In this document: piece after piece, positions 1 through 64,000 of the stretch
How positions within the stretch are numbered: the first letter of the stretch is position 1
How the letters are laid out: every line of letters begins with the position of its first letter
Assembly: GCA_000999095.1 (NCBI GenBank)
Contig: LCFP01000001.1
Location: forward strand, 138,230-202,229
From: Candidatus Gottesmanbacteria bacterium GW2011_GWA2_43_14
Lineage (GTDB): Bacteria > Patescibacteriota > Microgenomatia > 2-02-FULL-39-11
Length of the DNA: 64,000 nucleotides
Reading direction: 5' to 3'
Notes under the pieces: generated by a model
What the model was told of the DNA's origin: nothing
What the model saw: the letters and a program-made list of their open reading frames with translations, nothing else
Database searches by the model: none
Made by a program: the position numbers and the translations under genes

Positions 1-1506
1 TTGCGCAAATAATACAAACACCAATAAAAATCCCTTTGCGAAAAATGGTTTATACTGGCTGGCCTGGATAATAAAAGTCCGGGCATCTGAAAAACTATAA
101 TAGCTGGCAGAAACAGTTATAAGGGCAACATAGTTAAGAATGATCATTGCCAGCGACAAAATGTAACTGCTCCAAATCTTCAATTTTTTCCTGAAAGAGA
201 ACAACTGGCCCCATCCGGTTAACACCACAGCCATCTGGACTGGGATAAATGATAAAAAATACCTGCCTTGAATACCTAAAACGTATGAGCTTTTTTGCCA
301 AGAGTACCAATCGTATACTGAAATTGATAAAACGAAAATAAAAAAAGCCGTCAGGTAAAAAAATAAAGTCTGAACTTGAGGTGAGTTTAATTTTTTATTA
401 CGCCATATGGCAATCAGATAGATAACAAAACCAGCAATTGAGACAAACAAAACCCTGTTTATAATCCTGTGGACAATTCTCGGATAAGTCACACCGAGCC
501 AATTGAAGATTCCCCAATACCACGGTAAAACTTCCCTGTAAGAATGGGGCAAAGTATATTCTTGGCTAAATTTTAAAAAGCTCCTCAAATCGAAATTTTC
601 CGCTACTTCTTTAACAAGCGGAAATGTTGAAAAGTCAAGCCGGGTAAAAAATACGACAGATAAATAAAGCAGGCTGAAAGCTGCCAGCATTAAAAATATT
701 CTGTATTTATTATGCAAATCGCGAACCGCCAGGAAGATAAACAAAATTACCAGAAGCGGCAACATAACTATAAATTGAGGCTTTGTATAAATACCAAGTA
801 AAAGGCAACCGGTGATTTTCAGAATTCCAGAGTAAGTCCAACCGTTTTTTAACATCAATCCCGCGTAATACAAAAAAAGTGTCATCAGGAAATTCCCCAA
901 TGAATCGCTGTTGACTCCCGCATTTGCAAAAACCATCATCGGTTGGTACGCGGAAAGCACTGCCAAAGAAAGTTGAGAAATCATGTCTTTGGGAAATAGA
1001 AGTTTACCGATTTTGAAAATATAATAAATATTAAGAAGGAAAATTATCCCGGATAAAAACCTTACCATGAATACCCTGGTAAAAAGATCAGCCCCTTCCG
1101 CAATCTTATAGACTAAAGCCCCTCCCAGATAATAAAAAGGCGGATAGCGGGCAGCTTCCTGATGGACAAATTTTTTCCCGTAATCAGAAATCCCGCTGCT
1201 GCGGATGGCTTCCTCGTATTTTCCCGTCAACTGATCCGTATATTCAATGCGGTATTCCGGATTGAAAGTGAAGCGGTTCTTCCCCGAATTATCCCTGGCT
1301 GTTCCCAATAACTGTTCCGACAGGTAAATTTCCTCGGTCAGGTCATATTCCGCATCTTCAGAATTTCTCCACTTCTGAGACATGAAGGCTACCTGGCCGA
1401 AGTGTGCCTGTTCATCGGGAAAATGCCAAATAGGGACAATAAAGATCCACGAGAGCAGTGTCAGAATCAGCGACAGGTAAAAAAACAGTTTAATTCTTCT
1501 ATTCAT
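1..1506 (-). CDS. Partial (C-terminus runs off window start) polytopic membrane protein, DUF2142-like putative GT-C glycosyltransferase. Absent from the supplied ORF track because it has no stop in the window.
   Basis: Hand translation of the minus strand from ATG at 1506..1504 stays open to position 1. The ATG overlaps the stop of the upstream MTase (ATGAATAG). N-terminus reads MNRRIKLFFYLSLILTLLSWIFIVPIWHFPDEQAHFGQVAF... and ends ...FFAKGFLLVFVLFAQ at the window edge. Many hydrophobic helices. The PDEQAHF motif after TM1 resembles the PDExxH signature of DUF2142 membrane proteins. Confidence 0.5.
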   Translation of the reverse strand, partial: MNRRIKLFFYLSLILTLLSWIFIVPIWHFPDEQAHFGQVAFMSQKWRNSEDAEYDLTEEIYLSEQLLGTARDNSGKNRFTFNPEYRIEYTDQLTGKYEEAIRSSGISDYGKKFVHQEAARYPPFYYLGGALVYKIAEGADLFTRVFMVRFLSGIIFLLNIYYIFKIGKLLFPKDMISQLSLAVLSAYQPMMVFANAGVNSDSLGNFLMTLFLYYAGLMLKNGWTYSGILKITGCLLLGIYTKPQFIVMLPLLVILFIFLAVRDLHNKYRIFLMLAAFSLLYLSVVFFTRLDFSTFPLVKEVAENFDLRSFLKFSQEYTLPHSYREVLPWYWGIFNWLGVTYPRIVHRIINRVLFVSIAGFVIYLIAIWRNKKLNSPQVQTLFFYLTAFFIFVLSISVYDWYSWQKSSYVLGIQGRYFLSFIPVQMAVVLTGWGQLFSFRKKLKIWSSYILSLAMIILNYVALITVSASYYSFSDARTFIIQASQYKPFFAKGFLLVFVLFAQ

Positions 1507-2140
1507 CCGCCTCCAAAAGATATAAGGCTTCAGTTGCCAGCAAATTGGGAAAAAGAAACCAATTTTCCGAAAATCTTTTTTGTTTGGGATAAAGGTAAAA
1601 TCTTTTTAAGATTTTTAGTTGCCGCTTTTTGATAAACTCCTCGAAATCAGCAATTGACAGTTGATGCAGATGACCTGTTGAATACCAGTCATAGCCGGGG
1701 ATCATTGTCTTGGGCATACGTCCATAAAAAAGAAGTTCTAAGCGGTTGACAATAAAAGCGAAGTTGGGAAAAGAGACGATCTGTTTTTTGGCGATCCTCT
1801 TCATTTCCGACAGCAGAATTTCCGGATAGACCACCATTTGCAGAGTGACGTTGCAAACAGCAAAATCAAATTGCTTGTCTTTGAACGGCAAGGAAGTGTC
1901 AATCCTGCCGGTAATTGCTTTTATCCCTTTTTTTTTGGAGGCCGCGGCCGCGCTTTTGCTCATATCCATACCCCAACCGGCGATACCTCTTTTTTTCATA
2001 ATAGCCAGCAAAGTACCGTCACCGCAACCCAGATCAATGACCGTGCTGCCGTCGCTAACCAGACTATTTATCAAAGTATATTCCCGCCGGTCGGATCTGG
2101 AATTCAAATCATAAAGATAGTTACGGTTATCCAATTTCAT
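1499..2140 (-). CDS. Class I SAM-dependent methyltransferase (MetW-like small MTase)
   Basis: Motif I VIDLGCGDGTLL, acidic motif II, NVTLQ post-I region. 213 aa is typical of small MetW-type MTases. Confidence 0.7.
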   Translation of the reverse strand: MKLDNRNYLYDLNSRSDRREYTLINSLVSDGSTVIDLGCGDGTLLAIMKKRGIAGWGMDMSKSAAAASKKKGIKAITGRIDTSLPFKDKQFDFAVCNVTLQMVVYPEILLSEMKRIAKKQIVSFPNFAFIVNRLELLFYGRMPKTMIPGYDWYSTGHLHQLSIADFEEFIKKRQLKILKRFYLYPKQKRFSENWFLFPNLLATEALYLLEADE

Positions 2141-3252
2141 AAATAGCGTCTTAATATTTCCTCCAATTCCGCCATCCTTTTTTTATAATTGTGGTCGGCG
2201 AGCGTCCTTTTTTGACCGGCCCGGGCAATTAACTCTCTTCTTTTATCGTCGGCGAGAAAGTATTTCACTTTTTCCAACAGTTCGTCAACCGATCCATAAT
2301 CTTCAATCTCCTGCCCGACTTTAAACAAATCAGGTAAATTATTCTTGCGGTCGCTGATCAAAAGTGCGCCCATGCCGGTTGCCTCAAATAAACGCATATT
2401 ATTGGCATTGTCTTCGGCCACATCGATATGCCGGTTGATGACGATCTTTGCCCGGGCTAATATCCGGTACATGTCTAAACCCCAGGCCTGGCCATGGTAA
2501 GCCCGCCGCAACGGCGAGAAAGGATTGCCCGGAGATGTATATTGTCCCCAAAAATCCAGGCCGGCCGATTTTGCCACTGTTTCCAGCATTTTTGTCCCCT
2601 GCCGGTGATAAGGTGTCACGCTTCCCACGAAAACTGTCTGCAGATCTCGCGAGACCGCCCCGATTTTTTTCAGTACCCGGCGCTCAAAAGCCAATTTCAA
2701 ATATTCGCTTTTTTTGCCCATTTTCCTTAAACGCGTCACAAAATGGGGAAATGAGGTGACCACCAGATCAAAATACTGAAAGTATTTTCCGGCCGGTAAT
2801 GGCGAAGCAATCTGGGCGACGGCCAGTTTTACAAATCTTTTCATCAGCCGCAGAGTCTCCGGTTCGAGTAAAGTCATATCCTGACAATAAATAATATCCG
2901 GAGCATACTTCTTGATTTGGGCCAGGATTGTCTGTTGCATCCAGGCGGGACGGCCTAAAAAACGGTAAGAGTACGGCAGGCGGGCAAGATCGTCCATCAG
3001 GCCGCTTTGAGACAGGTGGAGTCCGTTTTCCTCTGCCCACTTCCGCTGAAGAATTTCATCGTTGGCTACTATGTCTCTTGCTTCAAACCCCTCTTTTTGC
3101 AAATTATAGGAATAAAAATCAGACGTGCCGAAAAACTGATCCATTAAAAGTCTCAGGTGTTTATCATAAGATAAACTTACGGCTTCAGGATGCTCCCTGA
3201 AAAAGTCACCCAAGAAACGGGGATAATAACTGTCAATAAAAACGATTTTCAT
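2137..3252 (-). CDS. GT-B fold glycosyltransferase (GT1/GT4-like, CgeB-like)
   Basis: C-terminal GT4-type motif FEATGMGALLISD with downstream conserved Glu. The N-terminal half is of the CgeB/DUF3880 type. Four-nt overlap with neighbours. Confidence 0.55.
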   Translation of the reverse strand: MKIVFIDSYYPRFLGDFFREHPEAVSLSYDKHLRLLMDQFFGTSDFYSYNLQKEGFEARDIVANDEILQRKWAEENGLHLSQSGLMDDLARLPYSYRFLGRPAWMQQTILAQIKKYAPDIIYCQDMTLLEPETLRLMKRFVKLAVAQIASPLPAGKYFQYFDLVVTSFPHFVTRLRKMGKKSEYLKLAFERRVLKKIGAVSRDLQTVFVGSVTPYHRQGTKMLETVAKSAGLDFWGQYTSPGNPFSPLRRAYHGQAWGLDMYRILARAKIVINRHIDVAEDNANNMRLFEATGMGALLISDRKNNLPDLFKVGQEIEDYGSVDELLEKVKYFLADDKRRELIARAGQKRTLADHNYKKRMAELEEILRRYL

Positions 3253-4164
3253 TTATCTTTTTATCCTTATTTTAATACCCACGGATCTGATGATATATCC
3301 GGCTGCATAAAAAACCGGGCTCAATTCCTCAACCAGCCACTGTTTAAAATTATTATGGCTGAATATTCTGACCGACGCCCTAATGGAAAAAACAATCAAT
3401 CCCCCCGTATATTTAAAAAAGGATAAGACAGCCCTGGCCGGATTATCCTCTAGATATACAAATTGTGAAGATCCGGATGCGTATGCCCTCTTCAACTGGT
3501 AAAACACGGTCATTTTATACGCTGATACCAAATGACTGACTTTCATTTCCGGGATATAGAAAAATTGTATTCCTTTTTTGTTGAGACGCGAGAATAACTC
3601 CGTTTCCTCACCCAGGGACAACTCTTCCCCTTTCATTCCCAGAGAAGTCCGGAAATTTCCGAATTTCCGAAACAGATCCTTCCTGAAGATCATATTGGAA
3701 CCTGAAAAAGTTTCCCCCTTCTTTAAAATCCGTTCATTATCTCCCCAAAACCTTGCTTCATATTCGTCCTTAAACCACGGGGGTTTCTTGCTTGTGTAGA
3801 AAGGATAAATGGGTCCGCCGAAAACGGAAACATGCAAATGATTTACGATAGTTTTTTGGGCAACCGAAAGATAATTTTCATCGGCAAGGGCATCATCATC
3901 GATAAAGGCAACAAAATCTCCGATTGATTCCGCGATACCCTTATTCCTGCTTCCGGCCAATCCGCTGGTACCTTCGAAAACCGTTTTCAATCTGGGCATT
4001 CCCTTATTATCAGGTAGGGGGATTTTTTTGGGATTTCCCGGATTATTATCAACCAGGATTATCTCATACTCATCTTTCGGGAACTTCAAACTAACCAGTT
4101 TCTTCAGACATTTTCCCAAAATACCGGGATGGTTATAGGTGGCAACGACTACGGAAAATATCAT
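3253..4164 (-). CDS. GT2 family glycosyltransferase
   Basis: N-terminal FSVVVATYNHPGILGKCL ... EIILVDNNPGN, DxD-like FIDDDA, GT-A fold length. Confidence 0.7.
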   Translation of the reverse strand: MIFSVVVATYNHPGILGKCLKKLVSLKFPKDEYEIILVDNNPGNPKKIPLPDNKGMPRLKTVFEGTSGLAGSRNKGIAESIGDFVAFIDDDALADENYLSVAQKTIVNHLHVSVFGGPIYPFYTSKKPPWFKDEYEARFWGDNERILKKGETFSGSNMIFRKDLFRKFGNFRTSLGMKGEELSLGEETELFSRLNKKGIQFFYIPEMKVSHLVSAYKMTVFYQLKRAYASGSSQFVYLEDNPARAVLSFFKYTGGLIVFSIRASVRIFSHNNFKQWLVEELSPVFYAAGYIIRSVGIKIRIKR

Positions 4165-5093
4165 TTCATCATCCTTTTGAATTTTCTTAGGGCATTTTTA
4201 ATCAGCGATGTTTCATTCCGCAAGGTAATCCAGCTCTTTCTTTTTTCCTTTTCCTTCAACTCCCATTTTTTAATAAACCCTGCCATGAAAGGAAAAAATT
4301 GGTATTTGTTGAGGATCAGATCCCTTGAGAAAGAAACGGCTTCATGGTTTTTTTTCCAGAGATTGCTTTCGGTAATTTCTTTTATTTTACGGTCAACGCC
4401 TTTTTCGTTAATATCAATTACCGCCATCGACTCATTTGGGAAATAATCGGATATATTTGTGCAACCGTAATAAATCGGCATGGTAAAGGCAAGAAAACAG
4501 TCGGCGAGTTTCTCGCTCCAATAATGCGGTCCTCTATAATTTTCTATGATCAGCGAATAACGGTAAGGAGCCAAAGCTTCCCACTTATCTTTAATATAAT
4601 TTAAACCTTTACCGAATAAATCAAAATCTACTTCATTCCGGATTCCCCTGATGAAATTCAGCCTCTCCCACTGTCCTCTAAATTCCGTTTTATCAGATGA
4701 AATACAGGAAAGTTTTTTTTGCTTGCGGAGATATTTCTCTCTTTTTAACTGATCATAGCTTTTATCGATATGCCATGGTAAAGCGGGTTGTGTATGGATA
4801 AAACGGTTTTCCCTAAGGCTTAGGTCCTGCATAAAAACCTGGGTATATACTTTATCTGCGTTATGGAAGTACTTAAAATACTCATTAGGAGGCTCCTGCA
4901 GGACGCACCAGATATTTTCCGGATAGCACTTTACCCTGACATCTCTTGAGGGGTAATTGGAAACTATAACATAATCGCATTCCTCTATTTCAGCATCGGT
5001 AAATTTGATATTATCCCATAATCCGGATGATTTCGGGGTTTGTCTCATAATATCGGGACTGTACCAGGATTTTACTATCCTAACTGTTTTCAT
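4161..5093 (-). CDS. Fucosyltransferase-like glycosyltransferase (GT10 alpha-1,3-FucT / GT56 WecF-like motif set)
   Basis: LIIENYRGPHYWSEKLADCFLAFTMPIYYG matches the FENSxxxxYVTEK...IPIYWG signature of GT10 fucosyltransferases. Confidence 0.5.
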   Translation of the reverse strand: MKTVRIVKSWYSPDIMRQTPKSSGLWDNIKFTDAEIEECDYVIVSNYPSRDVRVKCYPENIWCVLQEPPNEYFKYFHNADKVYTQVFMQDLSLRENRFIHTQPALPWHIDKSYDQLKREKYLRKQKKLSCISSDKTEFRGQWERLNFIRGIRNEVDFDLFGKGLNYIKDKWEALAPYRYSLIIENYRGPHYWSEKLADCFLAFTMPIYYGCTNISDYFPNESMAVIDINEKGVDRKIKEITESNLWKKNHEAVSFSRDLILNKYQFFPFMAGFIKKWELKEKEKRKSWITLRNETSLIKNALRKFKRMMK

Positions 5094-5107
5094 ATTGTTG
5101 AACGGAT

Positions 5108-6592
5108 TTACATCGGAATCCTTACTGATTTTTTTACCTGACGCAAGTTATCAACAAGAAAAATAACGGCTTTTTCTTTATTCGCGCGGATCAGCTTTTC
5201 TTTTAAAGCATCCATATCGCTGCAGGATTTTATGTTTCTTTCAGCATAATAAAGTATCTGGGGTTCAATAAAACCGCCGGGATACCCGCATAAATAGACC
5301 ATTTCATTATCCAAAACCCGCTCTTTAATGGTATACCCGAGACTTTTATAGCTTGTGTCAAAAGTTGCGTCATGATAACGAAAGTAATAATAGACGACGG
5401 AGATTGATATAAAAAGGCATATGGCAGACGCATATAAAATTTTCATAAATTTGCCATTAGAGAAAACCTGCATAATATATATCAAACTTAATGAAGTGAT
5501 GACCGACAAAAATAAGGATGTCTTCAAAACTGAAAAACTGTGGTTGGAATTGAAATTGAAAAAGACAAGATAATGCAGTATTACCGGGCATAACGAAAAA
5601 TAAAGAAGATGGCCTGATTTTTTTGATAAGAGCTTTACGGAGATAAGCCTCTTTTTACGGATAAGAAACAGGGCAATCATGATAAAAATAAAGGCAGGTA
5701 AATAGTTAATGTAGTAGAAATAAACGATGTTTAAATAAGGTTTTGCCGAAAAAAACAAACCGCTGCGGTCCTGATATTTTTGCCACATCCCGGAAAACAT
5801 TTCGCCTGCCCCGGCAATTCTTGAATACTGAAGGAGAGTGAGAAAAACCGCCATAAATGAAGCACTGCCCGAGACAACGGCAATTTTTTGATAAATTGTG
5901 TCTTTCCTCTTAAATATGGCAATTAAAATAAGCGATAGGGAAAAAAGCAAGCCGATCCATTCACTGTACGCCATAAAAAAAGAGACGATAAAAAACAGTG
6001 AAAAATACATATTTGTCCTTGATTTTTCATTAAATAAAATATTCATTACCAAATACGTTGATATAACGAAAAAAACCTGGACAAAAATATCCACAAAATA
6101 TAAGTTTTGGTGAAACCAAAGATTTCCTGAGATGAATAAATAGACAATAAATCCGATAAAAGCAAATTTACCGGGTAATTTCCCCTCTTTAACCGGAAAT
6201 AATACCGAAAGGGTCAAATAGACAAAGTAAGAGGCAACCAGATGAATAAGTAAATTTAATATGTACAGGCTTAAAACTCCGGATGGCACTTTAAAAATCT
6301 GAAAAACAAAATAGGGGAAAATAAAAGCAAACGGTGGATAGGAAATATAATAATAATTTCCGTAAATATCTTTTATTCCTCCAAGATTTGAAATATGTCT
6401 GTCATTTTCGTTCGGAAAGGTATAAACAGGGCTGAAATTGTACTGTTTTATGCCGACTTTCTCCCAAATCTTCAAAGTCAACAGCGTATGAGCGGTAATA
6501 TAACCGTTAAAATCCAGATCCCTTTTGAGGTTTTCGAAACGGAAACTTAAGGATAATAAAAAAAATAAAATAAATACCAGAAATTTATTCAT
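5108..6592 (-). CDS. Polytopic integral membrane protein of unknown function (candidate polymerase, ligase or GT-C)
   Basis: 494 aa, more than 10 predicted hydrophobic helices, no recognizable soluble-domain motifs. Embedded in the glycan locus. Confidence 0.4.
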   Translation of the reverse strand: MNKFLVFILFFLLSLSFRFENLKRDLDFNGYITAHTLLTLKIWEKVGIKQYNFSPVYTFPNENDRHISNLGGIKDIYGNYYYISYPPFAFIFPYFVFQIFKVPSGVLSLYILNLLIHLVASYFVYLTLSVLFPVKEGKLPGKFAFIGFIVYLFISGNLWFHQNLYFVDIFVQVFFVISTYLVMNILFNEKSRTNMYFSLFFIVSFFMAYSEWIGLLFSLSLILIAIFKRKDTIYQKIAVVSGSASFMAVFLTLLQYSRIAGAGEMFSGMWQKYQDRSGLFFSAKPYLNIVYFYYINYLPAFIFIMIALFLIRKKRLISVKLLSKKSGHLLYFSLCPVILHYLVFFNFNSNHSFSVLKTSLFLSVITSLSLIYIMQVFSNGKFMKILYASAICLFISISVVYYYFRYHDATFDTSYKSLGYTIKERVLDNEMVYLCGYPGGFIEPQILYYAERNIKSCSDMDALKEKLIRANKEKAVIFLVDNLRQVKKSVRIPM

Positions 6593-7398
6593 CTGTCCTT
6601 AACGGCCAGAATATACATTTGATCACCTGAAAAAGGCCGTATCAGTTTAAACCTGCTTATTAAATAGTTAAACGTATTGTATAGACTATTGGCTATTTCG
6701 GAGAAATTTCCGAAATGGCAGATGATTTTATAACCAAGCGGAAGAATGGACAGTCTCAGGATTCTGAATTTATTTTCAGATAAAAGGTATTCAATACCCA
6801 CAGGGCTGAAATGGGAATAATGCTCGTTTGGTACCCAGCCCTCCCAGTACCTTCCCAACAGTTTTGCGACTGAACCGGTATAGTTAGTTTGAGACAGAAA
6901 CAGCAGGCCGTCTTTTTTTAATAATTTCCGGCATTTTTTTACAAATAGGGACGGATCAGGATTATGTTCAACAACATGAGAGGCAACCAGGATATCAAAA
7001 TAATTTTCCGGAAATTTTATCCTGCCGAAATAACCCTGCCTGACATTGAGCCGTCTCTTTTTACAAAAAGCAATTGCCCCTTTGGATATGTCAACTCCCT
7101 GCGCCCGGTACCCGGCTTTTCCCGCCTCTTCCAGTAAATAACCGGCTCCGCAACCGATATCCAACAAATTTCCCTCAGGTTTCACGTTTTTAATATAATC
7201 AAGAATTAACCCGGAATAAGCAGTGTAAGCCTGAACGTCTTCCTCACCTTTTTGATAGAATCGGTTTTCCTCATATTTATCTTCAGGCGCCGGGATGGTT
7301 ATGGCATTGGTACAGCTATCACATCGGTAAATTGAACTGCCGCGGAAGGGATTGAGTAAAAAATGAAGAGATGAAGAATTACAGATAAGGCATTTCAT
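6589..7398 (-). CDS. Class I SAM-dependent methyltransferase with N-terminal zinc-ribbon
   Basis: CLICNS...CDSC zinc-ribbon (CxxC-x17-CxxC). Motif I LLDIGCGAGYLL and post-I DILVASHVVEH. Typical of sugar O-methyltransferases in O-antigen loci. Confidence 0.7.
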   Translation of the reverse strand: MKCLICNSSSLHFLLNPFRGSSIYRCDSCTNAITIPAPEDKYEENRFYQKGEEDVQAYTAYSGLILDYIKNVKPEGNLLDIGCGAGYLLEEAGKAGYRAQGVDISKGAIAFCKKRRLNVRQGYFGRIKFPENYFDILVASHVVEHNPDPSLFVKKCRKLLKKDGLLFLSQTNYTGSVAKLLGRYWEGWVPNEHYSHFSPVGIEYLLSENKFRILRLSILPLGYKIICHFGNFSEIANSLYNTFNYLISRFKLIRPFSGDQMYILAVKDR

Positions 7399-8465
7399 AA
7401 ATCGGGGTAGGTGCTGTTAATCCAGGTATTGGCAGTAATGTCGATATGTTTGCTTTTCTTAATAGAAGTCAGCATAAACAGAATTAAATCCCGCTCTTTT
7501 ATTCTTACTTGTTTTCTGAATGACAGATCTTTATATAATTGAAAGACAGGTATTCCCCAGTCGGCTCCCAAACAACAAATTTTGAACCAATAGTCAAACA
7601 ACAGTTGTTCAAATATTTTCCGGTCATAAACTTTGTTCTCTCCGTTTGCCTGACATAATTTTTGCAGCCAATATTTAGCTTTAACAAGCGCTTTCAGGGT
7701 CCAACCGTCTTTTTTCCGCTCTAAACTGTCATGTACAAGAATTTCCTCTTCAGTAGGAGCAAGACCCATTTTCTCCAATGATGCGGCAAATATCCTTCTG
7801 GTGCAATTTTCTATTTCCGGGGAAGTTTTATCGGTTAAATTCCCTTTATATTCGCGGTATAAAGAAAAAACCCGGGGTATGTTTGCCAGCCGCAGATGTT
7901 GAGCCAGCCTTGACCATAAATCAAAATCAGGAGCGGCATTAAATGAGCTGCGGAAACCGTGCTTTTGGACTGCAGCTTTCCTGATCATTACGGCTGACTG
8001 GGTGAAACAGTTTCTGAACAAAAGCACCGATTTAATGATTTCAGGCCGACATACGTGTTTAAATACGCGACCGGTGAGTTTATCCTCATCATCAATTACT
8101 TTAACCCAGCTGCCGGTCAGGGAAATTTCCCTGTTCCTATCCATGTAATCCCATTGTTTTTCGAGACGCTGCGGCAGAGCAATGTCATCACTGTCCAGAA
8201 ATGCAATGAATTCCCCCCGGCATTCCCTGATGCCTTTATCGCGTATTTTTGCCAATCCAAGCCTTTTGGAAGAATTTATTAATCTGATCCTTTTATCGGT
8301 GAATGAATTGACTATTTGAATGGTTCCATCAAACGAGGCATCATTCACAATCACCAGCTCAAAATCCCTTAAAGTTTGACATAAAATACTCTCAATGGCC
8401 TGCTTAATAAATCTTTCCCCGTTATAAACGGGCATCAGTATGCTGATTAACGGATTTAAAGTCAT
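7395..8465 (-). CDS. GT2 family glycosyltransferase
   Basis: ISILMPVYNGERFIKQAIESILCQT..ELVIVNDASFDGT and DSDD (DxD). Confidence 0.75.
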   Translation of the reverse strand: MTLNPLISILMPVYNGERFIKQAIESILCQTLRDFELVIVNDASFDGTIQIVNSFTDKRIRLINSSKRLGLAKIRDKGIRECRGEFIAFLDSDDIALPQRLEKQWDYMDRNREISLTGSWVKVIDDEDKLTGRVFKHVCRPEIIKSVLLFRNCFTQSAVMIRKAAVQKHGFRSSFNAAPDFDLWSRLAQHLRLANIPRVFSLYREYKGNLTDKTSPEIENCTRRIFAASLEKMGLAPTEEEILVHDSLERKKDGWTLKALVKAKYWLQKLCQANGENKVYDRKIFEQLLFDYWFKICCLGADWGIPVFQLYKDLSFRKQVRIKERDLILFMLTSIKKSKHIDITANTWINSTYPDL

Positions 8466-9304
8466 ATTTTTACCCAGGTTTCGGGAATTAAATCACCGGT
8501 ATCGGAAGGATTATTGTCAAACCATCTGAGCGGGCTTATGATAACTTTTTTTGTATAACTGTTAAGCCATGCCGCCCACCAGCTGAATGTACTGTTGGCA
8601 ATTATATGGTGTCTGCACAAACTCATTAGCCTCATATCTTCCCAGGATTCTGTTTTGACTTCCCTGTCAATAAAAACAGCATTAACGGGCAGGTCATAAT
8701 TCATTTTTACATAATTTAGGTCATCTGAAAAAATGAAATAGACAGGTTTAAGAAGGCGCCTGCTGAGCAAAAAAATCGACTGACGATAATATTCACCGGG
8801 CAAAACATAGTGGTATTGGTCCTTTTGTTCAGATTTCAAATAATCGGTAATTCTGAAGTGGATGCTTACCGGCAATTTTGCATTCCGTATTAACGCCAAA
8901 TATTTTTTTGAGTCATTATTTAATTCTCCTGCAAAAGTAAAATTCCTGCGAATCAGGTCCTTAACCGGGAAAAAATATTTTTCGCTTTGGAAATCACCTC
9001 TAAGATAAGTACCGTCAGGCAGATCGAAAAAATCGGCATCGAAATGGAAATGTTTTTCCCGGTATTTTTTTTGAGCGGACTTTAATTTGGAAGTTATAGT
9101 TCCTATTTTCGCCAATATCCCGGAGGACTGTCTGATTTCAGCTTTAATGCGGAAAATATCCAGTTCAAAATTACGGAGTTTATAGCCCGCAAAATGGCTT
9201 AAATCCAAAACCAACCCCGTGCCCACTTTCTCCGCCAGCGAACGTCCGGCCGCATAGCGGAACATTTGATTGCCTAGACCCCCCAGCATTTCCACCGTAA
9301 TCAT
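8462..9304 (-). CDS. GT11 alpha-1,2-fucosyltransferase
   Basis: N-terminal LGGLGNQMFRYAAG (GT11 signature GGLGNQMFQYA), HFRITDY (HxRRGDY-like) and IFSDDLNYVK (GT11 FSDD motif). Confidence 0.7.
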   Translation of the reverse strand: MITVEMLGGLGNQMFRYAAGRSLAEKVGTGLVLDLSHFAGYKLRNFELDIFRIKAEIRQSSGILAKIGTITSKLKSAQKKYREKHFHFDADFFDLPDGTYLRGDFQSEKYFFPVKDLIRRNFTFAGELNNDSKKYLALIRNAKLPVSIHFRITDYLKSEQKDQYHYVLPGEYYRQSIFLLSRRLLKPVYFIFSDDLNYVKMNYDLPVNAVFIDREVKTESWEDMRLMSLCRHHIIANSTFSWWAAWLNSYTKKVIISPLRWFDNNPSDTGDLIPETWVKI

Positions 9305-9996
9305 TTACTGAAATAACTTCCTTTCAGGAAAATCGTATTAATAAATGTATCAGCGTAAATTTTATATCCCATTTCTAGAATCTGATTTATCAGTGATCTC
9401 TTTTTTTCACCCAAGCCGCGGACAGTAAAAGTCACTGTCTCAATACATAAAATTGCAGGTTTATTTTCCAGTTTTTTAAGTGATAGTATTATTTTCCTCT
9501 CCGAACCTTCAGCATCGATAAGCAAAATATCCGGCATTACTCCATGACACTGTTCACTGATGATTTTTTGAAGAGTGGTAACGGGTATCTTTTTCCGGTC
9601 CTCAAGTAAATAACCTTCCCTTATACATTTATCTGCTTCTTTTTTGGAGAACGTATTCAGAGTTGCTATATTGAAACAATAATAAGTCATGACCTTCGCA
9701 GAATCCGAAACACCGGCAGTGAGGTTTATGTCTTGTGATCTGTATTTTTGAAACAATTTGCTGGCTTCAGGATTCGGTTCCACATTCACTCCTCTTGAAC
9801 CGAGTTCATAAAACAGGGCGGTATTACTGATATGAAACGGGTGATAAGCACCGATGTCAAGATAAGTCGGTTTGTCTAAGCTAATTGCACGGCACAAATG
9901 GAACAAAATCAAATCTTCTCCGCACTGTGAATAACTTACTTGACAGTATCTGTTTATTATCATCTTAAATCGTGTAAGGTAGTGAAATACGTTCAT
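9301..9996 (-). CDS. FkbM-family methyltransferase
   Basis: YLDIGAYHPFHISNT ... VNVEPNPEASKLF matches the FkbM-family DIGAN.G...EP.P pattern. Confidence 0.6.
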   Translation of the reverse strand: MNVFHYLTRFKMIINRYCQVSYSQCGEDLILFHLCRAISLDKPTYLDIGAYHPFHISNTALFYELGSRGVNVEPNPEASKLFQKYRSQDINLTAGVSDSAKVMTYYCFNIATLNTFSKKEADKCIREGYLLEDRKKIPVTTLQKIISEQCHGVMPDILLIDAEGSERKIILSLKKLENKPAILCIETVTFTVRGLGEKKRSLINQILEMGYKIYADTFINTIFLKGSYFSK

Positions 9997-12734
9997 TTTT
10001 TCGGTCTTTTTTTTTCCTTTTGCCCGGAATCGGTTTTTGTCGCCAGTACTAAATAATTCGTTGTGAAATCTTCAATCTTTTTTATGTGTTCCAACTCCGC
10101 GAAAAAAACAGAAGGAATATTATATATAAATAATTGAATTACTTTTACCAACGGAATGAATAATGGAGATTTTTTATACAAAGCTTCGAGAATACCGTGA
10201 CTTCTCCATATCAGTTCTATGATATGCCAGTATAGTCCTCCGCTGTATTCAATTGAGTCAACCGTCAGTTTATTTTCAGGTAAAAATTTAAGGTACCAGA
10301 ATTTAGTAAACCCACCGTAAAAATGGTAAGGAATCTGATGAAGTCCGCTGCCTAAAGGAGAAGTAAGAATCAATTTTCCTCCGGATTTAAGTAATCTGCT
10401 CATTTCCTGTACCGCTTCAATCGGATACGGCACATGTTCTAACACTTCTGTGCATAAAATAACATCAAAACTATTATCAGGTAATGGTATGGATCTGATA
10501 TCGCTGATTACGTCAATTTTTCCGTAATTTAAATTCGGTGTCTGACAAAAATCTTGTGAAGTATAACGGCAATGATTTAAATATGATTTAAAAGGTGCTG
10601 ATCCTGCACCGACGTCTAAAACGGTTGATCCTTTGGGTAATTTCTTTAATTGCTCGATAGTCCAATCATGCCTCGTTTTCCAGGCTAGATTTGAAATTTG
10701 GAATGAATATGATGAATTAAATAATAAAAAAAAATTTCTTATGAGTTTGAATAATAAATTTTTACAGAGAGAAAATATATCAGTTACTTTTTTTGCTTTC
10801 TTCACCATCAGCAGTGCTGAAATTTTGTAAATTTTATTAATTAAATTTTCATCGATAGTTATTCTTTCCAACTTAAGATAATCTTTTATTTTTGACGGTT
10901 GCCATCTTGAGTAAAAACGCTCAGGATTCTCTTTAATTACTTTTTCCCAAATTTTCCATTTATCACCCTGATAAACACTTATACTTCCCGAGGTATTTAT
11001 TGTATCCGACAAAAAAGCAAAAACTTTAAATCCCTCGCTTTTCGCCCGAAAACATAAATCTATATCATCCATGTAATAAGGCGCATATGATTCATCAAGG
11101 TATCCGTATTTCTCCAGAAATGATTTTCTTAAAATCAACGGTCCTCTCATACAAGCATCAGTCTCAAATACCTTATGTTTTAACTCGGGGTCCGTATTTT
11201 CATCCTGTCTCCAGTAGACTTCATGTTCGTTAACGACAATCTGTCCTTTCCCCGTTAAGTTTTTCATGTCTTTAGGATAAAAATTTACACCTGCCAAGGC
11301 TCCTAATATGGCTATCTTCGGAGATTTCTCAAGAATTGAGACAGCTTCAAAAAAAATATTTCTGTCATAAATAAAATTATCATCCTGTAAAATAACGGCA
11401 TACTTTCCTGAAGATTTTTTCAATCCTAAATTATTAGTTTTGGTTTCAAAAATATTCGCTGTGACGTAAAAGGTTACGGGATACTGTTTTTTGTCCTTAT
11501 AAAAATTCCTGACGATATCTTCAGTCTGATCCTGACAGCCGTCAAAATAAATATGCAACTCACAGTTGCCATATTGTATTAATGCGCGATGAAGAAGTTT
11601 AATCAGCGGTTTAATGGTTCTTTCTTTGTTAAATATGGGTAAAATAACGCTGATCTTCGGATATAGATCGTTTTTTACCGCACCAATGACTGCTTCTTTC
11701 AGGGAACTTCTAAAATCAGCATGGAATAAACCGTAATATTCTTTTGTCTTCATTTTCCAGCGGTTGATTTCTCCTTTCGGCAGAGAAAGTGCTTTCAGCA
11801 TAATATTCCTGTTAATTTCAGAGTTAGTGCTTAATTCCAAATTTCCAAAAGGGGCAAAATCAATACCACAATTTCGTGACACTAACGGAATTAAACCGCT
11901 ATCCAAGGCTTCAACAGCTGTTCCTGCCTGGCCTTCTTCAAGAGAAGGAAATATAAAAAAATCACTATTCGCTACTATCCTGCGGTATTTTAAGTTGCCT
12001 GCGTCTACCCAACCGTAATGTTCAGCTTTATTTCCGAGAATCTTAAGGAAACGGTTAAGTTTTTGTTCATAAAATGAATTTGTCGGTAATCCCATTATCT
12101 TAAGATGAAATTTCCGGTCTAAAATCTGCGGTTGGGTAAAAAGAGAATATACAATATCAAATCCTTTCCGTAGACCGATTTCTGAGGTTAAGTAGATAAA
12201 TTCGGGTACACTCTTTTTTTTATTGATAATTTGGGAAATATATTCAGCTCCGTAATTAATCATTTTAATTTTTTGTTTAGGGATCCCGCGCTTTATATAG
12301 GTGTTGTAAGTTCTTATGTTACCCGCACAGATTATATAGTCTGCTGAATTTATTGATTGATCGATAGACAGAAAGTTCATTAAATCCCATCCGGCCAATG
12401 CTTTCAGATTTAAACTTTCTTTCAATAAAAACGATAGCAGTATCCTGTTTCTTTCCGCAGGATGCATATTAACGGCAAATAGAATACTTTTATTAATTTT
12501 GCATACCCTAAGAATTTCATTGAACTTATAATGGGTACCTACGAATAAATCGAATTCTTTTCCCCTGACGGAGTCTATTTCATTTCCATCAATATATGTA
12601 ATTTTTCCAATTTCAGACAAAATGCGGTATAAATTTCTGGCCAGTATTCCGGCTGAGGAATGCCAATACTTTTGTGATGTTGGATTCTTCGAAGGATCGA
12701 AATGAAATTTACTATAAGACAAAAGTATTTTCAT
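9993..12734 (-). CDS. Tri-domain fusion protein: N-terminal GT4 glycosyltransferase, central GT2 glycosyltransferase, C-terminal class I SAM methyltransferase (913 aa)
   Basis: GT4 motif EEGQAGTAVEALDSGLIPLVSRNCG (about aa 265-290). GT2 ISVILPIFNKERTI...ILQDDNF...YYMDDIDLCFR (about aa 350-600). MTase motif I STVLDVGAGSAPF and DVILCTEVLEHVPYP (about aa 700-830). Approximate nt spans: GT4 12734-11700, GT2 11690-10930, MTase 10640-10240. Confidence 0.7.
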   Translation of the reverse strand: MKILLSYSKFHFDPSKNPTSQKYWHSSAGILARNLYRILSEIGKITYIDGNEIDSVRGKEFDLFVGTHYKFNEILRVCKINKSILFAVNMHPAERNRILLSFLLKESLNLKALAGWDLMNFLSIDQSINSADYIICAGNIRTYNTYIKRGIPKQKIKMINYGAEYISQIINKKKSVPEFIYLTSEIGLRKGFDIVYSLFTQPQILDRKFHLKIMGLPTNSFYEQKLNRFLKILGNKAEHYGWVDAGNLKYRRIVANSDFFIFPSLEEGQAGTAVEALDSGLIPLVSRNCGIDFAPFGNLELSTNSEINRNIMLKALSLPKGEINRWKMKTKEYYGLFHADFRSSLKEAVIGAVKNDLYPKISVILPIFNKERTIKPLIKLLHRALIQYGNCELHIYFDGCQDQTEDIVRNFYKDKKQYPVTFYVTANIFETKTNNLGLKKSSGKYAVILQDDNFIYDRNIFFEAVSILEKSPKIAILGALAGVNFYPKDMKNLTGKGQIVVNEHEVYWRQDENTDPELKHKVFETDACMRGPLILRKSFLEKYGYLDESYAPYYMDDIDLCFRAKSEGFKVFAFLSDTINTSGSISVYQGDKWKIWEKVIKENPERFYSRWQPSKIKDYLKLERITIDENLINKIYKISALLMVKKAKKVTDIFSLCKNLLFKLIRNFFLLFNSSYSFQISNLAWKTRHDWTIEQLKKLPKGSTVLDVGAGSAPFKSYLNHCRYTSQDFCQTPNLNYGKIDVISDIRSIPLPDNSFDVILCTEVLEHVPYPIEAVQEMSRLLKSGGKLILTSPLGSGLHQIPYHFYGGFTKFWYLKFLPENKLTVDSIEYSGGLYWHIIELIWRSHGILEALYKKSPLFIPLVKVIQLFIYNIPSVFFAELEHIKKIEDFTTNYLVLATKTDSGQKEKKRPKK

Positions 12735-13960
12735 TTACGAATTCTCCACAGACTAGGAATAAGAAGATGGGCGGGAAAATTGGCAAAAGACTTATGTGAA
12801 GCAAAAGCAGGGGCACTGACAACTGTTAAATCTCCCATTTCAAAACCGTCAGTCACCAGATTTCCGTCAAGCCAGATCTGTGTTTCCAGAGTGTATTTTC
12901 CGGGAGATACATGAGGTAAATGAAACCGGAGGGAAATGCTTCCTTTTTTTTCTGTCATGTGCCGGACGTTCTCCAAGTGGTTATGCGAATAATACATTAA
13001 GGTATAATCCTCTTTTTTCCTCAGGGCAAACGAAAGACAGAGGTCATAGGACTTGTTGCCCGAGCCTTTGTATTCGGCCGTGATTTCCATCTGGCTTTCA
13101 GGAAACACCTCCGGTTCATCCTTGACGGAAATACCATTGACCCTGAAATTTATAAATTCAAGATTATATCTATTCAGTCTGATCGAAGCCGAAGATGTCT
13201 GTCTGGACTGCTGATAGGTATTTATAAGTTCATCGATGGCAGTCAGTTTACTGCTGCGGCCGTCTTTAATAATGATTCCCTTTAGGCATAATTTCTTAAC
13301 CATGCCCAAATTATGGCTGACAAACAGGATTGTCCTGCCTGATTGTGAGATATTTTCCATCTTGCCCAATGATTTCTGCTGAAAAGCCGTGTCCCCGACT
13401 GAAAGCACTTCATCGATCAGGAGTATTTCGGCCTCCAAATGGGCAGCCACAGCAAATGCCAATCTCATATGCATGCCTGAAGAATACCGTTTAACCGGTG
13501 TATCCAGAAACCGCTCTATTTCGGCAAAATCCACAATATCATCAAACTTTTTTCTGACTTCCACTCGTGACATACCCAAAATCGCTCCGTTTAAAAAGAT
13601 GTTCTCCCGACCGGTAAGTTCCGGATGGAATCCAGTACCGACTTCCAATAGGCTGGCAACCCTGCCTCTTAATACAGCTTTTCCCTCTGTGGGAGGTGTT
13701 ATTCTGGATAACACTTTAAGAAGAGTAGTTTTCCCGGCGCCGTTTCTGCCGATAATACCGACAATTTCCCCTTCCTTAACATTCAGGTCGATATCCTTCA
13801 AAGCCCAAAATTGTCCCATATCGGTCTTTTTATTGCCGGCGAGGACTTTAACGGGATCTGTAATCCAATTTGTTAATGAATCCCGGAGGGAATAATACGG
13901 TTGGCTGACCCCGTATTTATATTTTTTTGAGAGCTTGTTAATCTCAATGATCGGCTTCAT
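12731..13960 (-). CDS. wzt: ABC transporter ATP-binding protein Wzt/TagH-type with C-terminal glycan-binding beta-sandwich domain
   Basis: Walker A GRNGAGKTT, signature YSSGMHMRLAF, Walker B LLIDEVLSVGD, H-loop VSHN. About 160 extra C-terminal residues are predicted beta-rich, like the Wzt_C domain. Confidence 0.85.
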   Translation of the reverse strand: MKPIIEINKLSKKYKYGVSQPYYSLRDSLTNWITDPVKVLAGNKKTDMGQFWALKDIDLNVKEGEIVGIIGRNGAGKTTLLKVLSRITPPTEGKAVLRGRVASLLEVGTGFHPELTGRENIFLNGAILGMSRVEVRKKFDDIVDFAEIERFLDTPVKRYSSGMHMRLAFAVAAHLEAEILLIDEVLSVGDTAFQQKSLGKMENISQSGRTILFVSHNLGMVKKLCLKGIIIKDGRSSKLTAIDELINTYQQSRQTSSASIRLNRYNLEFINFRVNGISVKDEPEVFPESQMEITAEYKGSGNKSYDLCLSFALRKKEDYTLMYYSHNHLENVRHMTEKKGSISLRFHLPHVSPGKYTLETQIWLDGNLVTDGFEMGDLTVVSAPAFASHKSFANFPAHLLIPSLWRIRK

Positions 13961-13961
13961 A

Positions 13962-14789
13962 TCAGACTATGTCCGCGAAAAACTTTTCGGTTTTGGAGAA
14001 ATAGACGAATCCGGCTATGAGTATTAATAGAGAACTTACGGCAGAGACGGTTAATAGAAAAAAATCGGGGGTAGTACCGGAAAAAATTCCCCGTGACGCT
14101 TCAACTGCCCCCGACATCGGATTAAAAGCCATATAGATTTTATGTGACGGAGATAGAATGGAAAGCGGATAGATGACCGGAGTAATAAACAGCAGGATTT
14201 GGATAAAAAAAGGAAGGATATAGCGGACGTCCCTGTATTTGACGTTGACTGAGGCCAAAAACAGACCGATACCGGATGAGGAAAATATCGTTACCAATAT
14301 GGAAAACGGCAGCAGATAAATAATTCTGAGATTAGGCGAATGGCCGGTAACGACTGCAAAGATAAAAAGAATAAACAGGTTGATTAAAAAGTCGATAAAA
14401 CCGGTCAGCAAAGAAGACAAAGGTAAAATAATTTTTGGAAAATAAACTTTTTTGATAATGCTTTCATTTTCAATCATGCTGTTGGCTGCATGGGAAACAG
14501 AGTTGGAAAAATAGTTCCAAAAAACCAGGCCGGTTAGAACGAAAAGCGGATACGGCAGGTCCCCTGATGGAATTTTGGCAAAATTTCCGAAAAAGACGGT
14601 AAAGATAATTGTTGTTACCAATGGCTGGAATATTACCCAAAATATTCCCAAAAATGTCTGCTTGTACCTTACTTTTATATCCCGCCAGGAAAATATGTAA
14701 AACAATTCCCTGAAACGGACAATCTCGGCCAAATGAAAAACTCCGAATGATTTCGGGGAAATGACTGTTTCTCTTGACGATACTCTCAT
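13962..14789 (-). CDS. wzm: ABC-2 type polysaccharide exporter permease Wzm/TagG
   Basis: 275 aa, six hydrophobic helices, ABC-2 pattern. Directly downstream of wzt. Confidence 0.8.
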   Translation of the reverse strand: MRVSSRETVISPKSFGVFHLAEIVRFRELFYIFSWRDIKVRYKQTFLGIFWVIFQPLVTTIIFTVFFGNFAKIPSGDLPYPLFVLTGLVFWNYFSNSVSHAANSMIENESIIKKVYFPKIILPLSSLLTGFIDFLINLFILFIFAVVTGHSPNLRIIYLLPFSILVTIFSSSGIGLFLASVNVKYRDVRYILPFFIQILLFITPVIYPLSILSPSHKIYMAFNPMSGAVEASRGIFSGTTPDFFLLTVSAVSSLLILIAGFVYFSKTEKFFADIV

Positions 14790-14835
14790 TTTATTTGCGG
14801 AAATACCGTAATTATACCTGAAGTGAGCTTGCGAA

Positions 14836-16939
<2,104 letters not shown>

Positions 16940-16958
16940 TCAGTATATCCATATAGTC

Positions 16959-17801
16959 TTATTTAATCAATAATTTACGATAGATAAGTTTTGCTATAGT
17001 TGCATGCCATTTATGCAGACAATGAATAATTATTGAATTGCTGTGTTTTTTGGCCAACATATATTCTTCCTCAAACTGGTTTTCGGGAGACTTTACCGTT
17101 TTGGAAGACGGATGGACACGGTAGCATGCCAGGTAGTCATCCAGAAAATAAAGGGGGTATTTTTGCCAGATTCTCAACCAGTAATCGTAATCCATGCTGT
17201 AATGTAAATCAGTATCAAGTAATCCGACTGATTTAAAAATATCCCGTCTCCAGAAAGTTGCTGGCTGGGAGATAAAATTGATTATCTCCAGAGTCTGTAT
17301 CAAACGGAAATGTTTAAGCAGCATGTTTTTATAGGCAGTGATTGCTTTCCTTACTTCCCTGTTATTTAAATCAACAATCCGGCATTTTCCGGTGACCCAT
17401 AACGCCCGGGGATAACGGTGGAAAAAATCCGACACTTTTTTCAGGGAACCGGGCAGTAGATAATCATCGGAATTGATAAAACCGATAATTTCTCCCGTCG
17501 ATTTTCTGAAACCGCGGTTTAAAGCATCAGACTGCCCTTTATCCTTGCCGGAAGTCCAGTCAATTTGCCTGGTGTATTTTTTTAAAAGATGGGTCGTCCC
17601 GTCCTTCGAACCGCCGTCCATGACGATATATTCCAAATTAGGATATTTTTGCCCGAGAACCGACTTGATGGTTTGCTCTATAAACTGCCCCTGGTTAAAA
17701 GAGGGTGTAACAAGACTAATTTTTAGATTTCTTCCGGCCATTTTTTTTATTACTATCAAGAGCCAGTTTCCTGACCAGATCGGTAATTTCCTGCCTGACA
17801 T
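16959..17801 (-). CDS. GT2 family glycosyltransferase
   Basis: ISLVTPSFNQGQFIEQTIKSVLGQKYPNLEYIVMDGGSKDGT and INSDD. Confidence 0.7.
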   Translation of the reverse strand: MSGRKLPIWSGNWLLIVIKKMAGRNLKISLVTPSFNQGQFIEQTIKSVLGQKYPNLEYIVMDGGSKDGTTHLLKKYTRQIDWTSGKDKGQSDALNRGFRKSTGEIIGFINSDDYLLPGSLKKVSDFFHRYPRALWVTGKCRIVDLNNREVRKAITAYKNMLLKHFRLIQTLEIINFISQPATFWRRDIFKSVGLLDTDLHYSMDYDYWLRIWQKYPLYFLDDYLACYRVHPSSKTVKSPENQFEEEYMLAKKHSNSIIIHCLHKWHATIAKLIYRKLLIK

Positions 17802-18069
17802 TTTCCAGATAAACGTACAGCCGGAAAACCAGGTAAAAGAGAACGGCTATGGAAATGTAAATAACCGCATCGACTCCGCGTCCGATTCCCAACAATTGGG
17901 CGATTCTGCTGGCCTGGTCGGGAAAAGCTGTCAGGTATACGGCTGCCGCAAACAGAAAACTCCAGAAAAGGAAACTTAACAATGACAGATTGCCGCTTTT
18001 ATACTGCAGGGTGACCCGGCTTAAGGCAAAAAGTAAAAAAACAATCAGCAGAATCTGGGTAAGGCTCAT
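17716..18069 (-). CDS. Small membrane protein (DUF2304-like companion of polyprenyl-P glycosyltransferases). Probable start is the internal Met MSLTQILL.
   Basis: Three hydrophobic helices and a basic C-tail. Sits directly downstream of and overlapping the DPM1-like GT2. The first 16 codons of the ORF-track call overlap the upstream gene. Confidence 0.45.
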   Translation of the reverse strand: MSLTQILLIVFLLFALSRVTLQYKSGNLSLLSFLFWSFLFAAAVYLTAFPDQASRIAQLLGIGRGVDAVIYISIAVLFYLVFRLYVYLENVRQEITDLVRKLALDSNKKNGRKKSKN

Positions 18070-18070
18070 T

Positions 18071-18751
18071 TTATTTAAACAAACGCACCAGTAATTGTAA
18101 TATGATTTTCGGCGCATTGGTAATTCTCTGCCCTTTGGCCTTTGAATATTCCGTATAAATCACGCGGATGGGAATCTCCGCATAACTTAAACGGTTCTTG
18201 GCAATTTCCCGGAAAACCTCGCTTGAGACTTCCATGCCATCCGCTTGCAGCCTTACACGATCAAGCGCCTTTGGCCCGAATGCGCGGTAGCCCGACTGTG
18301 AATCGCTGGTATTTATGCCGTAAAAAAAGTAAGTCAGCAAATTAGCCAGTTTGTTTACAATTATACGTGTCCGAGGGGCTGATCCGGCCTTAAGCCAGCG
18401 GGATCCGACAACGACGTCCTTATGGCTGTCTATAACTTTTTTGATAAACAAAGGAATGCTGCCGGGTTCGTGCTGTCCGTCGGCATCTATGGTTATTAAT
18501 ATCTGGTAACCTTCCCTTCTGGCAAAATCCATGGCTGTTTTTATGGCGCCTCCCAATCCCCTGTTTATAATATGCCTGACTACAATTGCTCCGTGCTTTT
18601 GAGCTTTTTCAAAAGTCCTGTCAGTTGAACCGTCATCAACTACCAGAATATCCCTTTTCTTTATGCCGGCAATTTTTCCGGGGATGCTTTTTATCACCTG
18701 GGCAATCATCTTTTCTTCATTAAAGGCAGGGATGGCTACTAGAAGTTTCAT
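18071..18751 (-). CDS. GT2 polyprenyl-phosphate sugar synthase (DPM1/GtrB-like, soluble form)
   Basis: LVAIPAFNEEKMI, VVDDGSTDRT, TIDADGQHEP, VVVGSRW, SQSGYRAF, EIPIRVIYTEYSKAKGQRI (DPM1-like C-terminal EVPxxFxxRxxGxSK). Confidence 0.7.
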   Translation of the reverse strand: MKLLVAIPAFNEEKMIAQVIKSIPGKIAGIKKRDILVVDDGSTDRTFEKAQKHGAIVVRHIINRGLGGAIKTAMDFARREGYQILITIDADGQHEPGSIPLFIKKVIDSHKDVVVGSRWLKAGSAPRTRIIVNKLANLLTYFFYGINTSDSQSGYRAFGPKALDRVRLQADGMEVSSEVFREIAKNRLSYAEIPIRVIYTEYSKAKGQRITNAPKIILQLLVRLFK

Positions 18752-18760
18752 GACGGTATT

Positions 18761-19891
18761 TTAGGCTACCCAATGGCCGGAAGTAAACAGCATGGTTAAA
18801 ACAAGCTGCAACAGAAGCGAAATGAAAAGCACCAGGCTTCTGATTTTAAGATTGCGGATGGATGCAAGTACCAGAAAAATCGGTAATGCCACAAGAACAT
18901 ATCTCGGCATACTGGAAAAGGTCCCGGTCAGAGTCGGCAATATAATGGCCGGCCAGGCGAATATCAGCCATGACAGGTAAATTTTCTGCCTGCGGGCGAC
19001 TAACAGTAAAAAGATAGTAAAAAGTGTCAGATAAAATTCCAGAAAGGTAATCCAAAAGACTTCCTGTGAGACGGGGATATCGGCAAACATTTTGATATAA
19101 CGGTAAACGACCTGGGGCATGAAAATCAGCGAACTGCCGCTCCGGGCAGCTCCGAAAACAGGCTGGGCATGCCAGAAGTAAAGGGCATCTGAAAAATAAT
19201 AATAAAGATATGACATATAGGCAATTAGTCCCAGAGGGGCCAGGTAAAGCACCGGAGACTTTAAAAAATGCAGGAGAGTTGATTTTTTCTTTCCGTCCAT
19301 GTATTGCCAGAGAAGTGCCGGCAAAAGAAAAATGCCGATAAGTCTGGTGCCCGAGGCCGCAGCTCCCGCAAGTGAAGCCAGAAACCATTTTTTCTTTTTG
19401 GCCAGCCAGAACGACAACAGTAATAAAAACAGAAACAGGCTTTCCGTATAAAGGCTGCCGAAATAATAAGAGGTCGGGAAAAAAACAAGGAAGGCCAGTA
19501 TCCATTTAAGCCTGTTTTCCTGGATATCAGGCCTGAGGATCGCAGATAAAAGAAATAAAGACGCCAGAAACAGAACATTTGACAAGAGAAGACCGCTAAC
19601 TAAAGGATGAAATACAGGCAGCAGGCGGTAGAAATATTTTAATATGGCGGGAAAAAGAGGAAAATAAACCTGGGTATACTGCGCCTGGTATCCCCGGCTG
19701 GCGATAGTCAGATAATGCACACCGTCAAAATTGGCAAAACCCCAAATCCAGCGGGGTAAATTGGAAGGTATTAAAAACAGGTCGGCATAAGGAAAACGCG
19801 GGGTAAAGGGCATGATTTTTTCCGCCAAATAGGCGGCGGCAAAAAGGAGTATCCGCCAGCTGAAGAAAAGTCCCGCTATAAAAACTGTCAT
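18761..19891 (-). CDS. GT-C mannosyltransferase, PIG-V/GPI-mannosyltransferase-II-like (GT76-like)
   Basis: Polytopic membrane protein. FANFDGVHYLTIASRGY matches the PIG-V/Gpi18 motif FxxWDGxHYLxIAExGY in the first luminal loop. Confidence 0.55.
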   Translation of the reverse strand: MTVFIAGLFFSWRILLFAAAYLAEKIMPFTPRFPYADLFLIPSNLPRWIWGFANFDGVHYLTIASRGYQAQYTQVYFPLFPAILKYFYRLLPVFHPLVSGLLLSNVLFLASLFLLSAILRPDIQENRLKWILAFLVFFPTSYYFGSLYTESLFLFLLLLSFWLAKKKKWFLASLAGAAASGTRLIGIFLLPALLWQYMDGKKKSTLLHFLKSPVLYLAPLGLIAYMSYLYYYFSDALYFWHAQPVFGAARSGSSLIFMPQVVYRYIKMFADIPVSQEVFWITFLEFYLTLFTIFLLLVARRQKIYLSWLIFAWPAIILPTLTGTFSSMPRYVLVALPIFLVLASIRNLKIRSLVLFISLLLQLVLTMLFTSGHWVA

Positions 19892-20925
19892 ATTGCCAAT
19901 ACCCCGCGGTAAACTTCCAGGGTCTGTCTGGCGGTTTCTGGCCAGCTGAATTTCTTTGACTGCATTTTCCCTTTTTTTATAAATTTCTCCCTCAGTTTGG
20001 CATCAGTCAGAAACTGTTTTATCTTTCCGGCCAAATCCTGCGGATCGCGATAATCGGCATATAGCGCTGCTTGGCCGGCTACTTCCTCTAAACTGCCCCT
20101 TGCGGTTACAACGGCCGGGCAACCTGAAGCCATTGCCTCCAAGACAGGCAAACCGAATCCCTCGTCAATTGAAGGCTGGATATAAACACCGGCTTGGCTG
20201 TAAAGTCCGGCTAAATCTAGCTCGGATAGACTTCCGGGAAAAAACAGCTTATCCCTGATATTTAACTCATTAACCAGTGCCGAAATTTGCTCTAACGGCT
20301 CTGAGGGATCCTTAAATCCTTTTCCGGCAAGCACCAGCCTCAGTTTGGGAAATTCCCGGGAAAGAACGTCAAAACTCCGGAGCAGGACCGGAATATTTTT
20401 ATTGAAATTAACGTCACCAACATACAATAAATAATCATCCGGCAAACGCAGCTTTTCTTTTATTTCTAGGGTTTCTTTTGCCTTTAAACTGCCGAAGATT
20501 GAATCGGGAGCCAGCGGTATGACTTTTATTTTTTCTGTTCTTATGCCGGTTATTGCGGAGATGTCGGCTGCCGAACTTTCTGAATCGGTGATGATTTTCT
20601 CCGATTTTTTAAGTTGGCGCTTTTGCCACAACCATTTAATACTGCCCCGAAATCCCGTCGGATTTTCCCTGGGGTACTTAAGCGGGATCAAATCATGCAC
20701 CGTCACAATCTTTTTTTCCCCGGATACTAAAGGCATGGTCAGGAAAAAGGGATCGAAATAGGGAAAGTGGACAAGGTCATAACCCTCTAAATTAGCTCCC
20801 CAACTGACGATTTCAACAACAGGATCCCTGACTGAAACCAAAAGACGTGACAAATGACTGAAGTAAATTCCGCTGCCGCGAAGATTATGTCCTTTGATAG
20901 GAGGAGTGACCAGTGCCGCTTTCAT
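19888..20925 (-). CDS. GT4 family glycosyltransferase
   Basis: EGFGLPVLEAMASGCPAVVT (E-x7-E). Confidence 0.75.
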   Translation of the reverse strand: MKAALVTPPIKGHNLRGSGIYFSHLSRLLVSVRDPVVEIVSWGANLEGYDLVHFPYFDPFFLTMPLVSGEKKIVTVHDLIPLKYPRENPTGFRGSIKWLWQKRQLKKSEKIITDSESSAADISAITGIRTEKIKVIPLAPDSIFGSLKAKETLEIKEKLRLPDDYLLYVGDVNFNKNIPVLLRSFDVLSREFPKLRLVLAGKGFKDPSEPLEQISALVNELNIRDKLFFPGSLSELDLAGLYSQAGVYIQPSIDEGFGLPVLEAMASGCPAVVTARGSLEEVAGQAALYADYRDPQDLAGKIKQFLTDAKLREKFIKKGKMQSKKFSWPETARQTLEVYRGVLAI

Positions 20926-20937
20926 AGCTTAGAATAT

Positions 20938-21723
20938 TTACGCTTCCGCCCGGTTTTTCTTCTCCCAATATTTGATATAGGCTGCCGTAAATCTCAGGGA
21001 GGAAAAAAGGGAAAAAGCAAAACCGGGCATTCCGTCCCGGAAACCCTTGTGCCGGAAATATGTTTTTATAAACCACCATTTCGGTTTAATGATCAAATAG
21101 TTAATTGCCGACAGCAAGTTCAGCGGAAGTTTTTGTTCAGCCAATTCCGAAGCCAGGATATCCGTATAAAGGTTGAAATGCTCCAAGTAATGGGAAAAGT
21201 CCGGATAGGAATAATGCAGCAGGTCGTTTTTAAGACGGCCAGTTTGCCCGGTCACCTCAGCCTGTTCATGAACGCTTTTGGCGGGCAGTCGGCCTTTGCC
21301 CCGGCGGTACAACCTCAGAGTATAGTCCGGGTATTGTCCGCCTTTCTTGAGAAACCTGCCTAAAAAATAATTTCTGCGCGGAATCCAATATCCGTCAAAT
21401 GCCTGCTTTGAACTGATGGCCAGTTTTATTTCTTCTTTCAGGGCCTCACTTAGTCTTTCATCGGCATCAAGCTGGAGAATCCAATTGCCGCCGGCTGAAT
21501 CAATGGCCAGCTGTTTATTGACATGGAAATTGGCCTGATTCTTTCTGATCAGTACTTTGGCACCGTACTGCCGGAGGATATCGGCGGTGGCGTCATTTGA
21601 AGTGCCGTCGACGGCAACTATTTCGTCGGCCAGGCCTTTGACACTTTCAAGGCAGCGTCCGATGTTCATCTCCTCATTGTACGTGGCCAAAACAACAGAC
21701 AGATTAAGTTTGTTTTTTTCCAT
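20938..21723 (-). CDS. GT2 family glycosyltransferase (short WaaE/KdtX-like subfamily, paralog 1 of 3)
   Basis: LSVVLATYNEEMNIGRCLESV..EIVAVDGTSNDAT, DADERL, C-terminal HKGFRDGMPGFAFSLF..YIKYWEKK motif. Shared with 45692..46432 and 47318..48229. Confidence 0.65.
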   Translation of the reverse strand: MEKNKLNLSVVLATYNEEMNIGRCLESVKGLADEIVAVDGTSNDATADILRQYGAKVLIRKNQANFHVNKQLAIDSAGGNWILQLDADERLSEALKEEIKLAISSKQAFDGYWIPRRNYFLGRFLKKGGQYPDYTLRLYRRGKGRLPAKSVHEQAEVTGQTGRLKNDLLHYSYPDFSHYLEHFNLYTDILASELAEQKLPLNLLSAINYLIIKPKWWFIKTYFRHKGFRDGMPGFAFSLFSSLRFTAAYIKYWEKKNRAEA

Positions 21724-23323
21724 AGTAGATTAATCCTCCTGTCAGTATTATAGACAAAAATGACAGGATATCGGCAAACTGCCTTAAGGGGGTTGAGGTA
21801 AATCGGGCTGTAATGACGGATTCTCCCTCAGGAAGCGCCACTTCAATCAATCCCCTGTCCCGGTAGTTTATGTCAGCCGGACGTCCGTTGACCTCGACCT
21901 GCCAGCCTGGGTAATACAATTTCTTCAGTCTGATAATACCGGCCCGGGACGTATCCACTTCCGCCTGCCAAAATGCGCTCCTGTCTGTTGTTATTTTTCC
22001 GGATATTTCACCTTCGTATTCCCAATCCGGCGCTTTCTCTCTAACCAGCTCCGGGTTAACCCATCTGGGCGTATATTCATCAAAACTGTTGGTAGTCTTT
22101 TCCAATGCCAGAAAAAAGGGCAGATCCCAAGCAAGGCTTTCATTAACCCTCAAGTGGTTGCGGTTGGAATAGAAAGTCAGAACCATCAGCATGAAGGATA
22201 AAATCAGGGCAATTTTCTTATTTTTAAATCTGTTGACAGCCAAAGCAGCCAGGACTGCGGCCGAAAAAACGGATACAACCAGGATTCTCCAGGTAAAATC
22301 TATGACTGCCAGTTCCTGGATACTCTCCCATAAAAAAAGCGATTCCTTCTGCATCATAAACACACTTAAAACAAAAGCAGCCGTAAAAAAAAGAGTTAAT
22401 CTCAATCGTTTAAAGCTGATAAAAACTGCAGCTAAAACTAATGCCAGCCATTGACCTGAACCTATCTGCAGTGACATACCGCCTTCGGCCGCCTTCATCA
22501 TGCCGTAGCCCCAGGGACTGTATAGCAGGTTCTTCAGACTGACAAAGGTATTTCCGGTAAACGCCGCGCCCATAACCGCATTGAATTTGGTGTAACTTCT
22601 TTCAATGAAAGAAGGCAAAAGATAATAGGCAGACAAGCCGGTAAAGAGGCAAAAGGCCGAAAGATGATAAATTATTAGGCGGCCGATCTTTTTTCTCCGA
22701 AGGGAAATCAGCATGAACGGAATAAAAGCAAACATCACCAAGAAAAAAATCATGGCATGGGACAGCAGCAGTCCGGTAAGGGACAATGCATACAGGGCAA
22801 TCCATAATAAAATATTTTTTTTCTGACGGATTTTGACTGCAGAGAGAAAAATCATCGGAATAAAAATAAAAGCAGTCGCATCGCCGATTGCAGCTCTGAC
22901 AAAAATATTGGAAAAACGGTATGGAGCATAGAGGTATAAAATAGTGCCGGTAAATGCGGCCAGACGGCCGCTGATAGACCTCAAAAACCAGTACATGGTG
23001 ATTCCTGATAAGATAAATCCGGCTAAAAAGGTGAACTTTACACTGTCAATAACGGAAAAATTAAGCGAGCGGAAGATTTCGGCAATGTACCAGGGCAGCT
23101 GATAGGAAAAAATAAACAAAGGGTAGCCGAAACCGTAATTGAGCCCTCCTGCCCAGCGAGGCGGAAACTGTCCCTCCCGCAGCAGTCGGTCGAAATAATA
23201 AAAGCGGACAATCTGGTGCGGCCCGTCATGGCTGGTATAAAAACCGGGCAGAAACAGGTCTTTCAGGGCATAGGCAGATGTCAGAATAATGAAAAGCAGG
23301 ATTAACCAGTCTGTTTTCTTCAC
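21704..23323 (-). CDS. Polytopic membrane protein, PTPS-related-domain/YfhO-like putative GT-C glycosyltransferase (paralog A)
   Basis: SHDGPHQIVRFYYFDRLLREGQFPPRWAGGLNYGFGYPLFIF after TM1. The same HD...PxRW...GYGYPLF motif occurs in 57931..59688 and 59603..61210. About 12 TM helices plus a C-terminal extracytoplasmic domain. Confidence 0.5.
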   Translation of the reverse strand: MKKTDWLILLFIILTSAYALKDLFLPGFYTSHDGPHQIVRFYYFDRLLREGQFPPRWAGGLNYGFGYPLFIFSYQLPWYIAEIFRSLNFSVIDSVKFTFLAGFILSGITMYWFLRSISGRLAAFTGTILYLYAPYRFSNIFVRAAIGDATAFIFIPMIFLSAVKIRQKKNILLWIALYALSLTGLLLSHAMIFFLVMFAFIPFMLISLRRKKIGRLIIYHLSAFCLFTGLSAYYLLPSFIERSYTKFNAVMGAAFTGNTFVSLKNLLYSPWGYGMMKAAEGGMSLQIGSGQWLALVLAAVFISFKRLRLTLFFTAAFVLSVFMMQKESLFLWESIQELAVIDFTWRILVVSVFSAAVLAALAVNRFKNKKIALILSFMLMVLTFYSNRNHLRVNESLAWDLPFFLALEKTTNSFDEYTPRWVNPELVREKAPDWEYEGEISGKITTDRSAFWQAEVDTSRAGIIRLKKLYYPGWQVEVNGRPADINYRDRGLIEVALPEGESVITARFTSTPLRQFADILSFLSIILTGGLIYYGKKQT

Positions 23324-23326
23324 GGC

Positions 23327-24085
23327 TTACTTTTTAAAAGCGAATAACTTATGCCTGATCCCTGATTTGAACATTGCAAAACACAATAAAGCCCAAAGAA
23401 TCTCCAGTCCGTATTTAAGGCTTCTGGCAAAATTAATCGAGGAAGCCTCAGGAAAATACCGAACCGGCACCGGAATTTCACCGATGGCAAAGCCGGCCGC
23501 ATGTGCGCTGATCAGAATCTGGGCGTCAAAGACAAAGTCGTCCGAAAAATTTTCCAATGGCAGTTTTTCCAGCACTTTCCTTTCAAAAGCGCGGAAACCG
23601 GTATGGTATTCCGACAGGTTTAAACCGAGCACGATATTTTCCGTCAGAGTCAAAAAACGGTTGCTCAGGTACTTATACAAAGGCATGCCGCCCTCCAGAC
23701 TTTCCCGGCGGCTCCTGATACGGCTGCCGAGCATGACATTGATCCGTTTTTGCCGTATCGGCGCAATCAGTTCAGCGGTCAACCGGGCATCATACTGGTA
23801 ATCCGGATGGATCATAACTATTATTTCGGCACCCCGTTCCAGAGCTTGACGGTAACAGGTTTTCTGGTTACCTCCGTAGCCCAGATTTTTTTCATGGACG
23901 AAAACCGGCAGTTTCAGCTTCCTGGCGACGGAAACGGTTGCATCCCGGCTGTCATCATCAACCAGAATAACTTCATCAACCTGGTCTTTGGGAATATCAG
24001 CATAAGTCTTCTCAAGGGTAGTGGCGGCGTTATAGGCGGGCATGACTACGACCACTTGGGGAGTTAATGTTCTTTTGCTTTTCAT
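23327..24085 (-). CDS. GT2 polyprenyl-phosphate sugar synthase (DPM1/GtrB/ArnC-like)
   Basis: [70 protein letters not shown]. Confidence 0.7.
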
Positions 24086-25569
24086 TTTCTGCCGTTTTCT
24101 TCCAACAGCTCATCTTCTACTGTTTCTATCTTCTTTTCTTCTAGATATTCCCTTTCGATATTGACAGAGTCGACATCCCATTTCCTTTCCCCCTTAATGA
24201 TGTTCCAGGCGGCATATAAGCCCATCTCTATCGAATGGTCCATATTGTTGTAGCGGAATGTACCGTTCCTGCCGATAATCTGCAGATTGCTGAATTGGCG
24301 CAGGTAATCCTTAAGGATTTGCACGTCCTCCTTATAATCAAGATGGTAGACGGGATATTCTTTGGGCACCCGGTGAACATGTCCTCCGATCAGATCTTCC
24401 TTTTTTATCAGATTGAATTCGCTGATAAAAGAATCGGCTATCATATTTATCACCTGTTCATCCTTCATTTTCCAAACCCGGTCACCTTCATTGCAGGCTA
24501 CTTCAAAAACCATGGTGGTTGTGCCGGCCGGTGAAAGGCGGCTGCTCCAGTTGTCCATCTCCATCACCCGCATGAAAGGGATTTCCTTGGGATGAACATA
24601 AATCCAGGTATCGGGTGTAATGTGCGTTTTTTTTATAAACAGGGCTACCTGCAGCTCATCCCGGTATTTCAATTTTGCGGCTGTTTTTAAAATTGCCGCC
24701 GGAGGGCTGGGTTTTAACGACTCAACCAAAGAATTTAAGGGAATGCTGGAAATGAACTCTTCCGCCTTATATACTTTTTCCCCGCCTTTTTCCCTGGCAA
24801 CAACCGAAACAATTTTCCCGCCCCCGCAATTGACTGTGACAACTTCGCTCTCCAGTTTTATCTCGCCTTTGCTTTTCTTTACAAAGTCTACCATTTTGTC
24901 GGCGATGCGGCCGACTCCCCTGTCAGGATAGGAAAATTCGTCGACTAACGAAACGACGCTTTTGCTTTTGAAAACCGATTCCTTCAGTATCGTCAGGAAA
25001 TTCAAACCCCGCGTTCTTTGTCCCACCCAGTCAATCGAGATATTCCGGCAGTTGGTACCCCATAATTTCTCGCTGTACCTTTTAAAAAAAGTTTCGTAGA
25101 GTGTTTTACCGAACTGAGATATGTAGCCGTCCTCCATGGTATGGAGAACAGACGGAAAAAGCCGGGACTTTAGCCTGGCGATAATATAATCAGTCACTGC
25201 CCGGAAGGCTTTGATGAGACCTATGCCCATCATGGCGTTTTTCAGTTTGATGGGATAGAAGAAAAATTTTTTATCGAAATAGATTCTGGTAAGCCTCGGG
25301 ACATTAATGACCTCTTTGCCCAGAAGTTTAAGCATCCAGCCGTTGACCATATTGCTCTTGGTATACCAGCGGTGGGGTCCGGTATCAAAAGCAAAACGGC
25401 CTACCTTAATAGTCCTGGCCAGTCCGCCGACATCTTCCCATTTTTCCAGAACGGTAACTTTTTTGCCTGCCCGGGATAACTCGTAAGCGCTGGCCAGTCC
25501 TGCCAGGCCGCCTCCCAGGATGACTGTTTGGGGTATCTTCCTCTTATTCATTTTCCTTAAAATAATCAA
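24082..25569 (-). CDS. FAD-dependent oxidoreductase (amine-oxidase / UDP-galactopyranose-mutase superfamily)
   Basis: N-terminal dinucleotide motif [29 protein letters not shown]. 495 aa. Confidence 0.6.
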
Positions 25570-26467
25570 CTGTCGCTTTTAATCCCTTATCCAGATCCGT
25601 TTTTGGCTGCCAGTCCAGAATCTTTGCAGCCTGTGAATTGGACAGGACGCTTTTTTTCTGCTCACCTTTCTTGGCCGGTCCGTGTTTCGCTTGAATCGTG
25701 CTTCCGGTTATGCGGCGGATTTTATCATATAAATCAATTACATTGGTACCTAAGCCTGTACCGATATTAAAAGAACCGCTGACTTTTTTCTCCATAGCCT
25801 TAAGATTTGCCCGGACCACGTCGCCGACATATATATAATCCCTGATCTGCAGGCCGTCTCCGTTGATTACCGGCACCTCCCCCTTTAATAATTTCCTGGA
25901 AAATATGGCTACCACTCCCGCTTCACCGTGGGGATTCTGCCTGGGCCCGTAGACATTTGAATAGCGCAAAGCAATAAAAGGTATGCCGAAATTATTTCGG
26001 TAATAATGCAAATAGTGTTCGCCGGCAAGTTTGGATACACCGTAGGGGGACAAAGGCAAAAGCGGTACGTAATCCTCAGAAGTAGGGATTTTATCCGCAT
26101 CTCCGTAAACAACACCGCCTGATGAGGCAAATATGGTTTTTTTGAGAAATGTTTTGCCAGCTTCCATGAGATTGATAAGGCCGATGAGGTTGACCTCGGC
26201 ATCGTGACGGGGATCGTCCACTGAATTCCTGACGCTTATCTGGGCAGCATGATGGTTGAGAATTTCCGGTTTTTCCCTGGTGAAAATTTTAACGACGGCA
26301 TTAATATCCCTGATATCAGCCCGGTAAAAAACCGCTTTGGGACTTATAAATTCGCGTTTGCCGCTCGACAGGTCATCAATGACCGCCACCCGGTGTCCAG
26401 CGTCTATATAAGCGTCTGTGATTTGTGAAGCAATAAAACCGGCTCCGCCGGTAATCAAAATATTCAT
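25544..26467 (-). CDS. NAD-dependent nucleotide-sugar epimerase (extended SDR, GalE-like)
   Basis: ILITGGAGFIASQI, SSGGVVYG, SPYGVSKLAGE (YxxxK), 307 aa. Confidence 0.7.
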   Translation of the reverse strand: MNILITGGAGFIASQITDAYIDAGHRVAVIDDLSSGKREFISPKAVFYRADIRDINAVVKIFTREKPEILNHHAAQISVRNSVDDPRHDAEVNLIGLINLMEAGKTFLKKTIFASSGGVVYGDADKIPTSEDYVPLLPLSPYGVSKLAGEHYLHYYRNNFGIPFIALRYSNVYGPRQNPHGEAGVVAIFSRKLLKGEVPVINGDGLQIRDYIYVGDVVRANLKAMEKKVSGSFNIGTGLGTNVIDLYDKIRRITGSTIQAKHGPAKKGEQKKSVLSNSQAAKILDWQPKTDLDKGLKATVDYFKENE

Positions 26468-26482
26468 ATCAGTATTCTAACA

Positions 26483-28069
26483 TTATCTTAAAACCAATCT
26501 GAAGGCCGGCTGACCGTTCAGAAAGTTTATTTCCTTAATGAGTTCCCCGTCGTCTTCAGGTATTTCTCCCGGGGCTGACACAAACAATGTTTTTGTTAAT
26601 TCCTTATCCTTTGACCAGTCAATATTGCGGAATTCATATTTACCGATTACCCGCTCCGATCTTTTTATCTCCAGATTACGGGAAATTTCCTGATATTGCC
26701 CCGGATCAATTAAATTATAAAACAGGTAAAAAATATAAGGCTGGTCATAGCGGTAGGTAACCACAACTTTATCCACCCGGTCCTCAATCTGCCGGGCTGT
26801 GAGTATGGACTCTTTATAACCGTATTGCCACCAGTCCGAATACTCGAAAGGCGTTATCACATAATAAAGGTGAAGGTAGTAGAAAAAACTGAAAGTAAAA
26901 AGCGGAATTACCAGAAATCTGAAGCTTTTTCTCAGGTTGAGAAGACCTGTGGCACTCAAAATCTGATAGAGAGGCAGGTAAAAAAGCGCGCGGACAGCGT
27001 GGGGGGTACCGGAAGTCAAGGCGGAAGCAACCGGTGCCGCCAAAAACCACCAGGCAAAAAGCTGCCAGGATTTCTTCTCCTTCAGCCTGGCTATAACCAA
27101 AAAAATGCCTGCCAGAATAAACGGCAGTTCCCATAAATAAAGCATGCCCATACCGCTGGCATGATGCCTGCCCGGAGGGTCACCTGTCAAAAACAGAAAA
27201 TCAAAATTGAAATGATCCAAATAACCGCCCAGGATTTCCCGGAAATAGACCAGCCTGCGGTTGTGAAAGAGTCTGCCCAGGGGTATGCCCTTTTCCTGGT
27301 CAAATTCGATATCTTTTATGCTCTCCCCAAGTTTTTCATCAGGATTGACTACGGAAACCGAAGAAAATCTGGCTGAAGTTGATTTCTGAAGCTGTACGGC
27401 AATCGGCAACACCGAAAGCAGAAAAACAACCAGAAACACGGCCGTCTGTTTCAAATTGTCCCTGAATTTTGACCTATAGATCCAGAGTATACCGGCCAGC
27501 AGAAGCGGCACTATCAGCCTCGGGCTGTGATAAGCGTACATGGACAGGGCAAGAGAGACTGCTGAAAACAGATAGAACTTCAATCTTCTATTAGAGGCAG
27601 TAAGCAGAAAGATACCCCAAATAAGAAAAAACAGGGCTAAATTCGCCTCAAATGCCACCCTGGAAAACTGCAGATGCCAGGGCGAAACCGCCAAAAACAA
27701 AGCCGCCAAAAGATCCAGTTTGGCAGACTGGTGCCGAAAGAGCCTTCTAAGGAGCAGGTAAACGGCCGCCACAGTCAGAAGGCCGAAAAAAGCCGAGGTA
27801 AACCTGACTGAAAATTCATTCAAGCCGAAGGCCGCCACCGGCAGGATACTGATATAGGTATATAGCGGCGGTTTGTAGTCGTTAAAGGATTTAATGGATA
27901 AAGGAAATCTGATTGCGTATTCATCACGCCCCGTCTTTAAAAGAGAATAGGCATTGTAACCCAATGCTGCTTCATCCCAATCCAATGCCGGAGGATTGCT
28001 GCCAAGAGCATAAAAACGCAGGCAGAAAGCCAGCAGCAAAACAGCCGATAAAAGCAGTTTTCTATTCAT
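26483..28069 (-). CDS. GT-C glycosyltransferase, GT39/ArnT/PMT-like (tandem paralog 1 of 7)
   Basis: LDWDEAALGYNAYSLLKTGRDEYAIRFP in first loop, FHNRR, TGTPHAVRAL, C-terminal soluble domain ending INFLNGQPAFRLV. Confidence 0.6.
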   Translation of the reverse strand: MNRKLLLSAVLLLAFCLRFYALGSNPPALDWDEAALGYNAYSLLKTGRDEYAIRFPLSIKSFNDYKPPLYTYISILPVAAFGLNEFSVRFTSAFFGLLTVAAVYLLLRRLFRHQSAKLDLLAALFLAVSPWHLQFSRVAFEANLALFFLIWGIFLLTASNRRLKFYLFSAVSLALSMYAYHSPRLIVPLLLAGILWIYRSKFRDNLKQTAVFLVVFLLSVLPIAVQLQKSTSARFSSVSVVNPDEKLGESIKDIEFDQEKGIPLGRLFHNRRLVYFREILGGYLDHFNFDFLFLTGDPPGRHHASGMGMLYLWELPFILAGIFLVIARLKEKKSWQLFAWWFLAAPVASALTSGTPHAVRALFYLPLYQILSATGLLNLRKSFRFLVIPLFTFSFFYYLHLYYVITPFEYSDWWQYGYKESILTARQIEDRVDKVVVTYRYDQPYIFYLFYNLIDPGQYQEISRNLEIKRSERVIGKYEFRNIDWSKDKELTKTLFVSAPGEIPEDDGELIKEINFLNGQPAFRLVLR

Positions 28070-29691
28070 AATTTTTCAGCGATGATAAAAGCCGGACGGC
28101 CAGACAAATTGTTTATCGTTTTAAGCATATTGAATCCGGCCGGCAAATCGCCGTCGGGTACAACCAGAAGAGTTTTCCCTGGACTTGAGGTTGACTTTTC
28201 CAGGTCAAATTTAATTTTGCCGAGTGCTGTCACATTGTAAAAACCGAACCAGTCCCTGACGGCTGTTTTTTTCATCAGAAACTCTTCTGTTTCAAAAGGC
28301 TGGTAAAAAGCAAAATAAATATAAGGCCGGCCTAAAGACTGAGTGACGAAAATATTGTCATACTCATTTTGTCTTTCTAAAACATATTTGACCATTTCCT
28401 TATAACCGTACTGCCACTCGCCGCTCCACTTGGTAGCAAAATGCAAATGGTAGTTATGCAAATACAAGGCAGTATTTAAAATAAACAGCAAGGCAACTGC
28501 CGCGGCTAATGGTATAAAAAAATCGGCTGTTTTTTTCCGCAATTCTTGGATAATGAATAGTAATCCGGAGGCAGACAGCCAATGAAAGACAGGCATGGCA
28601 GAGACAATTCTTAAGGCGTGCGGTGTCTCCCTGGCAACAGCAGCTGGCAAAGGCACAATAAACAGCCAGGCTAAAAACAACAGGTTGTATCCTCTAAGGT
28701 ATTTCGCAGCCAGGTATAAACCTATTACAACCGGGGCAAGATCGAAATAATACAGTTCGCCCATCCCCTGGATATGGATCCTGGGGTTGGCATCCCCGTG
28801 GGTAAACAGGAATTTCCCTGAAAAATTGTCGAAATAATGTTTGAGGTAATCAGCGGCAAAAAGCCAGCGGCGGTTATGAATCAGTCTGGCAGCAGGACCG
28901 CTTCCGGCAAGGGCTATTCTTTCATTTGATGATTCCACAGGCTGCGGATTGGTAAAGATGGATACTTCCTCCATTCTCAGACGGCTTTCCCTGGCTTTAA
29001 GGAATCCTGTGCTTGGCAGAAGCATGATTAAACCGGCCGCAACAGCCAGCGCATACCAACTGCGGTTTTTTAAAAGTTCCTTTAAATAGATTAGGGAAAG
29101 TGAGAGCAGCATTAAAGGAGCAATGATGCGGTTGGCGTTAAAAGTATAAAAAGACAGGCAGAAAAAAATTACCGATGGAAGATAAAAATAACCTGTTTTT
29201 CTGGCTTTGGCAAAAAAATAGATACCGGCAAGATTAAAGGCTGCGGCCAGATTGGCTTCAAAAGCTCCTCTGGACAAATGCAAAGCCCAGGGTGAAAAAG
29301 CGGTAAAAAGTGCCGCCAGCAGGGCTTTTTTCTTTTCTTTGGCAATTTCGAGAATTGTCAGATAGACAAGGTAGACAATGGCAATACCGGCCAAAACAGA
29401 CGGCAAACGAACTGCCAGCTCATTTAAACCGAATAACCTGACAGCAATAGCCGCCGCATATATATAACCCGGCGGTTTATAATCCCCGAAAGCAATAAAA
29501 CGGGCCAGGGGCAGGAATTCGCCGTGTTCGTCCTTTAGGGAGGTGGCAATCGAATATGCATTGTAACCCAGGGAAGCCTCATCCCAATATAGTGACGGCG
29601 GCACCGAATCAAGGCGGTAGAAACGCAGTATTGCCGCCAAAAAAATAATCAAAATTAAATGGATTTTGTGTTTATTTATTATATTATTCAA
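28066..29691 (-). CDS. GT-C glycosyltransferase, GT39/ArnT/PMT-like (paralog 2 of 7)
   Basis: LYWDEASLGYNAYSIATSLKDEHGEFLP, IHNRR, ETPHALRIV, C-terminal TINNLSGRPAFIIA. ATGA-type overlap with neighbours. Confidence 0.6.
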   Translation of the reverse strand: MNNIINKHKIHLILIIFLAAILRFYRLDSVPPSLYWDEASLGYNAYSIATSLKDEHGEFLPLARFIAFGDYKPPGYIYAAAIAVRLFGLNELAVRLPSVLAGIAIVYLVYLTILEIAKEKKKALLAALFTAFSPWALHLSRGAFEANLAAAFNLAGIYFFAKARKTGYFYLPSVIFFCLSFYTFNANRIIAPLMLLSLSLIYLKELLKNRSWYALAVAAGLIMLLPSTGFLKARESRLRMEEVSIFTNPQPVESSNERIALAGSGPAARLIHNRRWLFAADYLKHYFDNFSGKFLFTHGDANPRIHIQGMGELYYFDLAPVVIGLYLAAKYLRGYNLLFLAWLFIVPLPAAVARETPHALRIVSAMPVFHWLSASGLLFIIQELRKKTADFFIPLAAAVALLFILNTALYLHNYHLHFATKWSGEWQYGYKEMVKYVLERQNEYDNIFVTQSLGRPYIYFAFYQPFETEEFLMKKTAVRDWFGFYNVTALGKIKFDLEKSTSSPGKTLLVVPDGDLPAGFNMLKTINNLSGRPAFIIAEKL

Positions 29692-31355
29692 CAGGCTTTC
29701 CTTTTTTCAATATAACAGTCCTTTTTTAAAGTGTCATGGACGACGAATATCAGCCTGCCGTCATCCGAAGCCAATATTTCATCCTCACCGGCGGGTTCTT
29801 CGGGACGGCCGATATACAGGCTTTTATCAGGAATTACTTTTTCTTCGAGCCTTTTATTGTTTAAGTCCAGTGAGCCGAAATAGTATTTACCGATTTTTAG
29901 GAAATGCCGTCCGTCTGAAAGTGTGACCGGTTCGGCTTTCGCCAGGCGGTAAGAATCCGGATCAACAGAATTGTAAACGGCATACGCCAAGGCAGAACCG
30001 GAATAGAAATCCGATATGAAAATCCTCTCATAATCCTCCTGTTTGGCAGCGGCATAATCCAAAGCTGCTTTGTTCTCCCAACCCCACCAGGTTGCGGCAT
30101 ATACAGGATATTCCAAATAATAACGCATCAGGTAAAAAACCATAAATAAAGCCGCTGTAAAGCTCAGAACCATTGTTCCCGTCAAACTGATTTTGGCAAA
30201 GCGTCGGAAAAAAAAGTGAATCCCTGCCGCGATAAAGACATAAAGAGGAGGCAGCATGGTAATACTTCTGACGGCAAAGGGCTTGCCGACCAGGCTGGCA
30301 GGCAAAGGTGCCAGCAGAAGCCATATCAGAAAAAACCAAAATACAAAACGCTTTTGCCTGAAAAGATAATAGAGGCCGGCGATTAAAAAAGGATACTCCC
30401 AAAGATAAAGCATCCCTCTTCCCCCAAGGAAATAGCGCAATGAATTGTCCCCGTATATAAATAGGAAATTTGGCGATAGCTGTTCCAGATAATAATCCAG
30501 TGTCATTTTTATTCTCGTCTGATATTTATTGTGCAAGACCGGTTTTATAAAATCCGGCAGAAGCGAAGTCCTTCTTTCTTTTTTTACCGACTCGGCAACT
30601 GATTGGGAAAAACCCACAGACAGCTTTTGAAAGCGTGACAGGCCGTAACCGGAAAAAACGGATATAACCAAAGGTGAAACCATAAGGGCTGTTAAAAGAA
30701 ATACTCTGACGGTTTTCTTCCAACTGCCTTTTTTATAATAATTTAAATAAACAGCCGTCAAAGGCAGCAGTACCGGCAACAATATCCGAGGAGTAAAATA
30801 ACTGTATGCCGATAACGCCAGGAAACCTGCAGATAGGATAATCGATTTCGAATTTTCCCTCCGGACCAGGTAATAAAAACCGGCAATCATAAAAAATAAA
30901 CTGATGGTCGCTTCAAAATAGCCGCGGGATAGATGGATGTGCCAGGAGGAGACTGCCGTTAAGAAGACAGCTATCAAGGCTGTTTTTCGTTTTAAAAAAA
31001 TCTTTACCAGAAAATAAAATACCGGGACAGTAGCTGTTGAAAATATAACTACCGGCAGGCGGATTGAGTAGGCATTCATTCCCAGAAATTTAAAAAGCGG
31101 AACCAAAAGATAAACCGGTAGTGGGGATTTATAGTCGTCAAATGAACGGAATTCCAAAGGAATTTTTGTACCGTATTCATCAGCTCCGGTCTTGAGAATA
31201 TTGTAGGCATTCCAGGCAAACGCCTGCTCATCACCGTAAAGTGTGGCGGGATATGTTGCCAGCTGAAAATAACGCAAGGAAAAGGCCAATATAATCACCA
31301 GGAGCAGAATTATATTATTTCTGTTCATAAGGAAATGAAGTTCTGTCCGTGACAT
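29688..31355 (-). CDS. GT-C glycosyltransferase, GT39/ArnT/PMT-like (paralog 3 of 7). Likely start is the internal MNRNN near 31328.
   Basis: LYGDEQAFAWNAYNILKTGADEYGTKIP, LHNKY, GKPFAVRSI, C-terminal LYIGRPEE. Confidence 0.6.
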   Translation of the reverse strand: MSRTELHFLMNRNNIILLLVIILAFSLRYFQLATYPATLYGDEQAFAWNAYNILKTGADEYGTKIPLEFRSFDDYKSPLPVYLLVPLFKFLGMNAYSIRLPVVIFSTATVPVFYFLVKIFLKRKTALIAVFLTAVSSWHIHLSRGYFEATISLFFMIAGFYYLVRRENSKSIILSAGFLALSAYSYFTPRILLPVLLPLTAVYLNYYKKGSWKKTVRVFLLTALMVSPLVISVFSGYGLSRFQKLSVGFSQSVAESVKKERRTSLLPDFIKPVLHNKYQTRIKMTLDYYLEQLSPNFLFIYGDNSLRYFLGGRGMLYLWEYPFLIAGLYYLFRQKRFVFWFFLIWLLLAPLPASLVGKPFAVRSITMLPPLYVFIAAGIHFFFRRFAKISLTGTMVLSFTAALFMVFYLMRYYLEYPVYAATWWGWENKAALDYAAAKQEDYERIFISDFYSGSALAYAVYNSVDPDSYRLAKAEPVTLSDGRHFLKIGKYYFGSLDLNNKRLEEKVIPDKSLYIGRPEEPAGEDEILASDDGRLIFVVHDTLKKDCYIEKRKAC

Positions 31356-32952
31356 AAAAAGCCGGCTGCCCGTCGGGATAGGTGATAGTTTTTAAAGGAT
31401 TTACTGTACCTCCCAGAAAATCTTCCGGAGAACCTATATACAAAGTTTTATCCGAAACCGTAAAATCTTCAGGGAAATCATCAAAGACATATTTATCGAA
31501 TTTTCTTACCCACCCGAAACCGTATTCGTTGACTTCCGACAAATTGGCTTGCGGTTGATATTTCTCAGGCGGGTATTTCAGAAAAACAAGGGCATAGATA
31601 TATCCCCAGGCGCTTTTACTTAACCAGACGGTTTTATACTCATCCTGTCTTGCGATTATTTCGCCGTAAACCTCATCCATGCCAAAATGCCATTCTTTGG
31701 CATAACGCAAGGGCGTATGACTGTAATAATTATGAAAATAAAACGTTAAATTAAAGGCTAAAACTATAATTACGAACAATATAAATACTCTTTTTAATAA
31801 AGGATATTTAATTTGTTCAATAATCATCATCAGGCCCAATGCAACATATATTGCCATAAAGGGTAAACTTAATTGCATCCGGCTGGCTGAAGGTACATAT
31901 CTGGTCAGAGCAGCCACTACTATACTGATGAGAAAACCGTATATAAATATTCCGCCGGCTGTATCTCTTCTTCGCAAAAAGAAATATATACCCGCATAAA
32001 AGAAGGGCATCATCCACATAAGCATGACGCCGCTGTTTACAGCTTTGTATATCTGTACATTATCCCCGTTGAAAAAAAGGAAATCCCAGGACAAATGCCT
32101 GCCGTAATTCTCGGCAAAAGTCATAACGTATGTAACAAGTTTATTATGGTAAAGATTACGGAATGTAAAACCGGACAGTACATCTTCCCCCCTTTGGCTG
32201 TTAATGGCAGCGACAATGCCGGGGTCTGAAAATATACTGGTTTGAATTGGACGCGACCAGAATGACTTATTAAAAACGGAAGTCAGCAAAGGCAGGGCTA
32301 AAAGCGTAAATACAACTATGGATAAGATAACACTTTTTACGTTCAGATTGCCTTTTTTTAGCCACAGATATAAACCGGCAATTATAAATAGCGGGGCCAA
32401 CAGTTTGGCATCATGATGAGCATACATGCTTAAGCCGAAAAGAACAGCCGGCCAAACGATAATTCTTTTATTTTTAAGATCTTTCAATAGAAAGGCCAGG
32501 CCGCAAAATAAAAGAAAGGCTGACAGATTTCCTTCATGTCCCATCCGGCTGAACTGTAATGATTGCGGCATGACGGTAAGCATAAAACCGGCAAGCAAAC
32601 CGGCTTTGCTGCCATACAATGAGTCAATCAATAAAAATACCGTCATGATTGTCCCTAAACTTAAAGCAACAGACAAATATCTAACCGCCTCAACCCGAAG
32701 CCCGAAAATTTTTACTAACGGGACAGCTGCATAAATATAGAGAGGCGCCTTATATTCTCCGAATGATTTGAATGCCAGGGGAAATCTGACCCCGTACTCA
32801 TCCCTACCGGTTTTTAAAAGCGAATAAGCATTATACAAATAGGCTGCTTCATCACTGTATAAACCCGGCGGGTTTTGGTTCAGTCGATATAACCGCAGGC
32901 TCAAAGCCAGCAGAATCACAGCAATCGAAAGGAAAACTGTTTTAATTTTCAT
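31315..32952 (-). CDS. GT-C glycosyltransferase, GT39/ArnT/PMT-like (paralog 4 of 7)
   Basis: LYSDEAAYLYNAYSLLKTGRDEYGVRFP, YHNKL, VPSASRMQ, C-terminal KTITYPDGQPAFYV. Confidence 0.6.
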   Translation of the reverse strand: MKIKTVFLSIAVILLALSLRLYRLNQNPPGLYSDEAAYLYNAYSLLKTGRDEYGVRFPLAFKSFGEYKAPLYIYAAVPLVKIFGLRVEAVRYLSVALSLGTIMTVFLLIDSLYGSKAGLLAGFMLTVMPQSLQFSRMGHEGNLSAFLLFCGLAFLLKDLKNKRIIVWPAVLFGLSMYAHHDAKLLAPLFIIAGLYLWLKKGNLNVKSVILSIVVFTLLALPLLTSVFNKSFWSRPIQTSIFSDPGIVAAINSQRGEDVLSGFTFRNLYHNKLVTYVMTFAENYGRHLSWDFLFFNGDNVQIYKAVNSGVMLMWMMPFFYAGIYFFLRRRDTAGGIFIYGFLISIVVAALTRYVPSASRMQLSLPFMAIYVALGLMMIIEQIKYPLLKRVFILFVIIVLAFNLTFYFHNYYSHTPLRYAKEWHFGMDEVYGEIIARQDEYKTVWLSKSAWGYIYALVFLKYPPEKYQPQANLSEVNEYGFGWVRKFDKYVFDDFPEDFTVSDKTLYIGSPEDFLGGTVNPLKTITYPDGQPAFYVTDRTSFPYEQK

Positions 32953-34735
32953 TTTGTTTGGTAACTTTAATCAGATAAAAATAAGGCTGGCCGTCACGCA
33001 GGTATATCGTTTTGACAAGTTGGCTGACAACCACGTCCCTTTCCTGTAATCCGTAATCCGATCCCGAGGAACTCCGCAACTCGGCTAAAACTTTCTTATC
33101 AACCCTGACTGCGCCGCTCGTGGCATTTGGCGGGGTGGATTCCGCATATGACACAAGCAGCCGGTCTGGAATGGTCAAATCATTTCCCCAATCAAGTTTC
33201 TTGAATTTCAATTTGTCCAGTTGTGCCACATGTTGGAAACCCTCGCGGTCCTGGCTAAACCTGACAGCCTTTCGACGGTAATATTCCGGGTCGGTAGCAT
33301 TGTAAAAGAGGAAATATATATACGGCGAATTTTCCGGCCGGTCCATGACGATTTCCCGGTACTCTGGTTTCAACAGTTCAACTGTGTCTACGAGTTGGCG
33401 GTAGCCGTCCCCCCACCATTTATCGGAATTGACAGGAAAATGAAGAAAATACTGGTCCGTGTATAACAGCAGATTAAATGCGATGATGATTGTAATGACC
33501 AATGACTGCCGGGGATAATATCCACGGCCGCTTTTGTGCGAAGTTAAAAGCTGAAGTCCGGCGGCTGACAATAAAGCCAGTACCGGCATGACAGCAAACA
33601 TCCTGGCCGAATGCGGACTGTCGCGGGTGATTGCCGCAGGCAGGATGGCCGTAAACAACCAAAAGGAAATCAGCAACCGCCACGGTAGCTTTCGTCTGAA
33701 AAAGAAGTAAAAACCGGCAAAGAGAACGGGATATTCCCAAAGGTATAGATTGCCGAAATTCGGAATATTATGCTGTCTGTTATCACCGCCTTTAATAACT
33801 AAAAATTCCGGGGACAGGCTTTTAAAATAACCTTCGACAAACCGGAGAGCCGCATAGGTAATTTTATTGTGAAGAAGACGCGCAAGAAATGCATCTGAGG
33901 TATGATCTAACCTCAAGAGATCTGTTTTTTCATACACAGAGTACTCATCCGCGAAATAAGAAAGGCCTGTCATCTTGGTCCGGTCTGCCGAAAACAATGT
34001 CCCGGAATAAATATACAGGGCAAGTAAGGAAAAAGGCAGGGCAAATATCAGCAATTTTCGCATGTTTCTTCTGAGCAAAAACAAGAGCCATAAAAACAAC
34101 AAAGGGGTAAAAAGATGATTGCCGTGATAGGAAAACAGGCTGAAGCTTAAAATAACCGAGGAAACTGCCAGCCATATTTTCGAATATGATCCGTAAAGAT
34201 AAATGACAACCCCTAAGGCAACGGAAAACGCGGCCAGATTTGCTTCCGAGGCTATCCTAGAAAAGTGGATATGCCAGGGAGTAATCGCCAGGATAAAAGC
34301 AGCCAAAAGTGAAGCTTTCTGGGACCGGTAAAAGATTTTTTTTCCTATCAGATATGTCAAAAACACTGTCAGGCTTCCAGCAATAAACGAAACTGAACGG
34401 ACTGAAAATTGGTTCAACCCGAATGAAGAAACCGGCAGAATCGAAGCATAAATATAAGCCGGTAATTTCCAGTCTCCGAAAGATTTAAAGGATATCGGGT
34501 AGCTTGCACCGTATTCATCTCTCCCGGTTTGCAGCAAACTGAAAGCGTTGTAGCCGATGGCAGCTTCATCGCGGTTTAAACCATTCGGTATTTCTCCCAA
34601 CTGAAAGCCTCTCAAACATAAAGTGAGAATGAAAATTAAAGCCAGTATAAAAATGTGTCTGGTTTTAGAAATCATAAAAACGGTATAATGGCTTTCCCCG
34701 AGGGTCTTTAACTTCATATAAATAGCCCGCATCAT
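32942..34735 (-). CDS. GT-C glycosyltransferase, GT39/ArnT/PMT-like (paralog 5 of 7). Likely start is the internal MISKTRH near 34672.
   Basis: LNRDEAAIGYNAFSLLQTGRDEYGASYP, LHNKI, DSPHSARM, C-terminal YLRDGQPYFYLI. Confidence 0.6.
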   Translation of the reverse strand: MMRAIYMKLKTLGESHYTVFMISKTRHIFILALIFILTLCLRGFQLGEIPNGLNRDEAAIGYNAFSLLQTGRDEYGASYPISFKSFGDWKLPAYIYASILPVSSFGLNQFSVRSVSFIAGSLTVFLTYLIGKKIFYRSQKASLLAAFILAITPWHIHFSRIASEANLAAFSVALGVVIYLYGSYSKIWLAVSSVILSFSLFSYHGNHLFTPLLFLWLLFLLRRNMRKLLIFALPFSLLALYIYSGTLFSADRTKMTGLSYFADEYSVYEKTDLLRLDHTSDAFLARLLHNKITYAALRFVEGYFKSLSPEFLVIKGGDNRQHNIPNFGNLYLWEYPVLFAGFYFFFRRKLPWRLLISFWLFTAILPAAITRDSPHSARMFAVMPVLALLSAAGLQLLTSHKSGRGYYPRQSLVITIIIAFNLLLYTDQYFLHFPVNSDKWWGDGYRQLVDTVELLKPEYREIVMDRPENSPYIYFLFYNATDPEYYRRKAVRFSQDREGFQHVAQLDKLKFKKLDWGNDLTIPDRLLVSYAESTPPNATSGAVRVDKKVLAELRSSSGSDYGLQERDVVVSQLVKTIYLRDGQPYFYLIKVTKQNEN

Positions 34736-36311
34736 CTGACAGATTTGCCGGCAATATATAAAGTGAATTTTTTAAAGGGGACCTTTTGACTTGCTGCCAG
34801 TCCAAATTTTCTGGAAAAAGGTATTTGCCGAAACCCTCGACATGCTCGAAGCCGAAACGGTCTGCTACATACGTCCTGGCAGCCTGCCTCTGGTATAATC
34901 CTGCATCATAGCGGTTATAAAAAAGGAAGTAAATATAAGGCATGCCGTTAAAATCAGCTACGATTATATTTTCATACTTTGATCCGATTCTGGAAGTCTC
35001 CGAAACTGCTTCCCTCCAGCCGTAGTTCCACCAGTCACTGTGGCTTGAATTCAGGCTGATAAAATATTGGCGGAAAAAATAACCGATCAGGAAAATATAA
35101 ATGGCACTGACAGCAATAACTGTTTTTTTATCACGGATTATGCTCAGGCCCGCGGCAATTAACGCGGTCAAGGGAACAATTGCCGTAAAAGTTCGGTTGC
35201 TGGACGGTACCATGAAAGTCAGTGAGGCCGGAATGAGGGATATTATGAGCCAGCCAAAAAGGAATTTTTTTTGCCCTGATCCGAAACGTACAGCCAATAA
35301 AACAATGCCTGTAATCAGAAAAAAACCGTCTGTCAGGTACAAAAGTCCCATGCCGGGAATTTGAAAAGGCGTCACAGTATCACCCTTTAAAAACAGGTAA
35401 CGGCCGTCAAAATGGCTGAAGAAATTTGAGGAAATTTGGCGGAAATAAAGGTAAGCTTTATTATGGAAAAATCTGGCTAAAACCGGCGGGGCGTCCCGGT
35501 CCTGAGTTATCAGTTCCCACTGACGCAATTTTACCCCCTGGTCATAAAAGACGCTGATTGTCCTGGCGCGGCCGAAAATAACATCCTGGTTTGTCAGAAA
35601 ACCGAGAAACAAAGGTGCAACCGCCAGGCATATTGCAACCATAGGCATGAGGAGGAGCCGGGGCTTAGCCAAAAATATCTGTCTGTAAATAACCATCAAT
35701 AAAAGTATAAGCAACGGCACAAATACTCTTAAGCCGTAATAGGCGTAAAGTGAAATTCCGAAGAATATAAAAGACCAGAAAATATTATGATTTTTCTTCA
35801 CTCCCTTCAGAAAAAATATGACTGAAAACAGCACAAAAAATAATGCAATCCCGACCAGCATGGCACTTCGGGATTGGAGAATATGCCAGGGTGAAACTGA
35901 GATTGACCAGGCGGCAATTAAGGCCATTTTATTTCCCGCCTTAGATCCGGGAAAGAGCATTACGACCAACAGATACAATAAATAAACAGACGCCGTACCG
36001 AGAATCGCCGAAGGCAGACGCACAGAAGTCTCTGATAGGCCGAAAATAACGACAAAGGGAATCATCAGCCATGACTGCAGGGGCGGTTTCCAGTCGCCGA
36101 AAGAACGTAAAGTTACCGGAAAATTATATCCGTGCTCATCCTTGCCTGTTATCAGCAAGGAAAAAGCGTTGTACCCCTGGTTGGCCTCGTCGGTATATAA
36201 AGACCCGGGAATACTATCAAGCCTGTATAGCCTTGCCACAGATGACAAGACAAGTATTAAAAAAAGAAATAAAAAACTTTTTCTTTTAAAAAGCTCCATG
36301 GATTTTATCAA
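34665..36311 (-). CDS. GT-C glycosyltransferase, GT39/ArnT/PMT-like (paralog 6 of 7)
   Basis: LYTDEANQGYNAFSLLITGKDEHGYNFP, FHNKA, VPSSNRT, C-terminal KDPRGKPLYRFYDF. Confidence 0.6.
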   Translation of the reverse strand: MIKSMELFKRKSFLFLFLILVLSSVARLYRLDSIPGSLYTDEANQGYNAFSLLITGKDEHGYNFPVTLRSFGDWKPPLQSWLMIPFVVIFGLSETSVRLPSAILGTASVYLLYLLVVMLFPGSKAGNKMALIAAWSISVSPWHILQSRSAMLVGIALFFVLFSVIFFLKGVKKNHNIFWSFIFFGISLYAYYGLRVFVPLLILLLMVIYRQIFLAKPRLLLMPMVAICLAVAPLFLGFLTNQDVIFGRARTISVFYDQGVKLRQWELITQDRDAPPVLARFFHNKAYLYFRQISSNFFSHFDGRYLFLKGDTVTPFQIPGMGLLYLTDGFFLITGIVLLAVRFGSGQKKFLFGWLIISLIPASLTFMVPSSNRTFTAIVPLTALIAAGLSIIRDKKTVIAVSAIYIFLIGYFFRQYFISLNSSHSDWWNYGWREAVSETSRIGSKYENIIVADFNGMPYIYFLFYNRYDAGLYQRQAARTYVADRFGFEHVEGFGKYLFPENLDWQQVKRSPLKNSLYILPANLSDDAGYLYEVKDPRGKPLYRFYDF

Positions 36312-37146
36312 GATTTCCTGAGATAATAAGCGGGTAATGCCGGAAATAATAATGAATCAGCTGGCTGTATTCATAAAGCAAAAACAGTGTTGATCCTGTT
36401 GCCACTGTTTTGACATATATGTTCCTGGCTTGAAAGGAGTAAAACAAACCGGTTCCGGTTAAAACTGACCAGAGCGGAACAGCTAGAAAAATCTCCCTGC
36501 TCTCAGGAAAAGCCGGACTGAAAGCGGAAAAAACCAGTATCCACAGTAGTATAAAGAGCAGAAATCTCTTTCCCGGAAATGCTTTTAAAAGTCCCAGGAT
36601 TATAAATGGCAGGAAAAATAGATACATGATGCCGAATTCCCTCAATCCCCCCCACCAGAATGTAATATTCCGGTAGAACAGCAAATCAGGCGATAAGAGT
36701 ATAAATAAATTATTCAGAATACTATCTACAGGCAGTAATGGCGGATATTTAATCCACCAATACAGGGGTATGACTGAAAAAACAAGGGTAGCAAGAGTGA
36801 AATATAATTTCGTGTTATTTTTTTTTAAAAAATATTTTGTGATTATTATTCCTGACAAAAACAGTAAAAAAGTCAAAAGCTGAATTGGAGAATAAATCCT
36901 TCCCTGTTCTATAGCCTGTGGGATTATTGAATAAACCCAAGCTGCCAAAAGGGAGGGTTTGCGGTTTATTCTTAACATCCTACTGAAATAAAAAACAACT
37001 AAAGTCATAAGGACCCCGGTTGCCGCCGACAGTAGTCTTCCTTCCAAAAGCGTATTTTCAGTTTGCGGAGGTATTGATTCAAGATGCCAAAACCTCAATA
37101 TACTGCTTTGGGCAAGAATTAAATTCAGGGCAATTTTAAATGTCAT
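36286..37146 (-). CDS. Membrane protein. Possible degenerate or truncated member of the GT39-like array, lacking the DE motif.
   Basis: 286 aa, about 8 hydrophobic helices. N-terminal LRFWHLESIPPQ echoes the RLYRLDSIPxxLYxDE region of its neighbours but carries no acidic motif. Sits between paralogs 6 and 7. Confidence 0.4.
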   Translation of the reverse strand: MTFKIALNLILAQSSILRFWHLESIPPQTENTLLEGRLLSAATGVLMTLVVFYFSRMLRINRKPSLLAAWVYSIIPQAIEQGRIYSPIQLLTFLLFLSGIIITKYFLKKNNTKLYFTLATLVFSVIPLYWWIKYPPLLPVDSILNNLFILLSPDLLFYRNITFWWGGLREFGIMYLFFLPFIILGLLKAFPGKRFLLFILLWILVFSAFSPAFPESREIFLAVPLWSVLTGTGLFYSFQARNIYVKTVATGSTLFLLYEYSQLIHYYFRHYPLIISGNLDKIHGAF

Positions 37147-37148
37147 AA

Positions 37149-38834
37149 TTACTCTCTTTGATTTTCCCCGATGTAAAGGGCTGTAGTTCCGTCGGGATAA
37201 TTAATGGTATCCAGGATTCTGCTACCTGTAGGAAAATCTCGGGGATTTCCAACCAGCAATAAATTGCCTTTACCGGTCAGTTCAGAGTAATTGAAATTAC
37301 GGAATTCATATTTACCGAATCTATTTCTTTCTTCTGCAAAACCCCCTGAAACTGTACCTCCCTCCTCTAAATACCGTTTAGGAGGGTACTGTGTGTAGTA
37401 CAGCCAAAAAATATAGGGCATGGAAGCCCCTTCAGGCAGATCAGTCCCCAGGGAAACCAAAATACGGTCATAATTGTCTTTTACTTTTTCGGTATATTCT
37501 ACAGCTTCTTTTCGGCCGTACATCCAGTTTCTTGAGAATTCAAAATCAGTATGGAAATAATACTGATGCATATACCTGCCAATGGAAAAGATAAAGACCG
37601 GCAGCAAAGCCCAAACAGCGGCGGTATAAAGAATGTTCCATTCCCTTTTTAAAAGCTTTAAAATGTTCCATAAGCCTATTGCGGCAAATATTTGGAGAGT
37701 CGGAAGAATTATTTCAGCCCGCACGGAATGGGGCGCCTGACGCGTGACCGCAGCAGGCAGAGGTGCCAGAAATAGCCAGATTGGCAGGATTGCGGTAATT
37801 CTTTTGGTATATCGAAGGAAGAAAAATCCGATGCCTGCCAATATGAAAAAATAGTCAAAAAAATAAATCATGCCGAAACCGGGAGCGTGATGAAGCGGCA
37901 CATCACCTTTAACTACCAGAAAATAGGGTGAGAAATGTGAAAAATAGTTAACGGCTAAACGCTTGAAGTTTTCATAATTATAAATACTGATCCTGCGGTT
38001 ATGGAAGATTCGTCCTGAGAAATAAGCTTGCGGACTGATTACGGCATCCCTGGCAATTTCATCTGCTGCCTTCAAAATATTTTCTTCCATGCGCAGATCA
38101 TTGGTCACAATAAAACGGATTTGGGCATTTCGGTTGAAAGCTATAGGCAGGAAAAAAAGCCAGAATAAGATATAAATACCGAAAAAACCGATTATCATTC
38201 TCCTGCCCGGCAGCTGATGCCTCAATAAAATCACCAGGGAAATCAGAAGCAATGGCGCCACAACCCTGGTTGAATGATAAGTAAAAAGACCTAACCCGAA
38301 AAGGACAGCCGACAAATAAAATAGGTTATTTCTTTTTCTCGCTCCCTGAAGAAACGTAAATACGGCCGCAGCCACAACGGTCACCGAAAGATTAGTTTCA
38401 AAAGCCGCGCGGGAAAACTGCAGATGCCAGGGAGAAATTGCTAAAAATAGGGCTGATAAAAGGGCAATCTGATTTTTTTCCGGGTGTCTGCGGAGCAGTT
38501 CCCGGACCAGGAAAAAAACCAGAAACACTGCCAGTGAACCGGAAATTGCAGAAGGCAACCTGACGGTAAAATCGCTGAGTCCGAAGAGAAATATGCCGGG
38601 AATGGCTGAATAAACGTAAAGAGGCGGCTTCCAATCATCCAGGGAGCGGAAATTCCGCGGAAATAATTGACCGAACTGGTCACGTCCGGTCAGCATGATG
38701 GAGTAGGCATCATAGCCTAAAGCCACTTCGTCCCATTCGAGGGAATTTGGGGTTTTCCCCAAATTAAAAAGCCGTAAACAAACGGCTATAAAAGTAATGA
38801 CGCCCAGAAGCGCCATAACTCTTTTCATGGCCAT
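37149..38834 (-). CDS. GT-C glycosyltransferase, GT39/ArnT/PMT-like (paralog 7 of 7)
   Basis: LEWDEVALGYDAYSIMLTGRDQFGQLFP, FHNRR, QAPHSVRA, C-terminal DTINYPDGTTALYI. Confidence 0.6.
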   Translation of the reverse strand: MAMKRVMALLGVITFIAVCLRLFNLGKTPNSLEWDEVALGYDAYSIMLTGRDQFGQLFPRNFRSLDDWKPPLYVYSAIPGIFLFGLSDFTVRLPSAISGSLAVFLVFFLVRELLRRHPEKNQIALLSALFLAISPWHLQFSRAAFETNLSVTVVAAAVFTFLQGARKRNNLFYLSAVLFGLGLFTYHSTRVVAPLLLISLVILLRHQLPGRRMIIGFFGIYILFWLFFLPIAFNRNAQIRFIVTNDLRMEENILKAADEIARDAVISPQAYFSGRIFHNRRISIYNYENFKRLAVNYFSHFSPYFLVVKGDVPLHHAPGFGMIYFFDYFFILAGIGFFFLRYTKRITAILPIWLFLAPLPAAVTRQAPHSVRAEIILPTLQIFAAIGLWNILKLLKREWNILYTAAVWALLPVFIFSIGRYMHQYYFHTDFEFSRNWMYGRKEAVEYTEKVKDNYDRILVSLGTDLPEGASMPYIFWLYYTQYPPKRYLEEGGTVSGGFAEERNRFGKYEFRNFNYSELTGKGNLLLVGNPRDFPTGSRILDTINYPDGTTALYIGENQRE

Positions 38835-38846
38835 ATTTTACCATAG

Positions 38847-40244
38847 TCAGCCCACTTGGAAAGTTTTTAAGTTTGTCACCTTGCGCAGATTGGTTCCCGA
38901 GCTTAAAAAGCGATGAAGAATCTTATAGGCATCATAATCAAAAATATACTCGTATTTGCCCGGCACCGGCATGTCTTCTTCAGAACTGAAGCTGTCGAGC
39001 AGACACCAGCGGTCAAACAGAAATGATTCTTTGAGCTCTGATTCCTCCCTGACAAGTATCGGGCCGGCAAACGGCCAGGGTTTAACCCGGTACTTGGTGA
39101 ATGCATCCATAAACCTCAAATTATACTTAAGTTTATCTTCCTTTTTAGCACAGATGCCCCGGCAACGGTTAAGTCTGTACCAGAAACAGGCGCCAGTCGT
39201 ATTCTCTAAACCGAGCAATTTCGGACATAAGTCATACTCCCCGGCCAGTGAGTACAGGAACTCTTTAGCTTGAGATTGTGAACGGAAAATGCTTAAAAGA
39301 TCCTGGAAATTACCGTTTCCGCCGGATTTTTCCTCAATTTTGAAAACGTATATGCCATCTGCGTTCACACATTTTGTGACCGCGATCAATTTTCGCCGCA
39401 GCCGCAATCTGCGGTTATATATAGGCTGGAGCTTTTTGATCAGGGATGACTCCAAAAACAAGGCGCCCAACTCGCCCGCTGTTCTCTCGTATCCTATTCT
39501 TCTGATCTCCCTGGATATATTCAGGTCTTTAGAAGACAAATAGTCCCGGGAAAAATGTGATTTGACCCTGTCTTTTATGTTGATACTTTTTCCGACATAG
39601 AGGGGCGTTTCATGGTCGCCGTAAAAAATGTAAACACCGGGCGACTCAGGCAGGCTCTCCAATTCATCTCCGGTGATATTTAGCGGAACCGACGGTTCTT
39701 TGAGTGCCAAATTCAGGGCTTTCTCGAAAATTTTTCGGGCGGTATTTTTTCGGCTAAAACTATACAAATCCCAGATGACTTTTGCATCGTCAAAAGCACG
39801 ATGCCGTTTTTCTATCTTTAAGTGAAAATTGCTGATCAGATGGTCAAGATTATAGAACCGGAGTCCGGGATAAAGCAGTTTAGACAGTTTGATGGTACAA
39901 AAATGCTTTGAGGAGAAACTTATGCCGCACCTCTTAAACTCCTGGTGCAATATTCCGTAATCAAATCTGATGTTATGGGCGGCAATGACTGAATCTTTTA
40001 TCATCTCCAAAACTTCCCCGCAGATGGCCTCAAAAATAGGTGCCCGGTCCAGCTCTTCATAAGTTATGCCTGTCAATTCCAGGACAAAAGGACTGATGGA
40101 ACTTACAGGTCTTACCAATTGGGAATATTTTTTGACGATTTTGCCTTTTTCAGTTCTGATGATTCCGATTTCGATAATCTGGCTTCTGGCTACATGGCCG
40201 CCGGTTGTTTCCAGATCGATAAAGGTAATACTTGGAGGCATCAT
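38847..40244 (-). CDS. DEDDh 3'-5' exonuclease (DnaQ/epsilon-like) fused to a GIY-YIG (UvrC/Cho-like) nuclease domain
   Basis: Exo motif I FIDLETTGG, Exo II VIAAHNIRFDYGIL, Exo III HRAFDDAKV. GIY-YIG GVYIFYGDHETPLYVGKSINIKDRVKSHF. Zn/Cys cluster CxxxRCxGIC reminiscent of the UvrC N-terminal region. Confidence 0.7.
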   Translation of the reverse strand: MMPPSITFIDLETTGGHVARSQIIEIGIIRTEKGKIVKKYSQLVRPVSSISPFVLELTGITYEELDRAPIFEAICGEVLEMIKDSVIAAHNIRFDYGILHQEFKRCGISFSSKHFCTIKLSKLLYPGLRFYNLDHLISNFHLKIEKRHRAFDDAKVIWDLYSFSRKNTARKIFEKALNLALKEPSVPLNITGDELESLPESPGVYIFYGDHETPLYVGKSINIKDRVKSHFSRDYLSSKDLNISREIRRIGYERTAGELGALFLESSLIKKLQPIYNRRLRLRRKLIAVTKCVNADGIYVFKIEEKSGGNGNFQDLLSIFRSQSQAKEFLYSLAGEYDLCPKLLGLENTTGACFWYRLNRCRGICAKKEDKLKYNLRFMDAFTKYRVKPWPFAGPILVREESELKESFLFDRWCLLDSFSSEEDMPVPGKYEYIFDYDAYKILHRFLSSGTNLRKVTNLKTFQVG

Positions 40245-40287
40245 AGGGAAATAATAAAGTAGCAGAAATATCTGTGAATTGGAAGTT

Positions 40288-40842
40288 TCAGATAGCCGAT
40301 TCCCTATTACTGTTCATGATCCTCTGCCTTAGATACGGTGAAAAATGGTCGCCGTATCTGTCCTGTAAATCCGTTCTCTGCCAATCATTATTTGTCAGCC
40401 GTCCCCGGCATAAATTGCTTCCGCAGCTGCAGCGGCCGTCGTCGCTGTATGCCCATCCGCCGTCATCCCAGGTGGCAAAATCGACCGTGATTTCCTCACC
40501 TTTTTTAATATGGCGCCTGGCCGACACAGTCACTTCATCATTCAACCAGGCATTGGGATCGCAGGAATGATTCAAAAATTCATCCAGACTGCCGGTCGTA
40601 ACGTCAGCAGACAGCCCCAGATAATGGTCCTCAGAAATTGGCACCAGGGAAAATTCCCGGTATAAATTATCGTCAAAATCCTTTTTGGGAATGACTTCGC
40701 CACCCCAGATCATGATTATTTCACCGGCATTGATATCCTGACTGGTGAAGACACCATGCCCGTGGATATCAGATTTCTTTACTTCAAGCCGGGGATCAAT
40801 CCAGCTGTCTGACAGGTATTTTTCTTCTGCTTTTTTCTTCAT
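40288..40842 (-). CDS. SET-domain protein (putative protein-lysine methyltransferase)
   Basis: FLNHSCDPNA (SET NHSCxPN motif), Tyr-rich ELxF/Y core, post-SET Cys cluster CSCGSNLCRG. Confidence 0.65.
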   Translation of the reverse strand: MKKKAEEKYLSDSWIDPRLEVKKSDIHGHGVFTSQDINAGEIIMIWGGEVIPKKDFDDNLYREFSLVPISEDHYLGLSADVTTGSLDEFLNHSCDPNAWLNDEVTVSARRHIKKGEEITVDFATWDDGGWAYSDDGRCSCGSNLCRGRLTNNDWQRTDLQDRYGDHFSPYLRQRIMNSNRESAI

Positions 40843-41006
40843 TTTGATATAACTCTCATTTTATGAAATATCTCAAAGTAAAACCCGTTTTGCAAAGTAA
40901 AAAAATGGATATGTCTTACTCCGGTTTTGCTTAATTTGAAGCTAAATTCTGAAATCCCCTTTTTTTGTCAGTCGCCAAGCTTGATTGCTATCACAAAAAA
41001 ACGCGA

Positions 41007-41510
41007 TTAAATTTTAAACAGAAGGGTTCTGATATTGTCTTCAATATTAGTGAAATCGTCTGCCATTTCCATAAGTTCCCGGTTGGCTGTCTTTTTAAAG
41101 GCAACAATCTCAACCAGACAACCGACAGCCTGCTGGAGGTAATTTACCACCGGACGGAAATCGCCGTCGCCTGAAACCAGAATTATGGAATCTACCTTTT
41201 GCCCCAAGCGGATGCCATCCATGGCCATACCGATATCCCAATCACCTTTTTTAGCTCCTCCCAAAAATATCTGAATCGGTTTTTCCTTTACTTCAAAACC
41301 GGCGTTATTCAGAGCATCAAAGAATTCCTGCTCATCTGAATCGGCCTTAATGACATAGGCGATGGCACGGACCAGAATTCTGCCAGCTAATATCAGATTG
41401 AGCAGTTTTTTAAAATTAATCCTTGATTTATAGAGGTTTCTGGCCGAATAGTAAAGGTTTTGGACATCAACTAAAACGGCAACTCTCTGGTCAGGATTTT
41501 TTACTATCAT
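41007..41510 (-). CDS. NYN/LabA-like (PIN-fold) domain protein
   Basis: VAVLVDVQNLYYS (N-terminal acidic PIN motif), ILVSGDGDFRPVV (LabA/NYN GDGDF). Confidence 0.65.
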   Translation of the reverse strand: MIVKNPDQRVAVLVDVQNLYYSARNLYKSRINFKKLLNLILAGRILVRAIAYVIKADSDEQEFFDALNNAGFEVKEKPIQIFLGGAKKGDWDIGMAMDGIRLGQKVDSIILVSGDGDFRPVVNYLQQAVGCLVEIVAFKKTANRELMEMADDFTNIEDNIRTLLFKI

Positions 41511-41530
41511 CTTTATCCATTATACACATT

Positions 41531-42379
41531 TTATTTCCGGTAAAGCTTTATCGCCTCGTAAAAACCGTAAAAGAAAGACCGGTCGCCTGAAAACAAAGCT
41601 TTTAAAAAATAATAGGGAAGCCAGACGGCATGTCTTGCCAGATAACCGCCCTGATTCAGATTCTTCCAGACGAAATAAAACTGGTTGCGGTAGGCAATCA
41701 TTTTGATTTTATCAGGCGTAAAGAAGCTGCGGATGGCTCCTTCGCCTTGCCGGTGGACCACTCTACTTCGCGGTTCAAAGAAAATCCGGTAGCCCGCCTT
41801 AACCGCCCGCCATGAGAGATCAACATCTTCCCAATAAAAAGGATCGTATTTTTCATCCAGTCCACCCAGCTTTTGCCAGATATTCCTGCGGTACAGACCA
41901 GCCCCGCCCGATACCCAGAGTGTATCTTTTTTATCCGTTCCTCCCCTGCGGTGCAGCAGAAAACCTCTTTTAAACCCGCCTGTAGCCCTTCCCCGCCCGA
42001 CTGTCCCCTCTTTCTCCTGACTCTCCTGAAGCATACCGACGGCGAAGACTGAGGGATCATTGAAATAAGGCAGGAGCGGCCCCAGCAGATTTTTCCTGGG
42101 GTATACATCCGAATTTAAAAGAAGCAACAGTTCCCCCTGTGCCGACTTAACTCCCAGATTGACGCTTGAGGCAAAACCCATGTTTTGCTTTCTGGAAATA
42201 ACTTTTATTTGAGGATAATTTTTACTTAAGAAATCCGCGCTTCCGTCTGTCGAAGCATCATCTACAATAATCACTTCAGCATCTATTAATTCTTTCAGTA
42301 CTTGCGGCAGATTCTTCTCGAGCAGTTTTCTTCCGTTAAAATTGGGGATGATGACGGATATTTTCATAATAACTTCCAC
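41531..42379 (-). CDS. GT2 family glycosyltransferase
   Basis: ISVIIPNFNGRKLLEKNL..VIIVDDASTDGS, NSDV, WEDVDLSWR. Confidence 0.7.
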   Translation of the reverse strand: MEVIMKISVIIPNFNGRKLLEKNLPQVLKELIDAEVIIVDDASTDGSADFLSKNYPQIKVISRKQNMGFASSVNLGVKSAQGELLLLLNSDVYPRKNLLGPLLPYFNDPSVFAVGMLQESQEKEGTVGRGRATGGFKRGFLLHRRGGTDKKDTLWVSGGAGLYRRNIWQKLGGLDEKYDPFYWEDVDLSWRAVKAGYRIFFEPRSRVVHRQGEGAIRSFFTPDKIKMIAYRNQFYFVWKNLNQGGYLARHAVWLPYYFLKALFSGDRSFFYGFYEAIKLYRK

Positions 42380-44640
42380 TCAACCTGTATTTCATGATTT
42401 CCGGGAGGAACAATAATACCGGTCAAAGACAAATCTACGCGGTGGACTTTTACGGGTAGGGTATCGACTGTGGCTTTCATAAATGGATTATGAATTTCGC
42501 TTAATACCAGAAGCCTGGACTGATTTGCAGCTGTTTTAATTTTTATCAGGTTGGGTAAATAGGCTGTTATCTGGGCAGACTCGTTATCTGCCAAAGGGCT
42601 CTCGGCGAGACCCAAATCACCTTCACTGACGGCTGTTAAACGCAAATTGACGCCTAAGTCATACATTTCTTCAATTGCTTCCTGCGCGTTATTAACCACT
42701 ACCTGCCGGTTGACCAAAAATGCTCTTGGGAAAAAGTCCTGCCGCCGGTATAGAAAAGTCTCGCCTTCATTTATGATAAAGCTGTAATTCGGATTATCCA
42801 GAATCCCGTAACTTAAAATATATTTTACATTCAAAAGGTCCGCCAAAAATGAATCTGATGCCTGGGGAGTGACAATCCGGTTGAAAGCCGAAGGGGAGAT
42901 ATCCGGTTTTTGCCTATCCCAGGCTGCCGCATATAGGGCGAAATTGGTCAAATACAGAGGGTCATAACCGGAAACGTCGTAAAGTCCGTGGACAACGGAA
43001 AAATTGGGCGGAAGAATACGGCGGTCCAATGACATTATGCGGAATAATGACCTGTCAGACTTCAGCTCTTTGATAATCCGAGATTCCGGGTAAAGATAAC
43101 CCGGCTCGGAAAAAGAGGTAAATTTCCAGCCGAAACGCAACAAATCAGTTATTATCAAAACAACGAACAACCATAAAAAAATTTTCCGGACATATTCAGT
43201 TTTTAAAAATATAAAAAGTACTAAAAAGATATAAACCAACATAAAGACTGACGTCGGCCAGATCAGATTCCTTAAACTGATTTGGTTTGGTGGAGGTAAT
43301 TGACCGCTGGTGATTGCCGGAACCAGAACAAGTAACCAAGTGGCAAAAAACAGAACAGCCATTCCGTTGAGGATGAATAAAAGCGGCCGGCCGGAAACAG
43401 ACAACGCCCTATGCCTGCCCGAAACAGTTCCATGCAAACGTTGGAAAGCCAAAGCTGCCAGAACTGACAGTGATAAATCCAGCAAAAAAAGCAAACGGGT
43501 CGGCTGGCTGGAAGACAGGAAAGGAATATTCAAATTTCTGATTAAGGCTGCCGCAGGAGTCGGCAGGGCAAAAAGCAGGCAAATTAAACTGACAGCCGCA
43601 AAAAATCTGACGGTCGCATCTTTTAATAACAAGATGGAAGAAATTGCCAGAACCAGGCCTCCTACGCCGATGAATCCGATAAATTCCCCGTAATTCCAGA
43701 CGCCGAAATAGTTGCCGGTAGCCGGGTTGCCGAAAAAATCAGGCACCAGAAATTGAATGAGGTTCTGCCAGGGCAGAAAAAAGCCTTCACTCAGTTGTGA
43801 CTGATCGGCCGTCCTGTAGCTGTTGAGGATAAAATTCAGTGTAGGCAATGCCTGCGGCAGGCTCAATAAAATAAATATTCCAAAGGATAAAACCGCCTTT
43901 TTAACATGTTTTGACCTGCTTTTTTCCATTCTTATCAGCCGGTAAGACAAATATGAAACAACCAGGATAAAACCGTAGATGAAAACCTGCAGGTGTCCGG
44001 CCAAAAAAGATGAAAGCAGGCAAGCACTTAAAACCAACGGCCATTTCCGGCCTTTATCTGTCGTTAGTTTATCCGCTGCCAATAGAGCCAGCGGCACCCA
44101 GGCGGCAGCGTGAAGAAGCGTATTCCATTCAAGCCAGGCTATGGCAAAACCGCCGTAAGCATAAATTACCCCTCCGATAAAGGCTGCGGGAGAATCCAGC
44201 TTAAGATTCCTCAAAAAAAGATACATGGCCATACCGGCCATTAAGGTAGACAAAACAATTTGCCAGGACCAGGCCAGACTGAAAGGCAAAAAAAGGTACA
44301 AAATATTCAAAGGATAAAAAACCGCACTTTGGAAATTAGCCAAAAGCGGCGTACCGGCAAAGGAGTACGGATTCCAAACAGGCAAAAGTCCCTGTTTCAA
44401 CTGATCCACTGCCAATTTTCTCCAGACATACTGCTGCCTTACCGGATCCGTAATCAGAAAATTCCTGAAAGGGATGCCGGACGGGTAATCTGCTGAAAAC
44501 AAATCCCTGTAAGGATGGTAAAGTCCGACAATGGTATCAGCGGGGATCGGTAATTTACCGAGGAAAAAAAATTGCCGGTAAAAAATGACGGCCGTAAATA
44601 TCTGCAGCAGGATAAATAAGTTATTTCTGAAGAATTTCAT
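42364..44640 (-). CDS. YfhO-family polytopic membrane glycosyltransferase (GT-C-like), 758 aa
   Basis: GLYHPYRDLF...DPVRQQYVWRKL...LPVWNPYSFAGTPLLANFQSAVFYP resembles the YfhO N-terminal signature. More than 12 TM helices plus a C-terminal extracytoplasmic domain. Confidence 0.55.
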   Translation of the reverse strand: MKFFRNNLFILLQIFTAVIFYRQFFFLGKLPIPADTIVGLYHPYRDLFSADYPSGIPFRNFLITDPVRQQYVWRKLAVDQLKQGLLPVWNPYSFAGTPLLANFQSAVFYPLNILYLFLPFSLAWSWQIVLSTLMAGMAMYLFLRNLKLDSPAAFIGGVIYAYGGFAIAWLEWNTLLHAAAWVPLALLAADKLTTDKGRKWPLVLSACLLSSFLAGHLQVFIYGFILVVSYLSYRLIRMEKSRSKHVKKAVLSFGIFILLSLPQALPTLNFILNSYRTADQSQLSEGFFLPWQNLIQFLVPDFFGNPATGNYFGVWNYGEFIGFIGVGGLVLAISSILLLKDATVRFFAAVSLICLLFALPTPAAALIRNLNIPFLSSSQPTRLLFLLDLSLSVLAALAFQRLHGTVSGRHRALSVSGRPLLFILNGMAVLFFATWLLVLVPAITSGQLPPPNQISLRNLIWPTSVFMLVYIFLVLFIFLKTEYVRKIFLWLFVVLIITDLLRFGWKFTSFSEPGYLYPESRIIKELKSDRSLFRIMSLDRRILPPNFSVVHGLYDVSGYDPLYLTNFALYAAAWDRQKPDISPSAFNRIVTPQASDSFLADLLNVKYILSYGILDNPNYSFIINEGETFLYRRQDFFPRAFLVNRQVVVNNAQEAIEEMYDLGVNLRLTAVSEGDLGLAESPLADNESAQITAYLPNLIKIKTAANQSRLLVLSEIHNPFMKATVDTLPVKVHRVDLSLTGIIVPPGNHEIQVEWKLL

Positions 44641-45688
44641 CTACCTTCTCCCGCAAATGTTTCAGGGAATACAGATCAGCTTTGATGACAGCTTCCGCAG
44701 CAAGCCTTCCACGTTCATTTTCATCTGCCGCAATTTGGGCCGTTCTTTCCAACAAAGATTCTTCATCATCCCAAAAAATCCCGTTGATGCCGTTGTTGAT
44801 AATATCCAGTTGTCCTCCTGCCCTGAAAACGACGGGAACGGCTCCGGAGGCCATGGCTTCCAATGTAGTTATGCCGAAATGCTCTGCTTTTTCCGGATAT
44901 TTGATAAGGTTTTGCCCGAAACCTGCCGCATGCCAGTATATTTTAGCCTGGGAATAAAGTCTGCACAGATCGCTAAAGGCTAAATTGCTGTATACGGATA
45001 CCGGCTTGCCTATTATTTTGGCACGGAGTTTCTCCAAATACTTGATTCCGCTGTTTTCGCTGACGTTGCCAACCAGTATCAGCTGCCAACCCGGAAAATA
45101 ATCCTGATGGTATCGGCTGAAAAAATCTATCAAAAATTCCTGGTTTTTCTGGTGCAAATCTGAAGAAAAATAACGGCCGACATTCAGGATTATATTCTTT
45201 TTTTTCTTTTCATCATAAGAAAACATGTCGGTATTTACCGCCGGCGACAGTATTTTAACTTTAATTTTCAGTCTTTCCTCAATAATGCCTTTCATGAAAT
45301 CCGAATAACAGACTGTCTGCCAATTGAAAAGTTTCAGGTGGTTAAAAATGGAATCAGCCGGAATATGTTTGGGTGACTGGATAATTAAAATGTTTTTGCG
45401 GGCAAAGGGGAAAAAAAGGCTGCCGTCAGTGGTATGGAAAAATAAGTCGAAGCGTTTCATAAGACGGAACCTTTTAGCGGCATCCCCCTTCATCAGCTCC
45501 GGATCTAGAAATTCACCCCTTAACTCAATGCCGAAGACTTCCCGGGCTTTTTTTAGAAGATGCCCCTGCCCGATAAAATAAATCCGGTAATTTTCCGAGA
45601 GGGCTTTGGCTATCTGAAAAAGATAACGCTCTCCCCCTCCGGCAATCTGCCAGTACGGGCTGTAAAAAGCGGCCGATTTTTTTTTCAT
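44621..45688 (-). CDS. GT4 family glycosyltransferase
   Basis: EHFGITTLEAMASGAVPVVF (E-x7-E). An A9 tract follows the ATG immediately (MKKKS). Confidence 0.7.
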   Translation of the reverse strand: MKKKSAAFYSPYWQIAGGGERYLFQIAKALSENYRIYFIGQGHLLKKAREVFGIELRGEFLDPELMKGDAAKRFRLMKRFDLFFHTTDGSLFFPFARKNILIIQSPKHIPADSIFNHLKLFNWQTVCYSDFMKGIIEERLKIKVKILSPAVNTDMFSYDEKKKKNIILNVGRYFSSDLHQKNQEFLIDFFSRYHQDYFPGWQLILVGNVSENSGIKYLEKLRAKIIGKPVSVYSNLAFSDLCRLYSQAKIYWHAAGFGQNLIKYPEKAEHFGITTLEAMASGAVPVVFRAGGQLDIINNGINGIFWDDEESLLERTAQIAADENERGRLAAEAVIKADLYSLKHLREKVDEILQK

Positions 45689-45691
45689 ATT

Positions 45692-46432
45692 CTAATTCAC
45701 GGGGCGGTTGTTTTGCTTCTCCCAAAGCTTGGCATAAGTAATGAACATGGAAAATGACTGGTAAAGGCTTTCTATCAAACCGACAGTACCGGCAAGATAT
45801 CCTTTTTCCCGGATATAGGATTTCCAAAAAGCCGAAATCATTACTCTGAAAAACCGCCACCATGAAATCGGCGGGTGGTTGTTCTTGTATCTCAACTGGG
45901 CTTCAAAATCGGACCAGATGTTCGTCTTTTCCAGCATGCCCGTTAAATCCCTATGGGTATCGTGCATCAGTTCCCCGTCCAATCTGCCGATTTTTCCTCT
46001 TACCTGCGCCGTCTCATGAAGACCCCCCTGCCAGCCGACCAAAGCGTCTTTGCGCACCAGACGGACCATGCTTTCCCGGTTAGGCCAGAGGCGGCCGAAA
46101 TAATAATTTTTTCGGTCAACAGCAAAAGCTGCATAACCGGATTTGACCGCAGACCTTATGCTGGCTTTAAGTTGGGACGAAATCCATTCGTCCGCATCAA
46201 CGTAAAGCAGCCAATCTCCTTTGGCTTTTTCTCTGCCGATGTTTCTTAAATAAGCAAAATCAAGGCCGGATACGGAAAAAACCCTGGCTCCTTTTTTTTC
46301 GGCAAGGTTGCTTGTTTTATCAATGGATAAATTGTCAATTACCACCACTTCATCGCAGAATGAAAGTGAAGCCAGGCAGCGGCTGATTGTTTCGGCTTCA
46401 TTTTTGGCAATTATGACGGCTGATAAAATCAT
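45692..46432 (-). CDS. GT2 family glycosyltransferase (short WaaE/KdtX-like subfamily, paralog 2 of 3)
   Basis: ILSAVIIAKNEAETISRCLASLSFCDEVVVIDNLSIDKT, DADE, C-terminal EKGYLAGTVGLIESLYQSF..YAKLWEKQ. Confidence 0.65.
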   Translation of the reverse strand: MILSAVIIAKNEAETISRCLASLSFCDEVVVIDNLSIDKTSNLAEKKGARVFSVSGLDFAYLRNIGREKAKGDWLLYVDADEWISSQLKASIRSAVKSGYAAFAVDRKNYYFGRLWPNRESMVRLVRKDALVGWQGGLHETAQVRGKIGRLDGELMHDTHRDLTGMLEKTNIWSDFEAQLRYKNNHPPISWWRFFRVMISAFWKSYIREKGYLAGTVGLIESLYQSFSMFITYAKLWEKQNNRPVN

Positions 46433-47325
46433 AAAATTCCCTTACCCATCCGGCCGAAATAATAATCCAAAACTGCCCGTCTCATGATGCCGCCGTGGCC
46501 TGCCAGATGTAGGGAATCGAAAAAGAGCGATTTTTTTGTCCTTAAGGGAGCATAACGGTAACCGATATAAAGTCTGTTTCTGGTCTGAAAGTAAAGGTGG
46601 AGCTTTGAACCGGGACCCTCTGACGACAATGCATTCTTATGCCAAACAACCGCTTCCGGACAATAATATATTTTAAGACCTTTAGATTTTACCCTTAATG
46701 ATAAATCAACATCTTCGTAATAGAGAAAGAAACGCTTGTCGAAATTACCGGCTTTTTTTATAGCCTCAGCCGTTATCAGCATGCAGCAGCCGGTGGCAAA
46801 ATCAGTTTCCTCCGATTTGTCGAATTGCCCCCGGTCAACTTCATCAACACCCCGGTGCGAAGCCTGGACATACGACCAGTTTAAAATTCCGCCGGCATAC
46901 CAAATTACTTTCCCCTGATCTTTTTTGCTGTATTTTTGTGTCCTATATTCGAATCCTTTGGCAAAATAAATTTTAGGAGATACAAGTCCGGCGTTTTTAT
47001 GCCGGCGGGAAAATCCGACCAGCCTGCTGATCAAATTTGTACCTGTCAGGGTATCACTGTTTATGAGAACAATACGGTCAAAATGGTCGTTGAGCGCTTT
47101 TTTTATACCCAAATTGCAGCCCTCGGCAAATCCGGTATTTTTCCCCGGCAATATTAAAGTTGATGACGGATACTTCCAGACAACGGAAGACATATCATCT
47201 GTACCATTGTTGACAAGATAAACGGAAAACTCTGATTTCTTCTCCATTTTGAAAAGCGAATTCAGGCAGTCAAAGGTAGACTGTTTGCCCCGGTAATGGA
47301 TGATGACGACGGCGGCTCTATGCAT
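46429..47325 (-). CDS. GT2 family glycosyltransferase (WbbL/RfbF-like rhamnosyltransferase-type)
   Basis: AAVVIIHYRG, NSDT, FFLYYEDVDLSLR..CPEAVVWHK, typical of the GT2 RfbF-like clade. Confidence 0.6.
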   Translation of the reverse strand: MHRAAVVIIHYRGKQSTFDCLNSLFKMEKKSEFSVYLVNNGTDDMSSVVWKYPSSTLILPGKNTGFAEGCNLGIKKALNDHFDRIVLINSDTLTGTNLISRLVGFSRRHKNAGLVSPKIYFAKGFEYRTQKYSKKDQGKVIWYAGGILNWSYVQASHRGVDEVDRGQFDKSEETDFATGCCMLITAEAIKKAGNFDKRFFLYYEDVDLSLRVKSKGLKIYYCPEAVVWHKNALSSEGPGSKLHLYFQTRNRLYIGYRYAPLRTKKSLFFDSLHLAGHGGIMRRAVLDYYFGRMGKGIL

Positions 47326-48229
47326 AGCTGGCGACTTTGCGCATGAAGCGGTAAATCAACTCCCTTAAAATACCCGGTTTTTTCTTTAAAAGTTCATTGT
47401 AGAGCCAATATTTTCTGAGGCGGCTTTCTTTGTCCGCCAGCTTAGCGAAAGAGTCCAAATTGACTGCTTCCTGCTGAAAATTTGACAATTCCCACAGCTT
47501 CAAGGCAACCACTGTTTCAGAGAGTGCCTGCAGCAGAGACAGGGATAAACCATGCAGACCGTCCCGGTAACCCTCATACAGAAAAAAGCGCCTGACAAAT
47601 TCGTTGGCCGGATTTAGCATGAGCATATCGAGGGAAAATTTACGGTTTGAAAGATACATTTCCTTGGCCTGAATGGTCGAATAACGGTTCATTCGTTCCA
47701 GGAATTGTTCGACCGTCTGATAATGATAATGAATCAGGGCGGATTCTTCCTGTTGCGGCAACTCCCTGCCTTCGCCTGTGGTTATGGGTACACCGTGAAG
47801 TTTATCAATCCAGGATATGGTGCCTTTTCTGAAAAAACGGATCTGATAATCCGGCCACCAACCGGCATGTTTAATCCATTTTCCGAAAACCAGATTCTTG
47901 CGGGGAATTCTGTAAAAATTGACGGCTGATTCATTCTTACCGGCTATTTCCGCAAGAAGTAAAGACAAAGGGCGCGGCACTTCCTCATCGGCATCGGCAA
48001 CTAATATCCAATCCCCGCGGGCTTTATTCAATGCAAAATTGCGTGCCGGTTCGACAAAACCGGTATAGGGATGGTGGTACACCCTGGCCCCTGTCTCCTT
48101 AACCCTGGCAACTGTGCCGTCCTTTGATCCCATGTCGACCACAATAATTTCATCGGCAAATGAAAGGGAAGAAAGGCAGCGGGTGATGTTGTTCTCTTCA
48201 TTTAAAGTGTGAACAACGGCTGAAATCAT
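47318..48229 (-). CDS. GT2 family glycosyltransferase (short WaaE/KdtX-like subfamily with C-terminal extension, paralog 3 of 3)
   Basis: ISAVVHTLNEENNITRCLSSLSFADEIIVVDMGSKDGT, DADEEV, EGYRDGLHGLSLSLLQAL..LKLWE. Confidence 0.65.
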   Translation of the reverse strand: MISAVVHTLNEENNITRCLSSLSFADEIIVVDMGSKDGTVARVKETGARVYHHPYTGFVEPARNFALNKARGDWILVADADEEVPRPLSLLLAEIAGKNESAVNFYRIPRKNLVFGKWIKHAGWWPDYQIRFFRKGTISWIDKLHGVPITTGEGRELPQQEESALIHYHYQTVEQFLERMNRYSTIQAKEMYLSNRKFSLDMLMLNPANEFVRRFFLYEGYRDGLHGLSLSLLQALSETVVALKLWELSNFQQEAVNLDSFAKLADKESRLRKYWLYNELLKKKPGILRELIYRFMRKVASYA

Positions 48230-49899
48230 ATCCTTCTGATAATTTTACACTTACTTGCTCCGTTCAACAAATCCTGATGGAAAAAAACACCTATCTTCGA
48301 TAGCGGAAAGCTTTTAAATTTTGCCAGGGTTTGGTACGGAAAGCTGAATAATCCGAAAAAGGGAGCGGATGATTTAAACCCTAAAAGTTTCTCTGGCGGC
48401 AGGTAAAGGCCGGCAAAATGACTCCCCTCGATTTTCGAATAAACCAATAAAGGTCTTACGGATGATTTCTTCCAGGTGTAGTAATCCAACAACAGGCGAT
48501 TGAAATAGCCCGTCCAAAAAGGCTGTTTATCCTCAAATTTCACAATCAACCTGCCGTTGTTCCTGATTCCGAACCTATCCAGGGTCAACCTGCCGGAGTT
48601 TTCCTTCTGCTGATAATCCAAATTAAATATATCTCCCTGCCTCTTAACGGAGGTAAAGATTATATCTTCAGCTATCAAAAGGGAATTATTGTCTGAAAGG
48701 TCATCCAGGCATGACGGCAGATATCGTTCCAATCGGGGTTCTCTGTCCGCGGTCAGCAGATCATTAAAAAAGAATGGCTGATATACTTTCAGGTCGCGAA
48801 TTTTTAAGACACCCTCTGAAAGCTCAAGATAAGCGCGGTATGCGGAAAAGTTAAACCACCAGCCGGCTGTTTTTTTCCCTTCGCGATCCAGTCCGTAAAC
48901 CACACTGGCAGGCTGATTTTCCCGGGAAAGACCTTTAAAAATCCCGGCGAATTGACGCATGGTGCTGAGTCTTATTTCTCCTTTGTCCCGGCGAAGCCGG
49001 AGCTCCGCAATTTGCCTGACGAATTCATCCAGGAATTCCCAACCTTCCTGTCCTGCCTCGAGCCCGACTGTTACCTGGTTTATCGGATTCAACTTGTCAA
49101 AATAGCTGTCCAAAAGAATCCGGAAATATGAAATAGATAAATTATGATGGTTTATATAATCATTTGCCTGAAAGCTGTATGTTGAGTCTCCGACAGTCAG
49201 GCCGTATCCTTTTATCGGGTCCCTGGCTGCCCATTGTATGGCGACCGGACCTGCCTTGTCTGTCCCGGCGGGAATTAACGGATTGTGTAAGGAGGAAATG
49301 TAAGGAATTCCCCAGGGTTTACCCCAAAGTCCGTATGTATCGGTCACATACTGGTCGGCAACCCCCAGAATCGCTGCCAAAGAATATTTGTTCTGAAGAT
49401 AATTGACGGTCACCGCATCCACATACCAGGCCCCTGCAGAAGACGGCAACTCGCCGAAGACTGATTTAAACCGGGTAACAAGACGGTCGGCCATTCTGAT
49501 TCTTTCATCCGGTTGGTAACCGGAAAAGAGAATCTGGTTGGCAGCCGCTTTATCAAAATCACCGAAATGGTATGATACCAGGCTGTCGTTTGCCAACTGC
49601 TGATCAACTTCCAGAAAAAGTCCCATTTCCGGCCTGTTTTTTAAACCATGTAGATAGTTTACAACTTCAGTGTCATTCAGATTGGCATATGTCAGAAGGA
49701 CCGTAGAGGGCAATTTTTCTTTATTGAGGTAATCCAGAATCTGCCTTGGTTTGGCAAAATCCTGCCAATATTCCCTGCCTCGAAAAGGGATTACGATAGT
49801 GGCAAAGTTTTGCGATGCGGCAAAAATATTCCCCGAATAAATCGGAGAAGAAAAAACGACAGTCAGCAGGATAAAAAAGAATAAAAGGATTCTTCTCAT
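48226..49899 (-). CDS. Secreted or extracytoplasmic protein of unknown function (557 aa)
   Basis: N-terminal signal peptide MRRILLFFFILLTVVFSSPIYSG. No motif I can assign. Location between GT2 genes and the flippase suggests a carbohydrate-active role. Confidence 0.45.
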   Translation of the reverse strand: MRRILLFFFILLTVVFSSPIYSGNIFAASQNFATIVIPFRGREYWQDFAKPRQILDYLNKEKLPSTVLLTYANLNDTEVVNYLHGLKNRPEMGLFLEVDQQLANDSLVSYHFGDFDKAAANQILFSGYQPDERIRMADRLVTRFKSVFGELPSSAGAWYVDAVTVNYLQNKYSLAAILGVADQYVTDTYGLWGKPWGIPYISSLHNPLIPAGTDKAGPVAIQWAARDPIKGYGLTVGDSTYSFQANDYINHHNLSISYFRILLDSYFDKLNPINQVTVGLEAGQEGWEFLDEFVRQIAELRLRRDKGEIRLSTMRQFAGIFKGLSRENQPASVVYGLDREGKKTAGWWFNFSAYRAYLELSEGVLKIRDLKVYQPFFFNDLLTADREPRLERYLPSCLDDLSDNNSLLIAEDIIFTSVKRQGDIFNLDYQQKENSGRLTLDRFGIRNNGRLIVKFEDKQPFWTGYFNRLLLDYYTWKKSSVRPLLVYSKIEGSHFAGLYLPPEKLLGFKSSAPFFGLFSFPYQTLAKFKSFPLSKIGVFFHQDLLNGASKCKIIRRI

Positions 49900-51341
49900 G
49901 CGGAAGATATTAATCGCGGCAGGTATGGTTTAATTTCCCTTTTAAGCCAAATCCAACTTAAAGTCAGATAAATTGCGCCTGAAATTAACAATAAAACAGC
50001 CAGGCTATAAATGTCCTTCGCAAGAGGCAGAGTCGCCAGTGCAAATAGAGCGGAGGCGGCGGTCATTAAAAACGGTTTCAGAATATTGGGCAATATTTTG
50101 AAATTAACTTCTTTTTTAAGCATGGAAACCGGCAGGAAAACAGTTAAAGAAATGGCTACGGAGGCATATGCCCAACCGTTAAAACCGTAAATGCGTGTCA
50201 AAAACGGCACCATAATCCAGGTCATGCCTGTCCAGATAACCATCAGAAACAGTGTTTTTTTTATGCCTCCTAGGGCATTCAGGGCATTTACCAGAGGAGA
50301 GGAAAAAGCAGCCAGAACTGAAGAAGCGCTGAAAAAATAAAAAGCGGTCAGAGCCTCATTCCATTTGGCATACCGGGGGACGATAAACATCAGTGGCCGG
50401 ATGTAAATCGCCAAAAAAACCGAAGCGGGCAGGATAAACAAGGCCAAAAACAACACTGCTTTTTCCAGGGCTTTTTTTAAAAGAATTTTATCGTTCTGGA
50501 TACGGGAAAACGCCGGAAAAGTCACCCTGATAACCGAATCCATTATCAGTCTCAAAGGAGTTTCCGCCCATTTCTTTGCCCAACCCAGGTAACCGACATG
50601 GGCAAAAGGCAGGACTTTACCCAAATACAAAGTTAAGAGGTCGTCCTTGACCAAAGCCAGAAGACTGTTTGTCTGGAATGGCAGGCCGAAAGTGATCAGG
50701 CTTTTTACCGCCCTATAGGAAAAACCCAAGCCGGGCATCCATGGCGATACAAAATAGATACTGACCAAGCCGACCAGACCCCTGAGGACCGCAGCCCAGG
50801 CAAAACTGGCTACTCCCATCCCCAAATAAGCCAATATGACCGCAGTCAGGTAAAAGGCAAGAGTTTCCAGGATTTGAGGTATAACCAGCCTGGAAAATTC
50901 CAGCTTCCTTTCCAGAAGTATTGAAGGTATGGTTTTTAAGGAAGAAAGGAAAAATGAAATTAAGAGGGCATTCAGTAAAAAAATCCCTTCATGGGAAAGC
51001 CTGTAAAATAAACTGATATAAGGCACCAGAAAATAGGCTGCCGCCAGAAGAGTGATGACAATTGCCTGCTGCAGGGTAAAAACGGAAACCAATTCGACTC
51101 TGCCCGGTTCCTCTTTTTTCTGGATCAGAGCTGCAGCCAACCCGATATCTGAAAAATAAGTTAAAAAGGAAATGACTGCCGAAACCACAAAAAAAACCCC
51201 GAAAACAGCCGGGGACAACAGTATGGTTAAGATGAAGGTAGCGGTGAAAGTAATTATCTGCAGCAGCATCGTCCTGCCGGTCATGGCCATGACACCTCTG
51301 ACTATTTTGCCCTTGATCACTGCACTGCCTGCCGAATCCAT
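49896..51341 (-). CDS. wzx: Wzx-like oligosaccharide flippase (MOP/PST family polysaccharide biosynthesis protein). Probable start is the internal MAMTGRT.
   Basis: LLSPAVFGVFFVVSAVISFLTYFSDIGLAAALIQKKE matches the PST-family N-terminal signature. About 12 TM helices, about 460 aa. Confidence 0.65.
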   Translation of the reverse strand: MDSAGSAVIKGKIVRGVMAMTGRTMLLQIITFTATFILTILLSPAVFGVFFVVSAVISFLTYFSDIGLAAALIQKKEEPGRVELVSVFTLQQAIVITLLAAAYFLVPYISLFYRLSHEGIFLLNALLISFFLSSLKTIPSILLERKLEFSRLVIPQILETLAFYLTAVILAYLGMGVASFAWAAVLRGLVGLVSIYFVSPWMPGLGFSYRAVKSLITFGLPFQTNSLLALVKDDLLTLYLGKVLPFAHVGYLGWAKKWAETPLRLIMDSVIRVTFPAFSRIQNDKILLKKALEKAVLFLALFILPASVFLAIYIRPLMFIVPRYAKWNEALTAFYFFSASSVLAAFSSPLVNALNALGGIKKTLFLMVIWTGMTWIMVPFLTRIYGFNGWAYASVAISLTVFLPVSMLKKEVNFKILPNILKPFLMTAASALFALATLPLAKDIYSLAVLLLISGAIYLTLSWIWLKREIKPYLPRLISSA

Positions 51342-51381
51342 GTAGGTATTATATTACATAAGGGGAGCTTCTTTTCCGGGT

Positions 51382-52773
51382 TTATTCAGACAGGTAAAAT
51401 TTACCCAGGCCATGCAAAGAGTAGTCGGTGATAATATCGTTCCTGCTGAAAATATACTGTAAAGCGTCCTGGTCGTTTAAAGCTAATTTATATTCCGAAT
51501 AAGGTTTTACCGAAAAAATTACCTTCTCATCCGCACCGAACGATACCGATTTGGCTTTGTCAGTCAATATTTTAGAAATTCTCGCCCGCCTTGGAGCCCA
51601 GTGGATTTTACTGTTGAAGGCAACCAAAGCGCAGGCTGAAATAATGGAAGAGGCAACCACGGCAATTGTCATCACTTTCCTGATTAATAGCCTGCTCTGA
51701 AAATTTAAATAATTGTGGAATACTACCGTCAGCGACAACAGCAGCCCGGCCATGGGTATTATTAAATAGTAACTGAAGACATGCAGGGGGAAAAAAATAA
51801 CCGGGGCAAGTCCGATTAAAAACCAGCTCAGACCGAAGTAAAAAAACCGGATGGAAGTTGTGTTTTTATTTTTTAAAAGATGGACAAGCGGTAAAAAGTA
51901 AAACAGCAGAATGTTAACAGCTAAACTCAGGCAAAAAACAGCCACATACGGGGCAAATTCCCTGACGAAGCGGGGATTCAGAAGACCGAAACGGTAAAAC
52001 TGGCCCTGGATTTCTTCCGGCCAATTGTTGCTCCATAAAAAGTAATTCCGCAAAGAATAAGCGGTTTCGCGCGCCACTCCCAGGGAATAACTCTCAGTTA
52101 CGGGAGGCGGGAAGAATAAAAACCTGATGCCGACAAGTATGGCAACGGGGACAAAATACGGCAATAGGCGCCAATAACTGATTTTGTTGATAATAAATGA
52201 GTATGACAACAACATCAAAGGCAGTACCGCTGTCATTTCATTTGTGAACAGTCCCAGAATAAATGCCGTCAGCGACAAAAAATACCACACGGCCTTGCCT
52301 TCACTAAACCTCAGAAAAAAATAGAATGAGGAAAACAATAAAAGCGGCCCCAGGAAAAACGGCAGGGTGGAGCTCCAGTAGAAAACAGTATAATGAACCC
52401 CGGAAACCGCATAGAGAATGGCGGACAGACGGGCCGGAAAGACAGAGCCTCCCATTTTTTTTATAAGCAAATATATCATAACTGTATTGGCTGCGTGCAA
52501 AACGAAATTCAGCAACCTGAAAGGCAGCTGGTTCAGACCGAAAAATGACTGCAGAAGATAAAAAGGGATTTGCATGCCTAACGGTCTGTAATAGATGACA
52601 TCTCGTCTTGGGACAAAAAAAGCTGCAATTGCAGCAAGATCAGCTCCCCGGCTGATCTTCAGGGTAAACCAGTCGTCCTGGAAAAAATAGGACCCCAGTG
52701 ACTGGCGATAGATAACAAAGGAAATAAAAATTGCACCGGCCAACAGGATAAGTGACTTATAGTTGGATCTCAT
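51382..52773 (-). CDS. Polytopic membrane protein, candidate GT-C-like glycosyltransferase
   Basis: 463 aa, more than 10 helices. Acidic FFQDDWFTL motif right after TM1, the position of the DD/DE catalytic motif in GT-C enzymes. Confidence 0.4.
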   Translation of the reverse strand: MRSNYKSLILLAGAIFISFVIYRQSLGSYFFQDDWFTLKISRGADLAAIAAFFVPRRDVIYYRPLGMQIPFYLLQSFFGLNQLPFRLLNFVLHAANTVMIYLLIKKMGGSVFPARLSAILYAVSGVHYTVFYWSSTLPFFLGPLLLFSSFYFFLRFSEGKAVWYFLSLTAFILGLFTNEMTAVLPLMLLSYSFIINKISYWRLLPYFVPVAILVGIRFLFFPPPVTESYSLGVARETAYSLRNYFLWSNNWPEEIQGQFYRFGLLNPRFVREFAPYVAVFCLSLAVNILLFYFLPLVHLLKNKNTTSIRFFYFGLSWFLIGLAPVIFFPLHVFSYYLIIPMAGLLLSLTVVFHNYLNFQSRLLIRKVMTIAVVASSIISACALVAFNSKIHWAPRRARISKILTDKAKSVSFGADEKVIFSVKPYSEYKLALNDQDALQYIFSRNDIITDYSLHGLGKFYLSE

Positions 52774-52775
52774 GT

Positions 52776-53171
52776 CTATTTTTCAATTTCAGCTACAATT
52801 GTTTTGCCTCCCAAACCCCAGGAGTATCCGACAACCAGATACTCCACCTCTTTTTTACCGATCGCTTCCATCGTGTGAGGACTTTTTGCCGGTATCATGA
52901 CTGCATCCCCGGAACGGATAATTTCCGCCTCACCGTCGACCATAATCCTGGCCCGGCCCGAGGCAATTATAAATATTTCGATTAAATCTTCATGGTAATG
53001 CAGCCGGAATTTTTTGCCGGCCGGAATTCTCGCCCAATTGATCATTTGCGGCGACAAACCCTTGGGAAAATCCAGCTTTTCAAACAAGCGACGTCGGTAT
53101 GATCCCGGATTGTCTTCACTTTCATGGCTGGCCGGAACTTCCCTTATTTTGCTGCTTCTGATAATTATCAT
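52776..53171 (-). CDS. Cupin-2 domain protein
   Basis: HYHEDLIEIFIIASGRARIMVDGE ... GDAVMIPAKSPH, the two-His/Glu cupin motifs. Confidence 0.6.
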   Translation of the reverse strand: MIIIRSSKIREVPASHESEDNPGSYRRRLFEKLDFPKGLSPQMINWARIPAGKKFRLHYHEDLIEIFIIASGRARIMVDGEAEIIRSGDAVMIPAKSPHTMEAIGKKEVEYLVVGYSWGLGGKTIVAEIEK

Positions 53172-53212
53172 TCTTAATTCAGTGCCAAATAGTATAATGC
53201 AAAATACGGTTT
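53172..53212 (+). promoter_or_regulatory. Divergent intergenic region with a candidate -10 box upstream of tgt
   Basis: TATAAT at 53193..53198. Weak TTCTTA at 53171..53176 with 16-bp spacing. tgt ATG at 53213, so a very short leader. This is the only strand switch in the window. Confidence 0.3.
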
Positions 53213-54382
53213 ATGACCAAGCTTAAATTTTCAATCGAAGCCACCGACGGCACTGCCAGGACCGGCAGCATCCGTACTGAGCATGGCATAATTGCCACCC
53301 CGGCTTTTGTTCCGGTAGGCACGGCAGCTTCGGTTAAATCCCTGACCCCGGATGAAATCGAAAATACGGGTCACCGTGTCTTTTTCGTTAATACCTACCA
53401 CATGATCTTCCGTCCCGGCCTGGAAACCGTAAAACACGCCGGCGGGCTTCACAAGTTTATGAACTGGCCGCATGTATTGATGACTGATTCCGGCGGATTC
53501 CAGGCATTTTCCCTTTCTGAAAACGGCCCCCGGGTTAAAGAAAACAGGGCAACGGAAAGATCCCTTGTCAAAATTACTGACCAGGGCATTGCTTTTAAAT
53601 CCGCCTGGGACGGCAGTCCGGTATTTTTGGGGCCCGGGGAATCAATGGCAGCACAGGGAATACTGGGTGCTGATCTGGTCATGGCTTTTGATGAATGCAC
53701 TTTTTATCCCATCAGCGAAAAAAGGGCCGGCCTGGCAATGGACAGGACCCATGCCTGGGCAAAAGTTTGCCTGGAATCCAGAAATCTTCTTAAGTCCCGG
53801 CAGTCGCTCTATGGTATTATCCAGGGATCCGTTTACAAACGATTAAGGATCAATTCAGCAAAATTTATGGCTTCATTGCCTTTTGACGGTTTGGCTATTG
53901 GCAGCGTCGCCAACAGCCGGGAACCTAGGGATAAAGTCTTTGCCGTCCTTGACTGGACCATGCCTCTTCTAAGTGAAACTGCCAAGCCTATACATTTCCT
54001 GGGTATAGGGGAAATCGAAGACATAATCCTGTCGGTCGAAAAAGGCATTGATTCATTGGATTGCATTACACCTACCAGGCTGGGAAGGATGGGCTGGCTG
54101 TTTACAAAAGAAGCCGGACTTAAAAATAAATTCCGCTATGATATAACACACAGGCAGTATGCGCGTGACCTGCAACCGCCGGATCCTTTATGCAAGTGCT
54201 ATGCCTGTCTCAATTTCAACCGCAGCTATCTTCACCACCTTTTTAAAAGCCGCGAACTTCTAGCCCTTCGTCTGGCAACAATGCATAACCTCTATTTTTT
54301 CGCGGACTTGATGGGGAAAATCAGACAATCAATAAGGGAACGGCACTTTTCAACGCTTAAAAAAGAGTGGCTGAATTATTAA
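53213..54382 (+). CDS. tgt: Queuine tRNA-ribosyltransferase (tRNA-guanine transglycosylase)
   Basis: TPAFVPVGTAASVK, LMTDSGGFQ, FDECT, C-terminal Zn site CKCYACLNF...HHL. 389 aa. Confidence 0.85.
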   Translation: MTKLKFSIEATDGTARTGSIRTEHGIIATPAFVPVGTAASVKSLTPDEIENTGHRVFFVNTYHMIFRPGLETVKHAGGLHKFMNWPHVLMTDSGGFQAFSLSENGPRVKENRATERSLVKITDQGIAFKSAWDGSPVFLGPGESMAAQGILGADLVMAFDECTFYPISEKRAGLAMDRTHAWAKVCLESRNLLKSRQSLYGIIQGSVYKRLRINSAKFMASLPFDGLAIGSVANSREPRDKVFAVLDWTMPLLSETAKPIHFLGIGEIEDIILSVEKGIDSLDCITPTRLGRMGWLFTKEAGLKNKFRYDITHRQYARDLQPPDPLCKCYACLNFNRSYLHHLFKSRELLALRLATMHNLYFFADLMGKIRQSIRERHFSTLKKEWLNY

Positions 54383-55090
54383 CCGGAAGTAAAGCCTTAA
54401 ATACAATTCAAGATAGCTTCTGGTCATTTTATAAAGTTTAAAATTGGAAACACCTTTGACCCGGTTGGTGTAAACGGTCGGCACTTCTCCCAGCTTAAAA
54501 CCCGCCAGATAAGCTTTGATGGCAAACTCCGGCGAAATGCTGAAACCCGGTTCCTCAAGTATGATTTTTCCCATTATATTTTTTTTGAATCCCCTGAAGG
54601 CATTTGTTATGTCATGGACCGGTACCCGGAAAAAGATTCTGGCCAGTTTGGTTCCGGAAGAAGATAAATAAGCTTTTAGGGGATCGAGATTCCCGCGGCT
54701 GCCTCCGGGCATATATCGTGATCCGAAAACCAAATCATAACCCCGGCTGATTTTTTTAATGATTTCCGCATATGTTTCCGGATCATCGGCCATATCGCCC
54801 ATTGTCCAGATAATAACCTCTCCGCGAGCTTTATCTGTGCCTGCCAGCAAGGCCAAACCCATGGTATTACCGTTCTCCATATTGTCTTTTTTGCGGAATA
54901 TAGGCCTGATATGCTTATTTGCCATAGACATGTCTCTGAGGATGGCGGCTGTGCGGTCGCTGCTTCGGTCATCAACCGGGATAATCTCAAAATTTAATTT
55001 CCGGCTATTGGCAAAAGTTAAAACATTTTCCAGCATCTGCCGGCAATTTTTTTCTTCGTTGTGGAAAGGGATGATAAAGGAAACGGTCAT
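54350..55090 (-). CDS. GT2 polyprenyl-phosphate sugar synthase (DPM1/GtrB-like)
   Basis: VSFIIPFHNEEKN, IIPVDDRSSDRT, VFGSRYMPGG, DITNAFRGF, SISPEF, GEVPTVYTNRVKGVSNF. 3' end overlaps tgt convergently by 33 nt. Confidence 0.7.
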   Translation of the reverse strand: MTVSFIIPFHNEEKNCRQMLENVLTFANSRKLNFEIIPVDDRSSDRTAAILRDMSMANKHIRPIFRKKDNMENGNTMGLALLAGTDKARGEVIIWTMGDMADDPETYAEIIKKISRGYDLVFGSRYMPGGSRGNLDPLKAYLSSSGTKLARIFFRVPVHDITNAFRGFKKNIMGKIILEEPGFSISPEFAIKAYLAGFKLGEVPTVYTNRVKGVSNFKLYKMTRSYLELYLRLYFRLIIQPLFFKR

Positions 55091-56208
55091 CTTAAACCAT
55101 GCTCTTCCAATTCATACATTGCCTTTTCTACTAGGTCGACTGCTTTTTCATTCTTTCCCCATTCTATGACTTCCGCCAAACCCTGCTCCAGGGATATCTT
55201 CGGCGACCAGCCCAATAGCCTGTTTATTTTGCCCGTATCGGCAAAACAGTGCCTGACATCCAGTTTCCTGACTTTGCCGCTTATTTCCGGTTTTAAATCT
55301 GCCCGGAAAAGTCTGATCAAAATTTCCGCGACTTCCAATATAGTCGTCGGGCGGCCGCTGCCGACATTAAAAACCTGGTAATCGGCTGCGCTTATTTCAA
55401 GAGAGCTTCGGCAGGCTGCTACCACATCCCGGATATGGATAAAATCCCGGGTTTGTCCGCCGTCTTCGTTTATGAGAGGCGCCTTGCCGTTTTTAATCCG
55501 GCTTATGAAAATGGCAGCCACGCCGTTGTACGGATTGGACAGGCTTTGCCTTGGACCATAGACATTGAAAAAACGCAAAGCAACTGCCGGTATGTTGTAG
55601 GCGGCGCCTATATTGAGCACCATTTCCTCTTGATTTTTTTTGCTGATGGCATAAATGGAATTTGAATTCTGTTTGGCTTCCTCGTCCGTGGCGACGGGTT
55701 TAACCGGTTTACGGCATTTCGGACAAAAATTCCGGAAATCCTTTTTTTTCAATTGCTCTTCGCTTCTCAAGGGAGGCCTGACCTGACCGCAGTCATGGCA
55801 ATGGTAACTGCCTTCCCCGTAGGAACTCATGGAAGCAGCCACCAGCATTTTTTTAACCGTATGTTTTCCGTTGGCCAATATATCCAGCAGAATGGCGGTG
55901 CCGGTTGAGTTGACATGCACATAACGCTCTATTTCATACATGCTCTGCCCGACCCCGACAGCCGAGGCGAAATGGACGACTGCCTCAACACCGGCAAGGG
56001 CTTTTAGCCAATCGGCCCGCCTGACAACATCGCCCCGCATAAATTCCGCTTTCGGATTAAAATAGTCCGGCAGGCGGCCGGAAGGATGGATCTGTTTATC
56101 GAGACTGTCCAAAACCCTTACCTCGTATCCGCCGGAAATAAGGCCGTCTACCAGGTGGGAACCGATAAATCCGGCACCTCCCGTAACCAGTATTTTTTTA
56201 AATTTCAT
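55087..56208 (-). CDS. NAD-dependent epimerase/dehydratase (extended SDR) with an inserted 4-Cys zinc-ribbon. Start placed at the internal MKFKKILV.
   Basis: ILVTGGAGFIGSHL, ASMSSYG then CHDCG-x21-CPKCR insertion before YAISK (YxxxK). The ORF-track N-terminal extension (MAARRPES...) overlaps the upstream gene and is rejected. The ATG at 56208 gives an ATGA overlap with the upstream stop. Confidence 0.65.
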   Translation of the reverse strand: MKFKKILVTGGAGFIGSHLVDGLISGGYEVRVLDSLDKQIHPSGRLPDYFNPKAEFMRGDVVRRADWLKALAGVEAVVHFASAVGVGQSMYEIERYVHVNSTGTAILLDILANGKHTVKKMLVAASMSSYGEGSYHCHDCGQVRPPLRSEEQLKKKDFRNFCPKCRKPVKPVATDEEAKQNSNSIYAISKKNQEEMVLNIGAAYNIPAVALRFFNVYGPRQSLSNPYNGVAAIFISRIKNGKAPLINEDGGQTRDFIHIRDVVAACRSSLEISAADYQVFNVGSGRPTTILEVAEILIRLFRADLKPEISGKVRKLDVRHCFADTGKINRLLGWSPKISLEQGLAEVIEWGKNEKAVDLVEKAMYELEEHGLR

Positions 56209-57224
56209 ATAAATATATCTTTGTTGTTCTTTACCCAGCGGTAAAGTTTCCCTACCCCTTCCTCTACGCTTACCTCCGGTTTCCAGCCTAAAGTTTTTTC
56301 TGCCTTGCGGATATCGCTGATATATACTTTCTGGTCGCCGGGCCGCCAATTGTCGTATTTGACTTTGATTTTTTTACCGTATAGATCTTCCAGCATGGGA
56401 CCGAATTTGCTCCAGACAGACAGAAGATTTTTCGATCCTCCGCCGACATTAAAAACTTTCCCGCGTGCCCTATCTATCTTCCTGACTGTCGTTTCAAACA
56501 GTCTAACCAGATCTGTTATATATAAAATATCCCTTACCTGTTTTCCGTCACCGTAAATGGTTATCGGCTTTCCGAGAAGGACGGCTATAATGAACCAGGC
56601 AACCCAGCCCTGGTCTTCAACACCGAACTGGCGGGGGCCGTAAATGCAGGATTGGCGGAAGACTACCGTTGGTAAATCATAGATGCGGGAATAGTCATGC
56701 ATATACTGGTCGGCCGCACCTTTGGAACACCCGTAGGGGGAATGGAAATCCAGATTGAATTCTTCGGAGATGCCATTGGGATAATCTGCATACAGATAAC
56801 CGTCTTTTTTTTCGATTATTTTTAAGTTTTCCATCCCGCCGTACACTTTATTTGTCGAGGCATAAATGATAATCGGTTTGATTTTATTTTTTCTGACCGC
56901 TTCCAGTAAATTGAAAGTTCCGGCCATATTTATGTCAAAATCAGTCCGGGGATCTTCAACAGAGGTCGTTACCGCCACCTGCCCTGCCAAATGGAAAATA
57001 ATATCCCTGCCCCGGACGGCTTTATTCAATATTTCCGGCTGCCTGATATCACCGTTGATGAATTCCACCGATCCCGTCCCTTTCAGCCAGTCCAAATTTA
57101 CCCGGCTGCCCTGCCTTGAAAGGTTATCCAATACAGCTACCCGGTATTTTTTTTTGAGGAAGTAAGCTGCCAGATTAGAACCGATAAAACCGGCACCGCC
57201 GGTGATTAATAGTCTGTTATTCAT
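56205..57224 (-). CDS. NAD-dependent sugar epimerase, CDP-paratose/tyvelose 2-epimerase-like extended SDR
   Basis: LLITGGAGFIGSNL, YASTNKVYG, SPYGCSKGAADQY, EDQGWVAWFIIA (DQGWVAHF-like motif of the CDP-tyvelose epimerase clade). Confidence 0.6.
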   Translation of the reverse strand: MNNRLLITGGAGFIGSNLAAYFLKKKYRVAVLDNLSRQGSRVNLDWLKGTGSVEFINGDIRQPEILNKAVRGRDIIFHLAGQVAVTTSVEDPRTDFDINMAGTFNLLEAVRKNKIKPIIIYASTNKVYGGMENLKIIEKKDGYLYADYPNGISEEFNLDFHSPYGCSKGAADQYMHDYSRIYDLPTVVFRQSCIYGPRQFGVEDQGWVAWFIIAVLLGKPITIYGDGKQVRDILYITDLVRLFETTVRKIDRARGKVFNVGGGSKNLLSVWSKFGPMLEDLYGKKIKVKYDNWRPGDQKVYISDIRKAEKTLGWKPEVSVEEGVGKLYRWVKNNKDIFI

Positions 57225-57958
57225 TTTGCTCTCAGTTTAAGCCACGGCTTCTGCCAAAAAAGCCTCCACAGTCCCTCCAAATCTCCATAGACAGTCCGTA
57301 GCACCCTGACTGTCGAACCCGGATTATCCGTCCAGATCACAGGAATCTGTTTTACGCGGTAACCCATTTTTTCCCCTACAATCAAAAGCTCACTGTCGAA
57401 AAACCAGGCATTATCTTCAAGATGCGGTATCAGGTTGTCTGCCAGTTTCCTGGTTATCCCCTTGAATCCGCATTGGGCGTCGGAAAAACCGACACCGAAA
57501 AAAATCCTGATCAGAATATTGTAAACCCTGGAGAGGATTTCCCTTTTTATTGTCCTGCCGACGACTTTTGATTCCGGCAGCAGCCTGGAACCAATCGCTA
57601 TATCATAGCCGTTCTCCAAGGAGGACACAAGAGTATTTAAGGCCGATAAATCAGTGGACAAATCAACATCCATATAGCATAAAATGGCAGCCCGGCTTTT
57701 TAACCAGGCCTTTTTTACCGCCCGGCCTCTTCCCTTTTTATCCAGATGCAGGACTCCAACATTATCCAGTTCCCGGCTTAATTTTTCGGCAATTGTTAAA
57801 CTCCTGTCTGTTGAAGCGTTGTCGGCAATGGTAATATGCCAATCGCGACCTTGCAGGTGCACTTTAAGGAAACGGCAGAGGCGATTAACGGAATCTGTCA
57901 GCTCTTCTTCCTCATTAAAAATAGGAATGACTATTTCGAGATCGGTTTTTTTAGCCAT
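57221..57958 (-). CDS. GT2 polyprenyl-phosphate sugar synthase (DPM1-like)
   Basis: EIVIPIFNEEEEL, ITIADNASTDRS, GRGRAVKKAW, IGSRL, SDAQCGFKG, FFDSEL, QIPVIWTD. Confidence 0.7.
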   Translation of the reverse strand: MAKKTDLEIVIPIFNEEEELTDSVNRLCRFLKVHLQGRDWHITIADNASTDRSLTIAEKLSRELDNVGVLHLDKKGRGRAVKKAWLKSRAAILCYMDVDLSTDLSALNTLVSSLENGYDIAIGSRLLPESKVVGRTIKREILSRVYNILIRIFFGVGFSDAQCGFKGITRKLADNLIPHLEDNAWFFDSELLIVGEKMGYRVKQIPVIWTDNPGSTVRVLRTVYGDLEGLWRLFWQKPWLKLRAK

Positions 57959-59622
57959 AATTTAGTTGAATATCCGGATGATAAATATAGTAGCAAACAC
58001 AGAGATAAAAAGGAAACGCTATTTGACACCTTTCTGACCGGAGTGTCCTTAAGTCTGAATTCGATGAGTTTTTTGCCTGACGGCACTTCAAATGACAATT
58101 TGCCCTCTATTTTGGCGGCCGGCACTTTATTACTATCGACCGAAACATTCCAACCCGGAAAAAAGGGTAGACTTGTTACCAGCCGGCCTCCTGCACCTTC
58201 CACCATATATATTTTATGTTCAGCCGTATCCTTGACTGATACTGCCTGTTGGCCGACAAGACCGCTGAATGGCGTGCGGTAAACTTCCTCTGCAGAAGAA
58301 GGCCTGGGAAAATCTTCCGGTAAATATTCATCGGATATTAAAGATGAGTTAAACCGCAAATTTTCAGTGTTGAGAAATTCATCCGCTTCGGGGTAGTACA
58401 GCGTTTGCGGCAGGAAATATTTAGGATAAAATATCAGACTGGCGGAAATTATGACCGCCGATAAAAATAAACTGTAATGCTTTGAAGTAAACCTGAACAG
58501 GCCGGTTACCAGAATTACCGAAAAAAGCAGGATGAAATTCAAAAAACGCCAGGGATATTGGATAAAAGTAAAACCGGGTATCATCCGGTAGACGGACGCG
58601 GACATCTCCAGGGTCATCAAAACACATATAATCAAAAAAACAAGGCTGATTAAATAAAAAAACTTGAGGCTGTTTTTCATTTTTTTACTTATGTAAACGC
58701 CTGTCAGGAGAATGATTGAGGCCAGCGTTAATAATATGTGCCATTTACCAATTTTAAATGACATGCCGTCGGCAAGACCCGGCCCTGACCCGGCAAAACC
58801 CCAGGCAGAATCCCATAATTGTCCGGGGGTTACAAAATGCTGCTCAAAATTACTCCCCTCAGTCTTAAGTTTGTCTACAGAAGTATAAGCCTGTTCCGCA
58901 AAAGCGGGAAAGATAAAAAAAGCCGATAAACCAACACCCAAAACAACCATCATTAAATATTTTTTTAAATCATGTTTCGAAAAATACATAATCGGCAGTA
59001 AAAGAAGGGACACTGCCGAAATGATTAGCCCGCTGATATTATGACTTAAAAAAATCCCCGCCAGCCCGACACTGCCCAGAAGAAATCCCCGTCTCTTTTT
59101 TGCGGCCTGTTCTGCCATACACCAATAGATGCCCAGAAAAAAGAGGGGCAGGAAGGCATAGGCATAGTATTCACCGACAGCCCCCCTGACATAGATATTG
59201 ACGGCATGATAAGGAGCATACAGGTAAAGAATAGCGGCTGCTATTCCGGCCACCCTTCCTGACAGAGACGCCGCCAAAAAATACATCAAAAGGGGCGCCA
59301 ACAATGCCCCGGCAAGATACATCAAATTAGTAGCAGTAAACAGGTCAAACCCCGACAAGTAAAATAATGCTCCCGTATAGTAAGGCAACGGAGCATAAAA
59401 ATTGAACAACGGATAACCGTAACCATAACCTAAATTTCCGACCATACGGACCGGAAACTGGCCTGACTTTAATTGCTCCGCCATCTCAAAAACACGAGCC
59501 TGCTGTGTTTTGTCATGGACCGGAAAAACAGCACTGCCGGTCAGGTGGCTGACAGCAGGATAAGAAAATAACAAAAGCAACAGAATGACCGGCAGGTGTT
59601 TCCTAATTAATGGAATCATCAT
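57931..59622 (-). CDS. Polytopic membrane protein, PTPS-related-domain/YfhO-like putative GT-C (paralog B). Start at the internal MMIPLIRK.
   Basis: VFPVHDKTQQARVFEMAEQLKSGQFPVRMVGNLGYGYGYPLFNFYAPLPYY, then about 12 TM helices and a C-terminal domain. The ORF-track start at 59688 overlaps the upstream gene. Confidence 0.5.
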   Translation of the reverse strand: MMIPLIRKHLPVILLLLLFSYPAVSHLTGSAVFPVHDKTQQARVFEMAEQLKSGQFPVRMVGNLGYGYGYPLFNFYAPLPYYTGALFYLSGFDLFTATNLMYLAGALLAPLLMYFLAASLSGRVAGIAAAILYLYAPYHAVNIYVRGAVGEYYAYAFLPLFFLGIYWCMAEQAAKKRRGFLLGSVGLAGIFLSHNISGLIISAVSLLLLPIMYFSKHDLKKYLMMVVLGVGLSAFFIFPAFAEQAYTSVDKLKTEGSNFEQHFVTPGQLWDSAWGFAGSGPGLADGMSFKIGKWHILLTLASIILLTGVYISKKMKNSLKFFYLISLVFLIICVLMTLEMSASVYRMIPGFTFIQYPWRFLNFILLFSVILVTGLFRFTSKHYSLFLSAVIISASLIFYPKYFLPQTLYYPEADEFLNTENLRFNSSLISDEYLPEDFPRPSSAEEVYRTPFSGLVGQQAVSVKDTAEHKIYMVEGAGGRLVTSLPFFPGWNVSVDSNKVPAAKIEGKLSFEVPSGKKLIEFRLKDTPVRKVSNSVSFLSLCLLLYLSSGYSTKLWLKKPISK

Positions 59623-61210
59623 GCTTTTTTCTGATAAAAATATAAACGCAATAGAATAAAGCTGACAAAGACACGATGTCTGCCGCAAACCGCACCGGAG
59701 TCTCAGTAAAATTTGCCTCTATCTGGTGCCGGCCATGCCCGAAATCTGCCTCGATAATTCCGAAGTCATTATTATATCTAAATGTCATTGGCTTGCCGTT
59801 ATCCGCCAGCTGCCAACCCGGGAAAAAAATTGTATTCAAACGGACAGTTCCCGGTGTGACTGCCTGAATAGTGAATTTTGCCTTACGGGAATTATAATTC
59901 AGGTCCGAAATCTCAGCATCGCCCGTCACAATCTCAGCTTTTCGCAAATAACGGTTTTCGGGTTTACGGCTTACATAAACCGGCATCAGTTCATCAGCTG
60001 AAGTTGTGGTGGCATCATTGGTCAAATAATAATCATCGCTTTTATTTATCGGATTGTTAATTCCGGTTAAGGGCAAAATAGACATAAAACCAATTAATAT
60101 TAGGAGGCTGCCGGCGTAGACAGCCTGTTTCTTATAAAATAAAAAAACTGACGCTAAGGCAACAATAAAGCACAATATGCCTCCCATCCTCCAGGGAAAA
60201 TCAATGGAGGACAAAAGAGGCAATTGCCAGACAAGCCGGGAAGAGGAGTGAAGCAGAAAAACCGTCAAAGGCACAGAGAGCAAAAAGAAAACTGCGGACT
60301 GAATTTTTGCACGGTTTTTAATTAAAAGGATGACAGACAGGATCAAAACAGACGTCTGTTGGGCAGTCAAGCCGAAAGACGGTAAGCCTACCCTTGGCGT
60401 GGCCATGAATATTTCACCCAAGCTGAGAAAATGTGATGACTTGTCAGCCAAAGGCATTATCGAAAGCAGGATGTATTTTCTTTCATGAAGGGCAGGGACA
60501 ATAAAAAAGGCAGCCAAGGCAAAAGACAGAATTACAGGAAATAAAATCAGCTTCAGCTTATTCGGCAAAACACTTTTTACATCTTTAAAAACAGTTATAA
60601 GCCACAAGAACCAAAACGGGGAAAAAAGCAGGGATAAGACATTATGGGTTAAGAGCAGTGACGCTAGAGACAATGAAAGAAGGACTCCCCTTTTTAGACC
60701 GGTCTTCTCCCTGTATACAAGGGTCAGATAAAATATCAGAGGGAAAAGGCTTAAAGCCAAAGATTCCCCGAGCGAGCCCCTGACATAAAGGTCAGTCAGG
60801 CGGTAAGGAACGGTCATATAAAAAAAAGCAGCCATCATGCCCGCCCAATTTCCTTTTATTTTGGCGGCTAATAAGAACATAAAATAGCCGGACATAAAAA
60901 CACTCAGGACAAAAAGCAATTTAATGATTTCAGTAAAGTCGGCCCCGGTCAGGCGGATTAAACTGCCGAGATAAAAGGGCAAAGGGTAAGTAAATGAAAA
61001 CAGCGGGTAACCGTAACCGTGGTTTAAATAATCAGACCATCGCGGCGGAATCTGCAGATCTTTGAGCTCCCTGACCATTTCTGCTAAACGCACAATTGCC
61101 CATTCGCCGTCATCGGTCGCAAAAAAACCCGGCCTGGAAAAAGGCAGTATCAGAAGGGTTGCCGCCAAAATGAGGATTAATCCGCAAAAATACGGCAGCA
61201 ACTTTTTCAT
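59603..61210 (-). CDS. Polytopic membrane protein, PTPS-related-domain/YfhO-like putative GT-C (paralog C)
   Basis: FFATDDGEWAIVRLAEMVRELKDLQIPPRWSDYLNHGYGYPLFSFTYPLPFY. Confidence 0.5.
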   Translation of the reverse strand: MKKLLPYFCGLILILAATLLILPFSRPGFFATDDGEWAIVRLAEMVRELKDLQIPPRWSDYLNHGYGYPLFSFTYPLPFYLGSLIRLTGADFTEIIKLLFVLSVFMSGYFMFLLAAKIKGNWAGMMAAFFYMTVPYRLTDLYVRGSLGESLALSLFPLIFYLTLVYREKTGLKRGVLLSLSLASLLLTHNVLSLLFSPFWFLWLITVFKDVKSVLPNKLKLILFPVILSFALAAFFIVPALHERKYILLSIMPLADKSSHFLSLGEIFMATPRVGLPSFGLTAQQTSVLILSVILLIKNRAKIQSAVFFLLSVPLTVFLLHSSSRLVWQLPLLSSIDFPWRMGGILCFIVALASVFLFYKKQAVYAGSLLILIGFMSILPLTGINNPINKSDDYYLTNDATTTSADELMPVYVSRKPENRYLRKAEIVTGDAEISDLNYNSRKAKFTIQAVTPGTVRLNTIFFPGWQLADNGKPMTFRYNNDFGIIEADFGHGRHQIEANFTETPVRFAADIVSLSALFYCVYIFIRKKHDDSIN

Positions 61211-62691
61211 AACTCGGGCACAGGCTTTATCCGGAAAAAGTAGAGATAACTGTCGCCAGTACCCCTTCGGATTCTGAATATCAATTCAGCCGGCCAGTCG
61301 TCAGAAAGCTTCTGTGAATCTTTAAGGACAAGATAAGTCGGTTTTTCGGAAGCAAATCCGATCAGTTCCTCTTTACCGCTGTCCACCGGCCAATAACCTT
61401 TAATGGTGATATTTTCATTTTGCTTAAGATAGATTTCATAAACCGCAGGATTTAAACCGAAAGTGCCTTCAGTTGCCAAAACGATCTCCTTCCCCGCAGC
61501 TTCTTTTTCAATAAATGAAATCACCTGGTTTACTCCGTATCCTGAAGGCCAGTCGTTCAACAGTTGGTTACGGTCACTGTCCGGTATCCTGGCTTCAAGT
61601 GGCCTGAAACTCACCAGATAGGAGTTTATGACCAATGGAGCCAGCACTACGGCTGGAACCAGGTATAAATATTTTGCTTTATCACGCGCAAATGAAGTCA
61701 TTCCGGACAAAAAATCAGCTGCAACCAGATAAAAAGGCACAGTCATAAAAAGGAGAAACCTGGGAAACAGCACTTTGCCGAAGGCGGCTAAAGAAAGGAA
61801 GGGAATTATAAACCAAAGTAATAAATATGGGATACGCCGGTCTTTTCTGATTAAGGCCAAAATTAATGCGATTAATATGACTGATATAAACGGCCAGGAA
61901 AAATATGAAAGGAGCATCTGTGTCAAACCGTTCAAATTCGGACGCAGTACCGAAAACGGCCGGTCAAGAAAATCACTCAAGGTATAGATAAAAGAATAGT
62001 TTTTTTGTTCAATAATATAGAAAAAAGGCGACAATCTGAGAGAATTATATATAATATGCGCAAGCAAAATACTCAATAGTGAAAGCCCGCTCCATTTTAA
62101 CAGTGATTTAAAATTATTTTTTCTTTGCCAGTTGAACAGCAAGAGGGAAAAAGGCATCAGATATATAAAGAAAAAAGCGGAAGATTTTGTCAGCAAACCC
62201 AAGCCGATAACCATACCTAACAAAAGCGCTATATCCAACTGCCGTTTTTTCACCAGCAATACTTCCAGATAGAGTGACCAGACAGCCAATGACAACAGTA
62301 GGGAATCCATTAACGCCAGCCTGTCATAGACAAGAGCAAAAGGCGTAAATAAATAAATCAAGCCGGTCCATACCGCCGTTCGGCGGTTAAACAGATGCAA
62401 AGCCAAAAGATACAATCCGGCGGCAGACAAAACCCCTGATAGTACGGATACCATCCTTCCGGCAATAAGCGGATCTTCCATTATTTTCAGAAAGGGATAC
62501 ATCGCCCAGGTCATCAATGGCTGTTTGCCGTCCGTCAGGGAAATAAAACGGTGAGCAGGATCATTTAAACCGATTTGCGCCCACCTGATGTAGATTGCTT
62601 CATCGGTAAAAATAGGTATTTTCGTCAGATTGAGAGTACGGCTGGCAAAAACAGACAGGCAGATAATAAAAATCAGTAAAAAGTCTCTCAT
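61207..62691 (-). CDS. GT-C glycosyltransferase, ArnT/GT83-GT39-like
   Basis: IPIFTDEAIYIRWAQ (DE motif first loop), GKQPLMTW, LLTKSSAFFF. 494 aa, mostly transmembrane. Confidence 0.55.
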   Translation of the reverse strand: MRDFLLIFIICLSVFASRTLNLTKIPIFTDEAIYIRWAQIGLNDPAHRFISLTDGKQPLMTWAMYPFLKIMEDPLIAGRMVSVLSGVLSAAGLYLLALHLFNRRTAVWTGLIYLFTPFALVYDRLALMDSLLLSLAVWSLYLEVLLVKKRQLDIALLLGMVIGLGLLTKSSAFFFIYLMPFSLLLFNWQRKNNFKSLLKWSGLSLLSILLAHIIYNSLRLSPFFYIIEQKNYSFIYTLSDFLDRPFSVLRPNLNGLTQMLLSYFSWPFISVILIALILALIRKDRRIPYLLLWFIIPFLSLAAFGKVLFPRFLLFMTVPFYLVAADFLSGMTSFARDKAKYLYLVPAVVLAPLVINSYLVSFRPLEARIPDSDRNQLLNDWPSGYGVNQVISFIEKEAAGKEIVLATEGTFGLNPAVYEIYLKQNENITIKGYWPVDSGKEELIGFASEKPTYLVLKDSQKLSDDWPAELIFRIRRGTGDSYLYFFRIKPVPEL

Positions 62692-62715
62692 GAAACATAC
62701 AAATTATAGCAGATA

Positions 62716-63873
62716 TCAGCTTTTAATCAGATTTTTTGAAACAAGATAAAGTGAAGCGAGAACGAGCGGGACCAACAGGAAAATGTCTGCGGTTTTAGCC
62801 GTCAGCTCGGTATAGGTGCCGGAATAAAGGTATGGAAGGTAGCGCAAGAGAACCGCCCAGGATAAAACAGCTGTCAGATTTCTGATTTGTGGCTGATGTA
62901 TCAAAGAAACAATGCCGATTACAGTCAGAAAATACCAGGGATAGGCTTCCCTCAATGAAATTAAATATATGATCATAATTCCGACGGAAGCCAAAACCAG
63001 ATAAAGAAATTTCTCCCTGGATTCTCTGATCTTTTTGGGTGGGAACAAAACCAGAGGAATGACTACAGTTGTTAAATATTTAACCAAGGCGGACAGGGAA
63101 AGGAAAATCAGTGACCCTTTTATTCTTTTTTGAAAGTAATAATAAAAAAATATCAGCAGGAAAAACAGCATCATGGATTCGTTGTGCGGACTGACCAGGC
63201 TTTCAATAATCACCAATGGACTTAAAGCAAAATAGAGCATGTTTTCTCTGGCGGTTTTTACCCCGTCAGATAGACTAATTCTGCCGATAAGATATGTATT
63301 GCCCAAATACAGGAGAAAAAACATCAGCTTAAAACCTGCCATAGTCAGGACAAAAATTTGCCTGCCCAAATAGGAAACCGCTATGGAAACCATAAGCCAA
63401 ACCGGGCCATATGGGTACGTCCTGTGTGTCCAGTGCATGAATCTTGTCCATAAATCATCCGGAAAATCCAAAGCAGTATATAAATAAGGATTAAGATGGT
63501 ATTTGGTTACAATCCGCGCATCGAACAGATAGTTGAAGAAATCATGGGAAAAAGCAGGATAGGCAATGGCACCTGTTGCCCCGGTCACAACCAATAGAAG
63601 CAGTAGTTGGCGGCCGCTAAGCGGAAATTTTTCAGTCAGGAAAAGCCAGTATTTTTGCATGAAGAATAAACAGACTGTCAGCAGGAAAAATATCAGGGCA
63701 GATACAGGCCTGCGGAAATAGCCCAGGACGATCATCAGATTCTGGAAGGATTGGTAGGCAGAATTACCTGACAGGGTCAAATTCAGGTCTATCTGGGAAT
63801 AACTGTATACCGAAAGCAATATCAGAACAAGAAACGAGCCCGTGAGTAAGCCGGCATAAATTTTTTTAGGCAT
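62716..63873 (-). CDS. GT-C mannosyltransferase-like, GT87/DUF2029 (PimE-like)
   Basis: AFSHDFFNYLFDARIVTKYHLNPY resembles the GT87 FSxDxxRYxWDGR...GxNPY first-loop motif. 385 aa, about 10 TM helices. Confidence 0.5.
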   Translation of the reverse strand: MPKKIYAGLLTGSFLVLILLSVYSYSQIDLNLTLSGNSAYQSFQNLMIVLGYFRRPVSALIFFLLTVCLFFMQKYWLFLTEKFPLSGRQLLLLLVVTGATGAIAYPAFSHDFFNYLFDARIVTKYHLNPYLYTALDFPDDLWTRFMHWTHRTYPYGPVWLMVSIAVSYLGRQIFVLTMAGFKLMFFLLYLGNTYLIGRISLSDGVKTARENMLYFALSPLVIIESLVSPHNESMMLFFLLIFFYYYFQKRIKGSLIFLSLSALVKYLTTVVIPLVLFPPKKIRESREKFLYLVLASVGIMIIYLISLREAYPWYFLTVIGIVSLIHQPQIRNLTAVLSWAVLLRYLPYLYSGTYTELTAKTADIFLLVPLVLASLYLVSKNLIKS

Positions 63874-64000
63874 CGTATTTGCCCAGAGAGCTGTTAAACT
63901 TTATCCTCAAAAGATCATAGAGGCTTTCCAGCGAGTCTTTGACGGGGTTTACATTGCGGGTTTCCTGGTAATGCCACTCAATGGGTACTTCAGCTATGCG
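63874..64000 (-). CDS. Partial (N-terminus beyond window end) GT2 polyprenyl-phosphate sugar synthase, C-terminal fragment
   Basis: Minus-strand translation ...RIAEVPIEWHYQETRNVNPVKDSLESLYDLLRIKFNSSLGKYDA* ends with TAA in an 8-nt overlap (ATGCCTAA) with the 62716..63873 start. The EVPIxWxxR motif is the DPM1/GtrB C-terminal signature. Confidence 0.5.

What the first reader, a model, noticed from the sequence alone, without database searches (positions are those of the whole stretch)
1..64000. 64-kb single-strand glycosylation supercluster with at least 15 GT-C-fold enzymes and at least 5 polyprenyl-phosphate-sugar synthases
Apart from tgt and the three-gene DNA/protein-modification insert, every gene is glycan-related. 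Besides cytoplasmic GT2/GT4 enzymes, the locus holds:
- the seven GT39-like paralogs
- three PTPS-related/YfhO-like paralogs (21704, 57931, 59603)
- a YfhO protein (42364)
- a PIG-V-like mannosyltransferase (18761)
- a GT87/PimE-like protein (62716)
- an ArnT-like protein (61207)
- a DUF2142-like protein (1..1506)
- two unassigned polytopic proteins (5108, 51382)
- five DPM1/GtrB-like lipid-sugar donor synthases (18071, 23327, 54350, 57221, 63874)

This density of extracytoplasmic glycosyltransferases is comparable to mycobacterial LM/LAM/arabinogalactan assembly or eukaryotic GPI/N-glycan ER machinery. In a small-genome (likely CPR) bacterium it would be an exceptional investment, and it suggests a major, uncharacterized surface glycoconjugate.
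Basis: partly seen in the sequence, partly recalled or inferred. Interest (0 to 1): 0.8.

Follow-up and report, generated by a model that had tools for sequence, protein, structure and literature searches.

The report
Giant conserved glycan-assembly locus in Gottesmanbacteria
A tiny-genome groundwater bacterium (Candidatus Gottesmanbacteria, CPR) devotes at least 82 kb of about 1 Mb to one block of sugar-coat genes, including 17 to 20 membrane enzymes that add sugars outside the cell, which points to an elaborate, still unstudied surface glycan.

Summary
55 of 56 genes lie on the minus strand.

- **GT-C-fold glycosyltransferases:** 17 intact ones are supported by Pfam/NCBIfam hits, paralogy, profile-profile links, homologues' annotations or structure models. 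There is also one truncated paralog.
- **Donor synthases:** Five short soluble GT2 proteins resemble polyprenyl-phosphate-sugar synthases (PpgS/DPMS/ArnC-like). One sits beside a DUF2304 GacJ/Rv3632-type partner.
- **Extent:** The block continues on both sides of the window to at least 82 kb, 20 GT-C genes and 6 synthases.
- **Not chimeric:** Three independent assemblies give the same arrangement.
- **Source:** Candidatus Gottesmanbacteria.
- **Conservation:** The core (about 17-64 kb) is syntenic across many Gottesmanbacteria. Each of the seven GT39-like paralogs has its own ortholog elsewhere, so the duplications are ancient. Positions 1-16 kb form a swappable end containing a low-GC sub-block.

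**Best reading:** several multi-component transmembrane glycosylation modules plus Wzx and ABC export routes build or decorate envelope glycans or glycoproteins. Acceptors and sugars are not determined.

I found no paper describing this locus. It is a new variant of a known kind, of moderately high interest.

The parts
1..1506 (-). DUF2142-family GT-C protein. The N-terminal 502 of 525 aa lie in the window.
   Evidence: Pfam DUF2142 1.3e-19. Full-length gene seen. hhalign 94.5% to the g5108 family. PDE motif after TM1.
1499..2140 (-). MetW-like SAM methyltransferase
   Evidence: Pfam MetW 2e-49
2137..3252 (-). GT-B-type glycosyltransferase (Glyco_trans_1_2)
   Evidence: Pfam 3.2e-31
3253..4164 (-). 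GT2 glycosyltransferase
   Evidence: Pfam Glycos_transf_2 3.8e-19
4161..5093 (-). GT10-like (fucosyltransferase-like) protein; weak assignment
   Evidence: Pfam Glyco_transf_10 at 23.9 bits, equal to the cutoff. No NCBIfam hit.
5108..6592 (-). GT-C-fold glycosyltransferase with no Pfam or NCBIfam hit, inside the low-GC sub-block
   Evidence: No Pfam or NCBIfam hit. AlphaFold2 pLDDT 91. Foldseek top 37 hits are all GT-C, with TM-score 0.62-0.63 to STT3 and ArnT. 706 representatives at E<=1e-30.
6589..7398 (-). SAM methyltransferase
   Evidence: Pfam Methyltransf_23 7e-24
7395..8465 (-). GT2 glycosyltransferase
   Evidence: Pfam 8.3e-33
8462..9304 (-). GT11 (alpha-1,2-fucosyltransferase family) protein
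   Evidence: Pfam Glyco_transf_11 2e-26
9301..9996 (-). FkbM-type methyltransferase
   Evidence: Pfam Methyltransf_21 6.8e-13
9993..12734 (-). 913-aa three-domain protein: GT4, GT2 and methyltransferase
   Evidence: Pfam domains at residues 172-291, 359-587 and 692-797
12731..13960 (-). Wzt/TagH-like ABC ATPase with a C-terminal extension
   Evidence: Pfam ABC_tran. NCBIfam teichoic-acid and galactan export ATPase models, 3e-58 and 4e-54, below cutoffs.
13962..14789 (-). Wzm-like ABC-2 permease
   Evidence: Pfam ABC2_membrane 2.2e-21
14836..15996 (-). GT4 glycosyltransferase
   Evidence: Pfam Glycos_transf_1 3e-23
15980..16933 (-). GDP-L-fucose synthase-like SDR
   Evidence: NCBIfam Fcl 1.9e-84, full length, 284 bits against a cutoff of 500
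16959..17801 (-). GT2 glycosyltransferase (TuaG-like best hit)
17716..18117 (-). DUF2304 small membrane protein; GacJ/Rv3632-type partner of the adjacent synthase
   Evidence: Pfam DUF2304 2.5e-23. GacJ is a DUF2304 protein and Rv3632 stimulates PpgS (bioRxiv 10.1101/180810).
18071..18751 (-). Polyprenyl-phosphate-sugar synthase-like GT2 (PpgS/DPMS-like)
   Evidence: NCBIfam PpgS 7.3e-44, full length, below cutoff. Best PDB match is P. furiosus DPMS 5mlz, 1.6e-16.
18761..19891 (-). PIG-V/Gpi18-like GT-C protein
   Evidence: Homologues at 45-72% identity carry PF04188. JGI names some 'Gpi18-like mannosyltransferase'. 8 TM helices. No direct Pfam hit for this protein.
19888..20925 (-). GT4 glycosyltransferase
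   Evidence: Pfam 1e-34
20938..21723 (-). GT2 glycosyltransferase
   Evidence: Pfam 1.2e-16
21704..23323 (-). PTPS_related/YfhO-like GT-C protein
   Evidence: Full-length paralog of g59603 (5e-55) and g57931 (1e-44). The ortholog has weak PTPS_related and YfhO hits.
23327..24085 (-). Polyprenyl-phosphate-sugar synthase-like GT2
   Evidence: NCBIfam PpgS 6.8e-19 and AglJ 4e-18, below cutoffs. Full-length similarity to the other synthase-like GT2 proteins.
24082..25569 (-). Long UDP-galactopyranose-mutase-like flavoenzyme
   Evidence: Full-length PDB matches to T. cruzi and A. fumigatus UGM, 3.6e-15 and 1e-12. NCBIfam NF005548 above cutoff.
25544..26467 (-). GalE-like SDR epimerase
   Evidence: NCBIfam galE 5e-53, below cutoff
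26483..28069 (-). GT39-like GT-C paralog 1
28066..29691 (-). GT39-like GT-C paralog 2
   Evidence: Pfam PMT 6.7e-14. Own orthologs at 45-64% identity.
29688..31355 (-). GT39-like GT-C paralog 3
   Evidence: PMT_2 25.5 bits, just under the cutoff. Paralogy E 1e-45 to 1e-63. Orthologs at 44-53% identity.
31315..32952 (-). GT39-like GT-C paralog 4
   Evidence: Pfam PMT_2 2.6e-7. Orthologs seen.
32942..34735 (-). GT39-like GT-C paralog 5
   Evidence: Pfam PMT 2.8e-6. Orthologs seen.
34665..36311 (-). GT39-like GT-C paralog 6
   Evidence: Pfam PMT_2 2.3e-9. Orthologs seen.
36286..37146 (-). Truncated GT39-like paralog (286 aa, about 5 TM helices) lacking the DE loop. It is conserved in relatives.
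   Evidence: Weak BLAST matches to the paralogs. Sequence shown. 61% identity in L087 and 33% in L089.
37149..38834 (-). GT39-like GT-C paralog 7
   Evidence: Pfam PMT_2 4.9e-13. 74% ortholog in L087.
38847..41510 (-). Three non-glycan genes: DEDD exonuclease fused to a GIY-YIG (Cho-like) domain, a SET-domain protein and a NYN-domain protein
   Evidence: The insert is lineage-specific.
41531..42379 (-). GT2 glycosyltransferase
   Evidence: Pfam 5e-26
42364..44640 (-). YfhO-family GT-C protein (758 aa)
   Evidence: Pfam YfhO 5.7e-20. hhalign 93.8% to the PTPS-like family.
44621..48229 (-). One GT4 and three GT2 cytoplasmic glycosyltransferases
48226..49899 (-). Secreted or membrane-anchored 557-aa protein of unknown function
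   Evidence: One N-terminal TM helix. No Pfam or PDB hit. The ortholog has a weak DUF3863 hit.
49896..51341 (-). Wzx-type flippase
   Evidence: Pfam Polysacc_synt_3 7e-49
51382..52773 (-). Divergent GT39/PMT_2-like GT-C protein
   Evidence: Invariant FFQDDWF motif after TM1. hhalign 95-96% to the GT39 set. Homologues carry PF13231 and are named GT39 or ArnT-like.
52776..53171 (-). Cupin-domain protein
   Evidence: Pfam Cupin_2 2.4e-16
53213..54382 (+). tRNA-guanine transglycosylase (tgt), the only plus-strand gene
   Evidence: Pfam TGT 2.7e-118. Absent from this site in GCA_016195685.1.
54350..55090 (-). Polyprenyl-phosphate-sugar synthase-like GT2
   Evidence: NCBIfam PgfS 2.9e-17, ArnC 1.7e-13 and AglJ, all below cutoffs..
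55087..57224 (-). Two SDR sugar epimerase/dehydratase-like enzymes
57221..57958 (-). Polyprenyl-phosphate-sugar synthase-like GT2
   Evidence: NCBIfam AglJ 5e-12, ArnC 7e-11 and PgfS 1e-10, below cutoffs..
57931..59688 (-). PTPS_related-family GT-C protein
   Evidence: Pfam 2.8e-11
59603..61210 (-). PTPS_related-like GT-C paralog
   Evidence: Pfam 24.4 bits against a cutoff of 26.4. Paralogy 5e-38 and 5e-55.
61207..62691 (-). PMT_2 (ArnT-like) GT-C protein
   Evidence: Pfam PMT_2 5.5e-18. hhalign 98.3% to the GT39 set.
62716..63873 (-). MptA/MptB-like GT-C protein
   Evidence: Precomputed PF26314 hit. NCBIfam MptA 1.6e-12 and MptB 3e-9, below cutoffs.
63866..64000 (-). C-terminal 44 aa of a 267-aa polyprenyl-phosphate-sugar synthase-like GT2
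   Evidence: Sequence read. Full gene seen in L082. Full-length similarity to the other four synthase-like GT2 proteins.

Best explanation
**What it is.** The window is the central 64 kb of a glycan-assembly locus of at least 82 kb, almost entirely co-directional, in a Candidatus Gottesmanbacteria (Microgenomates, CPR) genome.

**How it most likely works (steps inferred from family membership).**
1. Short soluble GT2 enzymes of the DPM1/GtrB/PpgS type load single sugars onto polyprenyl phosphate at the cytoplasmic face. One of them has a DUF2304 GacJ/Rv3632-type membrane partner.
2. The lipid-linked sugars are flipped. Candidates are a GtrA domain fused to a GT2 in the flank, the Wzx proteins, or unidentified flippases.
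3. About 17-20 GT-C-fold membrane enzymes transfer the sugars to acceptors on the outer face.
4. The acceptors are probably glycopolymers built by the 15 cytoplasmic GT2/GT4/GT10/GT11 enzymes and exported by the Wzx and Wzm/Wzt routes in the same locus, and/or surface proteins.

**What is shown.** Gene content, family and fold assignments, module adjacency, conservation, and one-to-one orthology of the paralogs.

**What is inferred.**
- The donors and acceptors.
- That the seven anciently diverged GT39-like paralogs have non-redundant roles.
- That the adjacent GalE-like / UGM-like / GT2 trio supplies a furanose-type lipid-linked donor.
- That positions 1-16 kb (fucosyl- and methyltransferase-rich, ABC-exported, with a low-GC sub-block) form a variable, serotype-like end.
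For: - **Family and fold assignments of 17 GT-C proteins:**
- **Synthases form a distinct group.** Five synthase-like GT2 proteins align full-length with each other and with PpgS, DPMS, AglJ, ArnC and PgfS. The other eight GT2 proteins do not.
- **Synthase and GT-C genes are adjacent:**
  - g18071 plus DUF2304 g17716 beside the PIG-V-like g18761
  - g23327 beside g21704
  - g57221 beside g57931 and g59603
  - g63866 beside g62716 and g61207
  - a GT2-GtrA fusion beside a PMT_2 gene in the flank
- **A known precedent for the DUF2304 pair.** GacJ/Rv3632 are DUF2304 activators of GacI/PpgS. The multi-component paradigm, including soluble GT-A plus a small TM protein plus a Wzx flippase, is reviewed in PMC8035078.
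- **Export genes in the locus:** Wzx, Wzm and Wzt.
- **Sugar-nucleotide enzymes:** Fcl-like, GalE-like and UGM-like in the window, and RmlABCD and UGDH in the flank.
- **Conservation.** The core order is kept in at least 10 Gottesmanbacteria genomes. Each GT39 paralog has its own ortholog at 41-74% identity, against about 30-37% to the next-best paralog.
- **Concentration.** HMMs of these families find none in 314 kb of other Gottesmanbacteria-type loci.
Against: - No biochemical, expression or glycan-composition data exist for this locus.
- No initiating phosphoglycosyltransferase (WecA/WbaP type) and no Wzy polymerase was detected in the window or in the roughly 18 kb of flanks.
- No free-standing GtrA flippase lies in the window.
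- All synthase and MptA/B hits fall below NCBIfam equivalog cutoffs, so sugar specificity is unknown.
- Structure models were made for only 2 of the 17 GT-C candidates.
- The PIG-V-like and MptA/B-like proteins rest on homologues' or precomputed Pfam hits and did not link to the others by hhalign.
- Co-location alone does not prove that the modules act on a common product.
Confidence: 0.8

Rival explanations
1. The GT39-like array is mainly a protein O-glycosylation (O-mannosylation-type) system. Seven PMT-like enzymes with different substrate ranges would glycosylate Ser/Thr-rich surface proteins such as S-layer proteins, pilins or membrane-protein tails, as yeast Pmt1-7, actinobacterial Pmt or streptococcal GtrB/PgtC2 do.
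For: - Pfam PMT and PMT_2 hits, and a DE motif after TM1 in all seven paralogs.
- GT-C-dependent O-glycosylation of Ser/Thr-rich regions is known in Firmicutes (PMC12041528).
- Pilin glycosylation is suspected but untested in Saccharibacteria (PMC11623550).
Against: - No MIR domain was detected.
- The PMT_2 family also contains lipid- and polymer-modifying enzymes such as ArnT and GtlB (PMC8035078).
- The array is embedded among polymer-synthesis and export genes.
- No candidate acceptor protein is encoded in the locus.
Confidence: 0.3
2. The locus builds a lipoglycan or wall polysaccharide largely outside the membrane, step by step from lipid-linked monosaccharides, in the manner of mycobacterial LM/LAM/arabinogalactan. 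The GT-C enzymes would act as chain-extending and branching transferases rather than as decorating enzymes.
For: - An MptA/MptB-like protein.
- A PpgS-like GT2 plus a Rv3632-like DUF2304 pair.
- A PIG-V-like enzyme, a family that acts on a glycolipid in eukaryotes.
- A UGM-like mutase, and a dTDP-rhamnose pathway in the flank.
- Far more GT-C genes (17-20) than donor synthases (5-6), as in mycobacteria (mycobacterial comparison is background knowledge).
Against: - All similarities are at superfamily level and below equivalog cutoffs.
- No Emb/Aft-type or PimA/B-type genes and no phosphoribosyltransferase for a DPA-like donor were detected.
- The many cytoplasmic GT genes and two exporters argue that substantial assembly happens inside the cell.
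Confidence: 0.3
3. The block is a juxtaposition of several independent glycan systems (capsule or O-antigen-like, teichoic-acid-like decoration, protein glycosylation). They would sit together only because of strand bias and gene-order conservation in a small genome, not because they form one pathway.
For: - Two different export routes and at least six donor synthases.
- Positions 1-16 kb are replaced by different genes in GCA_016195685.1. A low-GC sub-block (0.34-0.41) lies at about 4.1-12.7 kb.
- Modules are rearranged in more distant loci such as L094, L106 and L160.
- Unrelated genes (tgt and the exonuclease/SET/NYN trio) are inserted in the block.
Against: - The core order from about 17 to 64 kb is conserved across species whose proteins have diverged to 40-70% identity.
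- Start/stop overlaps indicate co-transcription and translational coupling over long stretches.
- The family HMMs found no such genes in 314 kb of other Gottesmanbacteria-type loci, so the concentration is not a genome-wide property.
Confidence: 0.25
4. The cluster is an assembly artefact: a chimeric contig or collapsed paralogs.
For: GC content differs between positions 1-16 kb (0.39) and the rest (0.44).
Against: - The same arrangement occurs on a 291-kb ENA scaffold, a 217-kb Logan contig from a different run and a JGI contig.
- Orthologous order is found in other species.
- The paralogs share only 27-37% identity, so they cannot be collapsed or mis-joined repeats.
Confidence: 0.01

Closest known systems
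Multi-component (three-component) transmembrane glycosylation systems: GtrA/GtrB/GtrV, CsbB/GtcA/YfhO, GtlA/GtlB, GacI/GacJ/GacK/GacL (review PMC8035078)
   Same: - A GT-A/GT2 polyprenyl-phosphate-sugar synthase is encoded next to a GT-C transferase of the YfhO or PMT_2 type.
- There is a soluble GT2 plus DUF2304 partner, as in GacI/GacJ.
- A Wzx-type and a GtrA-type flippase candidate are present.
   Different: - The scale differs greatly. B. subtilis and L. lactis each have three GT-A/GT-C pairs. Here 5-6 synthases and 17-20 GT-C genes sit in one locus of a genome of about 1 Mb.
- GT-C genes far outnumber synthases.
- No free-standing GtrA gene lies in the window.
- The acceptors are unknown.
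Mycobacterial PPM/DPA-dependent envelope glycan assembly (PimE, MptA/B/C, Emb/Aft) and the PpgS-Rv3632-Rv3779 GalN pathway
   Same: - Many GT-C enzymes share a few lipid-linked monosaccharide donors.
- There is an MptA/B-like protein, and a PpgS-like GT2 with a Rv3632-like DUF2304 partner.
   Different: - Similarities are at superfamily level only, and the equivalog cutoffs are not met.
- The mycobacterial genes are scattered over a 4.4-Mb genome (background knowledge), whereas here they are contiguous.
- No Emb/Aft, PimA/B or DPA-synthesis genes were detected.
Eukaryotic ER-lumen glycosylation machinery (Pmt1-7, ALG3/9/12, PIG-V/PIG-M, DPM1-3)
   Same: - A family of seven PMT-like paralogs, a PIG-V-family protein, and short TM-less DPM1-like synthases that need a membrane partner.
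- The structural matches are to Pmt4, ALG12, ALG9 and STT3.
   Different: - The host is bacterial, and the carrier is probably undecaprenyl-type.
- No STT3 or ALG sequence-level homology was found.
- No MIR domains are present.
- The resemblance is at the level of fold and logic, not orthology.
GT136 three-component pentofuranose systems (Kelly et al. 2024, PMC11127046)
   Same: - Extracytoplasmic addition of a furanose from a polyprenyl-phosphate donor by a GT-C enzyme, with auxiliary epimerases diversifying the donor.
- Here a UGM-like mutase and SDR epimerases sit next to synthase-like GT2 and GT-C genes.
   Different: - The donor there is made from PRPP by a phosphoribose synthase and flipped by a MATE protein.
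- Here a UGM-like/GalE-like/GT2 trio suggests a hexofuranose route. This is only a hypothesis.
ABC-transporter-dependent and Wzx-dependent polysaccharide gene clusters (O-antigen, capsule or teichoic-acid type)
   Same: - Wzm/Wzt and Wzx genes sit with neighbouring GT2/GT4, fucosyltransferase-like and methyltransferase genes.
- There is a variable, low-GC, swappable block.
   Different: - No Wzy, chain-length regulator or initiating phosphoglycosyltransferase was found in the locus.
- The clusters are embedded in a much larger conserved block rich in GT-C genes.

Membership tests
GT-C fold glycosyltransferase superfamily | Polytopic membrane protein with about 8-14 TM helices | tested here: met
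   A hydropathy scan gives 5-14 TM segments for all 17 candidates. It is a crude method and undercounts for some GT39 paralogs. The AlphaFold2 models of g5108 and g26483 show many helices.
GT-C fold glycosyltransferase superfamily | Conserved acidic (DxD-like, DE or DD) motif in the first extracytoplasmic loop | tested here: met
   - DE is invariant in the 7 paralogs.
- TDE is invariant in the g61207 family.
- QDDW is invariant in the g51382 family.
- PDE occurs in g1, HD/DD in the three PTPS-like proteins and FDG in g18761.
- The motif is less clear in g5108 and g62716.
GT-C fold glycosyltransferase superfamily | Three-dimensional fold matches solved GT-C enzymes | tested here: met
   - g5108: Foldseek E 1e-7, TM-score 0.62-0.63 to STT3 and ArnT.
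Thirteen link to these two by paralogy or hhalign at 92-98% probability. The PIG-V-like and MptA/B-like proteins did not link.
GT-C fold glycosyltransferase superfamily | Uses polyprenyl-phosphate or polyprenyl-diphosphate-linked sugar donors | not testable with these tools
   This needs enzymology. It is supported only by the adjacency of synthase-like GT2 genes.
GT39 / PMT protein O-mannosyltransferases | PMT or PMT_2 domain above the Pfam gathering score | tested here: met
   6 of the 7 array paralogs and g61207 score above the cutoff. g29688 scores 25.5 against 26.1.
GT39 / PMT protein O-mannosyltransferases | Transfers mannose from polyprenyl-phosphate-mannose to Ser/Thr of proteins (eukaryotic members also have a lumenal MIR domain) | not testable with these tools
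   No MIR domain hit was found. Bacterial Pmt enzymes lack this domain too (background knowledge). The acceptor and the sugar are unknown.
Polyprenyl-phosphate sugar synthases (DPM1/GtrB/ArnC/PpgS type GT2) | Full-length similarity to characterised synthases, distinct from other GT2 proteins | tested here: met
   - The best NCBIfam hits of the four complete proteins are PpgS, AglJ, PgfS or ArnC over about 200-220 aa.
- g18071 matches DPMS 5mlz at 1.6e-16.
- The six proteins align full-length with each other, whereas other GT2 proteins align only over the N-terminal region.
Polyprenyl-phosphate sugar synthases (DPM1/GtrB/ArnC/PpgS type GT2) | Equivalog-level match that defines sugar specificity | tested here: not met
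   All scores fall far below the NCBIfam equivalog cutoffs, for example PpgS at 150 bits against 370. The sugars carried are therefore unknown.
GacI/GacJ or PpgS/Rv3632 two-subunit synthase | Soluble GT2 synthase encoded next to a DUF2304 small membrane protein | tested here: met
   g18071 lies next to g17716 (DUF2304, 2.5e-23). The pair is conserved in L087, L088, L089, L094 and L166.
Multi-component transmembrane glycosylation system | Dedicated flippase (GtrA-type or Wzx-type) | tested here: inconclusive
   A Wzx gene (g49896) lies in the window, and a GtrA domain is fused to a GT2 in the flank. No free-standing GtrA gene was found. Which flippase serves which module is unknown.
MptA/MptB (GT87-type) alpha-1,6-mannosyltransferases | Match to the family models at the curated cutoff | tested here: not met
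   TIGR03459 scores 47 bits against 439. NF038066 scores 35.9 against 40. The precomputed Pfam PF26314 MptA_B_family hit supports family-level relatedness only.
PIG-V / Gpi18 (PF04188, GT76-type) | Match to PF04188 | tested here: inconclusive
   g18761 itself gives no Pfam hit at E<=1. Most of its listed homologues (45-72% identity) carry PF04188.
Wzx/Wzy-dependent polysaccharide pathway | Wzx flippase, Wzy polymerase and initiating phosphoglycosyltransferase | tested here: not met
   Wzx is present. No Wzy or O-antigen-ligase family hit, and no Bac_transf or Glycos_transf_4 hit, was found in the window or flanks. The Wzy candidate g51382 proved to be GT39-like.
ABC-transporter-dependent polysaccharide pathway | Adjacent ABC-2 permease and Wzt/TagH-type ATPase with glycosyltransferases | tested here: met
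   g13962 is ABC2_membrane and g12731 is ABC_tran with TagH/Wzt-like best hits.

The most novel reading that the evidence does not exclude
Gottesmanbacteria, with genomes of about 1 Mb, assemble a complex envelope heteroglycan or glycoprotein coat largely on the outer face of the membrane. They would use an ER-like or mycobacteria-like battery of about 20 GT-C enzymes fed by at least six different lipid-linked monosaccharides.

This reading includes three specific elements:
- a previously unknown polyprenyl-phosphate-hexofuranose donor made by the conserved GalE-like / long-UGM-like / DPM1-like trio
- a set of seven anciently diverged GT39-like enzymes, plus a conserved catalytically dead paralog, acting as an ordered or heteromeric assembly line
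- a coat that is central to the episymbiotic or cell-surface biology of this CPR lineage
Probability: 0.25. Interest if true: 0.8.

Novelty: new variant of a known kind. Interest (0 to 1): 0.62.

Why it matters
CPR/Patescibacteria are a large part of bacterial diversity, are mostly uncultured, and are thought to live attached to other cells. What their surfaces are made of is almost unknown. One paper explicitly calls glycosylation in Saccharibacteria unexplored (PMC11623550).

- **Scale of investment.** The locus takes roughly 8% of a genome of about 1 Mb. That estimate uses related complete chromosomes of 0.995-1.09 Mb.
- **Evidence of selection.** The locus is conserved across the lineage, and each paralog is individually maintained. 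This implies strong selection on a complex surface glycan.
- **Concrete targets.** It supplies five to six donor synthases that can be assayed in E. coli membranes, 17-20 GT-C enzymes, and a sizeable GT-C family with no Pfam or NCBIfam match (706 representatives at E<=1e-30).
- **A natural comparison set.** The seven orthologous GT39-like lineages can be used to study how GT-C acceptor specificity evolves.

Tried and rejected
- **Wzy hypothesis for g51382 (next to Wzx).** Rejected. Its family has a GT-C-type QDDW motif, links to the GT39 set by hhalign, and its homologues carry PMT_2.
- **Chimeric contig.** Rejected.
- **Recent tandem amplification of the GT39 genes.** Rejected. The paralogs share 27-37% identity and each has its own ortholog in other species.
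- **g36286 as a recent pseudogene.** Unlikely, because it is conserved at 61% and 33% identity in relatives.
- **Sequence searches of PDB.** The g51382 family profile gave only chance matches at E 0.3, the GT39 profile gave none, g62716 gave one chance hit at E 0.98, and g48226 gave none.
- **Promoter and terminator consensus scan.** Promoter-like sites were at chance level (37 against 32 expected). Terminator-like sites (41 against 27 expected) lay mostly inside genes. The scan did not define operon boundaries.
- **tRNA scan.** None found.
- **hhalign of the MptA/B-like and PIG-V-like families against the other GT-C families.** No significant link.
- **Literature.** None found a description of GT-C or glycosylation clusters in CPR, Microgenomates or Gottesmanbacteria. 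One search was badly specified and uninformative.
- **Walking the cluster.** It could not be followed beyond about 8.5-9.7 kb on either side, so the left boundary was not reached.

Full report
**Observation**

The window holds 56 tightly packed genes. 55 are on the minus strand and only tgt (53213-54382) is on the plus strand. Many neighbours overlap by 4-8 bases and the largest gap is 164 bp. No tRNA genes are present. Pfam and NCBIfam scans of every protein show that 37 of the 56 genes encode glycosyltransferases:
- 15 cytoplasmic Leloir-type enzymes: eight GT2, four GT4/GT-B, one GT11, one borderline GT10, and one 913-aa GT4-GT2-methyltransferase fusion
- five short GT2 proteins of the polyprenyl-phosphate-sugar-synthase type
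- 17 polytopic GT-C-type proteins

The remaining genes encode:
- three stand-alone methyltransferases
- sugar-nucleotide enzymes: Fcl-like, GalE-like, two further SDRs and a UGM-like flavoenzyme
- a cupin
- Wzx, Wzm and Wzt
- a DUF2304 protein
- a secreted protein of unknown function
- four non-glycan genes: tgt and an exonuclease-GIY-YIG / SET / NYN trio

**GT-C count**

Twelve proteins have direct family hits:
- six of the seven GT39-like paralogs
- g61207 (PMT_2)
- g42364 (YfhO)
- g57931 (PTPS_related)
- g1 (DUF2142)
- g62716 (precomputed PF26314 MptA_B, plus sub-cutoff MptA/MptB hits)
- g29688, at 25.5 bits against a cutoff of 26.1

Further support comes from several lines.
- BLAST shows the seven GT39-like proteins are full-length paralogs at 27-37% identity. 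g21704, g57931 and g59603 are full-length paralogs of each other.
- All seven GT39-like proteins keep an invariant DE pair after the first TM helix.
- g18761 has no Pfam hit of its own. Most of its listed homologues, among 1025 detected, carry PF04188 (PIG-V), and JGI names some of them Gpi18-like mannosyltransferase.
Its model matches only GT-C structures: STT3, ArnT, PglB, AglB, ALG9/12, AftA, DPY19 and Pmt4.
- The second, g51382, has an invariant FFQDDWF motif after TM1. It links to the GT39 set at 95-96% hhalign probability, and its homologues are annotated PMT_2, GT39 or ArnT-like.
- Profile-profile comparison joins the GT39, g61207, g5108, g51382, PTPS-like, YfhO and DUF2142 families into one network at 92-98%. 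The MptA/B-like and PIG-V-like families stay unlinked.
- g36286 is a 286-aa remnant of the GT39 family. It lacks the DE loop, yet it is conserved in relatives.

**Donor synthases**

g18071, g23327, g54350, g57221 and the partial g63866 (267 aa in full) align with each other over their whole length at 22-30% identity. The other eight GT2 proteins align with them only at the N-terminus. Their best NCBIfam matches are PpgS, AglJ, PgfS and ArnC. All fall below equivalog cutoffs, so the sugars are unknown. g18071's best solved relative is the Pyrococcus dolichol-phosphate-mannose synthase, followed by ArnC.

g18071 lies next to a DUF2304 protein, g17716. GacJ of Streptococcus pyogenes is a DUF2304 protein that activates GacI, and M. 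tuberculosis Rv3632 does the same for PpgS (bioRxiv 10.1101/180810).

**Extent, source and integrity**

Exact-match look-ups place the window on a 291-kb scaffold (ENA ERZ28564302). NCBI names the proteins as Candidatus Gottesmanbacteria bacterium GW2011_GWA2_4… (name truncated in the output), with UV73_C0001 locus tags.

The block continues on both sides.
- Past position 64000 lie the rest of the GT2, a PMT_2 protein, a GT2-GtrA fusion, two epimerases, UGDH and RmlDBCA.
- Past position 1 lie the rest of the DUF2142 gene, a PMT_2 protein, DegT, a second Wzx, GT2, GT4, GT2 and a methyltransferase. A further PMT_2 gene follows on the other strand.

That makes at least 82 kb, 20 GT-C genes and six synthases. 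The left boundary was not reached.

The same arrangement occurs on a 217-kb contig from an independent run and on a JGI contig, so the contig is not chimeric.

**Conservation**

- Nine Gottesmanbacteria-type loci whose TGT is at least 57% identical keep the order of window 42-64 kb. Those at 51% identity or below do not.
- GCA_016195685.1 keeps the whole core order but lacks tgt at this site. It carries different GT4, methyltransferase and acetyltransferase genes where window 1-16 kb lies.
- The window's genes at about 4.1-12.7 kb have GC 0.34-0.41, against about 0.44 elsewhere. The few homologues of g5108 include Bacteroidia proteins. Together with the swap seen in GCA_016195685.1, this fits a swappable, partly acquired end.
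- A metagenome scan found tandem arrays of 2-6 GT39-like genes in nearly all of 79 related loci.
- Each window paralog has its own ortholog in other species at 41-74% identity, against about 30-37% to the next-best paralog, and in collinear order. The duplications are therefore ancient and each copy is maintained.
- HMMs of the window's GT-C families hit nothing in 314 kb of other Gottesmanbacteria-type loci or in 870 kb of other bacterial loci. These HMMs were built from the window's own families, so the control shows only that such genes are not spread evenly through these genomes.

**Mechanism**

The anatomy matches the multi-component transmembrane glycosylation paradigm (PMC8035078). In that scheme a GT-A enzyme makes a polyprenyl-phosphate-sugar, sometimes as a soluble enzyme with a small membrane partner. 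A GtrA- or Wzx-type protein flips it. A GT-C enzyme then transfers the sugar to a polymer outside the membrane. The same logic serves protein O-glycosylation in streptococci (PMC12041528) and pentofuranose addition with auxiliary epimerases (PMC11127046).

Here synthase-like and GT-C genes are adjacent in at least five places, and Wzx and Wzm/Wzt routes are encoded alongside.

One conserved trio sits directly next to the GT39 array in five other loci. It comprises GalE-like g25544, g24082 and synthase-like g23327. g24082 is a long flavoenzyme that matches eukaryote-type UDP-galactopyranose mutases over its full length. This suggests a furanose-type lipid-linked donor, but it is a hypothesis only.

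Which molecules are glycosylated cannot be decided from sequence. The fold matches to Pmt4, AglB, ALG12, ArnT and STT3B are nearly equal. No initiating phosphoglycosyltransferase and no Wzy polymerase was found in the locus.

**Comparison and novelty**

Every component family is known. The unusual features are the concentration and the conservation:
- 17-20 GT-C genes and 5-6 donor synthases sit in one block that is co-directional apart from tgt and the outermost left-flank genes.
- Related complete chromosomes are only 0.995-1.09 Mb.
- B. subtilis and L. lactis, by comparison, each have three GT-A/GT-C pairs.
- Mycobacteria have comparable numbers, but scattered over 4.4 Mb (my own knowledge).

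None of ten full-text searches found a description of this locus or of GT-C-rich clusters in CPR. The genome itself has been public for years with these genes largely labelled hypothetical.

I rate it a new variant of a known kind. The locus is real and its core is conserved. It probably matters for the surface biology of this lineage, but its products and acceptors remain unknown.

Noticed in passing
window 5108-6592: g5108 belongs to a GT-C-fold family with no Pfam or NCBIfam match. An exhaustive profile search finds 706 50%-identity cluster representatives at E<=1e-30 and 2277 at E<=1e-3. Some named homologues are from Bacteroidia or Flavobacteriales, and the gene lies in the low-GC sub-block, which suggests lateral acquisition.
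   Followed up: yes
window 36286-37146: This is a truncated GT39-like paralog of 286 aa. It lacks the catalytic DE loop and the C-terminal half. It is nevertheless conserved at the same array position in L087 (61% identity) and L089 (33%), so it may be a non-catalytic subunit rather than a decaying pseudogene.
   Followed up: partly
window 23327-26467: A GalE-like SDR, a long 'eukaryote-type' UDP-galactopyranose-mutase-like flavoenzyme (full-length match to T. cruzi and A. fumigatus UGM) and a DPM1-like GT2 form a trio. The trio is conserved next to the GT39 array in L087, L088, L147, L089 and L166. It could make a lipid-linked hexofuranose donor.
   Followed up: partly
window 53171-54382: tgt is the only plus-strand gene. 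Its start lies 41 bp from the divergent cupin gene, and its 3' end overlaps the convergent GT2 g54350 by 33 bp. Minus-strand transcription of the block would therefore run antisense through tgt. tgt is absent from this site in GCA_016195685.1.
   Followed up: partly
window 38847-41510: Three genes are inserted between the GT39 array and the YfhO module: a DEDD exonuclease fused to a GIY-YIG (Cho-like) domain, a SET-domain protein and a NYN-domain protein. The exonuclease has a 60%-identical ortholog at the same array-flanking position in L087. The insert is absent in L089, where the GT2 ortholog abuts the array.
   Followed up: partly
window 48226-49899: This 557-aa protein has an N-terminal signal or anchor helix and no Pfam, NCBIfam or PDB sequence match. 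It is conserved between Wzx and the GT2 genes in relatives at 37-49% identity. One ortholog has a weak DUF3863 hit.
   Followed up: partly
window 9993-12734: A single 913-aa protein fuses GT4, GT2 and SAM-methyltransferase domains. It lies next to the Wzt/Wzm exporter and has the lowest GC3 in the window (0.31). It resembles the polymerising or terminating multidomain enzymes of ABC-dependent O-antigen pathways (comparison from my own knowledge, not tested).
   Followed up: no
window 55087-56349: The SDR gene's longest ORF (420 aa) overlaps the upstream gene by 145 bp. Public gene calls use a 373-aa product. Pfam matches the Epimerase domain in two separate stretches, which suggests an insertion within the Rossmann-fold enzyme.
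   Followed up: no

What the first reader, a model, noticed from the sequence alone, without database searches (positions are those of the whole stretch)
9993..13960. GT4-GT2-methyltransferase triple fusion adjacent to Wzm/Wzt(CBM): candidate single-polypeptide polymerase plus chain-terminator
In ABC-transporter-dependent O-antigen systems such as E. coli O8/O9a, chain length is set by a terminator (WbdD kinase/methyltransferase) that caps the polymer. The cap is then recognised by the C-terminal carbohydrate-binding domain of Wzt. Here Wzt carries such an extra C-terminal domain. The gene immediately upstream encodes a 913-aa protein fusing two glycosyltransferase domains (GT4 + GT2) to a C-terminal class I SAM methyltransferase. 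That is a plausible polymerase-terminator fusion producing a methyl-capped polymer. The neighbouring FkbM-family and two class I methyltransferases are candidate additional sugar O-methyltransferases. This domain order is unusual.
Basis: inference. Interest (0 to 1): 0.65.

Follow-up and report, generated by a model that had tools for sequence, protein, structure and literature searches.

The report
Glycan polymerase with tethered methyltransferase
A candidate-phylum (Gottesmanbacteria) bacterium encodes, right after a sugar-chain export pump that carries a cap-reading domain, one 913-residue protein that joins two sugar-adding enzymes to a methyl-adding enzyme. This is a rearranged version of a known design, and comparison with relatives suggests the methyl-adding part is an optional add-on rather than the signal the pump reads.

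Summary
On the minus strand, wzm (13962-14789), wzt (12731-13960) and a 913-aa ORF (9993-12734) form a unit. The wzt/fusion and fusion/FkbM junctions overlap as ATGA. The fusion lies downstream of wzt, not upstream.

The fusion has a GT-B/GT4 module, a GT-A/GT2 module, a 41+24-residue helical linker and a class I SAM methyltransferase (MTase); the AF2 model has pLDDT 88.8.

The Wzt C-terminus fails a direct Pfam Wzt_C search. It is nevertheless a Wzt-type carbohydrate-binding domain (CBD) by profile (E 9e-8 to the Aquifex CBD) and by fold.

- No coiled-coil ruler exists in the fusion or anywhere in the window.
- In 118 family members, class I MTases (22) or unrelated FkbM MTases (8) are fused to the same GT4-GT2 core in several separate clades. 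Elsewhere they sit as free genes just downstream. This is strong evidence for polymerase-MTase coupling.
- Two pairs of close relatives differ by a clean presence/absence of this MTase type while their CBDs stay 81% and 89% identical.
- CBD-less Wzt loci also keep the MTases.

The fused MTase is therefore more likely an accessory, strain-variable O-methylase of the nascent chain than the terminator the CBD reads. Characterised precedents exist: WsaE, Klebsiella O7 ORF6 and WbbB. I rate it a new variant of a known kind, of moderate interest.

The parts
13962..14789 (-). Wzm, ABC-2 permease (275 aa)
   Evidence: Pfam ABC2_membrane 2.2e-21. Conserved just upstream of Wzt in about 17 related loci.
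13226..13960 (-). Wzt nucleotide-binding domain (residues 1-245)
   Evidence: Pfam ABC_tran 1.1e-22. The profile aligns to Aquifex Wzt 7k2t/8dku at 4e-96. NCBIfam nearest models are TagH and galactan Wzt, both below cut-off.
12731..13225 (-). Wzt C-terminal carbohydrate-binding domain (residues 246-409, plus stop)
   Evidence: No direct Pfam hit. CBD-only profile A5 hits 8dky/6o14 at 9e-8 and 5hno at 0.015. Nine of 13 sister CBDs hit PF14524. AF2 gives a beta-sandwich with pLDDT 87.9. Top Foldseek PDB hits are Wzt CBDs: 8dl0, 5hno, 7k2t, 8dky and 2r5o.
11670..12734 (-). Fusion protein, GT-B/GT4 module (residues 1-355)
   Evidence: Pfam Glycos_transf_1 / Glyco_trans_1_4 at 172-291. EX7E motif E267-E275 and GLRKG 187-191 are conserved. 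AF2 shows a double Rossmann fold. Foldseek hits include MshA, GlgM and TarM.
10860..11669 (-). Fusion protein, GT-A/GT2 module (residues 356-625)
   Evidence: Pfam Glycos_transf_2 1.3e-8. Invariant DGCxD, QDD, DACMRGPL and DDxD motifs. Foldseek hits include K4CP and SenB.
10635..10859 (-). Helical linker (residues 626-700): helices 631-671 and 674-697, with an amphipathic stretch containing basic residues at 649-668
   Evidence: AF2 secondary structure. Hydrophobic moment about 0.5 and no TM segment. The unfused homologues sampled in alignment A3 end shortly after the GT2 module with a short, mostly basic tail in this linker region. Not a long coiled coil.
9993..10634 (-). Fusion protein, class I SAM-dependent O-methyltransferase domain (residues 701-913, plus stop), here called 'mt11 subfamily A'
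   Evidence: Pfam Methyltransf_11 2.4e-15. Motif I VLDVGAG at 705-711. All 31 invariant family residues are retained. Profile hits RebM at 1e-10 and AtmM, with no WbdD hit. Rossmann fold by AF2.
9940..10788 (-). Segment of about 0.85 kb with no counterpart in the sister genome (encodes fusion residues ~649-913 and the first codons of the FkbM ORF)
   Evidence: blastn of window vs L001: 80% identity up to 10789, resuming at 9939. L001 has only about 100 bp between these points. The protein alignment joins P0002 residues 1-681 to the core and 671-892 to the window FkbM.
9301..9996 (-). Free FkbM-family methyltransferase (231 aa); ATGA overlap with the fusion stop codon
   Evidence: Pfam Methyltransf_21 6.8e-13. 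NCBIfam fkbM_fam above cut-off. Orthologous (63%) to the fused C-terminal domain of sister protein P0002.
14836..17801 (-). Upstream cluster genes: GT4 (14836-15996), Fcl-like GDP-6-deoxyhexose synthase (15980-16933), GT2 (16959-17801)
   Evidence: Pfam. NCBIfam GDPFucSynFcl 1.9e-84, below the curated cut-off. Syntenic in the sister locus.
1499..9304 (-). Downstream cluster genes: GT11 fucosyltransferase-like (8462-9304), GT2 (7395-8465), Methyltransf_23 (6589-7398), unannotated 494-aa membrane protein (5108-6592), GT10-like (4161-5093), GT2 (3253-4164), Glyco_trans_1_2 (2137-3252), MetW-like MTase (1499-2140)
   Evidence: Pfam. Synteny with L001, except that the 494-aa ORF is absent there.

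Best explanation
The region is the core of an ABC-transporter-dependent pathway for a cell-surface glycan in a Gottesmanbacteria (CPR) genome.

Shown:
- Wzm/Wzt is a polysaccharide exporter whose Wzt carries a divergent but genuine Wzt-type CBD.
- The next gene, joined by an ATGA start/stop overlap (which suggests translational coupling), encodes a member of a conserved two-module GT4-GT2 family. This family sits in that position in about 17 loci from several phyla.
- SAM-dependent methyltransferases of two unrelated folds (class I 'mt11' and FkbM) are repeatedly fused to the C-terminal linker helix of this core, or encoded immediately after it.

Inferred:
- The GT4-GT2 core is the chain polymerase, building an alternating two-linkage backbone from GDP-mannose-derived sugars on a lipid carrier at the membrane.
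- The amphipathic linker helix holds the enzyme at the membrane and serves as the attachment point for MTase modules.
- The tethered MTases O-methylate the non-reducing end of the nascent chain.
- In this genome the constant partner is the FkbM enzyme (free here, fused in the sister genome).
- The fused class I domain is an accessory, strain-variable second methylase. It adds a further methyl group to the terminal region. It contributes to capping and to surface-glycan diversity, but is not itself the determinant that the Wzt CBD needs.
- Chain-length control, if any, works without a coiled-coil ruler. The likely mechanism is kinetic competition between elongation and methylation within one polypeptide, as proposed for WsaE.
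For: Domain anatomy and motifs.

CBD identity.

Operon structure with ATGA overlaps.

Locus survey, 41 distinct loci including the window:
- Wzm-Wzt(CBD)-core are directly adjacent in about 17.
- mt11 is fused in the window, L004, L005 and L026.
- FkbM is fused in L001, L006, L007, L040 and L045.
- Free orthologues lie within about 1 kb downstream in L009, L010, L011, L014, L020, L032, L039, L041-L044 and L047.

NJ tree of 118 cores: mt11 fusions fall in at least 6 separate clades and FkbM fusions in at least 3. The window and its sister are nested in an unfused clade.

Accessory nature of the mt11 domain:
- A clean 0.85-kb presence/absence against the sister locus (80% DNA identity), with Wzt NBD 89% and CBD 81% identical.
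- A second clean 0.73-kb indel of a free mt11 gene between L019 and L032, with CBD 89% identical.

GDP-sugar context: an Fcl-like gene, GT11 and GT10-like genes in the window; ManC, PMM and GMD-like genes in related loci.

Precedents: WsaE is an MTase plus two rhamnosyltransferase domains encoded right after wzm-wzt. It makes a 2-O-methyl cap, and its methylation is chain-length independent in vitro (PMC2943079). Methyl caps are read by the CBD in Aquifex (PMC9445017).
Against: - No biochemical data exist. Polymerase activity, donor sugars and the methylated position are all inferred.
- The cluster holds seven other GT genes, any of which could contribute to or be the polymerase.
- A 1:1 fused MTase without a spacer is at least as natural for per-residue (internal) methylation as for capping.
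- The Solirubrobacterales loci combine the same MTases with a CBD-less Wzt. Methylation in this family is therefore not strictly linked to cap reading.
- The 19% divergence between the two CBDs could still hide a change of specificity.
- The NJ tree has no support values.
- The coiled-coil scan is a crude heptad heuristic, although it passed positive controls.
- The AF2 model is a monomer, so oligomeric coiled-coil formation by the 41-residue helix cannot be excluded.
Confidence: 0.4

Rival explanations
1. Internal methylation. The tethered MTase methylates one sugar of every repeat as the polymerase adds it. The product is a heavily O-methylated, relatively hydrophobic polysaccharide. The CBD-read cap, if any, is made by another enzyme, for example a terminal fucose added by the GT11/GT10-like enzymes.
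For: - The MTase is fused 1:1 with no spacer or ruler.
- MTases persist next to a CBD-less Wzt in Solirubrobacterales.
- CBD similarity is unrelated to MTase content.
- Many loci carry two MTases, matching a two-sugar repeat.
Against: - Presence/absence of the domain between close relatives means the backbone can be made and exported without it. This is compatible with a decoration but gives no positive evidence for internal sites.
- The characterised fused precedent, WsaE, methylates the terminus (PMC2943079).
- CBD-bearing Wzt proteins are, in all studied cases, tied to terminal caps (PMC9445017).
Confidence: 0.3
2. The fused class I MTase is the chain terminator, and its methyl cap is the ligand that the Wzt CBD must bind for export.
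For: - A CBD is present.
- All nine MTase-fused cores whose upstream side is visible lie next to a CBD-bearing Wzt.
- Methyl caps are read by CBDs in E. coli O8/O9a and Aquifex (PMC9445017, PMC3482155).
Against: - The sister genome lacks the domain yet keeps an 81%-identical CBD and the rest of the cluster.
- The L019/L032 pair shows the same pattern for a free gene of this MTase family.
- There is no coiled-coil ruler.
- There is no detectable relationship to WbdD beyond the shared class I fold.
Confidence: 0.15
3. The GT4-GT2 protein is not the polymerase. It builds an adaptor or adds a methylated side branch, and other GTs in the cluster polymerise the backbone.
For: - Seven further GT genes lie in the cluster.
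- The central GT genes diverge strongly between sister genomes, at 43-48% identity. This suggests that repeat-unit chemistry is set there.
Against: - The core is the most conserved GT across phyla (45-59% identity). It holds a fixed position immediately after wzt, as WsaE does (PMC2943079).
- The dual-GT architecture is typical of ABC-pathway polymerases (PMC11231755).
Confidence: 0.1

Closest known systems
WsaE of Geobacillus stearothermophilus NRS 2004/3a (S-layer glycan; PMC2943079)
   Same: One polypeptide with a methyltransferase domain plus two glycosyltransferase domains. It is encoded directly after wzm and wzt with overlapping stop/start codons. It works in a Gram-positive-type envelope. 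[quoted passage not shown]
   Different: In WsaE the MTase is N-terminal; here it is C-terminal. The WsaE GT modules are rhamnosyltransferases, whereas here the modules are GT4 plus GT2 with a GDP-sugar context.
Klebsiella pneumoniae O7 ORF6 and O12 WbbB (PMC11231755)
   Same: Terminator and two polymerase GT modules in one protein of an ABC-transporter-dependent pathway with a CBD-bearing Wzt.
   Different: Those proteins have an N-terminal terminator (MTase-kinase, or a Kdo transferase) separated from C-terminal GTs by an extended coiled-coil ruler. Here the order is reversed, and the linker is about 65 residues with no long coiled coil.
WbdD/WbdA of E. coli O8/O9a (PMC3482155, PMC5082667)
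   Same: A class I SAM MTase acts on a polymer made by a multi-GT polymerase. An amphipathic membrane-associating helix is present. The cap is read by the Wzt CBD.
   Different: WbdD is a separate trimeric protein with a coiled coil of about 200 Å. No sequence similarity to WbdD was detected by phmmer or profile search of PDB sequences.
Aquifex aeolicus WzmWzt with CBD (7k2t, 8dku, 8dky; PMC9445017)
   Same: Same Wzt architecture of NBD plus a C-terminal beta-sandwich CBD. The full-length profile aligns end to end, and it is the best structural and profile match for the CBD.
   Different: CBD identity is only 10-14%. In the profile alignment the window has no Trp at the position of Trp362, which caps the methyl pocket in Aquifex. 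The ligand therefore cannot be transferred.
Sugar O-methyltransferases RebM / AtmM (3bus, 6uv6)
   Same: Nearest solved relatives of the MTase domain by profile (1e-10) and by fold.
   Different: These are small-molecule glycoside tailoring enzymes and are not polymer-associated. The match covers only the SAM-binding core.

Membership tests
Wzt with C-terminal carbohydrate-binding domain (Pfam Wzt_C, PF14524) | ABC-transporter NBD of the Wzt/TagH type | tested here: met
   ABC_tran 1.1e-22. The profile hits Aquifex Wzt at 4e-96.
Wzt with C-terminal carbohydrate-binding domain (Pfam Wzt_C, PF14524) | Direct match of the C-terminal ~165 residues to the PF14524 model | tested here: not met
   No hit even at E<=10, for the isolated C-terminus or as a member of A5.
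Wzt with C-terminal carbohydrate-binding domain (Pfam Wzt_C, PF14524) | Homology to recognised Wzt_C domains through intermediates or a profile | tested here: met
   25 of 40 end-to-end homologues and 9 of 13 neighbouring-locus CBDs hit PF14524. The CBD-only profile hits 8dky/6o14 at 9e-8 and 5hno at 0.015, with nothing else below 0.1.
Wzt with C-terminal carbohydrate-binding domain (Pfam Wzt_C, PF14524) | Beta-sandwich (jelly-roll) fold like the solved CBDs | tested here: met
   AF2 pLDDT 87.9, eight strands. Top Foldseek PDB hits are 8dl0, 8dne, 5hno, 7k2t, 8dky and 2r5o, at E 1e-4 to 9e-4 and TM 0.5-0.6. Other Ig-like sandwiches score only slightly worse.
Wzt with C-terminal carbohydrate-binding domain (Pfam Wzt_C, PF14524) | Dimer with exchanged C-terminal strands; binds the capped non-reducing terminus | not testable with these tools
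   Only a monomer model was available. It has a detached last strand (164-169 of the domain) after a low-confidence loop, which is compatible with strand exchange but is not a test.
WbdD-type chain terminator | SAM-dependent methyltransferase fold | tested here: met
   Pfam Methyltransf_11 at 57.3 bits. Rossmann fold. RebM/AtmM matches.
WbdD-type chain terminator | Extended coiled-coil molecular ruler (~200 Å) | tested here: not met
   The longest helix is 41 residues. The heptad scan finds no segment longer than 36 residues in any of 56 window ORFs, while the positive controls GCN4 and tropomyosin were detected.
WbdD-type chain terminator | Sequence relationship to WbdD | tested here: not met
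   No WbdD chain appears among PDB hits for the protein (E<=0.01) or for the domain profile (E<=1e-3).
WbdD-type chain terminator | Modifies only the non-reducing terminal residue and stops elongation | not testable with these tools
   This needs glycan structure analysis or enzyme assays.
Multi-module polymerase-terminator proteins (WsaE, KpO7 ORF6, WbbB) | Two GT modules and a terminating module in one polypeptide | tested here: met
   The domain composition is met. The terminating activity itself is inferred.
Multi-module polymerase-terminator proteins (WsaE, KpO7 ORF6, WbbB) | Encoded next to wzm/wzt in the same operon | tested here: met
   ATGA overlap with the wzt stop codon. The same position is held in about 17 loci.
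Multi-module polymerase-terminator proteins (WsaE, KpO7 ORF6, WbbB) | Terminator at the N-terminus, separated from the GTs by a coiled coil (ORF6, WbbB) | tested here: not met
   The MTase is C-terminal and the linker is about 65 residues.
Multi-module polymerase-terminator proteins (WsaE, KpO7 ORF6, WbbB) | Sequence homology to WsaE, ORF6 or WbbB | not tested
   These sequences could not be retrieved with the available tools.
GT4 (GT-B, Glycos_transf_1) | Pfam match above cut-off, GT-B fold, EX7E motif | tested here: met
   27.9 vs 26.4 bits and 30.9 vs 27 bits, both marginal. Double Rossmann fold. E267-X7-E275 present.
GT2 (GT-A, Glycos_transf_2) | Pfam match above cut-off, GT-A fold, DXD-type acidic motif | tested here: met
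   35.3 vs 23.3 bits. Q450-D451-D452 invariant in 38 sequences. Foldseek hits K4CP and SenB.

The most novel reading that the evidence does not exclude
A ruler-less assembly line. A conserved GT4-GT2 polymerase uses its C-terminal amphipathic helix as a docking or fusion site for interchangeable O-methyltransferase modules of two unrelated folds. These modules methylate the chain as it grows, per residue or as a multi-methyl terminus. Gene-sized gain and loss of the modules gives CPR and other bacteria a quick way to vary a hydrophobic, methylated surface glycan. On this reading, methylation and CBD-gated export are uncoupled, and chain length is set without the coiled-coil ruler that current models treat as a hallmark of terminators.
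Probability: 0.3. Interest if true: 0.55.

Novelty: new variant of a known kind. Interest (0 to 1): 0.4.

Why it matters
ABC-transporter-dependent glycan assembly is understood mostly from a few Gram-negative O-antigen models. In those models a coiled-coil ruler protein caps the chain and the Wzt CBD reads the cap.

This locus and its relatives differ. They are spread across CPR (Gottesmanbacteria, Saccharimonadales), Actinobacteria, Desulfovibrionaceae and other groups. They show a compact alternative in which methyltransferases are bolted directly onto the polymerase, with no ruler. The modules are swapped, fused, split, gained and lost.

The fusion pattern is 'Rosetta-stone' evidence for a polymerase-methylase complex. 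The two natural presence/absence pairs offer ready-made experiments on two questions: whether methylation is a stop signal, an export ticket or just decoration, and how chain length is set without a ruler.

It also gives a first handle on surface-glycan biosynthesis in CPR bacteria. No paper in the searched library mentions CPR with Wzt, or Saccharibacteria with wzm. The general concept is already established by WsaE, WbbB and Klebsiella O7 ORF6, so the surprise is moderate.

Tried and rejected
- Direct Pfam scan of the Wzt C-terminus for PF14524: negative even at E<=10. This was superseded by profile and fold evidence.
- Word-indexed homologue search with the CBD alone: only 2 hits. The exhaustive phmmer search of 1.8 billion representatives found only 16 at E<=1e-3. 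The CBD clade is small and fast-evolving, and the full-length Wzt search was needed to bridge it.
- Looked for WbdD similarity by sequence and by profile: none.
- Looked for a coiled-coil ruler in the linker and in every ORF of the window: none.
- Tested whether CBD similarity tracks the MTase type present in the locus, as expected if the MTase defines the CBD ligand: it does not.
- Tried to transfer the Aquifex methyl-pocket residues: in the profile alignment the window has no Trp at the Trp362 position, so this was uninformative (PMC9445017).
- tblastn of the core against plasmids: only partial GT2 hits and no informative annotated relatives.
- NCBIfam: no model reaches its cut-off for the fusion.
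- Mann et al. 2019 (Glycobiology 29:822), the key survey of terminators and CBMs, could not be read. Whether it lists this architecture is unknown.
- Considered an assembly or frameshift artefact for the fusion/FkbM boundary. Rejected, because the stop position is shared by more than 20 homologues and the identical protein is on 6 contigs.
Full report
**What is there.** The whole 64-kb window is a minus-strand glycan-biosynthesis island from Candidatus Gottesmanbacteria GW2011_GWA2_43_14. The 913-aa protein is 100% identical to a database entry named 'type 11 methyltransferase'. The finding covers two ORFs exactly: wzt (12731-13960, 409 aa) and a 913-aa ORF (9993-12734). In transcription order the genes are:
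- GT2, an Fcl-like GDP-6-deoxyhexose synthase, and GT4
- wzm (13962-14789)
- wzt
- the fusion
- FkbM MTase (9301-9996)
- GT11, GT2, Methyltransf_23, a 494-aa membrane protein, GT10-like, GT2, Glyco_trans_1_2 and a MetW-like MTase

The wzt stop overlaps the fusion start, and the fusion stop overlaps the FkbM start, both as ATGA. This suggests one translationally coupled operon. GC content is 0.34-0.40 across the cluster against 0.44-0.47 elsewhere.

**The fusion protein.** Pfam finds three domains: Glycos_transf_1 / Glyco_trans_1_4 at 172-291, Glycos_transf_2 at 362-484 (with related GT2-type models extending to 587), and Methyltransf_11/23 at 692-797. An AlphaFold2 model built on 38 homologues has pLDDT 88.8 and pTM 0.72. 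It shows:
- a GT-B fold at 1-355
- a GT-A fold at 360-625
- two helices at 631-671 and 674-697
- a Rossmann methyltransferase at 704-900 with a helical lid

Foldseek against the PDB returns GT-A enzymes (K4CP, SenB), GT-B enzymes (MshA, GlgM, TarM) and sugar O-methyltransferases (AtmM, RebM). The catalytic signatures are present and conserved: EX7E E267-E275, DGCxD 398-402, QDD 450-452, DDxD 556-559 and motif I VLDVGAG 705-711.

**The linker is not a ruler.** They do not.
- The longest helix has 41 residues, about 6 nm. The WbdD coiled coil holds its catalytic domains about 20 nm from the membrane (PMC5082667).
- Residues 649-668 form an amphipathic stretch with basic residues (hydrophobic moment about 0.5), and there is no transmembrane segment.
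- The unfused homologues sampled in alignment A3 end shortly after the GT2 module, with a short, mostly basic tail in this linker region.
- A simple heptad scan detected GCN4 and tropomyosin along their full lengths. It found no segment longer than 36 residues in any of the 56 ORFs of the window.

The system therefore lacks the coiled-coil protein that Kelly et al. describe as a characteristic marker of this assembly strategy (PMC11231755).

**The Wzt C-terminal domain.** PF14524 does not hit the C-terminus even at E<=10. The domain belongs to a small, fast-evolving clade, with only 16 representatives at E<=1e-3 among 1.8 billion. The assignment nevertheless holds, for these reasons:
- Twenty-five of 40 homologues that align end to end with this Wzt hit PF14524.
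- The full-length profile aligns through the CBD of Aquifex aeolicus Wzt.
- A CBD-only profile of 13 domains from related loci hits the Aquifex CBD crystal structures at 9e-8 and the Klebsiella O12-type CBD at 0.015, with nothing else below 0.1. Nine of those 13 domains hit PF14524 individually.
- The AF2 model of residues 240-409 (pLDDT 87.9) is a beta-sandwich. Its best PDB matches are Wzt CBDs, including 8dl0, 5hno, 7k2t, 8dky and 2r5o, at E about 1e-4 and TM 0.5-0.6.

The second refutation criterion is therefore not met either. In the profile alignment the window has no Trp at the position of Aquifex Trp362, the residue that caps the methyl pocket there. The ligand cannot be inferred (PMC9445017).

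**Comparative genomics.** This changes the interpretation. The protein belongs to a modest family with a highly conserved GT4-GT2 core, 45-59% identical across phyla. Members occur in Gottesmanbacteria, Saccharimonadales, Solirubrobacterales, Motilibacter, Desulfovibrionaceae, Akkermansia, Paenibacillus and Marinamargulisbacteria.

Of 118 near-complete cluster representatives:
- 88 are core only (622-724 aa)
- 22 carry a C-terminal class I MTase
- 8 carry a C-terminal FkbM MTase, an unrelated fold

I fetched 50 loci, which together with the window reduce to 41 distinct ones, and scanned them with HMMs built from my alignments.
- In about 17 loci the order Wzm - Wzt(CBD) - core is directly conserved.
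- Where the MTase is not fused, orthologues of the same class I domain (E 1e-63 to 1e-104) or of the FkbM lie immediately downstream.
- Many loci have two MTases.
- The class I family splits into two subfamilies. Both occur fused and free.
- On an NJ tree of the core, class I fusions fall in at least six separate clades and FkbM fusions in at least three (no support values).

Repeated independent fusion of two unrelated MTase folds at the same point is strong 'Rosetta-stone' evidence that core and MTases work as a complex on the same substrate.

**Evidence against the terminator reading for this domain.** The sister Gottesmanbacteria genome (L001; P0002) has a syntenic cluster at about 80% DNA identity. 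Its GT4-GT2 core is fused directly to the FkbM domain, which is the orthologue of the free ORF at 9301-9996. The class I domain is simply absent.

In detail, window 9940-10788 has no counterpart in the sister, while both flanks align. Across this pair the Wzt NBD is 89% identical and the CBD 81% identical. These are among the best-conserved parts of the cluster. By contrast the central GT11, GT2 and MTase_23 genes are only 43-49% identical.

A second, independent pair shows the same thing for a free class I MTase gene. L032 has a 0.73-kb gene-sized insertion relative to L019, yet the CBDs are 89% identical.

Across 14 loci, CBD similarity does not follow MTase content. For example, two loci with the same MTase pair have CBDs only 15% identical. 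Five Solirubrobacterales loci keep the FkbM MTase, and one also keeps the class I MTase, next to a 255-261-aa Wzt with no CBD.

In this family, methylation is therefore tied to the core and the ABC pathway. The class I module behaves as an accessory, and the CBD does not obviously depend on it.

**Most likely mechanism.** The following is shown:
- the domain folds and motifs
- the operon structure
- the identity of the CBD
- the conserved cassette
- recurrent fusion and fission of the MTases
- the presence/absence polymorphisms

The following is inferred:
- The GT4-GT2 core is the polymerase for an alternating backbone made from GDP-mannose-derived sugars. Supporting context includes the Fcl-like, GT11 and GT10-like genes here, and the ManC, PMM and GMD-like genes in related loci.
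- The amphipathic linker helix places the enzyme at the membrane and anchors the MTase modules.
- The MTases O-methylate the non-reducing end of the growing chain.
- FkbM is the constant partner in this lineage, and the fused class I domain adds a second, strain-variable methyl group.
- Termination, if it is caused by methylation, works by kinetic competition rather than by a ruler. [quoted passage not shown]

I give this composite reading a probability of 0.4.

**Relation to known systems.** The concept has characterised precedents.
- WsaE of Geobacillus stearothermophilus is an MTase plus two rhamnosyltransferase domains, encoded after wzm-wzt with overlapping codons. It makes the 2-O-methyl cap of an S-layer glycan (PMC2943079).
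- Klebsiella O7 ORF6 has the order MTase-kinase-CBM-coiled coil-GT2-GT2, and O12 WbbB puts terminator and polymerase in one protein (PMC11231755).
- Methyl caps are read by Wzt CBDs in E. coli O8/O9a and in Aquifex (PMC3482155, PMC9445017).

This locus differs in domain order (MTase at the C-terminus), in GT families, in lacking any coiled coil, in the interchangeability of two MTase folds, and in host (CPR). No similarity to WbdD was detectable. Homology to WsaE, ORF6 and WbbB could not be tested. No paper in the searchable library links CPR or Saccharibacteria with Wzm/Wzt. That is absence from this library only, and the key survey by Mann et al. 2019 could not be read.

**Verdict.** This is a new variant of a known kind, of moderate interest (0.4). 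The most useful outcome is a testable system. Two natural presence/absence pairs and a ruler-less fused architecture can show whether methylation here is a stop signal, an export ticket or a decoration.

Noticed in passing
window 26483-38834 (also 21704-23323, 61207-62691, 1-1506, 42364-44640, 57931-61210): Seven tandem paralogues of PMT_2/GT-C-type membrane glycosyltransferases (528-597 aa) lie in a row. Further GT-C-like proteins, DUF2142, YfhO and PTPS_related membrane proteins are also present. This is an unusually large battery of extracytoplasmic glycosyltransferases in a small CPR genome.
   Followed up: partly
window 4000-16000: The Wzm/Wzt cluster has lower GC (0.34-0.40) than the rest of the window (0.44-0.47). 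This is typical of horizontally exchanged surface-glycan clusters.
   Followed up: no
window 5108-6592: A 494-aa, apparently multi-pass membrane ORF (judged from its sequence) has no Pfam or NCBIfam match and no counterpart in the otherwise syntenic sister locus L001. It is a second gene-sized difference between the two clusters.
   Followed up: partly
window 6589-9996 vs L001 12682-15378: The centre of the cluster is hypervariable between the two Gottesmanbacteria genomes. Identities are GT11 48%, GT2 43%, Methyltransf_23 49% and FkbM 63%, while the flanking genes are 60-89% identical. This suggests diversifying selection or cassette exchange of the serotype-determining genes.
   Followed up: partly
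window 17716-19891: DUF2304 (GtrA-like small membrane protein), a DPM1/GtrB-like GT2 (226 aa) and a GT-C protein (Mannosyl_trans2-like in the sister) lie side by side. This looks like a three-component system for adding a sugar outside the membrane.
   Followed up: no
L032 12977-13803 vs L019 12980-13075: A clean 0.73-kb gene-sized indel of a free class I MTase separates two Saccharimonadales loci that are 79-88% identical in DNA. Their Wzt CBDs are 89% identical.
   Followed up: yes
loci L004, L005, L026, L011, L044 and others: The class I MTase family associated with the core splits into two subfamilies, one with an ~11-residue insert after the second strand. Several loci carry one fused copy plus one free copy, or a class I plus an FkbM enzyme, so two methylases per polymerase is common.
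   Followed up: partly
L013, L015, L016, L024, L050 (Solirubrobacterales): Here the same core and FkbM MTase sit next to a short Wzt (255-261 aa) without any CBD, on the opposite strand. No CBD-like ORF was found elsewhere in the 20-kb loci.
   Followed up: partly
L040 1040-6509: A second, full-length paralogue of the GT4-GT2 core (649 aa) follows the first. The first appears to carry both FkbM-like and class I MTase segments in different frames, which may reflect a frameshift or a triple fusion.
   Followed up: no
window 38847-40244 and 53213-54382: An RNase_T exonuclease fused to a GIY-YIG nuclease domain (465 aa) sits in the middle of the glycan island. The tRNA-guanine transglycosylase gene is one of only three plus-strand ORFs in the greedy gene set for the window and the only sizeable one; the other two are 83 and 99 aa.
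   Followed up: no
window 49896-51341: A Wzx-type flippase (Polysacc_synt_3) is also present. The island therefore encodes both a flippase-dependent and an ABC-transporter-dependent export route.
   Followed up: no

Follow-up and report, generated by a model that had tools for sequence, protein, structure and literature searches.

A nine-gene block of a long Candidatus Gottesmanbacteria operon probably encodes parallel multi-component transmembrane glycosylation pathways

What purpose is served by three DPM1-like glycosyltransferases, four GT-C membrane glycosyltransferases, and two nucleotide-sugar epimerases packed into a single block of genes? The question is raised by positions 54350-64000 of a 64-kb stretch of DNA (the window) from Candidatus Gottesmanbacteria (Microgenomates, CPR/Patescibacteria), a groundwater bacterium whose genome is very small. 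The block holds nine minus-strand genes, here G1-G9 by ascending coordinate, that are close-packed through 4-nt overlaps or short gaps, and their content and order are exactly those given in a first-pass annotation made from the sequence. The HMM E-values of the block genes, from 1e-11 to 1e-112, are well outside chance. Two starts differ from those in the mechanical ORF list: G2 begins at the ATG at 56208 (373 aa, the same in all orthologues), the listed TTG at 56349 being wrong, and G5 begins at the ATG at 59622/59619 rather than at the TTG at 59688, in agreement with the gene call of the source contig. Because the genes overlap by 4 nt and shuffling the sequence leaves promoter-like and terminator-like sites at least as frequent, the block is taken as the distal half of one long operon; G1 is the final gene of the block.

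The operon probably encodes several multi-component transmembrane glycosylation pathways that run in parallel. On the cytoplasmic face, G9, G4, and G1 would each use a nucleotide sugar to load polyprenyl (undecaprenyl) phosphate with one monosaccharide, the lipid-linked sugars would then flip across the membrane, and G8, G7, G6, and G5 would pass them, outside the membrane, to a glycopolymer of the envelope. A polysaccharide made by the Wzx/ABC-transporter and GT2/GT4 genes elsewhere in the window is the most likely acceptor, with surface proteins as a possible alternative. The window contains 13 GT-C genes, seven of them tandem PMT_2 paralogues, together with GT2/GT4 enzymes, a Wzx-like flippase gene, and an ABC-2 transporter. 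No GtrA-type flippase gene lies within 54350-64000; the only flippase candidates are the Wzx-like gene (49896-51341) and, beyond the window, a GtrA domain that another GT2 carries as a fusion. As the first-pass annotation anticipated, the cluster runs on past the end of the window, where rmlACBD, ugd, a UDP-xylose synthase gene (UXS, 6e-101), and another synthase/GT-C pair follow. The upstream rmlACBD, Ugd, and UXS constitute a nucleotide-sugar supply and count in favor of donor pathways. The synthase of the additional pair is a GT2 with a fused GtrA/DPMS TM domain and adjoins a PMT_2 GT-C; ArnC is the best NCBIfam match (65.9 bits) of the ArnC-like GT2 past the window end.

When the co-occurrence of synthases and transferases was examined in 75 loci from 80 Microgenomates species, each locus at most 21 kb, conserved adjacencies emerged. 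In 70 of the 75 loci, the gene immediately upstream of the G8 homologue is a G9-like GT2 on the same strand; a G7 homologue directly follows G8 in 43 of the fetched loci, and G6 is followed by G5 in 38. Because the loci were fetched through G8, these and the following counts are conditional on its presence. Of the 34 loci that extend downstream of G5, 24 have a synthase-type GT2 (G4-like or 18071-like) right after it, the PTPS-PTPS-GT2 arrangement is also conserved, and a GT2_GtrA gene adjoins a following PMT_2 gene in 37 cases. The order G3-G2-G1 occurs in just 15 loci, all Gottesmanbacteria-like, and this trio is a Gottesmanbacteria-specific add-on. The earlier proposal of several distinct donors, each with dedicated GT-C transferases, is supported as far as distinct donors and some dedicated pairs are concerned. 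The pairing is not one-to-one: the median fetched locus has five GT-Cs and two synthase-type GT2s, and G1 is coupled to both epimerases with no adjacent GT-C partner. Since the GT-Cs outnumber the synthases, any matching of donor to transferase is a guess.

All four membrane proteins obtain a GT-C family or fold assignment, G8 less firmly than the others. G5 (57931-59622, 562-563 aa) belongs to the PTPS_related family (PF10131, 43.1 bits against a cut-off of 26.4), has about 10 hydrophobic segments, and is 28.6% identical to G6 (BLASTP 1e-37) and 29% identical to a third paralogue at 21704-23323. Its neighbor G6 (59603-61210, 535 aa) scores 24.4 bits, under the same cut-off, and PF10131 is present in most G6 homologues. 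The AlphaFold2 model of G6 (pLDDT 90.6, pTM 0.92) has GT-C enzymes as all of its top 29 Foldseek matches, 27 of them at probability >= 0.99, including AftD (top, 8.5e-06), STT3, PglB, AglB, ArnT, AftA, and Emb; for AftD, STT3, PglB, and ArnT the probability reaches 1.0. In this model the C-terminus forms an extracytoplasmic beta-sandwich, which by Foldseek resembles glycoside-hydrolase accessory domains, followed by a final TM helix; the first-loop residue D34 is invariant. G7 (61207-62691, 494 aa) is of the PMT_2 family (ArnT/PMT-like), with 66.1 bits to PF13231 and 35 bits to PF02366, about 10 hydrophobic segments, and a T-D-E motif after TM1; a sequence search detected no solved relative. 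G8 (62716-63873, 385 aa), of the MptA_B/GT87-like family, has no match in the local Pfam copy, and a precomputed match to PF26314 (MptA_B_family) is recorded for it and for all 120 homologues listed, three of which also match PF09594. It matches TIGR03459 MptA with an E-value of 1.6e-12. The AlphaFold2 model of G8 (pLDDT 92.3) finds ALG9 (0.99) and PimE 9dm5 (0.97) as its best Foldseek matches by probability, with E-values above 0.1 and TM-scores <= 0.38 that mark them as weak, and its family profile found no solved relative by sequence. D111 and D118 of G8 are invariant.

This family assignment invites comparison with the polyprenyl-phosphomannose pathway of mycobacteria, in which Ppm1 makes polyprenyl-P-mannose and PimE, MptB, MptA, and MptC extend the chain, with Pmt as a further enzyme of the pathway (GT87/MptA_B and GT39 families). 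The G9-G8-G7 triad, nearly invariant across Microgenomates, likewise combines a DPM1-like synthase with an MptA_B-family GT-C and a PMT-family GT-C, and the invariant Asp residues of G8 fall in the first loop region as in that pathway. It is conceivable, though on balance unlikely, that a whole lipoglycan or heteropolysaccharide resembling lipomannan/lipoarabinomannan is built outside the membrane, with G8 initiating or extending the backbone and G7, G6, and G5 branching it with other lipid-linked sugars. One G8 homologue is named MptB by PGAP, the 13 GT-C genes of the window seemingly exceed the needs of decoration alone, and the carbohydrate-binding-like beta-sandwich of G6 and its AftD match would suit such a role. 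However, G8 scores 35.9 bits against NF038066 MptB, under the curated cut-off of 40, and is much shorter than the 553-position MptB profile; the host lies outside Actinobacteria, and no PIM-like lipid-anchor genes were recognized. The complete cytoplasmic assembly set in the window (GT2/GT4, Wzx-like, ABC-2) instead fits a conventional backbone that is decorated later.

PMT enzymes are protein glycosyltransferases in eukaryotes and actinobacteria. G7 and its tandem paralogues match these protein O-mannosyltransferase families (PMT/PMT_2), and with STT3, PglB, and AglB among the best fold matches of G6, the GT-Cs could be imagined to draw on polyprenyl-P-sugars and O-glycosylate secreted proteins such as those of the S-layer or pilins. 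We regard this as rather improbable. PMT_2 also takes in ArnT and the LTA/WTA-glycosylating GtlB type, as described in a review of three-component glycosylation (PMC8035078), the C-terminal domain of G6 is of the glycoside-hydrolase accessory type, the locus is surrounded by polysaccharide-type genes (rml, ugd, Wzx, ABC-2), and no candidate gene for an acceptor protein lies inside the block.

In the preferred reading of parallel transmembrane pathways, the three small GT2s would be the polyprenyl-phosphate sugar synthases. G1 (54350-55090, 246 aa) and G4 (57221-57958, 245 aa) match PF00535 with 80.8 and 80.3 bits, respectively. The window holds the C-terminal 44 codons of the 252-aa G9 (63866-64000, with the stop codon at 63866-63868 and an 8-nt overlap with the start of G8), and the remainder, past the window end, was taken from the source scaffold, whose sequence matches that of the window exactly across 11,285 nt; full-length G9 matches PF00535 with 91.3 bits. 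Their description as DPM1-like is borne out by the best solved relatives, which are PfDPMS 5mlz (1e-19, residues 1-228), GtrB 5ekp (1.5e-14), and ArnC for G1, PfDPMS (2.8e-13) and ArnC (7e-11) for G4, and PfDPMS (2e-11), ArnC, and GtrB for G9. All above-threshold solved relatives of G1 and G4 except the last are polyprenyl-P glycosyltransferases, as are the six top-scoring distinct solved sequences for G9, after which chondroitin and heparosan synthases score. GT-A core residues are invariant in all six synthase-type GT2s of the locus. The first Asp of the DxD motif is substituted in G1 (M-G-D in this genome, and G-D or A-D in the 7 orthologues, out of 17, that a motif scan matched); the MDVDLSTD motif of G4 is kept in its orthologues. 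Sugar specificity is not assignable because none of the three reaches an NCBIfam equivalog cut-off. With mutual identities of just 22-28%, they are not recent duplicates but, judged by sequence, old paralogues, and they fall into separate orthogroups (47-62% identity inside, 24-28% between), each with its own DxD-region motif. This divergence, with the orthogroups kept separately, is compatible with distinct donors.

No TM segments are predicted in G1, G4, or G9, and G1 would be a soluble or peripheral protein. Human DPM1 and PpgS are likewise synthases that lack TM segments. A further precedent is GacI, a cytoplasmic GT-A enzyme that partners the separate membrane protein GacJ, in the review cited above (PMC8035078). 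The missing TM segments, the great breadth of PF00535, and the unreached equivalog cut-offs would suit a reading, very doubtful on balance, in which the small GT2s are ordinary cytoplasmic elongators of an undecaprenyl-PP-linked repeat unit and the GT-C-like proteins polymerases, ligases, or non-catalytic membrane proteins; such precedents, the overwhelming share of polyprenyl-P glycosyltransferases among the solved relatives, and the close and widespread coupling of GT2 to GT-C genes with overlapping stop and start, a hallmark of synthase/GT-C pairs, all argue against it.

Under the parallel-pathway model, G3 and G2 would be cytoplasmic NAD-dependent epimerases that make epimers of a common nucleotide hexose for use by G4 and/or G1. 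G2 (55087-56208) is an extended SDR of the epimerase type that PF01370 and PF16363 both match as two stretches, split by some 30 inserted residues that lie between the catalytic Ser and the YxxxK motif and form a Zn-ribbon-like hairpin pattern, CxxC...CxxC. S126, Y186, and K190 are invariant, the dehydratase TDE motif is absent, the C-terminal tail is conserved, and the best solved relatives are the 4-epimerases 6wjb, 4zrm, and 6dnt. The four Cys are kept in aligned homologues; among the best 150 50%-identity cluster representatives, 143 keep the long insertion, 63 have four Cys, and 43 have three (the second site usually being His). G3 (56205-57224, 339 aa) is a TyvE-like sugar-nucleotide C2-epimerase that matches Thermodesulfatator TaTyvE 9RL0 (1.7e-112) and Salmonella TyvE 1ORR (1.4e-99) over its full length, with the identical Thr/Asn/Tyr/Lys catalytic set in conserved STNKVYG and YGCSK motifs and the hairpin insertion of that family. 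TaTyvE acts on CDP-glucose and CDP-mannose, converting each into the other (PMC13098431), and in vitro GDP-Man is formed from GDP-Glc by TyvE enzymes (PMC13098431, PMC12188384). Where TaTyvE has Tyr203, which closes over the cytosine, G3 and all 14 full-scoring orthologues have Glu, and the G3 gene differs further from the TyvE family in lying between DPM1-like synthases. The reaction of G3 would be C2 epimerization of Glc to Man, with a nucleotide other than CDP as the probable carrier, and G2 would yield a second epimer.

The first-pass annotation had suggested a 3,6-dideoxy or other epimerized hexose among the donors, and the second part of that suggestion is still plausible. It is most improbable that a tyvelose or paratose donor is made through a CDP pathway with G3 as a true CDP-tyvelose 2-epimerase: the alignment to Salmonella TyvE and the retained catalytic residues speak for it, but the Tyr203 replacement and a neighborhood of 74 kb (the window plus 10 kb upstream) with no glucose-1-P cytidylyltransferase, CDP-glucose 4,6-dehydratase, E1/E3, or paratose synthase, and an RmlA-like enzyme as its sole nucleotidyltransferase, speak against it.

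The combination of a GT-A synthase, a flippase, and a GT-C is established; in some cases an SDR epimerase serves as an auxiliary and the GT-C bears a carbohydrate-binding domain (PMC8035078; PMC11127046). Examples are GtrA/GtrB/Gtr* of Shigella and Salmonella phages, CsbB-GtcA-YfhO and GtlA-GtcA-GtlB of Bacillus and Listeria, GacI/J/K/L of Streptococcus pyogenes, and CsdAB/CD/EF with CflA of Lactococcus (PMC8035078). As in these systems, a DPM1/GtrB-type GT-A (GT2) gene adjoins a polytopic GT-C (PMT_2, YfhO-like), the genes sit in a rhamnose/polysaccharide cluster with Wzx-type and ABC-type exporters, there are multiple pairs per genome, and one GT-C bears a sugar-binding-like domain on the extracytoplasmic side. 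Unlike in those systems, at least four synthase and at least five GT-C orthogroups share one operon with GT-Cs in excess, the block has no stand-alone GtrA gene, the synthases have no TM anchors, and the host, a CPR bacterium, has a very small genome; the PTPS_related and MptA_B-like families are not among the GT-C enzymes noted from the review (PMC8035078). In the three-component pentofuranose system of Citrobacter youngae O1/O2 (GT136), an auxiliary SDR epimerase alone determines the sugar added, the flippase is of the MOP/MATE type, and the GT-C carries a CBM (PMC11127046). The present locus shares with it a putative lipid-linked donor synthase, a candidate MOP/MATE-type flippase, and a GT-C, and the beta-sandwich of G6 parallels the C-terminal carbohydrate-binding domain, but the pentofuranose systems use a PRPP-dependent polyprenyl-phosphoribose synthase rather than a GT2, transfer pentofuranose sugars, and form one module. 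Past the window end, the UDP-glucose dehydrogenase, UDP-glucuronate decarboxylase, ArnC-like GT2, and ArnT/PMT_2-type GT-C recall the ArnA/ArnC/ArnT lipid A pathway, from which they differ in the lack of an aminotransferase, formyltransferase, or deformylase, the UXS-type decarboxylase, and the fusion of the GT2 to a GtrA/DPMS TM domain. The operon most likely represents a known kind of machinery that is present here in unusually many conserved copies, and by supplying further epimers the Gottesmanbacteria-specific G3-G2-G1 add-on would widen its donor repertoire.

The best-supported reading of the gene block at 54350-64000 is that it would encode parallel multi-component transmembrane glycosylation pathways, of the type described in PMC8035078. 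Both a synthase and a GT-C component of such systems are present, in the form of GT-A-type GT2 proteins and adjoining polytopic GT-C proteins. Nine genes, which we number G1 to G9 from position 54350 to the window end, fill the interval, all on the minus strand and in an order identical to that of the first-pass annotation. Three are GT2s: G1 (54350-55090), G4 (57221-57958), and G9 (63866-64000), of which the window holds the C-terminal 44 codons, recognized from their translation. G2 (55087-56208) and G3 (56205-57224) are extended SDRs. The GT-C candidates are the PTPS_related proteins G5 (57931-59622) and G6 (59603-61210), the PMT_2 protein G7 (61207-62691), and the MptA_B-like protein G8 (62716-63873). 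Overlaps of 4 nt join G7 to G6, G4 to G3, G3 to G2, and G2 to G1, with longer overlaps for G6/G5 and G5/G4. The G9 stop codon (63866-63868) lies in an 8-nt overlap with the start of G8, and a gap of 24 nt separates G8 from G7. Translation of G5 starts at an ATG at 59622 or 59619, and the ATG at 56208 gives a G2 protein of 373 aa, in line with orthologues that are all 373-374 aa long; these two starts and the G9 stop correct the coordinates of a mechanical ORF list. Inside the block, neither promoter-like nor terminator-like sites exceeded their frequency in shuffled sequence, and no RNA element was matched by an Rfam family, which fits a single long transcription unit. Beyond G1, a convergent tRNA-guanine transglycosylase gene (53213-54382, plus strand) stands before a 131-aa cupin gene (52776-53171, minus strand). 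The transglycosylase gene is absent at this place from the Gottesmanbacteria loci that we label L007, L015, L017, L018, and L021, where the cupin gene comes immediately after G1. A weak match of the cupin to the phosphomannose-isomerase C-terminal domain (PF01050, 25.8 bits) makes a link to mannose supply possible.

The expectation that the cluster runs past the window end was borne out when the contig was extended. The part upstream of G9, beyond position 64000, was read from a 291-kb groundwater-metagenome scaffold that shares 11,285 nt with the window at zero mismatches; G8 is identical to a Candidatus Gottesmanbacteria bacterium GW2011_GWA2 protein with locus tag UV73_C0001G0187. On the same minus strand follow, in list order, rmlA, rmlC, rmlB, rmlD, a UDP-glucose 6-dehydrogenase (Ugd), an Rmd/GMD-like SDR (2pk3, 8e-85), a UXS-type UDP-glucuronate decarboxylase (2b69; 6e-101 to human UXS1), a GT2 of 380 aa with a fused GtrA/DPMS transmembrane domain (about 2.1-3.2 kb past the end of the window), and a 495-aa PMT_2 GT-C. 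The genes from Ugd to the PMT_2 GT-C occupy positions 3379-9260 of L001, the fetched locus of this genome, or 0.6-6.5 kb past 64000. The module Ugd-UXS-GT2/GtrA-PMT_2 is like the Arn pathway, from which it differs in having no amino or formyl steps, and it is a candidate route to polyprenyl-P-xylose (or another polyprenyl-P-pentose).

Comparison across Microgenomates shows how these genes travel together. Eighty loci, one per species, were retrieved through the G8 family, and all counts are therefore conditional on the presence of G8. The loci represent Gottesmanbacteria, Chisholmbacteria, Levybacteria, Woesebacteria, Collierbacteria, and unnamed Patescibacteria, and their reading frames were labeled by the best phmmer match to proteins of the present locus. 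A G9-like GT2 sits directly upstream of the G8 homologue on the same strand in 70 of the 75 loci with sequence there, and the two frames overlap in 59 of 72 adjacent pairs. G8 is immediately followed by a G7-like gene in 43 loci, and G6 by G5 in 38. Where downstream sequence exists, a synthase-type GT2 comes immediately after G5 in 24 of 34 loci (19 resemble G4 and 5 the synthase-type GT2 at 18071-18751). The GT2-GtrA fusion followed by PMT_2 was seen in 37 cases. The G3-G2 pair was found in 15 loci, every one Gottesmanbacteria-like; G1 also occurs in 15, directly after G3-G2 in those Gottesmanbacteria-like loci that reach far enough. G4 is absent from some loci that keep G3-G2-G1 (L008, L037, L038). 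By these gene neighborhoods, G9-G8-G7 and G6-G5-G4 appear to be old, widely conserved synthase/GT-C units, which gives a modular picture, and G3-G2-G1 appears to be a lineage-specific, donor-making add-on without a GT-C of its own. The first-pass annotation suggested that each lipid-linked donor is paired with dedicated GT-C transferases. Co-occurrence supports this pairing for the first two units and goes against it for G3-G2-G1 and in the overall tally, which has a median of five GT-Cs to two synthase-type GT2s per locus of up to 21 kb. Many of the public records with this Microgenomates-type locus bear the title "uncultured Gammaproteobacteria" or "Pseudomonadales" (L017, L019, L020, and others), and Pacearchaeota and Bathyarchaeia head one record each; such titles appear to be placeholders or to stem from binning errors.

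The identification of G5-G7 as GT-C enzymes held firmly under family or fold assignment; G8 is a candidate GT-C with weaker support. On G8, a precomputed PF26314 (MptA_B_family) assignment is shared by 120 of 120 listed homologues, three of which also carry PF09594/GT87; our local Pfam copy gave no match. G8 reaches 1.6e-12 and 47 bits against TIGR03459 MptA (cut-off 439) and 35.9 bits against NF038066 MptB, under the cut-off of 40. Its model is confident (pLDDT 92.3) and its Foldseek matches are weak, with ALG9 at probability 0.99 and PimE (9dm5) at 0.97, E values above 0.1, and TM-scores of at most 0.38. A search of all PDB sequences with the G8 family profile returned a sole, spurious match to ND6. 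Two Asp residues of the first loop region, Asp111 and Asp118, are strictly conserved. The MptA/MptB resemblance speaks for a first alternative, that a lipomannan-like polymer would be made entirely outside the membrane; on the other side stand the island's own cytoplasmic GT2/GT4, Wzx, and ABC-2 genes, which probably make the acceptor polymer.

The three remaining GT-C assignments draw on motifs, homology, and predicted structure. G5 (43.1 bits) and G7 (PF13231, 66.1 bits) exceed their Pfam cut-offs. G7 carries T-D-E at residues 29-31, following TM1, and an [ST]DE motif recurs in 57 of 63 orthologues; G7 alone found no match among PDB sequences. G6 scores 24.4 bits for PTPS_related (PF10131), slightly below the cut-off of 26.4. 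The family is recognized on most G6 orthologues, and G6 shows homology to both G5 (1e-37) and the product of the gene at 21704-23323 (1e-54). The AlphaFold2 model of G6 (pLDDT 90.6, pTM 0.92) retrieved GT-C enzymes as all of its top 29 Foldseek matches, nearly all at probability 0.99-1.00. Among these are human and yeast STT3, PglB, and AglB, the matches most congenial to a second alternative, protein glycosylation. The same list holds AftD (8.5e-06), ArnT, AftA, and EmbA/B/C. In the model, residues 420-501 form a beta-sandwich with a glycoside-hydrolase accessory-domain match, followed by the last TM helix, and this predicted domain hints at a carbohydrate acceptor.

A third alternative makes the GT2s ordinary cytoplasmic enzymes. 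No TM segment is predicted in G1, G4, or G9. Among the solved relatives of G9, the top six distinct sequences are polyprenyl-phosphate glycosyltransferases and rank above chondroitin and heparosan synthases; polyprenyl-phosphate glycosyltransferases are also all above-threshold solved relatives of G1 and G4 bar the last on each list. All three GT2s match PF00535 (80.8 bits for G1 and 80.3 for G4), and PfDPMS (5mlz), GtrB (5ekp), and ArnC (9bhc/8vxh/9hwj) rank best among their solved relatives. The Pyrococcus dolichol-phosphate mannose synthase 5mlz is matched at E values of 1e-19 (G1, over residues 1-228 of 246), 2.8e-13 (G4), and 2e-11 (G9). Mutual identity is 22-24% among the three and 22-28% against the other synthase-type GT2s of the locus, so the idea raised in the first-pass annotation that these genes might be recent duplicates fails. 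Over the 80 loci they form separate orthogroups, with median identities of 47-62% within and 24-28% between groups. The DxD motif is present in G4 (D-V-D) and G9 (D-L-D), and G1, which has M-G-D in this genome, lacks the first Asp; the second is the same in all six GT2 paralogues of the locus. Signatures of the region are TD[MFL]DQATP for G9, MDVDLSTD for G4, and TMGD[LM][AS]D[DE]P for G1. In G1 (window 54780-54810) the region reads G-D or A-D in 7 of 17 orthologues, those that the motif scan matched. None of the GT2s reached an NCBIfam equivalog cut-off (best 46-64 bits against 325-529 for PgfS, ArnC, and AglJ), and the sugar used is therefore not readable from sequence.

The weakest alternative, a true tyvelose pathway, has behind it the end-to-end match of G3 to solved CDP-tyvelose 2-epimerases (9RL0, 1.7e-112; 1ORR, 1.4e-99) and against it the failure to find CDP-3,6-dideoxyhexose genes (rfbF/G/H/I/S) in the 64-kb window and the adjoining 10 kb upstream. 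Because these 74 kb yielded neither a cytidylyltransferase nor a CDP-glucose dehydratase nor an E1/E3-type gene, the earlier suggestion of a 3,6-dideoxyhexose donor is rejected. G3 (PF16363, 188.7 bits) keeps the catalytic Thr/Asn and Tyr/Lys, and its STNKVYG and YGCSK motifs are conserved. It has Glu in place of the cytosine-contacting Tyr, Tyr203 of TaTyvE (PMC13098431), as do 14 of 14 full-scoring orthologues. The Thermodesulfatator enzyme 9RL0 is reported to convert CDP-glucose to CDP-mannose (PMC13098431, PMC7851689), and Salmonella TyvE was picked among 27 TyvE candidates for GDP-glucose to GDP-mannose conversion in vitro (PMC12188384). We propose that G3 epimerises a common nucleotide hexose at C2, the nucleotide perhaps being other than CDP. 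A 4,6-dehydratase was considered for both SDRs and ruled out: G3 lacks the TDE motif and has the T-N-K of TyvE, and G2 likewise lacks the dehydratase motif TDE and has an S..Y..K triad.

For G2, in which the epimerase domain match falls in two stretches, the nearest solved structures are 4-epimerases (6wjb, 4zrm, 6dnt). Between its Ser and YxxxK, about 30 residues with a CxxC...CxxC pattern are inserted, a Zn-ribbon-like hairpin (window 55600-55800, residues about 134-184) placed where TyvE enzymes have a beta-hairpin (PMC13098431). Among the best 150 cluster representatives at 50% identity, 143 keep the long insertion. Four Cys occur in 63, three in 43, usually with His at the second site, and none in 37. 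The insertion is widespread and no oddity of Gottesmanbacteria. Two Gottesmanbacteria orthologues (L011, L025) have lost one Cys or all four, and given such losses the predicted Zn-ribbon-like metal site looks structural. Several homologues are named "dTDP-L-rhamnose 4-epimerase" by JGI, an identity that, with rmlACBD upstream, is a lead for G2. In the literature covered by our search we found no description of a G2-type hairpin, nor anything relevant on Zn-ribbon SDR epimerases.

The block belongs to a larger glycosylation island, in which 13 GT-C genes are packed into 64 kb. A tandem array of seven PMT_2 paralogues (26483-38834, minus strand) shows 27-37% mutual identity, and YfhO lies at 42364-44640 and a third PTPS-like protein at 21704-23323. 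Two more synthase-type GT2s lie at 23327-24085 (minus strand) and 18071-18751, a Wzx-like flippase (Polysacc_synt_3) at 49896-51341, and an ABC-2 exporter pair at 12731-14789. Many GT2/GT4 genes and fucose-branch genes are found elsewhere in the window. The minus-strand run 23327-38834 continues from the PMT_2 array to a GalE-like SDR (25544-26467), an amine-oxidase-type flavoprotein (24082-25569; PF01593 and PF13450), and the GT2 at 23327-24085; this SDR and flavoenzyme beside a lipid-sugar synthase (23327-26467) recall DprE1/DprE2-type or mutase-type donor remodeling. Three unrelated genes at 38847-41510 break up the island; their products are a fusion of an RNase T exonuclease with a GIY-YIG nuclease domain, a protein with a SET domain, and one with an NYN domain. 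The fucose branch (4161-5093, 8462-9304, 15980-16933) comprises candidate fucosyltransferases of GT10-like and GT11-like type and an SDR resembling GDP-L-fucose synthase (283.7 bits, under its cut-off). Together with the upstream GMD/Rmd-like SDR and G3, it resembles an engineered GDP-Glc to GDP-Man to GDP-Fuc cascade (PMC12188384). Five ORFs of 286-557 aa had no match in our local Pfam copy (48226-49899, 51382-52773, 5108-6592, 18761-19891, 36286-37146) and may be further membrane glycosylation components, e.g. polymerases or ligases. The L007 orthologue of 51382-52773 weakly matches PF19528 (GT_STM0557_N).

Under the preferred reading of parallel transmembrane pathways, the cytoplasmic GT2s would charge polyprenyl phosphate with single sugars. 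The lipid-linked sugars would then be flipped; no flippase gene lies within 54350-64000, and the candidates are the Wzx-like protein and the GtrA domain that forms part of the upstream GT2 fusion. Outside the membrane, the GT-C enzymes would transfer the sugars to an envelope glycopolymer. The epimerases would diversify the donors, a role with a precedent in the three-component pentofuranose system of Citrobacter: there, the choice of sugar rests with a single SDR epimerase, and a carbohydrate-binding domain is part of the GT-C (PMC11127046). A bolder version, which we consider unlikely as a whole, has Microgenomates building much of their envelope heteroglycan extracytoplasmically by GT-Cs from at least four polyprenyl-P monosaccharides, with G3 natively a non-CDP NDP-glucose/mannose 2-epimerase and G2 a new epimerase class. 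The donors in this doubtful version would include ones undescribed in bacteria, namely polyprenyl-P-xylose/pentose (from Ugd-UXS-GT2/GtrA-PMT_2) and an epimerised hexose or 6-deoxyhexose (from G3/G2 with G4/G1).

This kind of system is already known. What differs here is the number of modules chained in a single conserved operon, the occurrence of PTPS_related and MptA_B-like GT-Cs outside Actinobacteria, the TM-less synthases, the CPR host, and a TyvE-like epimerase without a CDP-dideoxyhexose pathway. Searches for published work on arrays of GT-C genes or on glycosylation in the CPR, and on PF10131, turned up nothing relevant; coverage was incomplete, and the absence of a description is therefore weak evidence of novelty. 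The genomes of CPR/Patescibacteria are tiny and, to our knowledge, almost none of their envelope biology has been characterised. A conserved operon of about 20 genes, and 13 GT-Cs in 64 kb, kept for extracytoplasmic glycosylation despite so small a genome, suggests that the surface glycan has a central part in their lifestyle, which may be episymbiotic. G9-G8-G7, G6-G5-G4, G3-G2-G1, and Ugd-UXS-GT2/GtrA-PMT_2 are conserved enzyme modules to study. They could reveal new lipid-linked sugar donors, show the natural role of TyvE-like C2-epimerases beyond dideoxyhexose synthesis, and give functions to the uncharacterised PTPS_related GT-C family.
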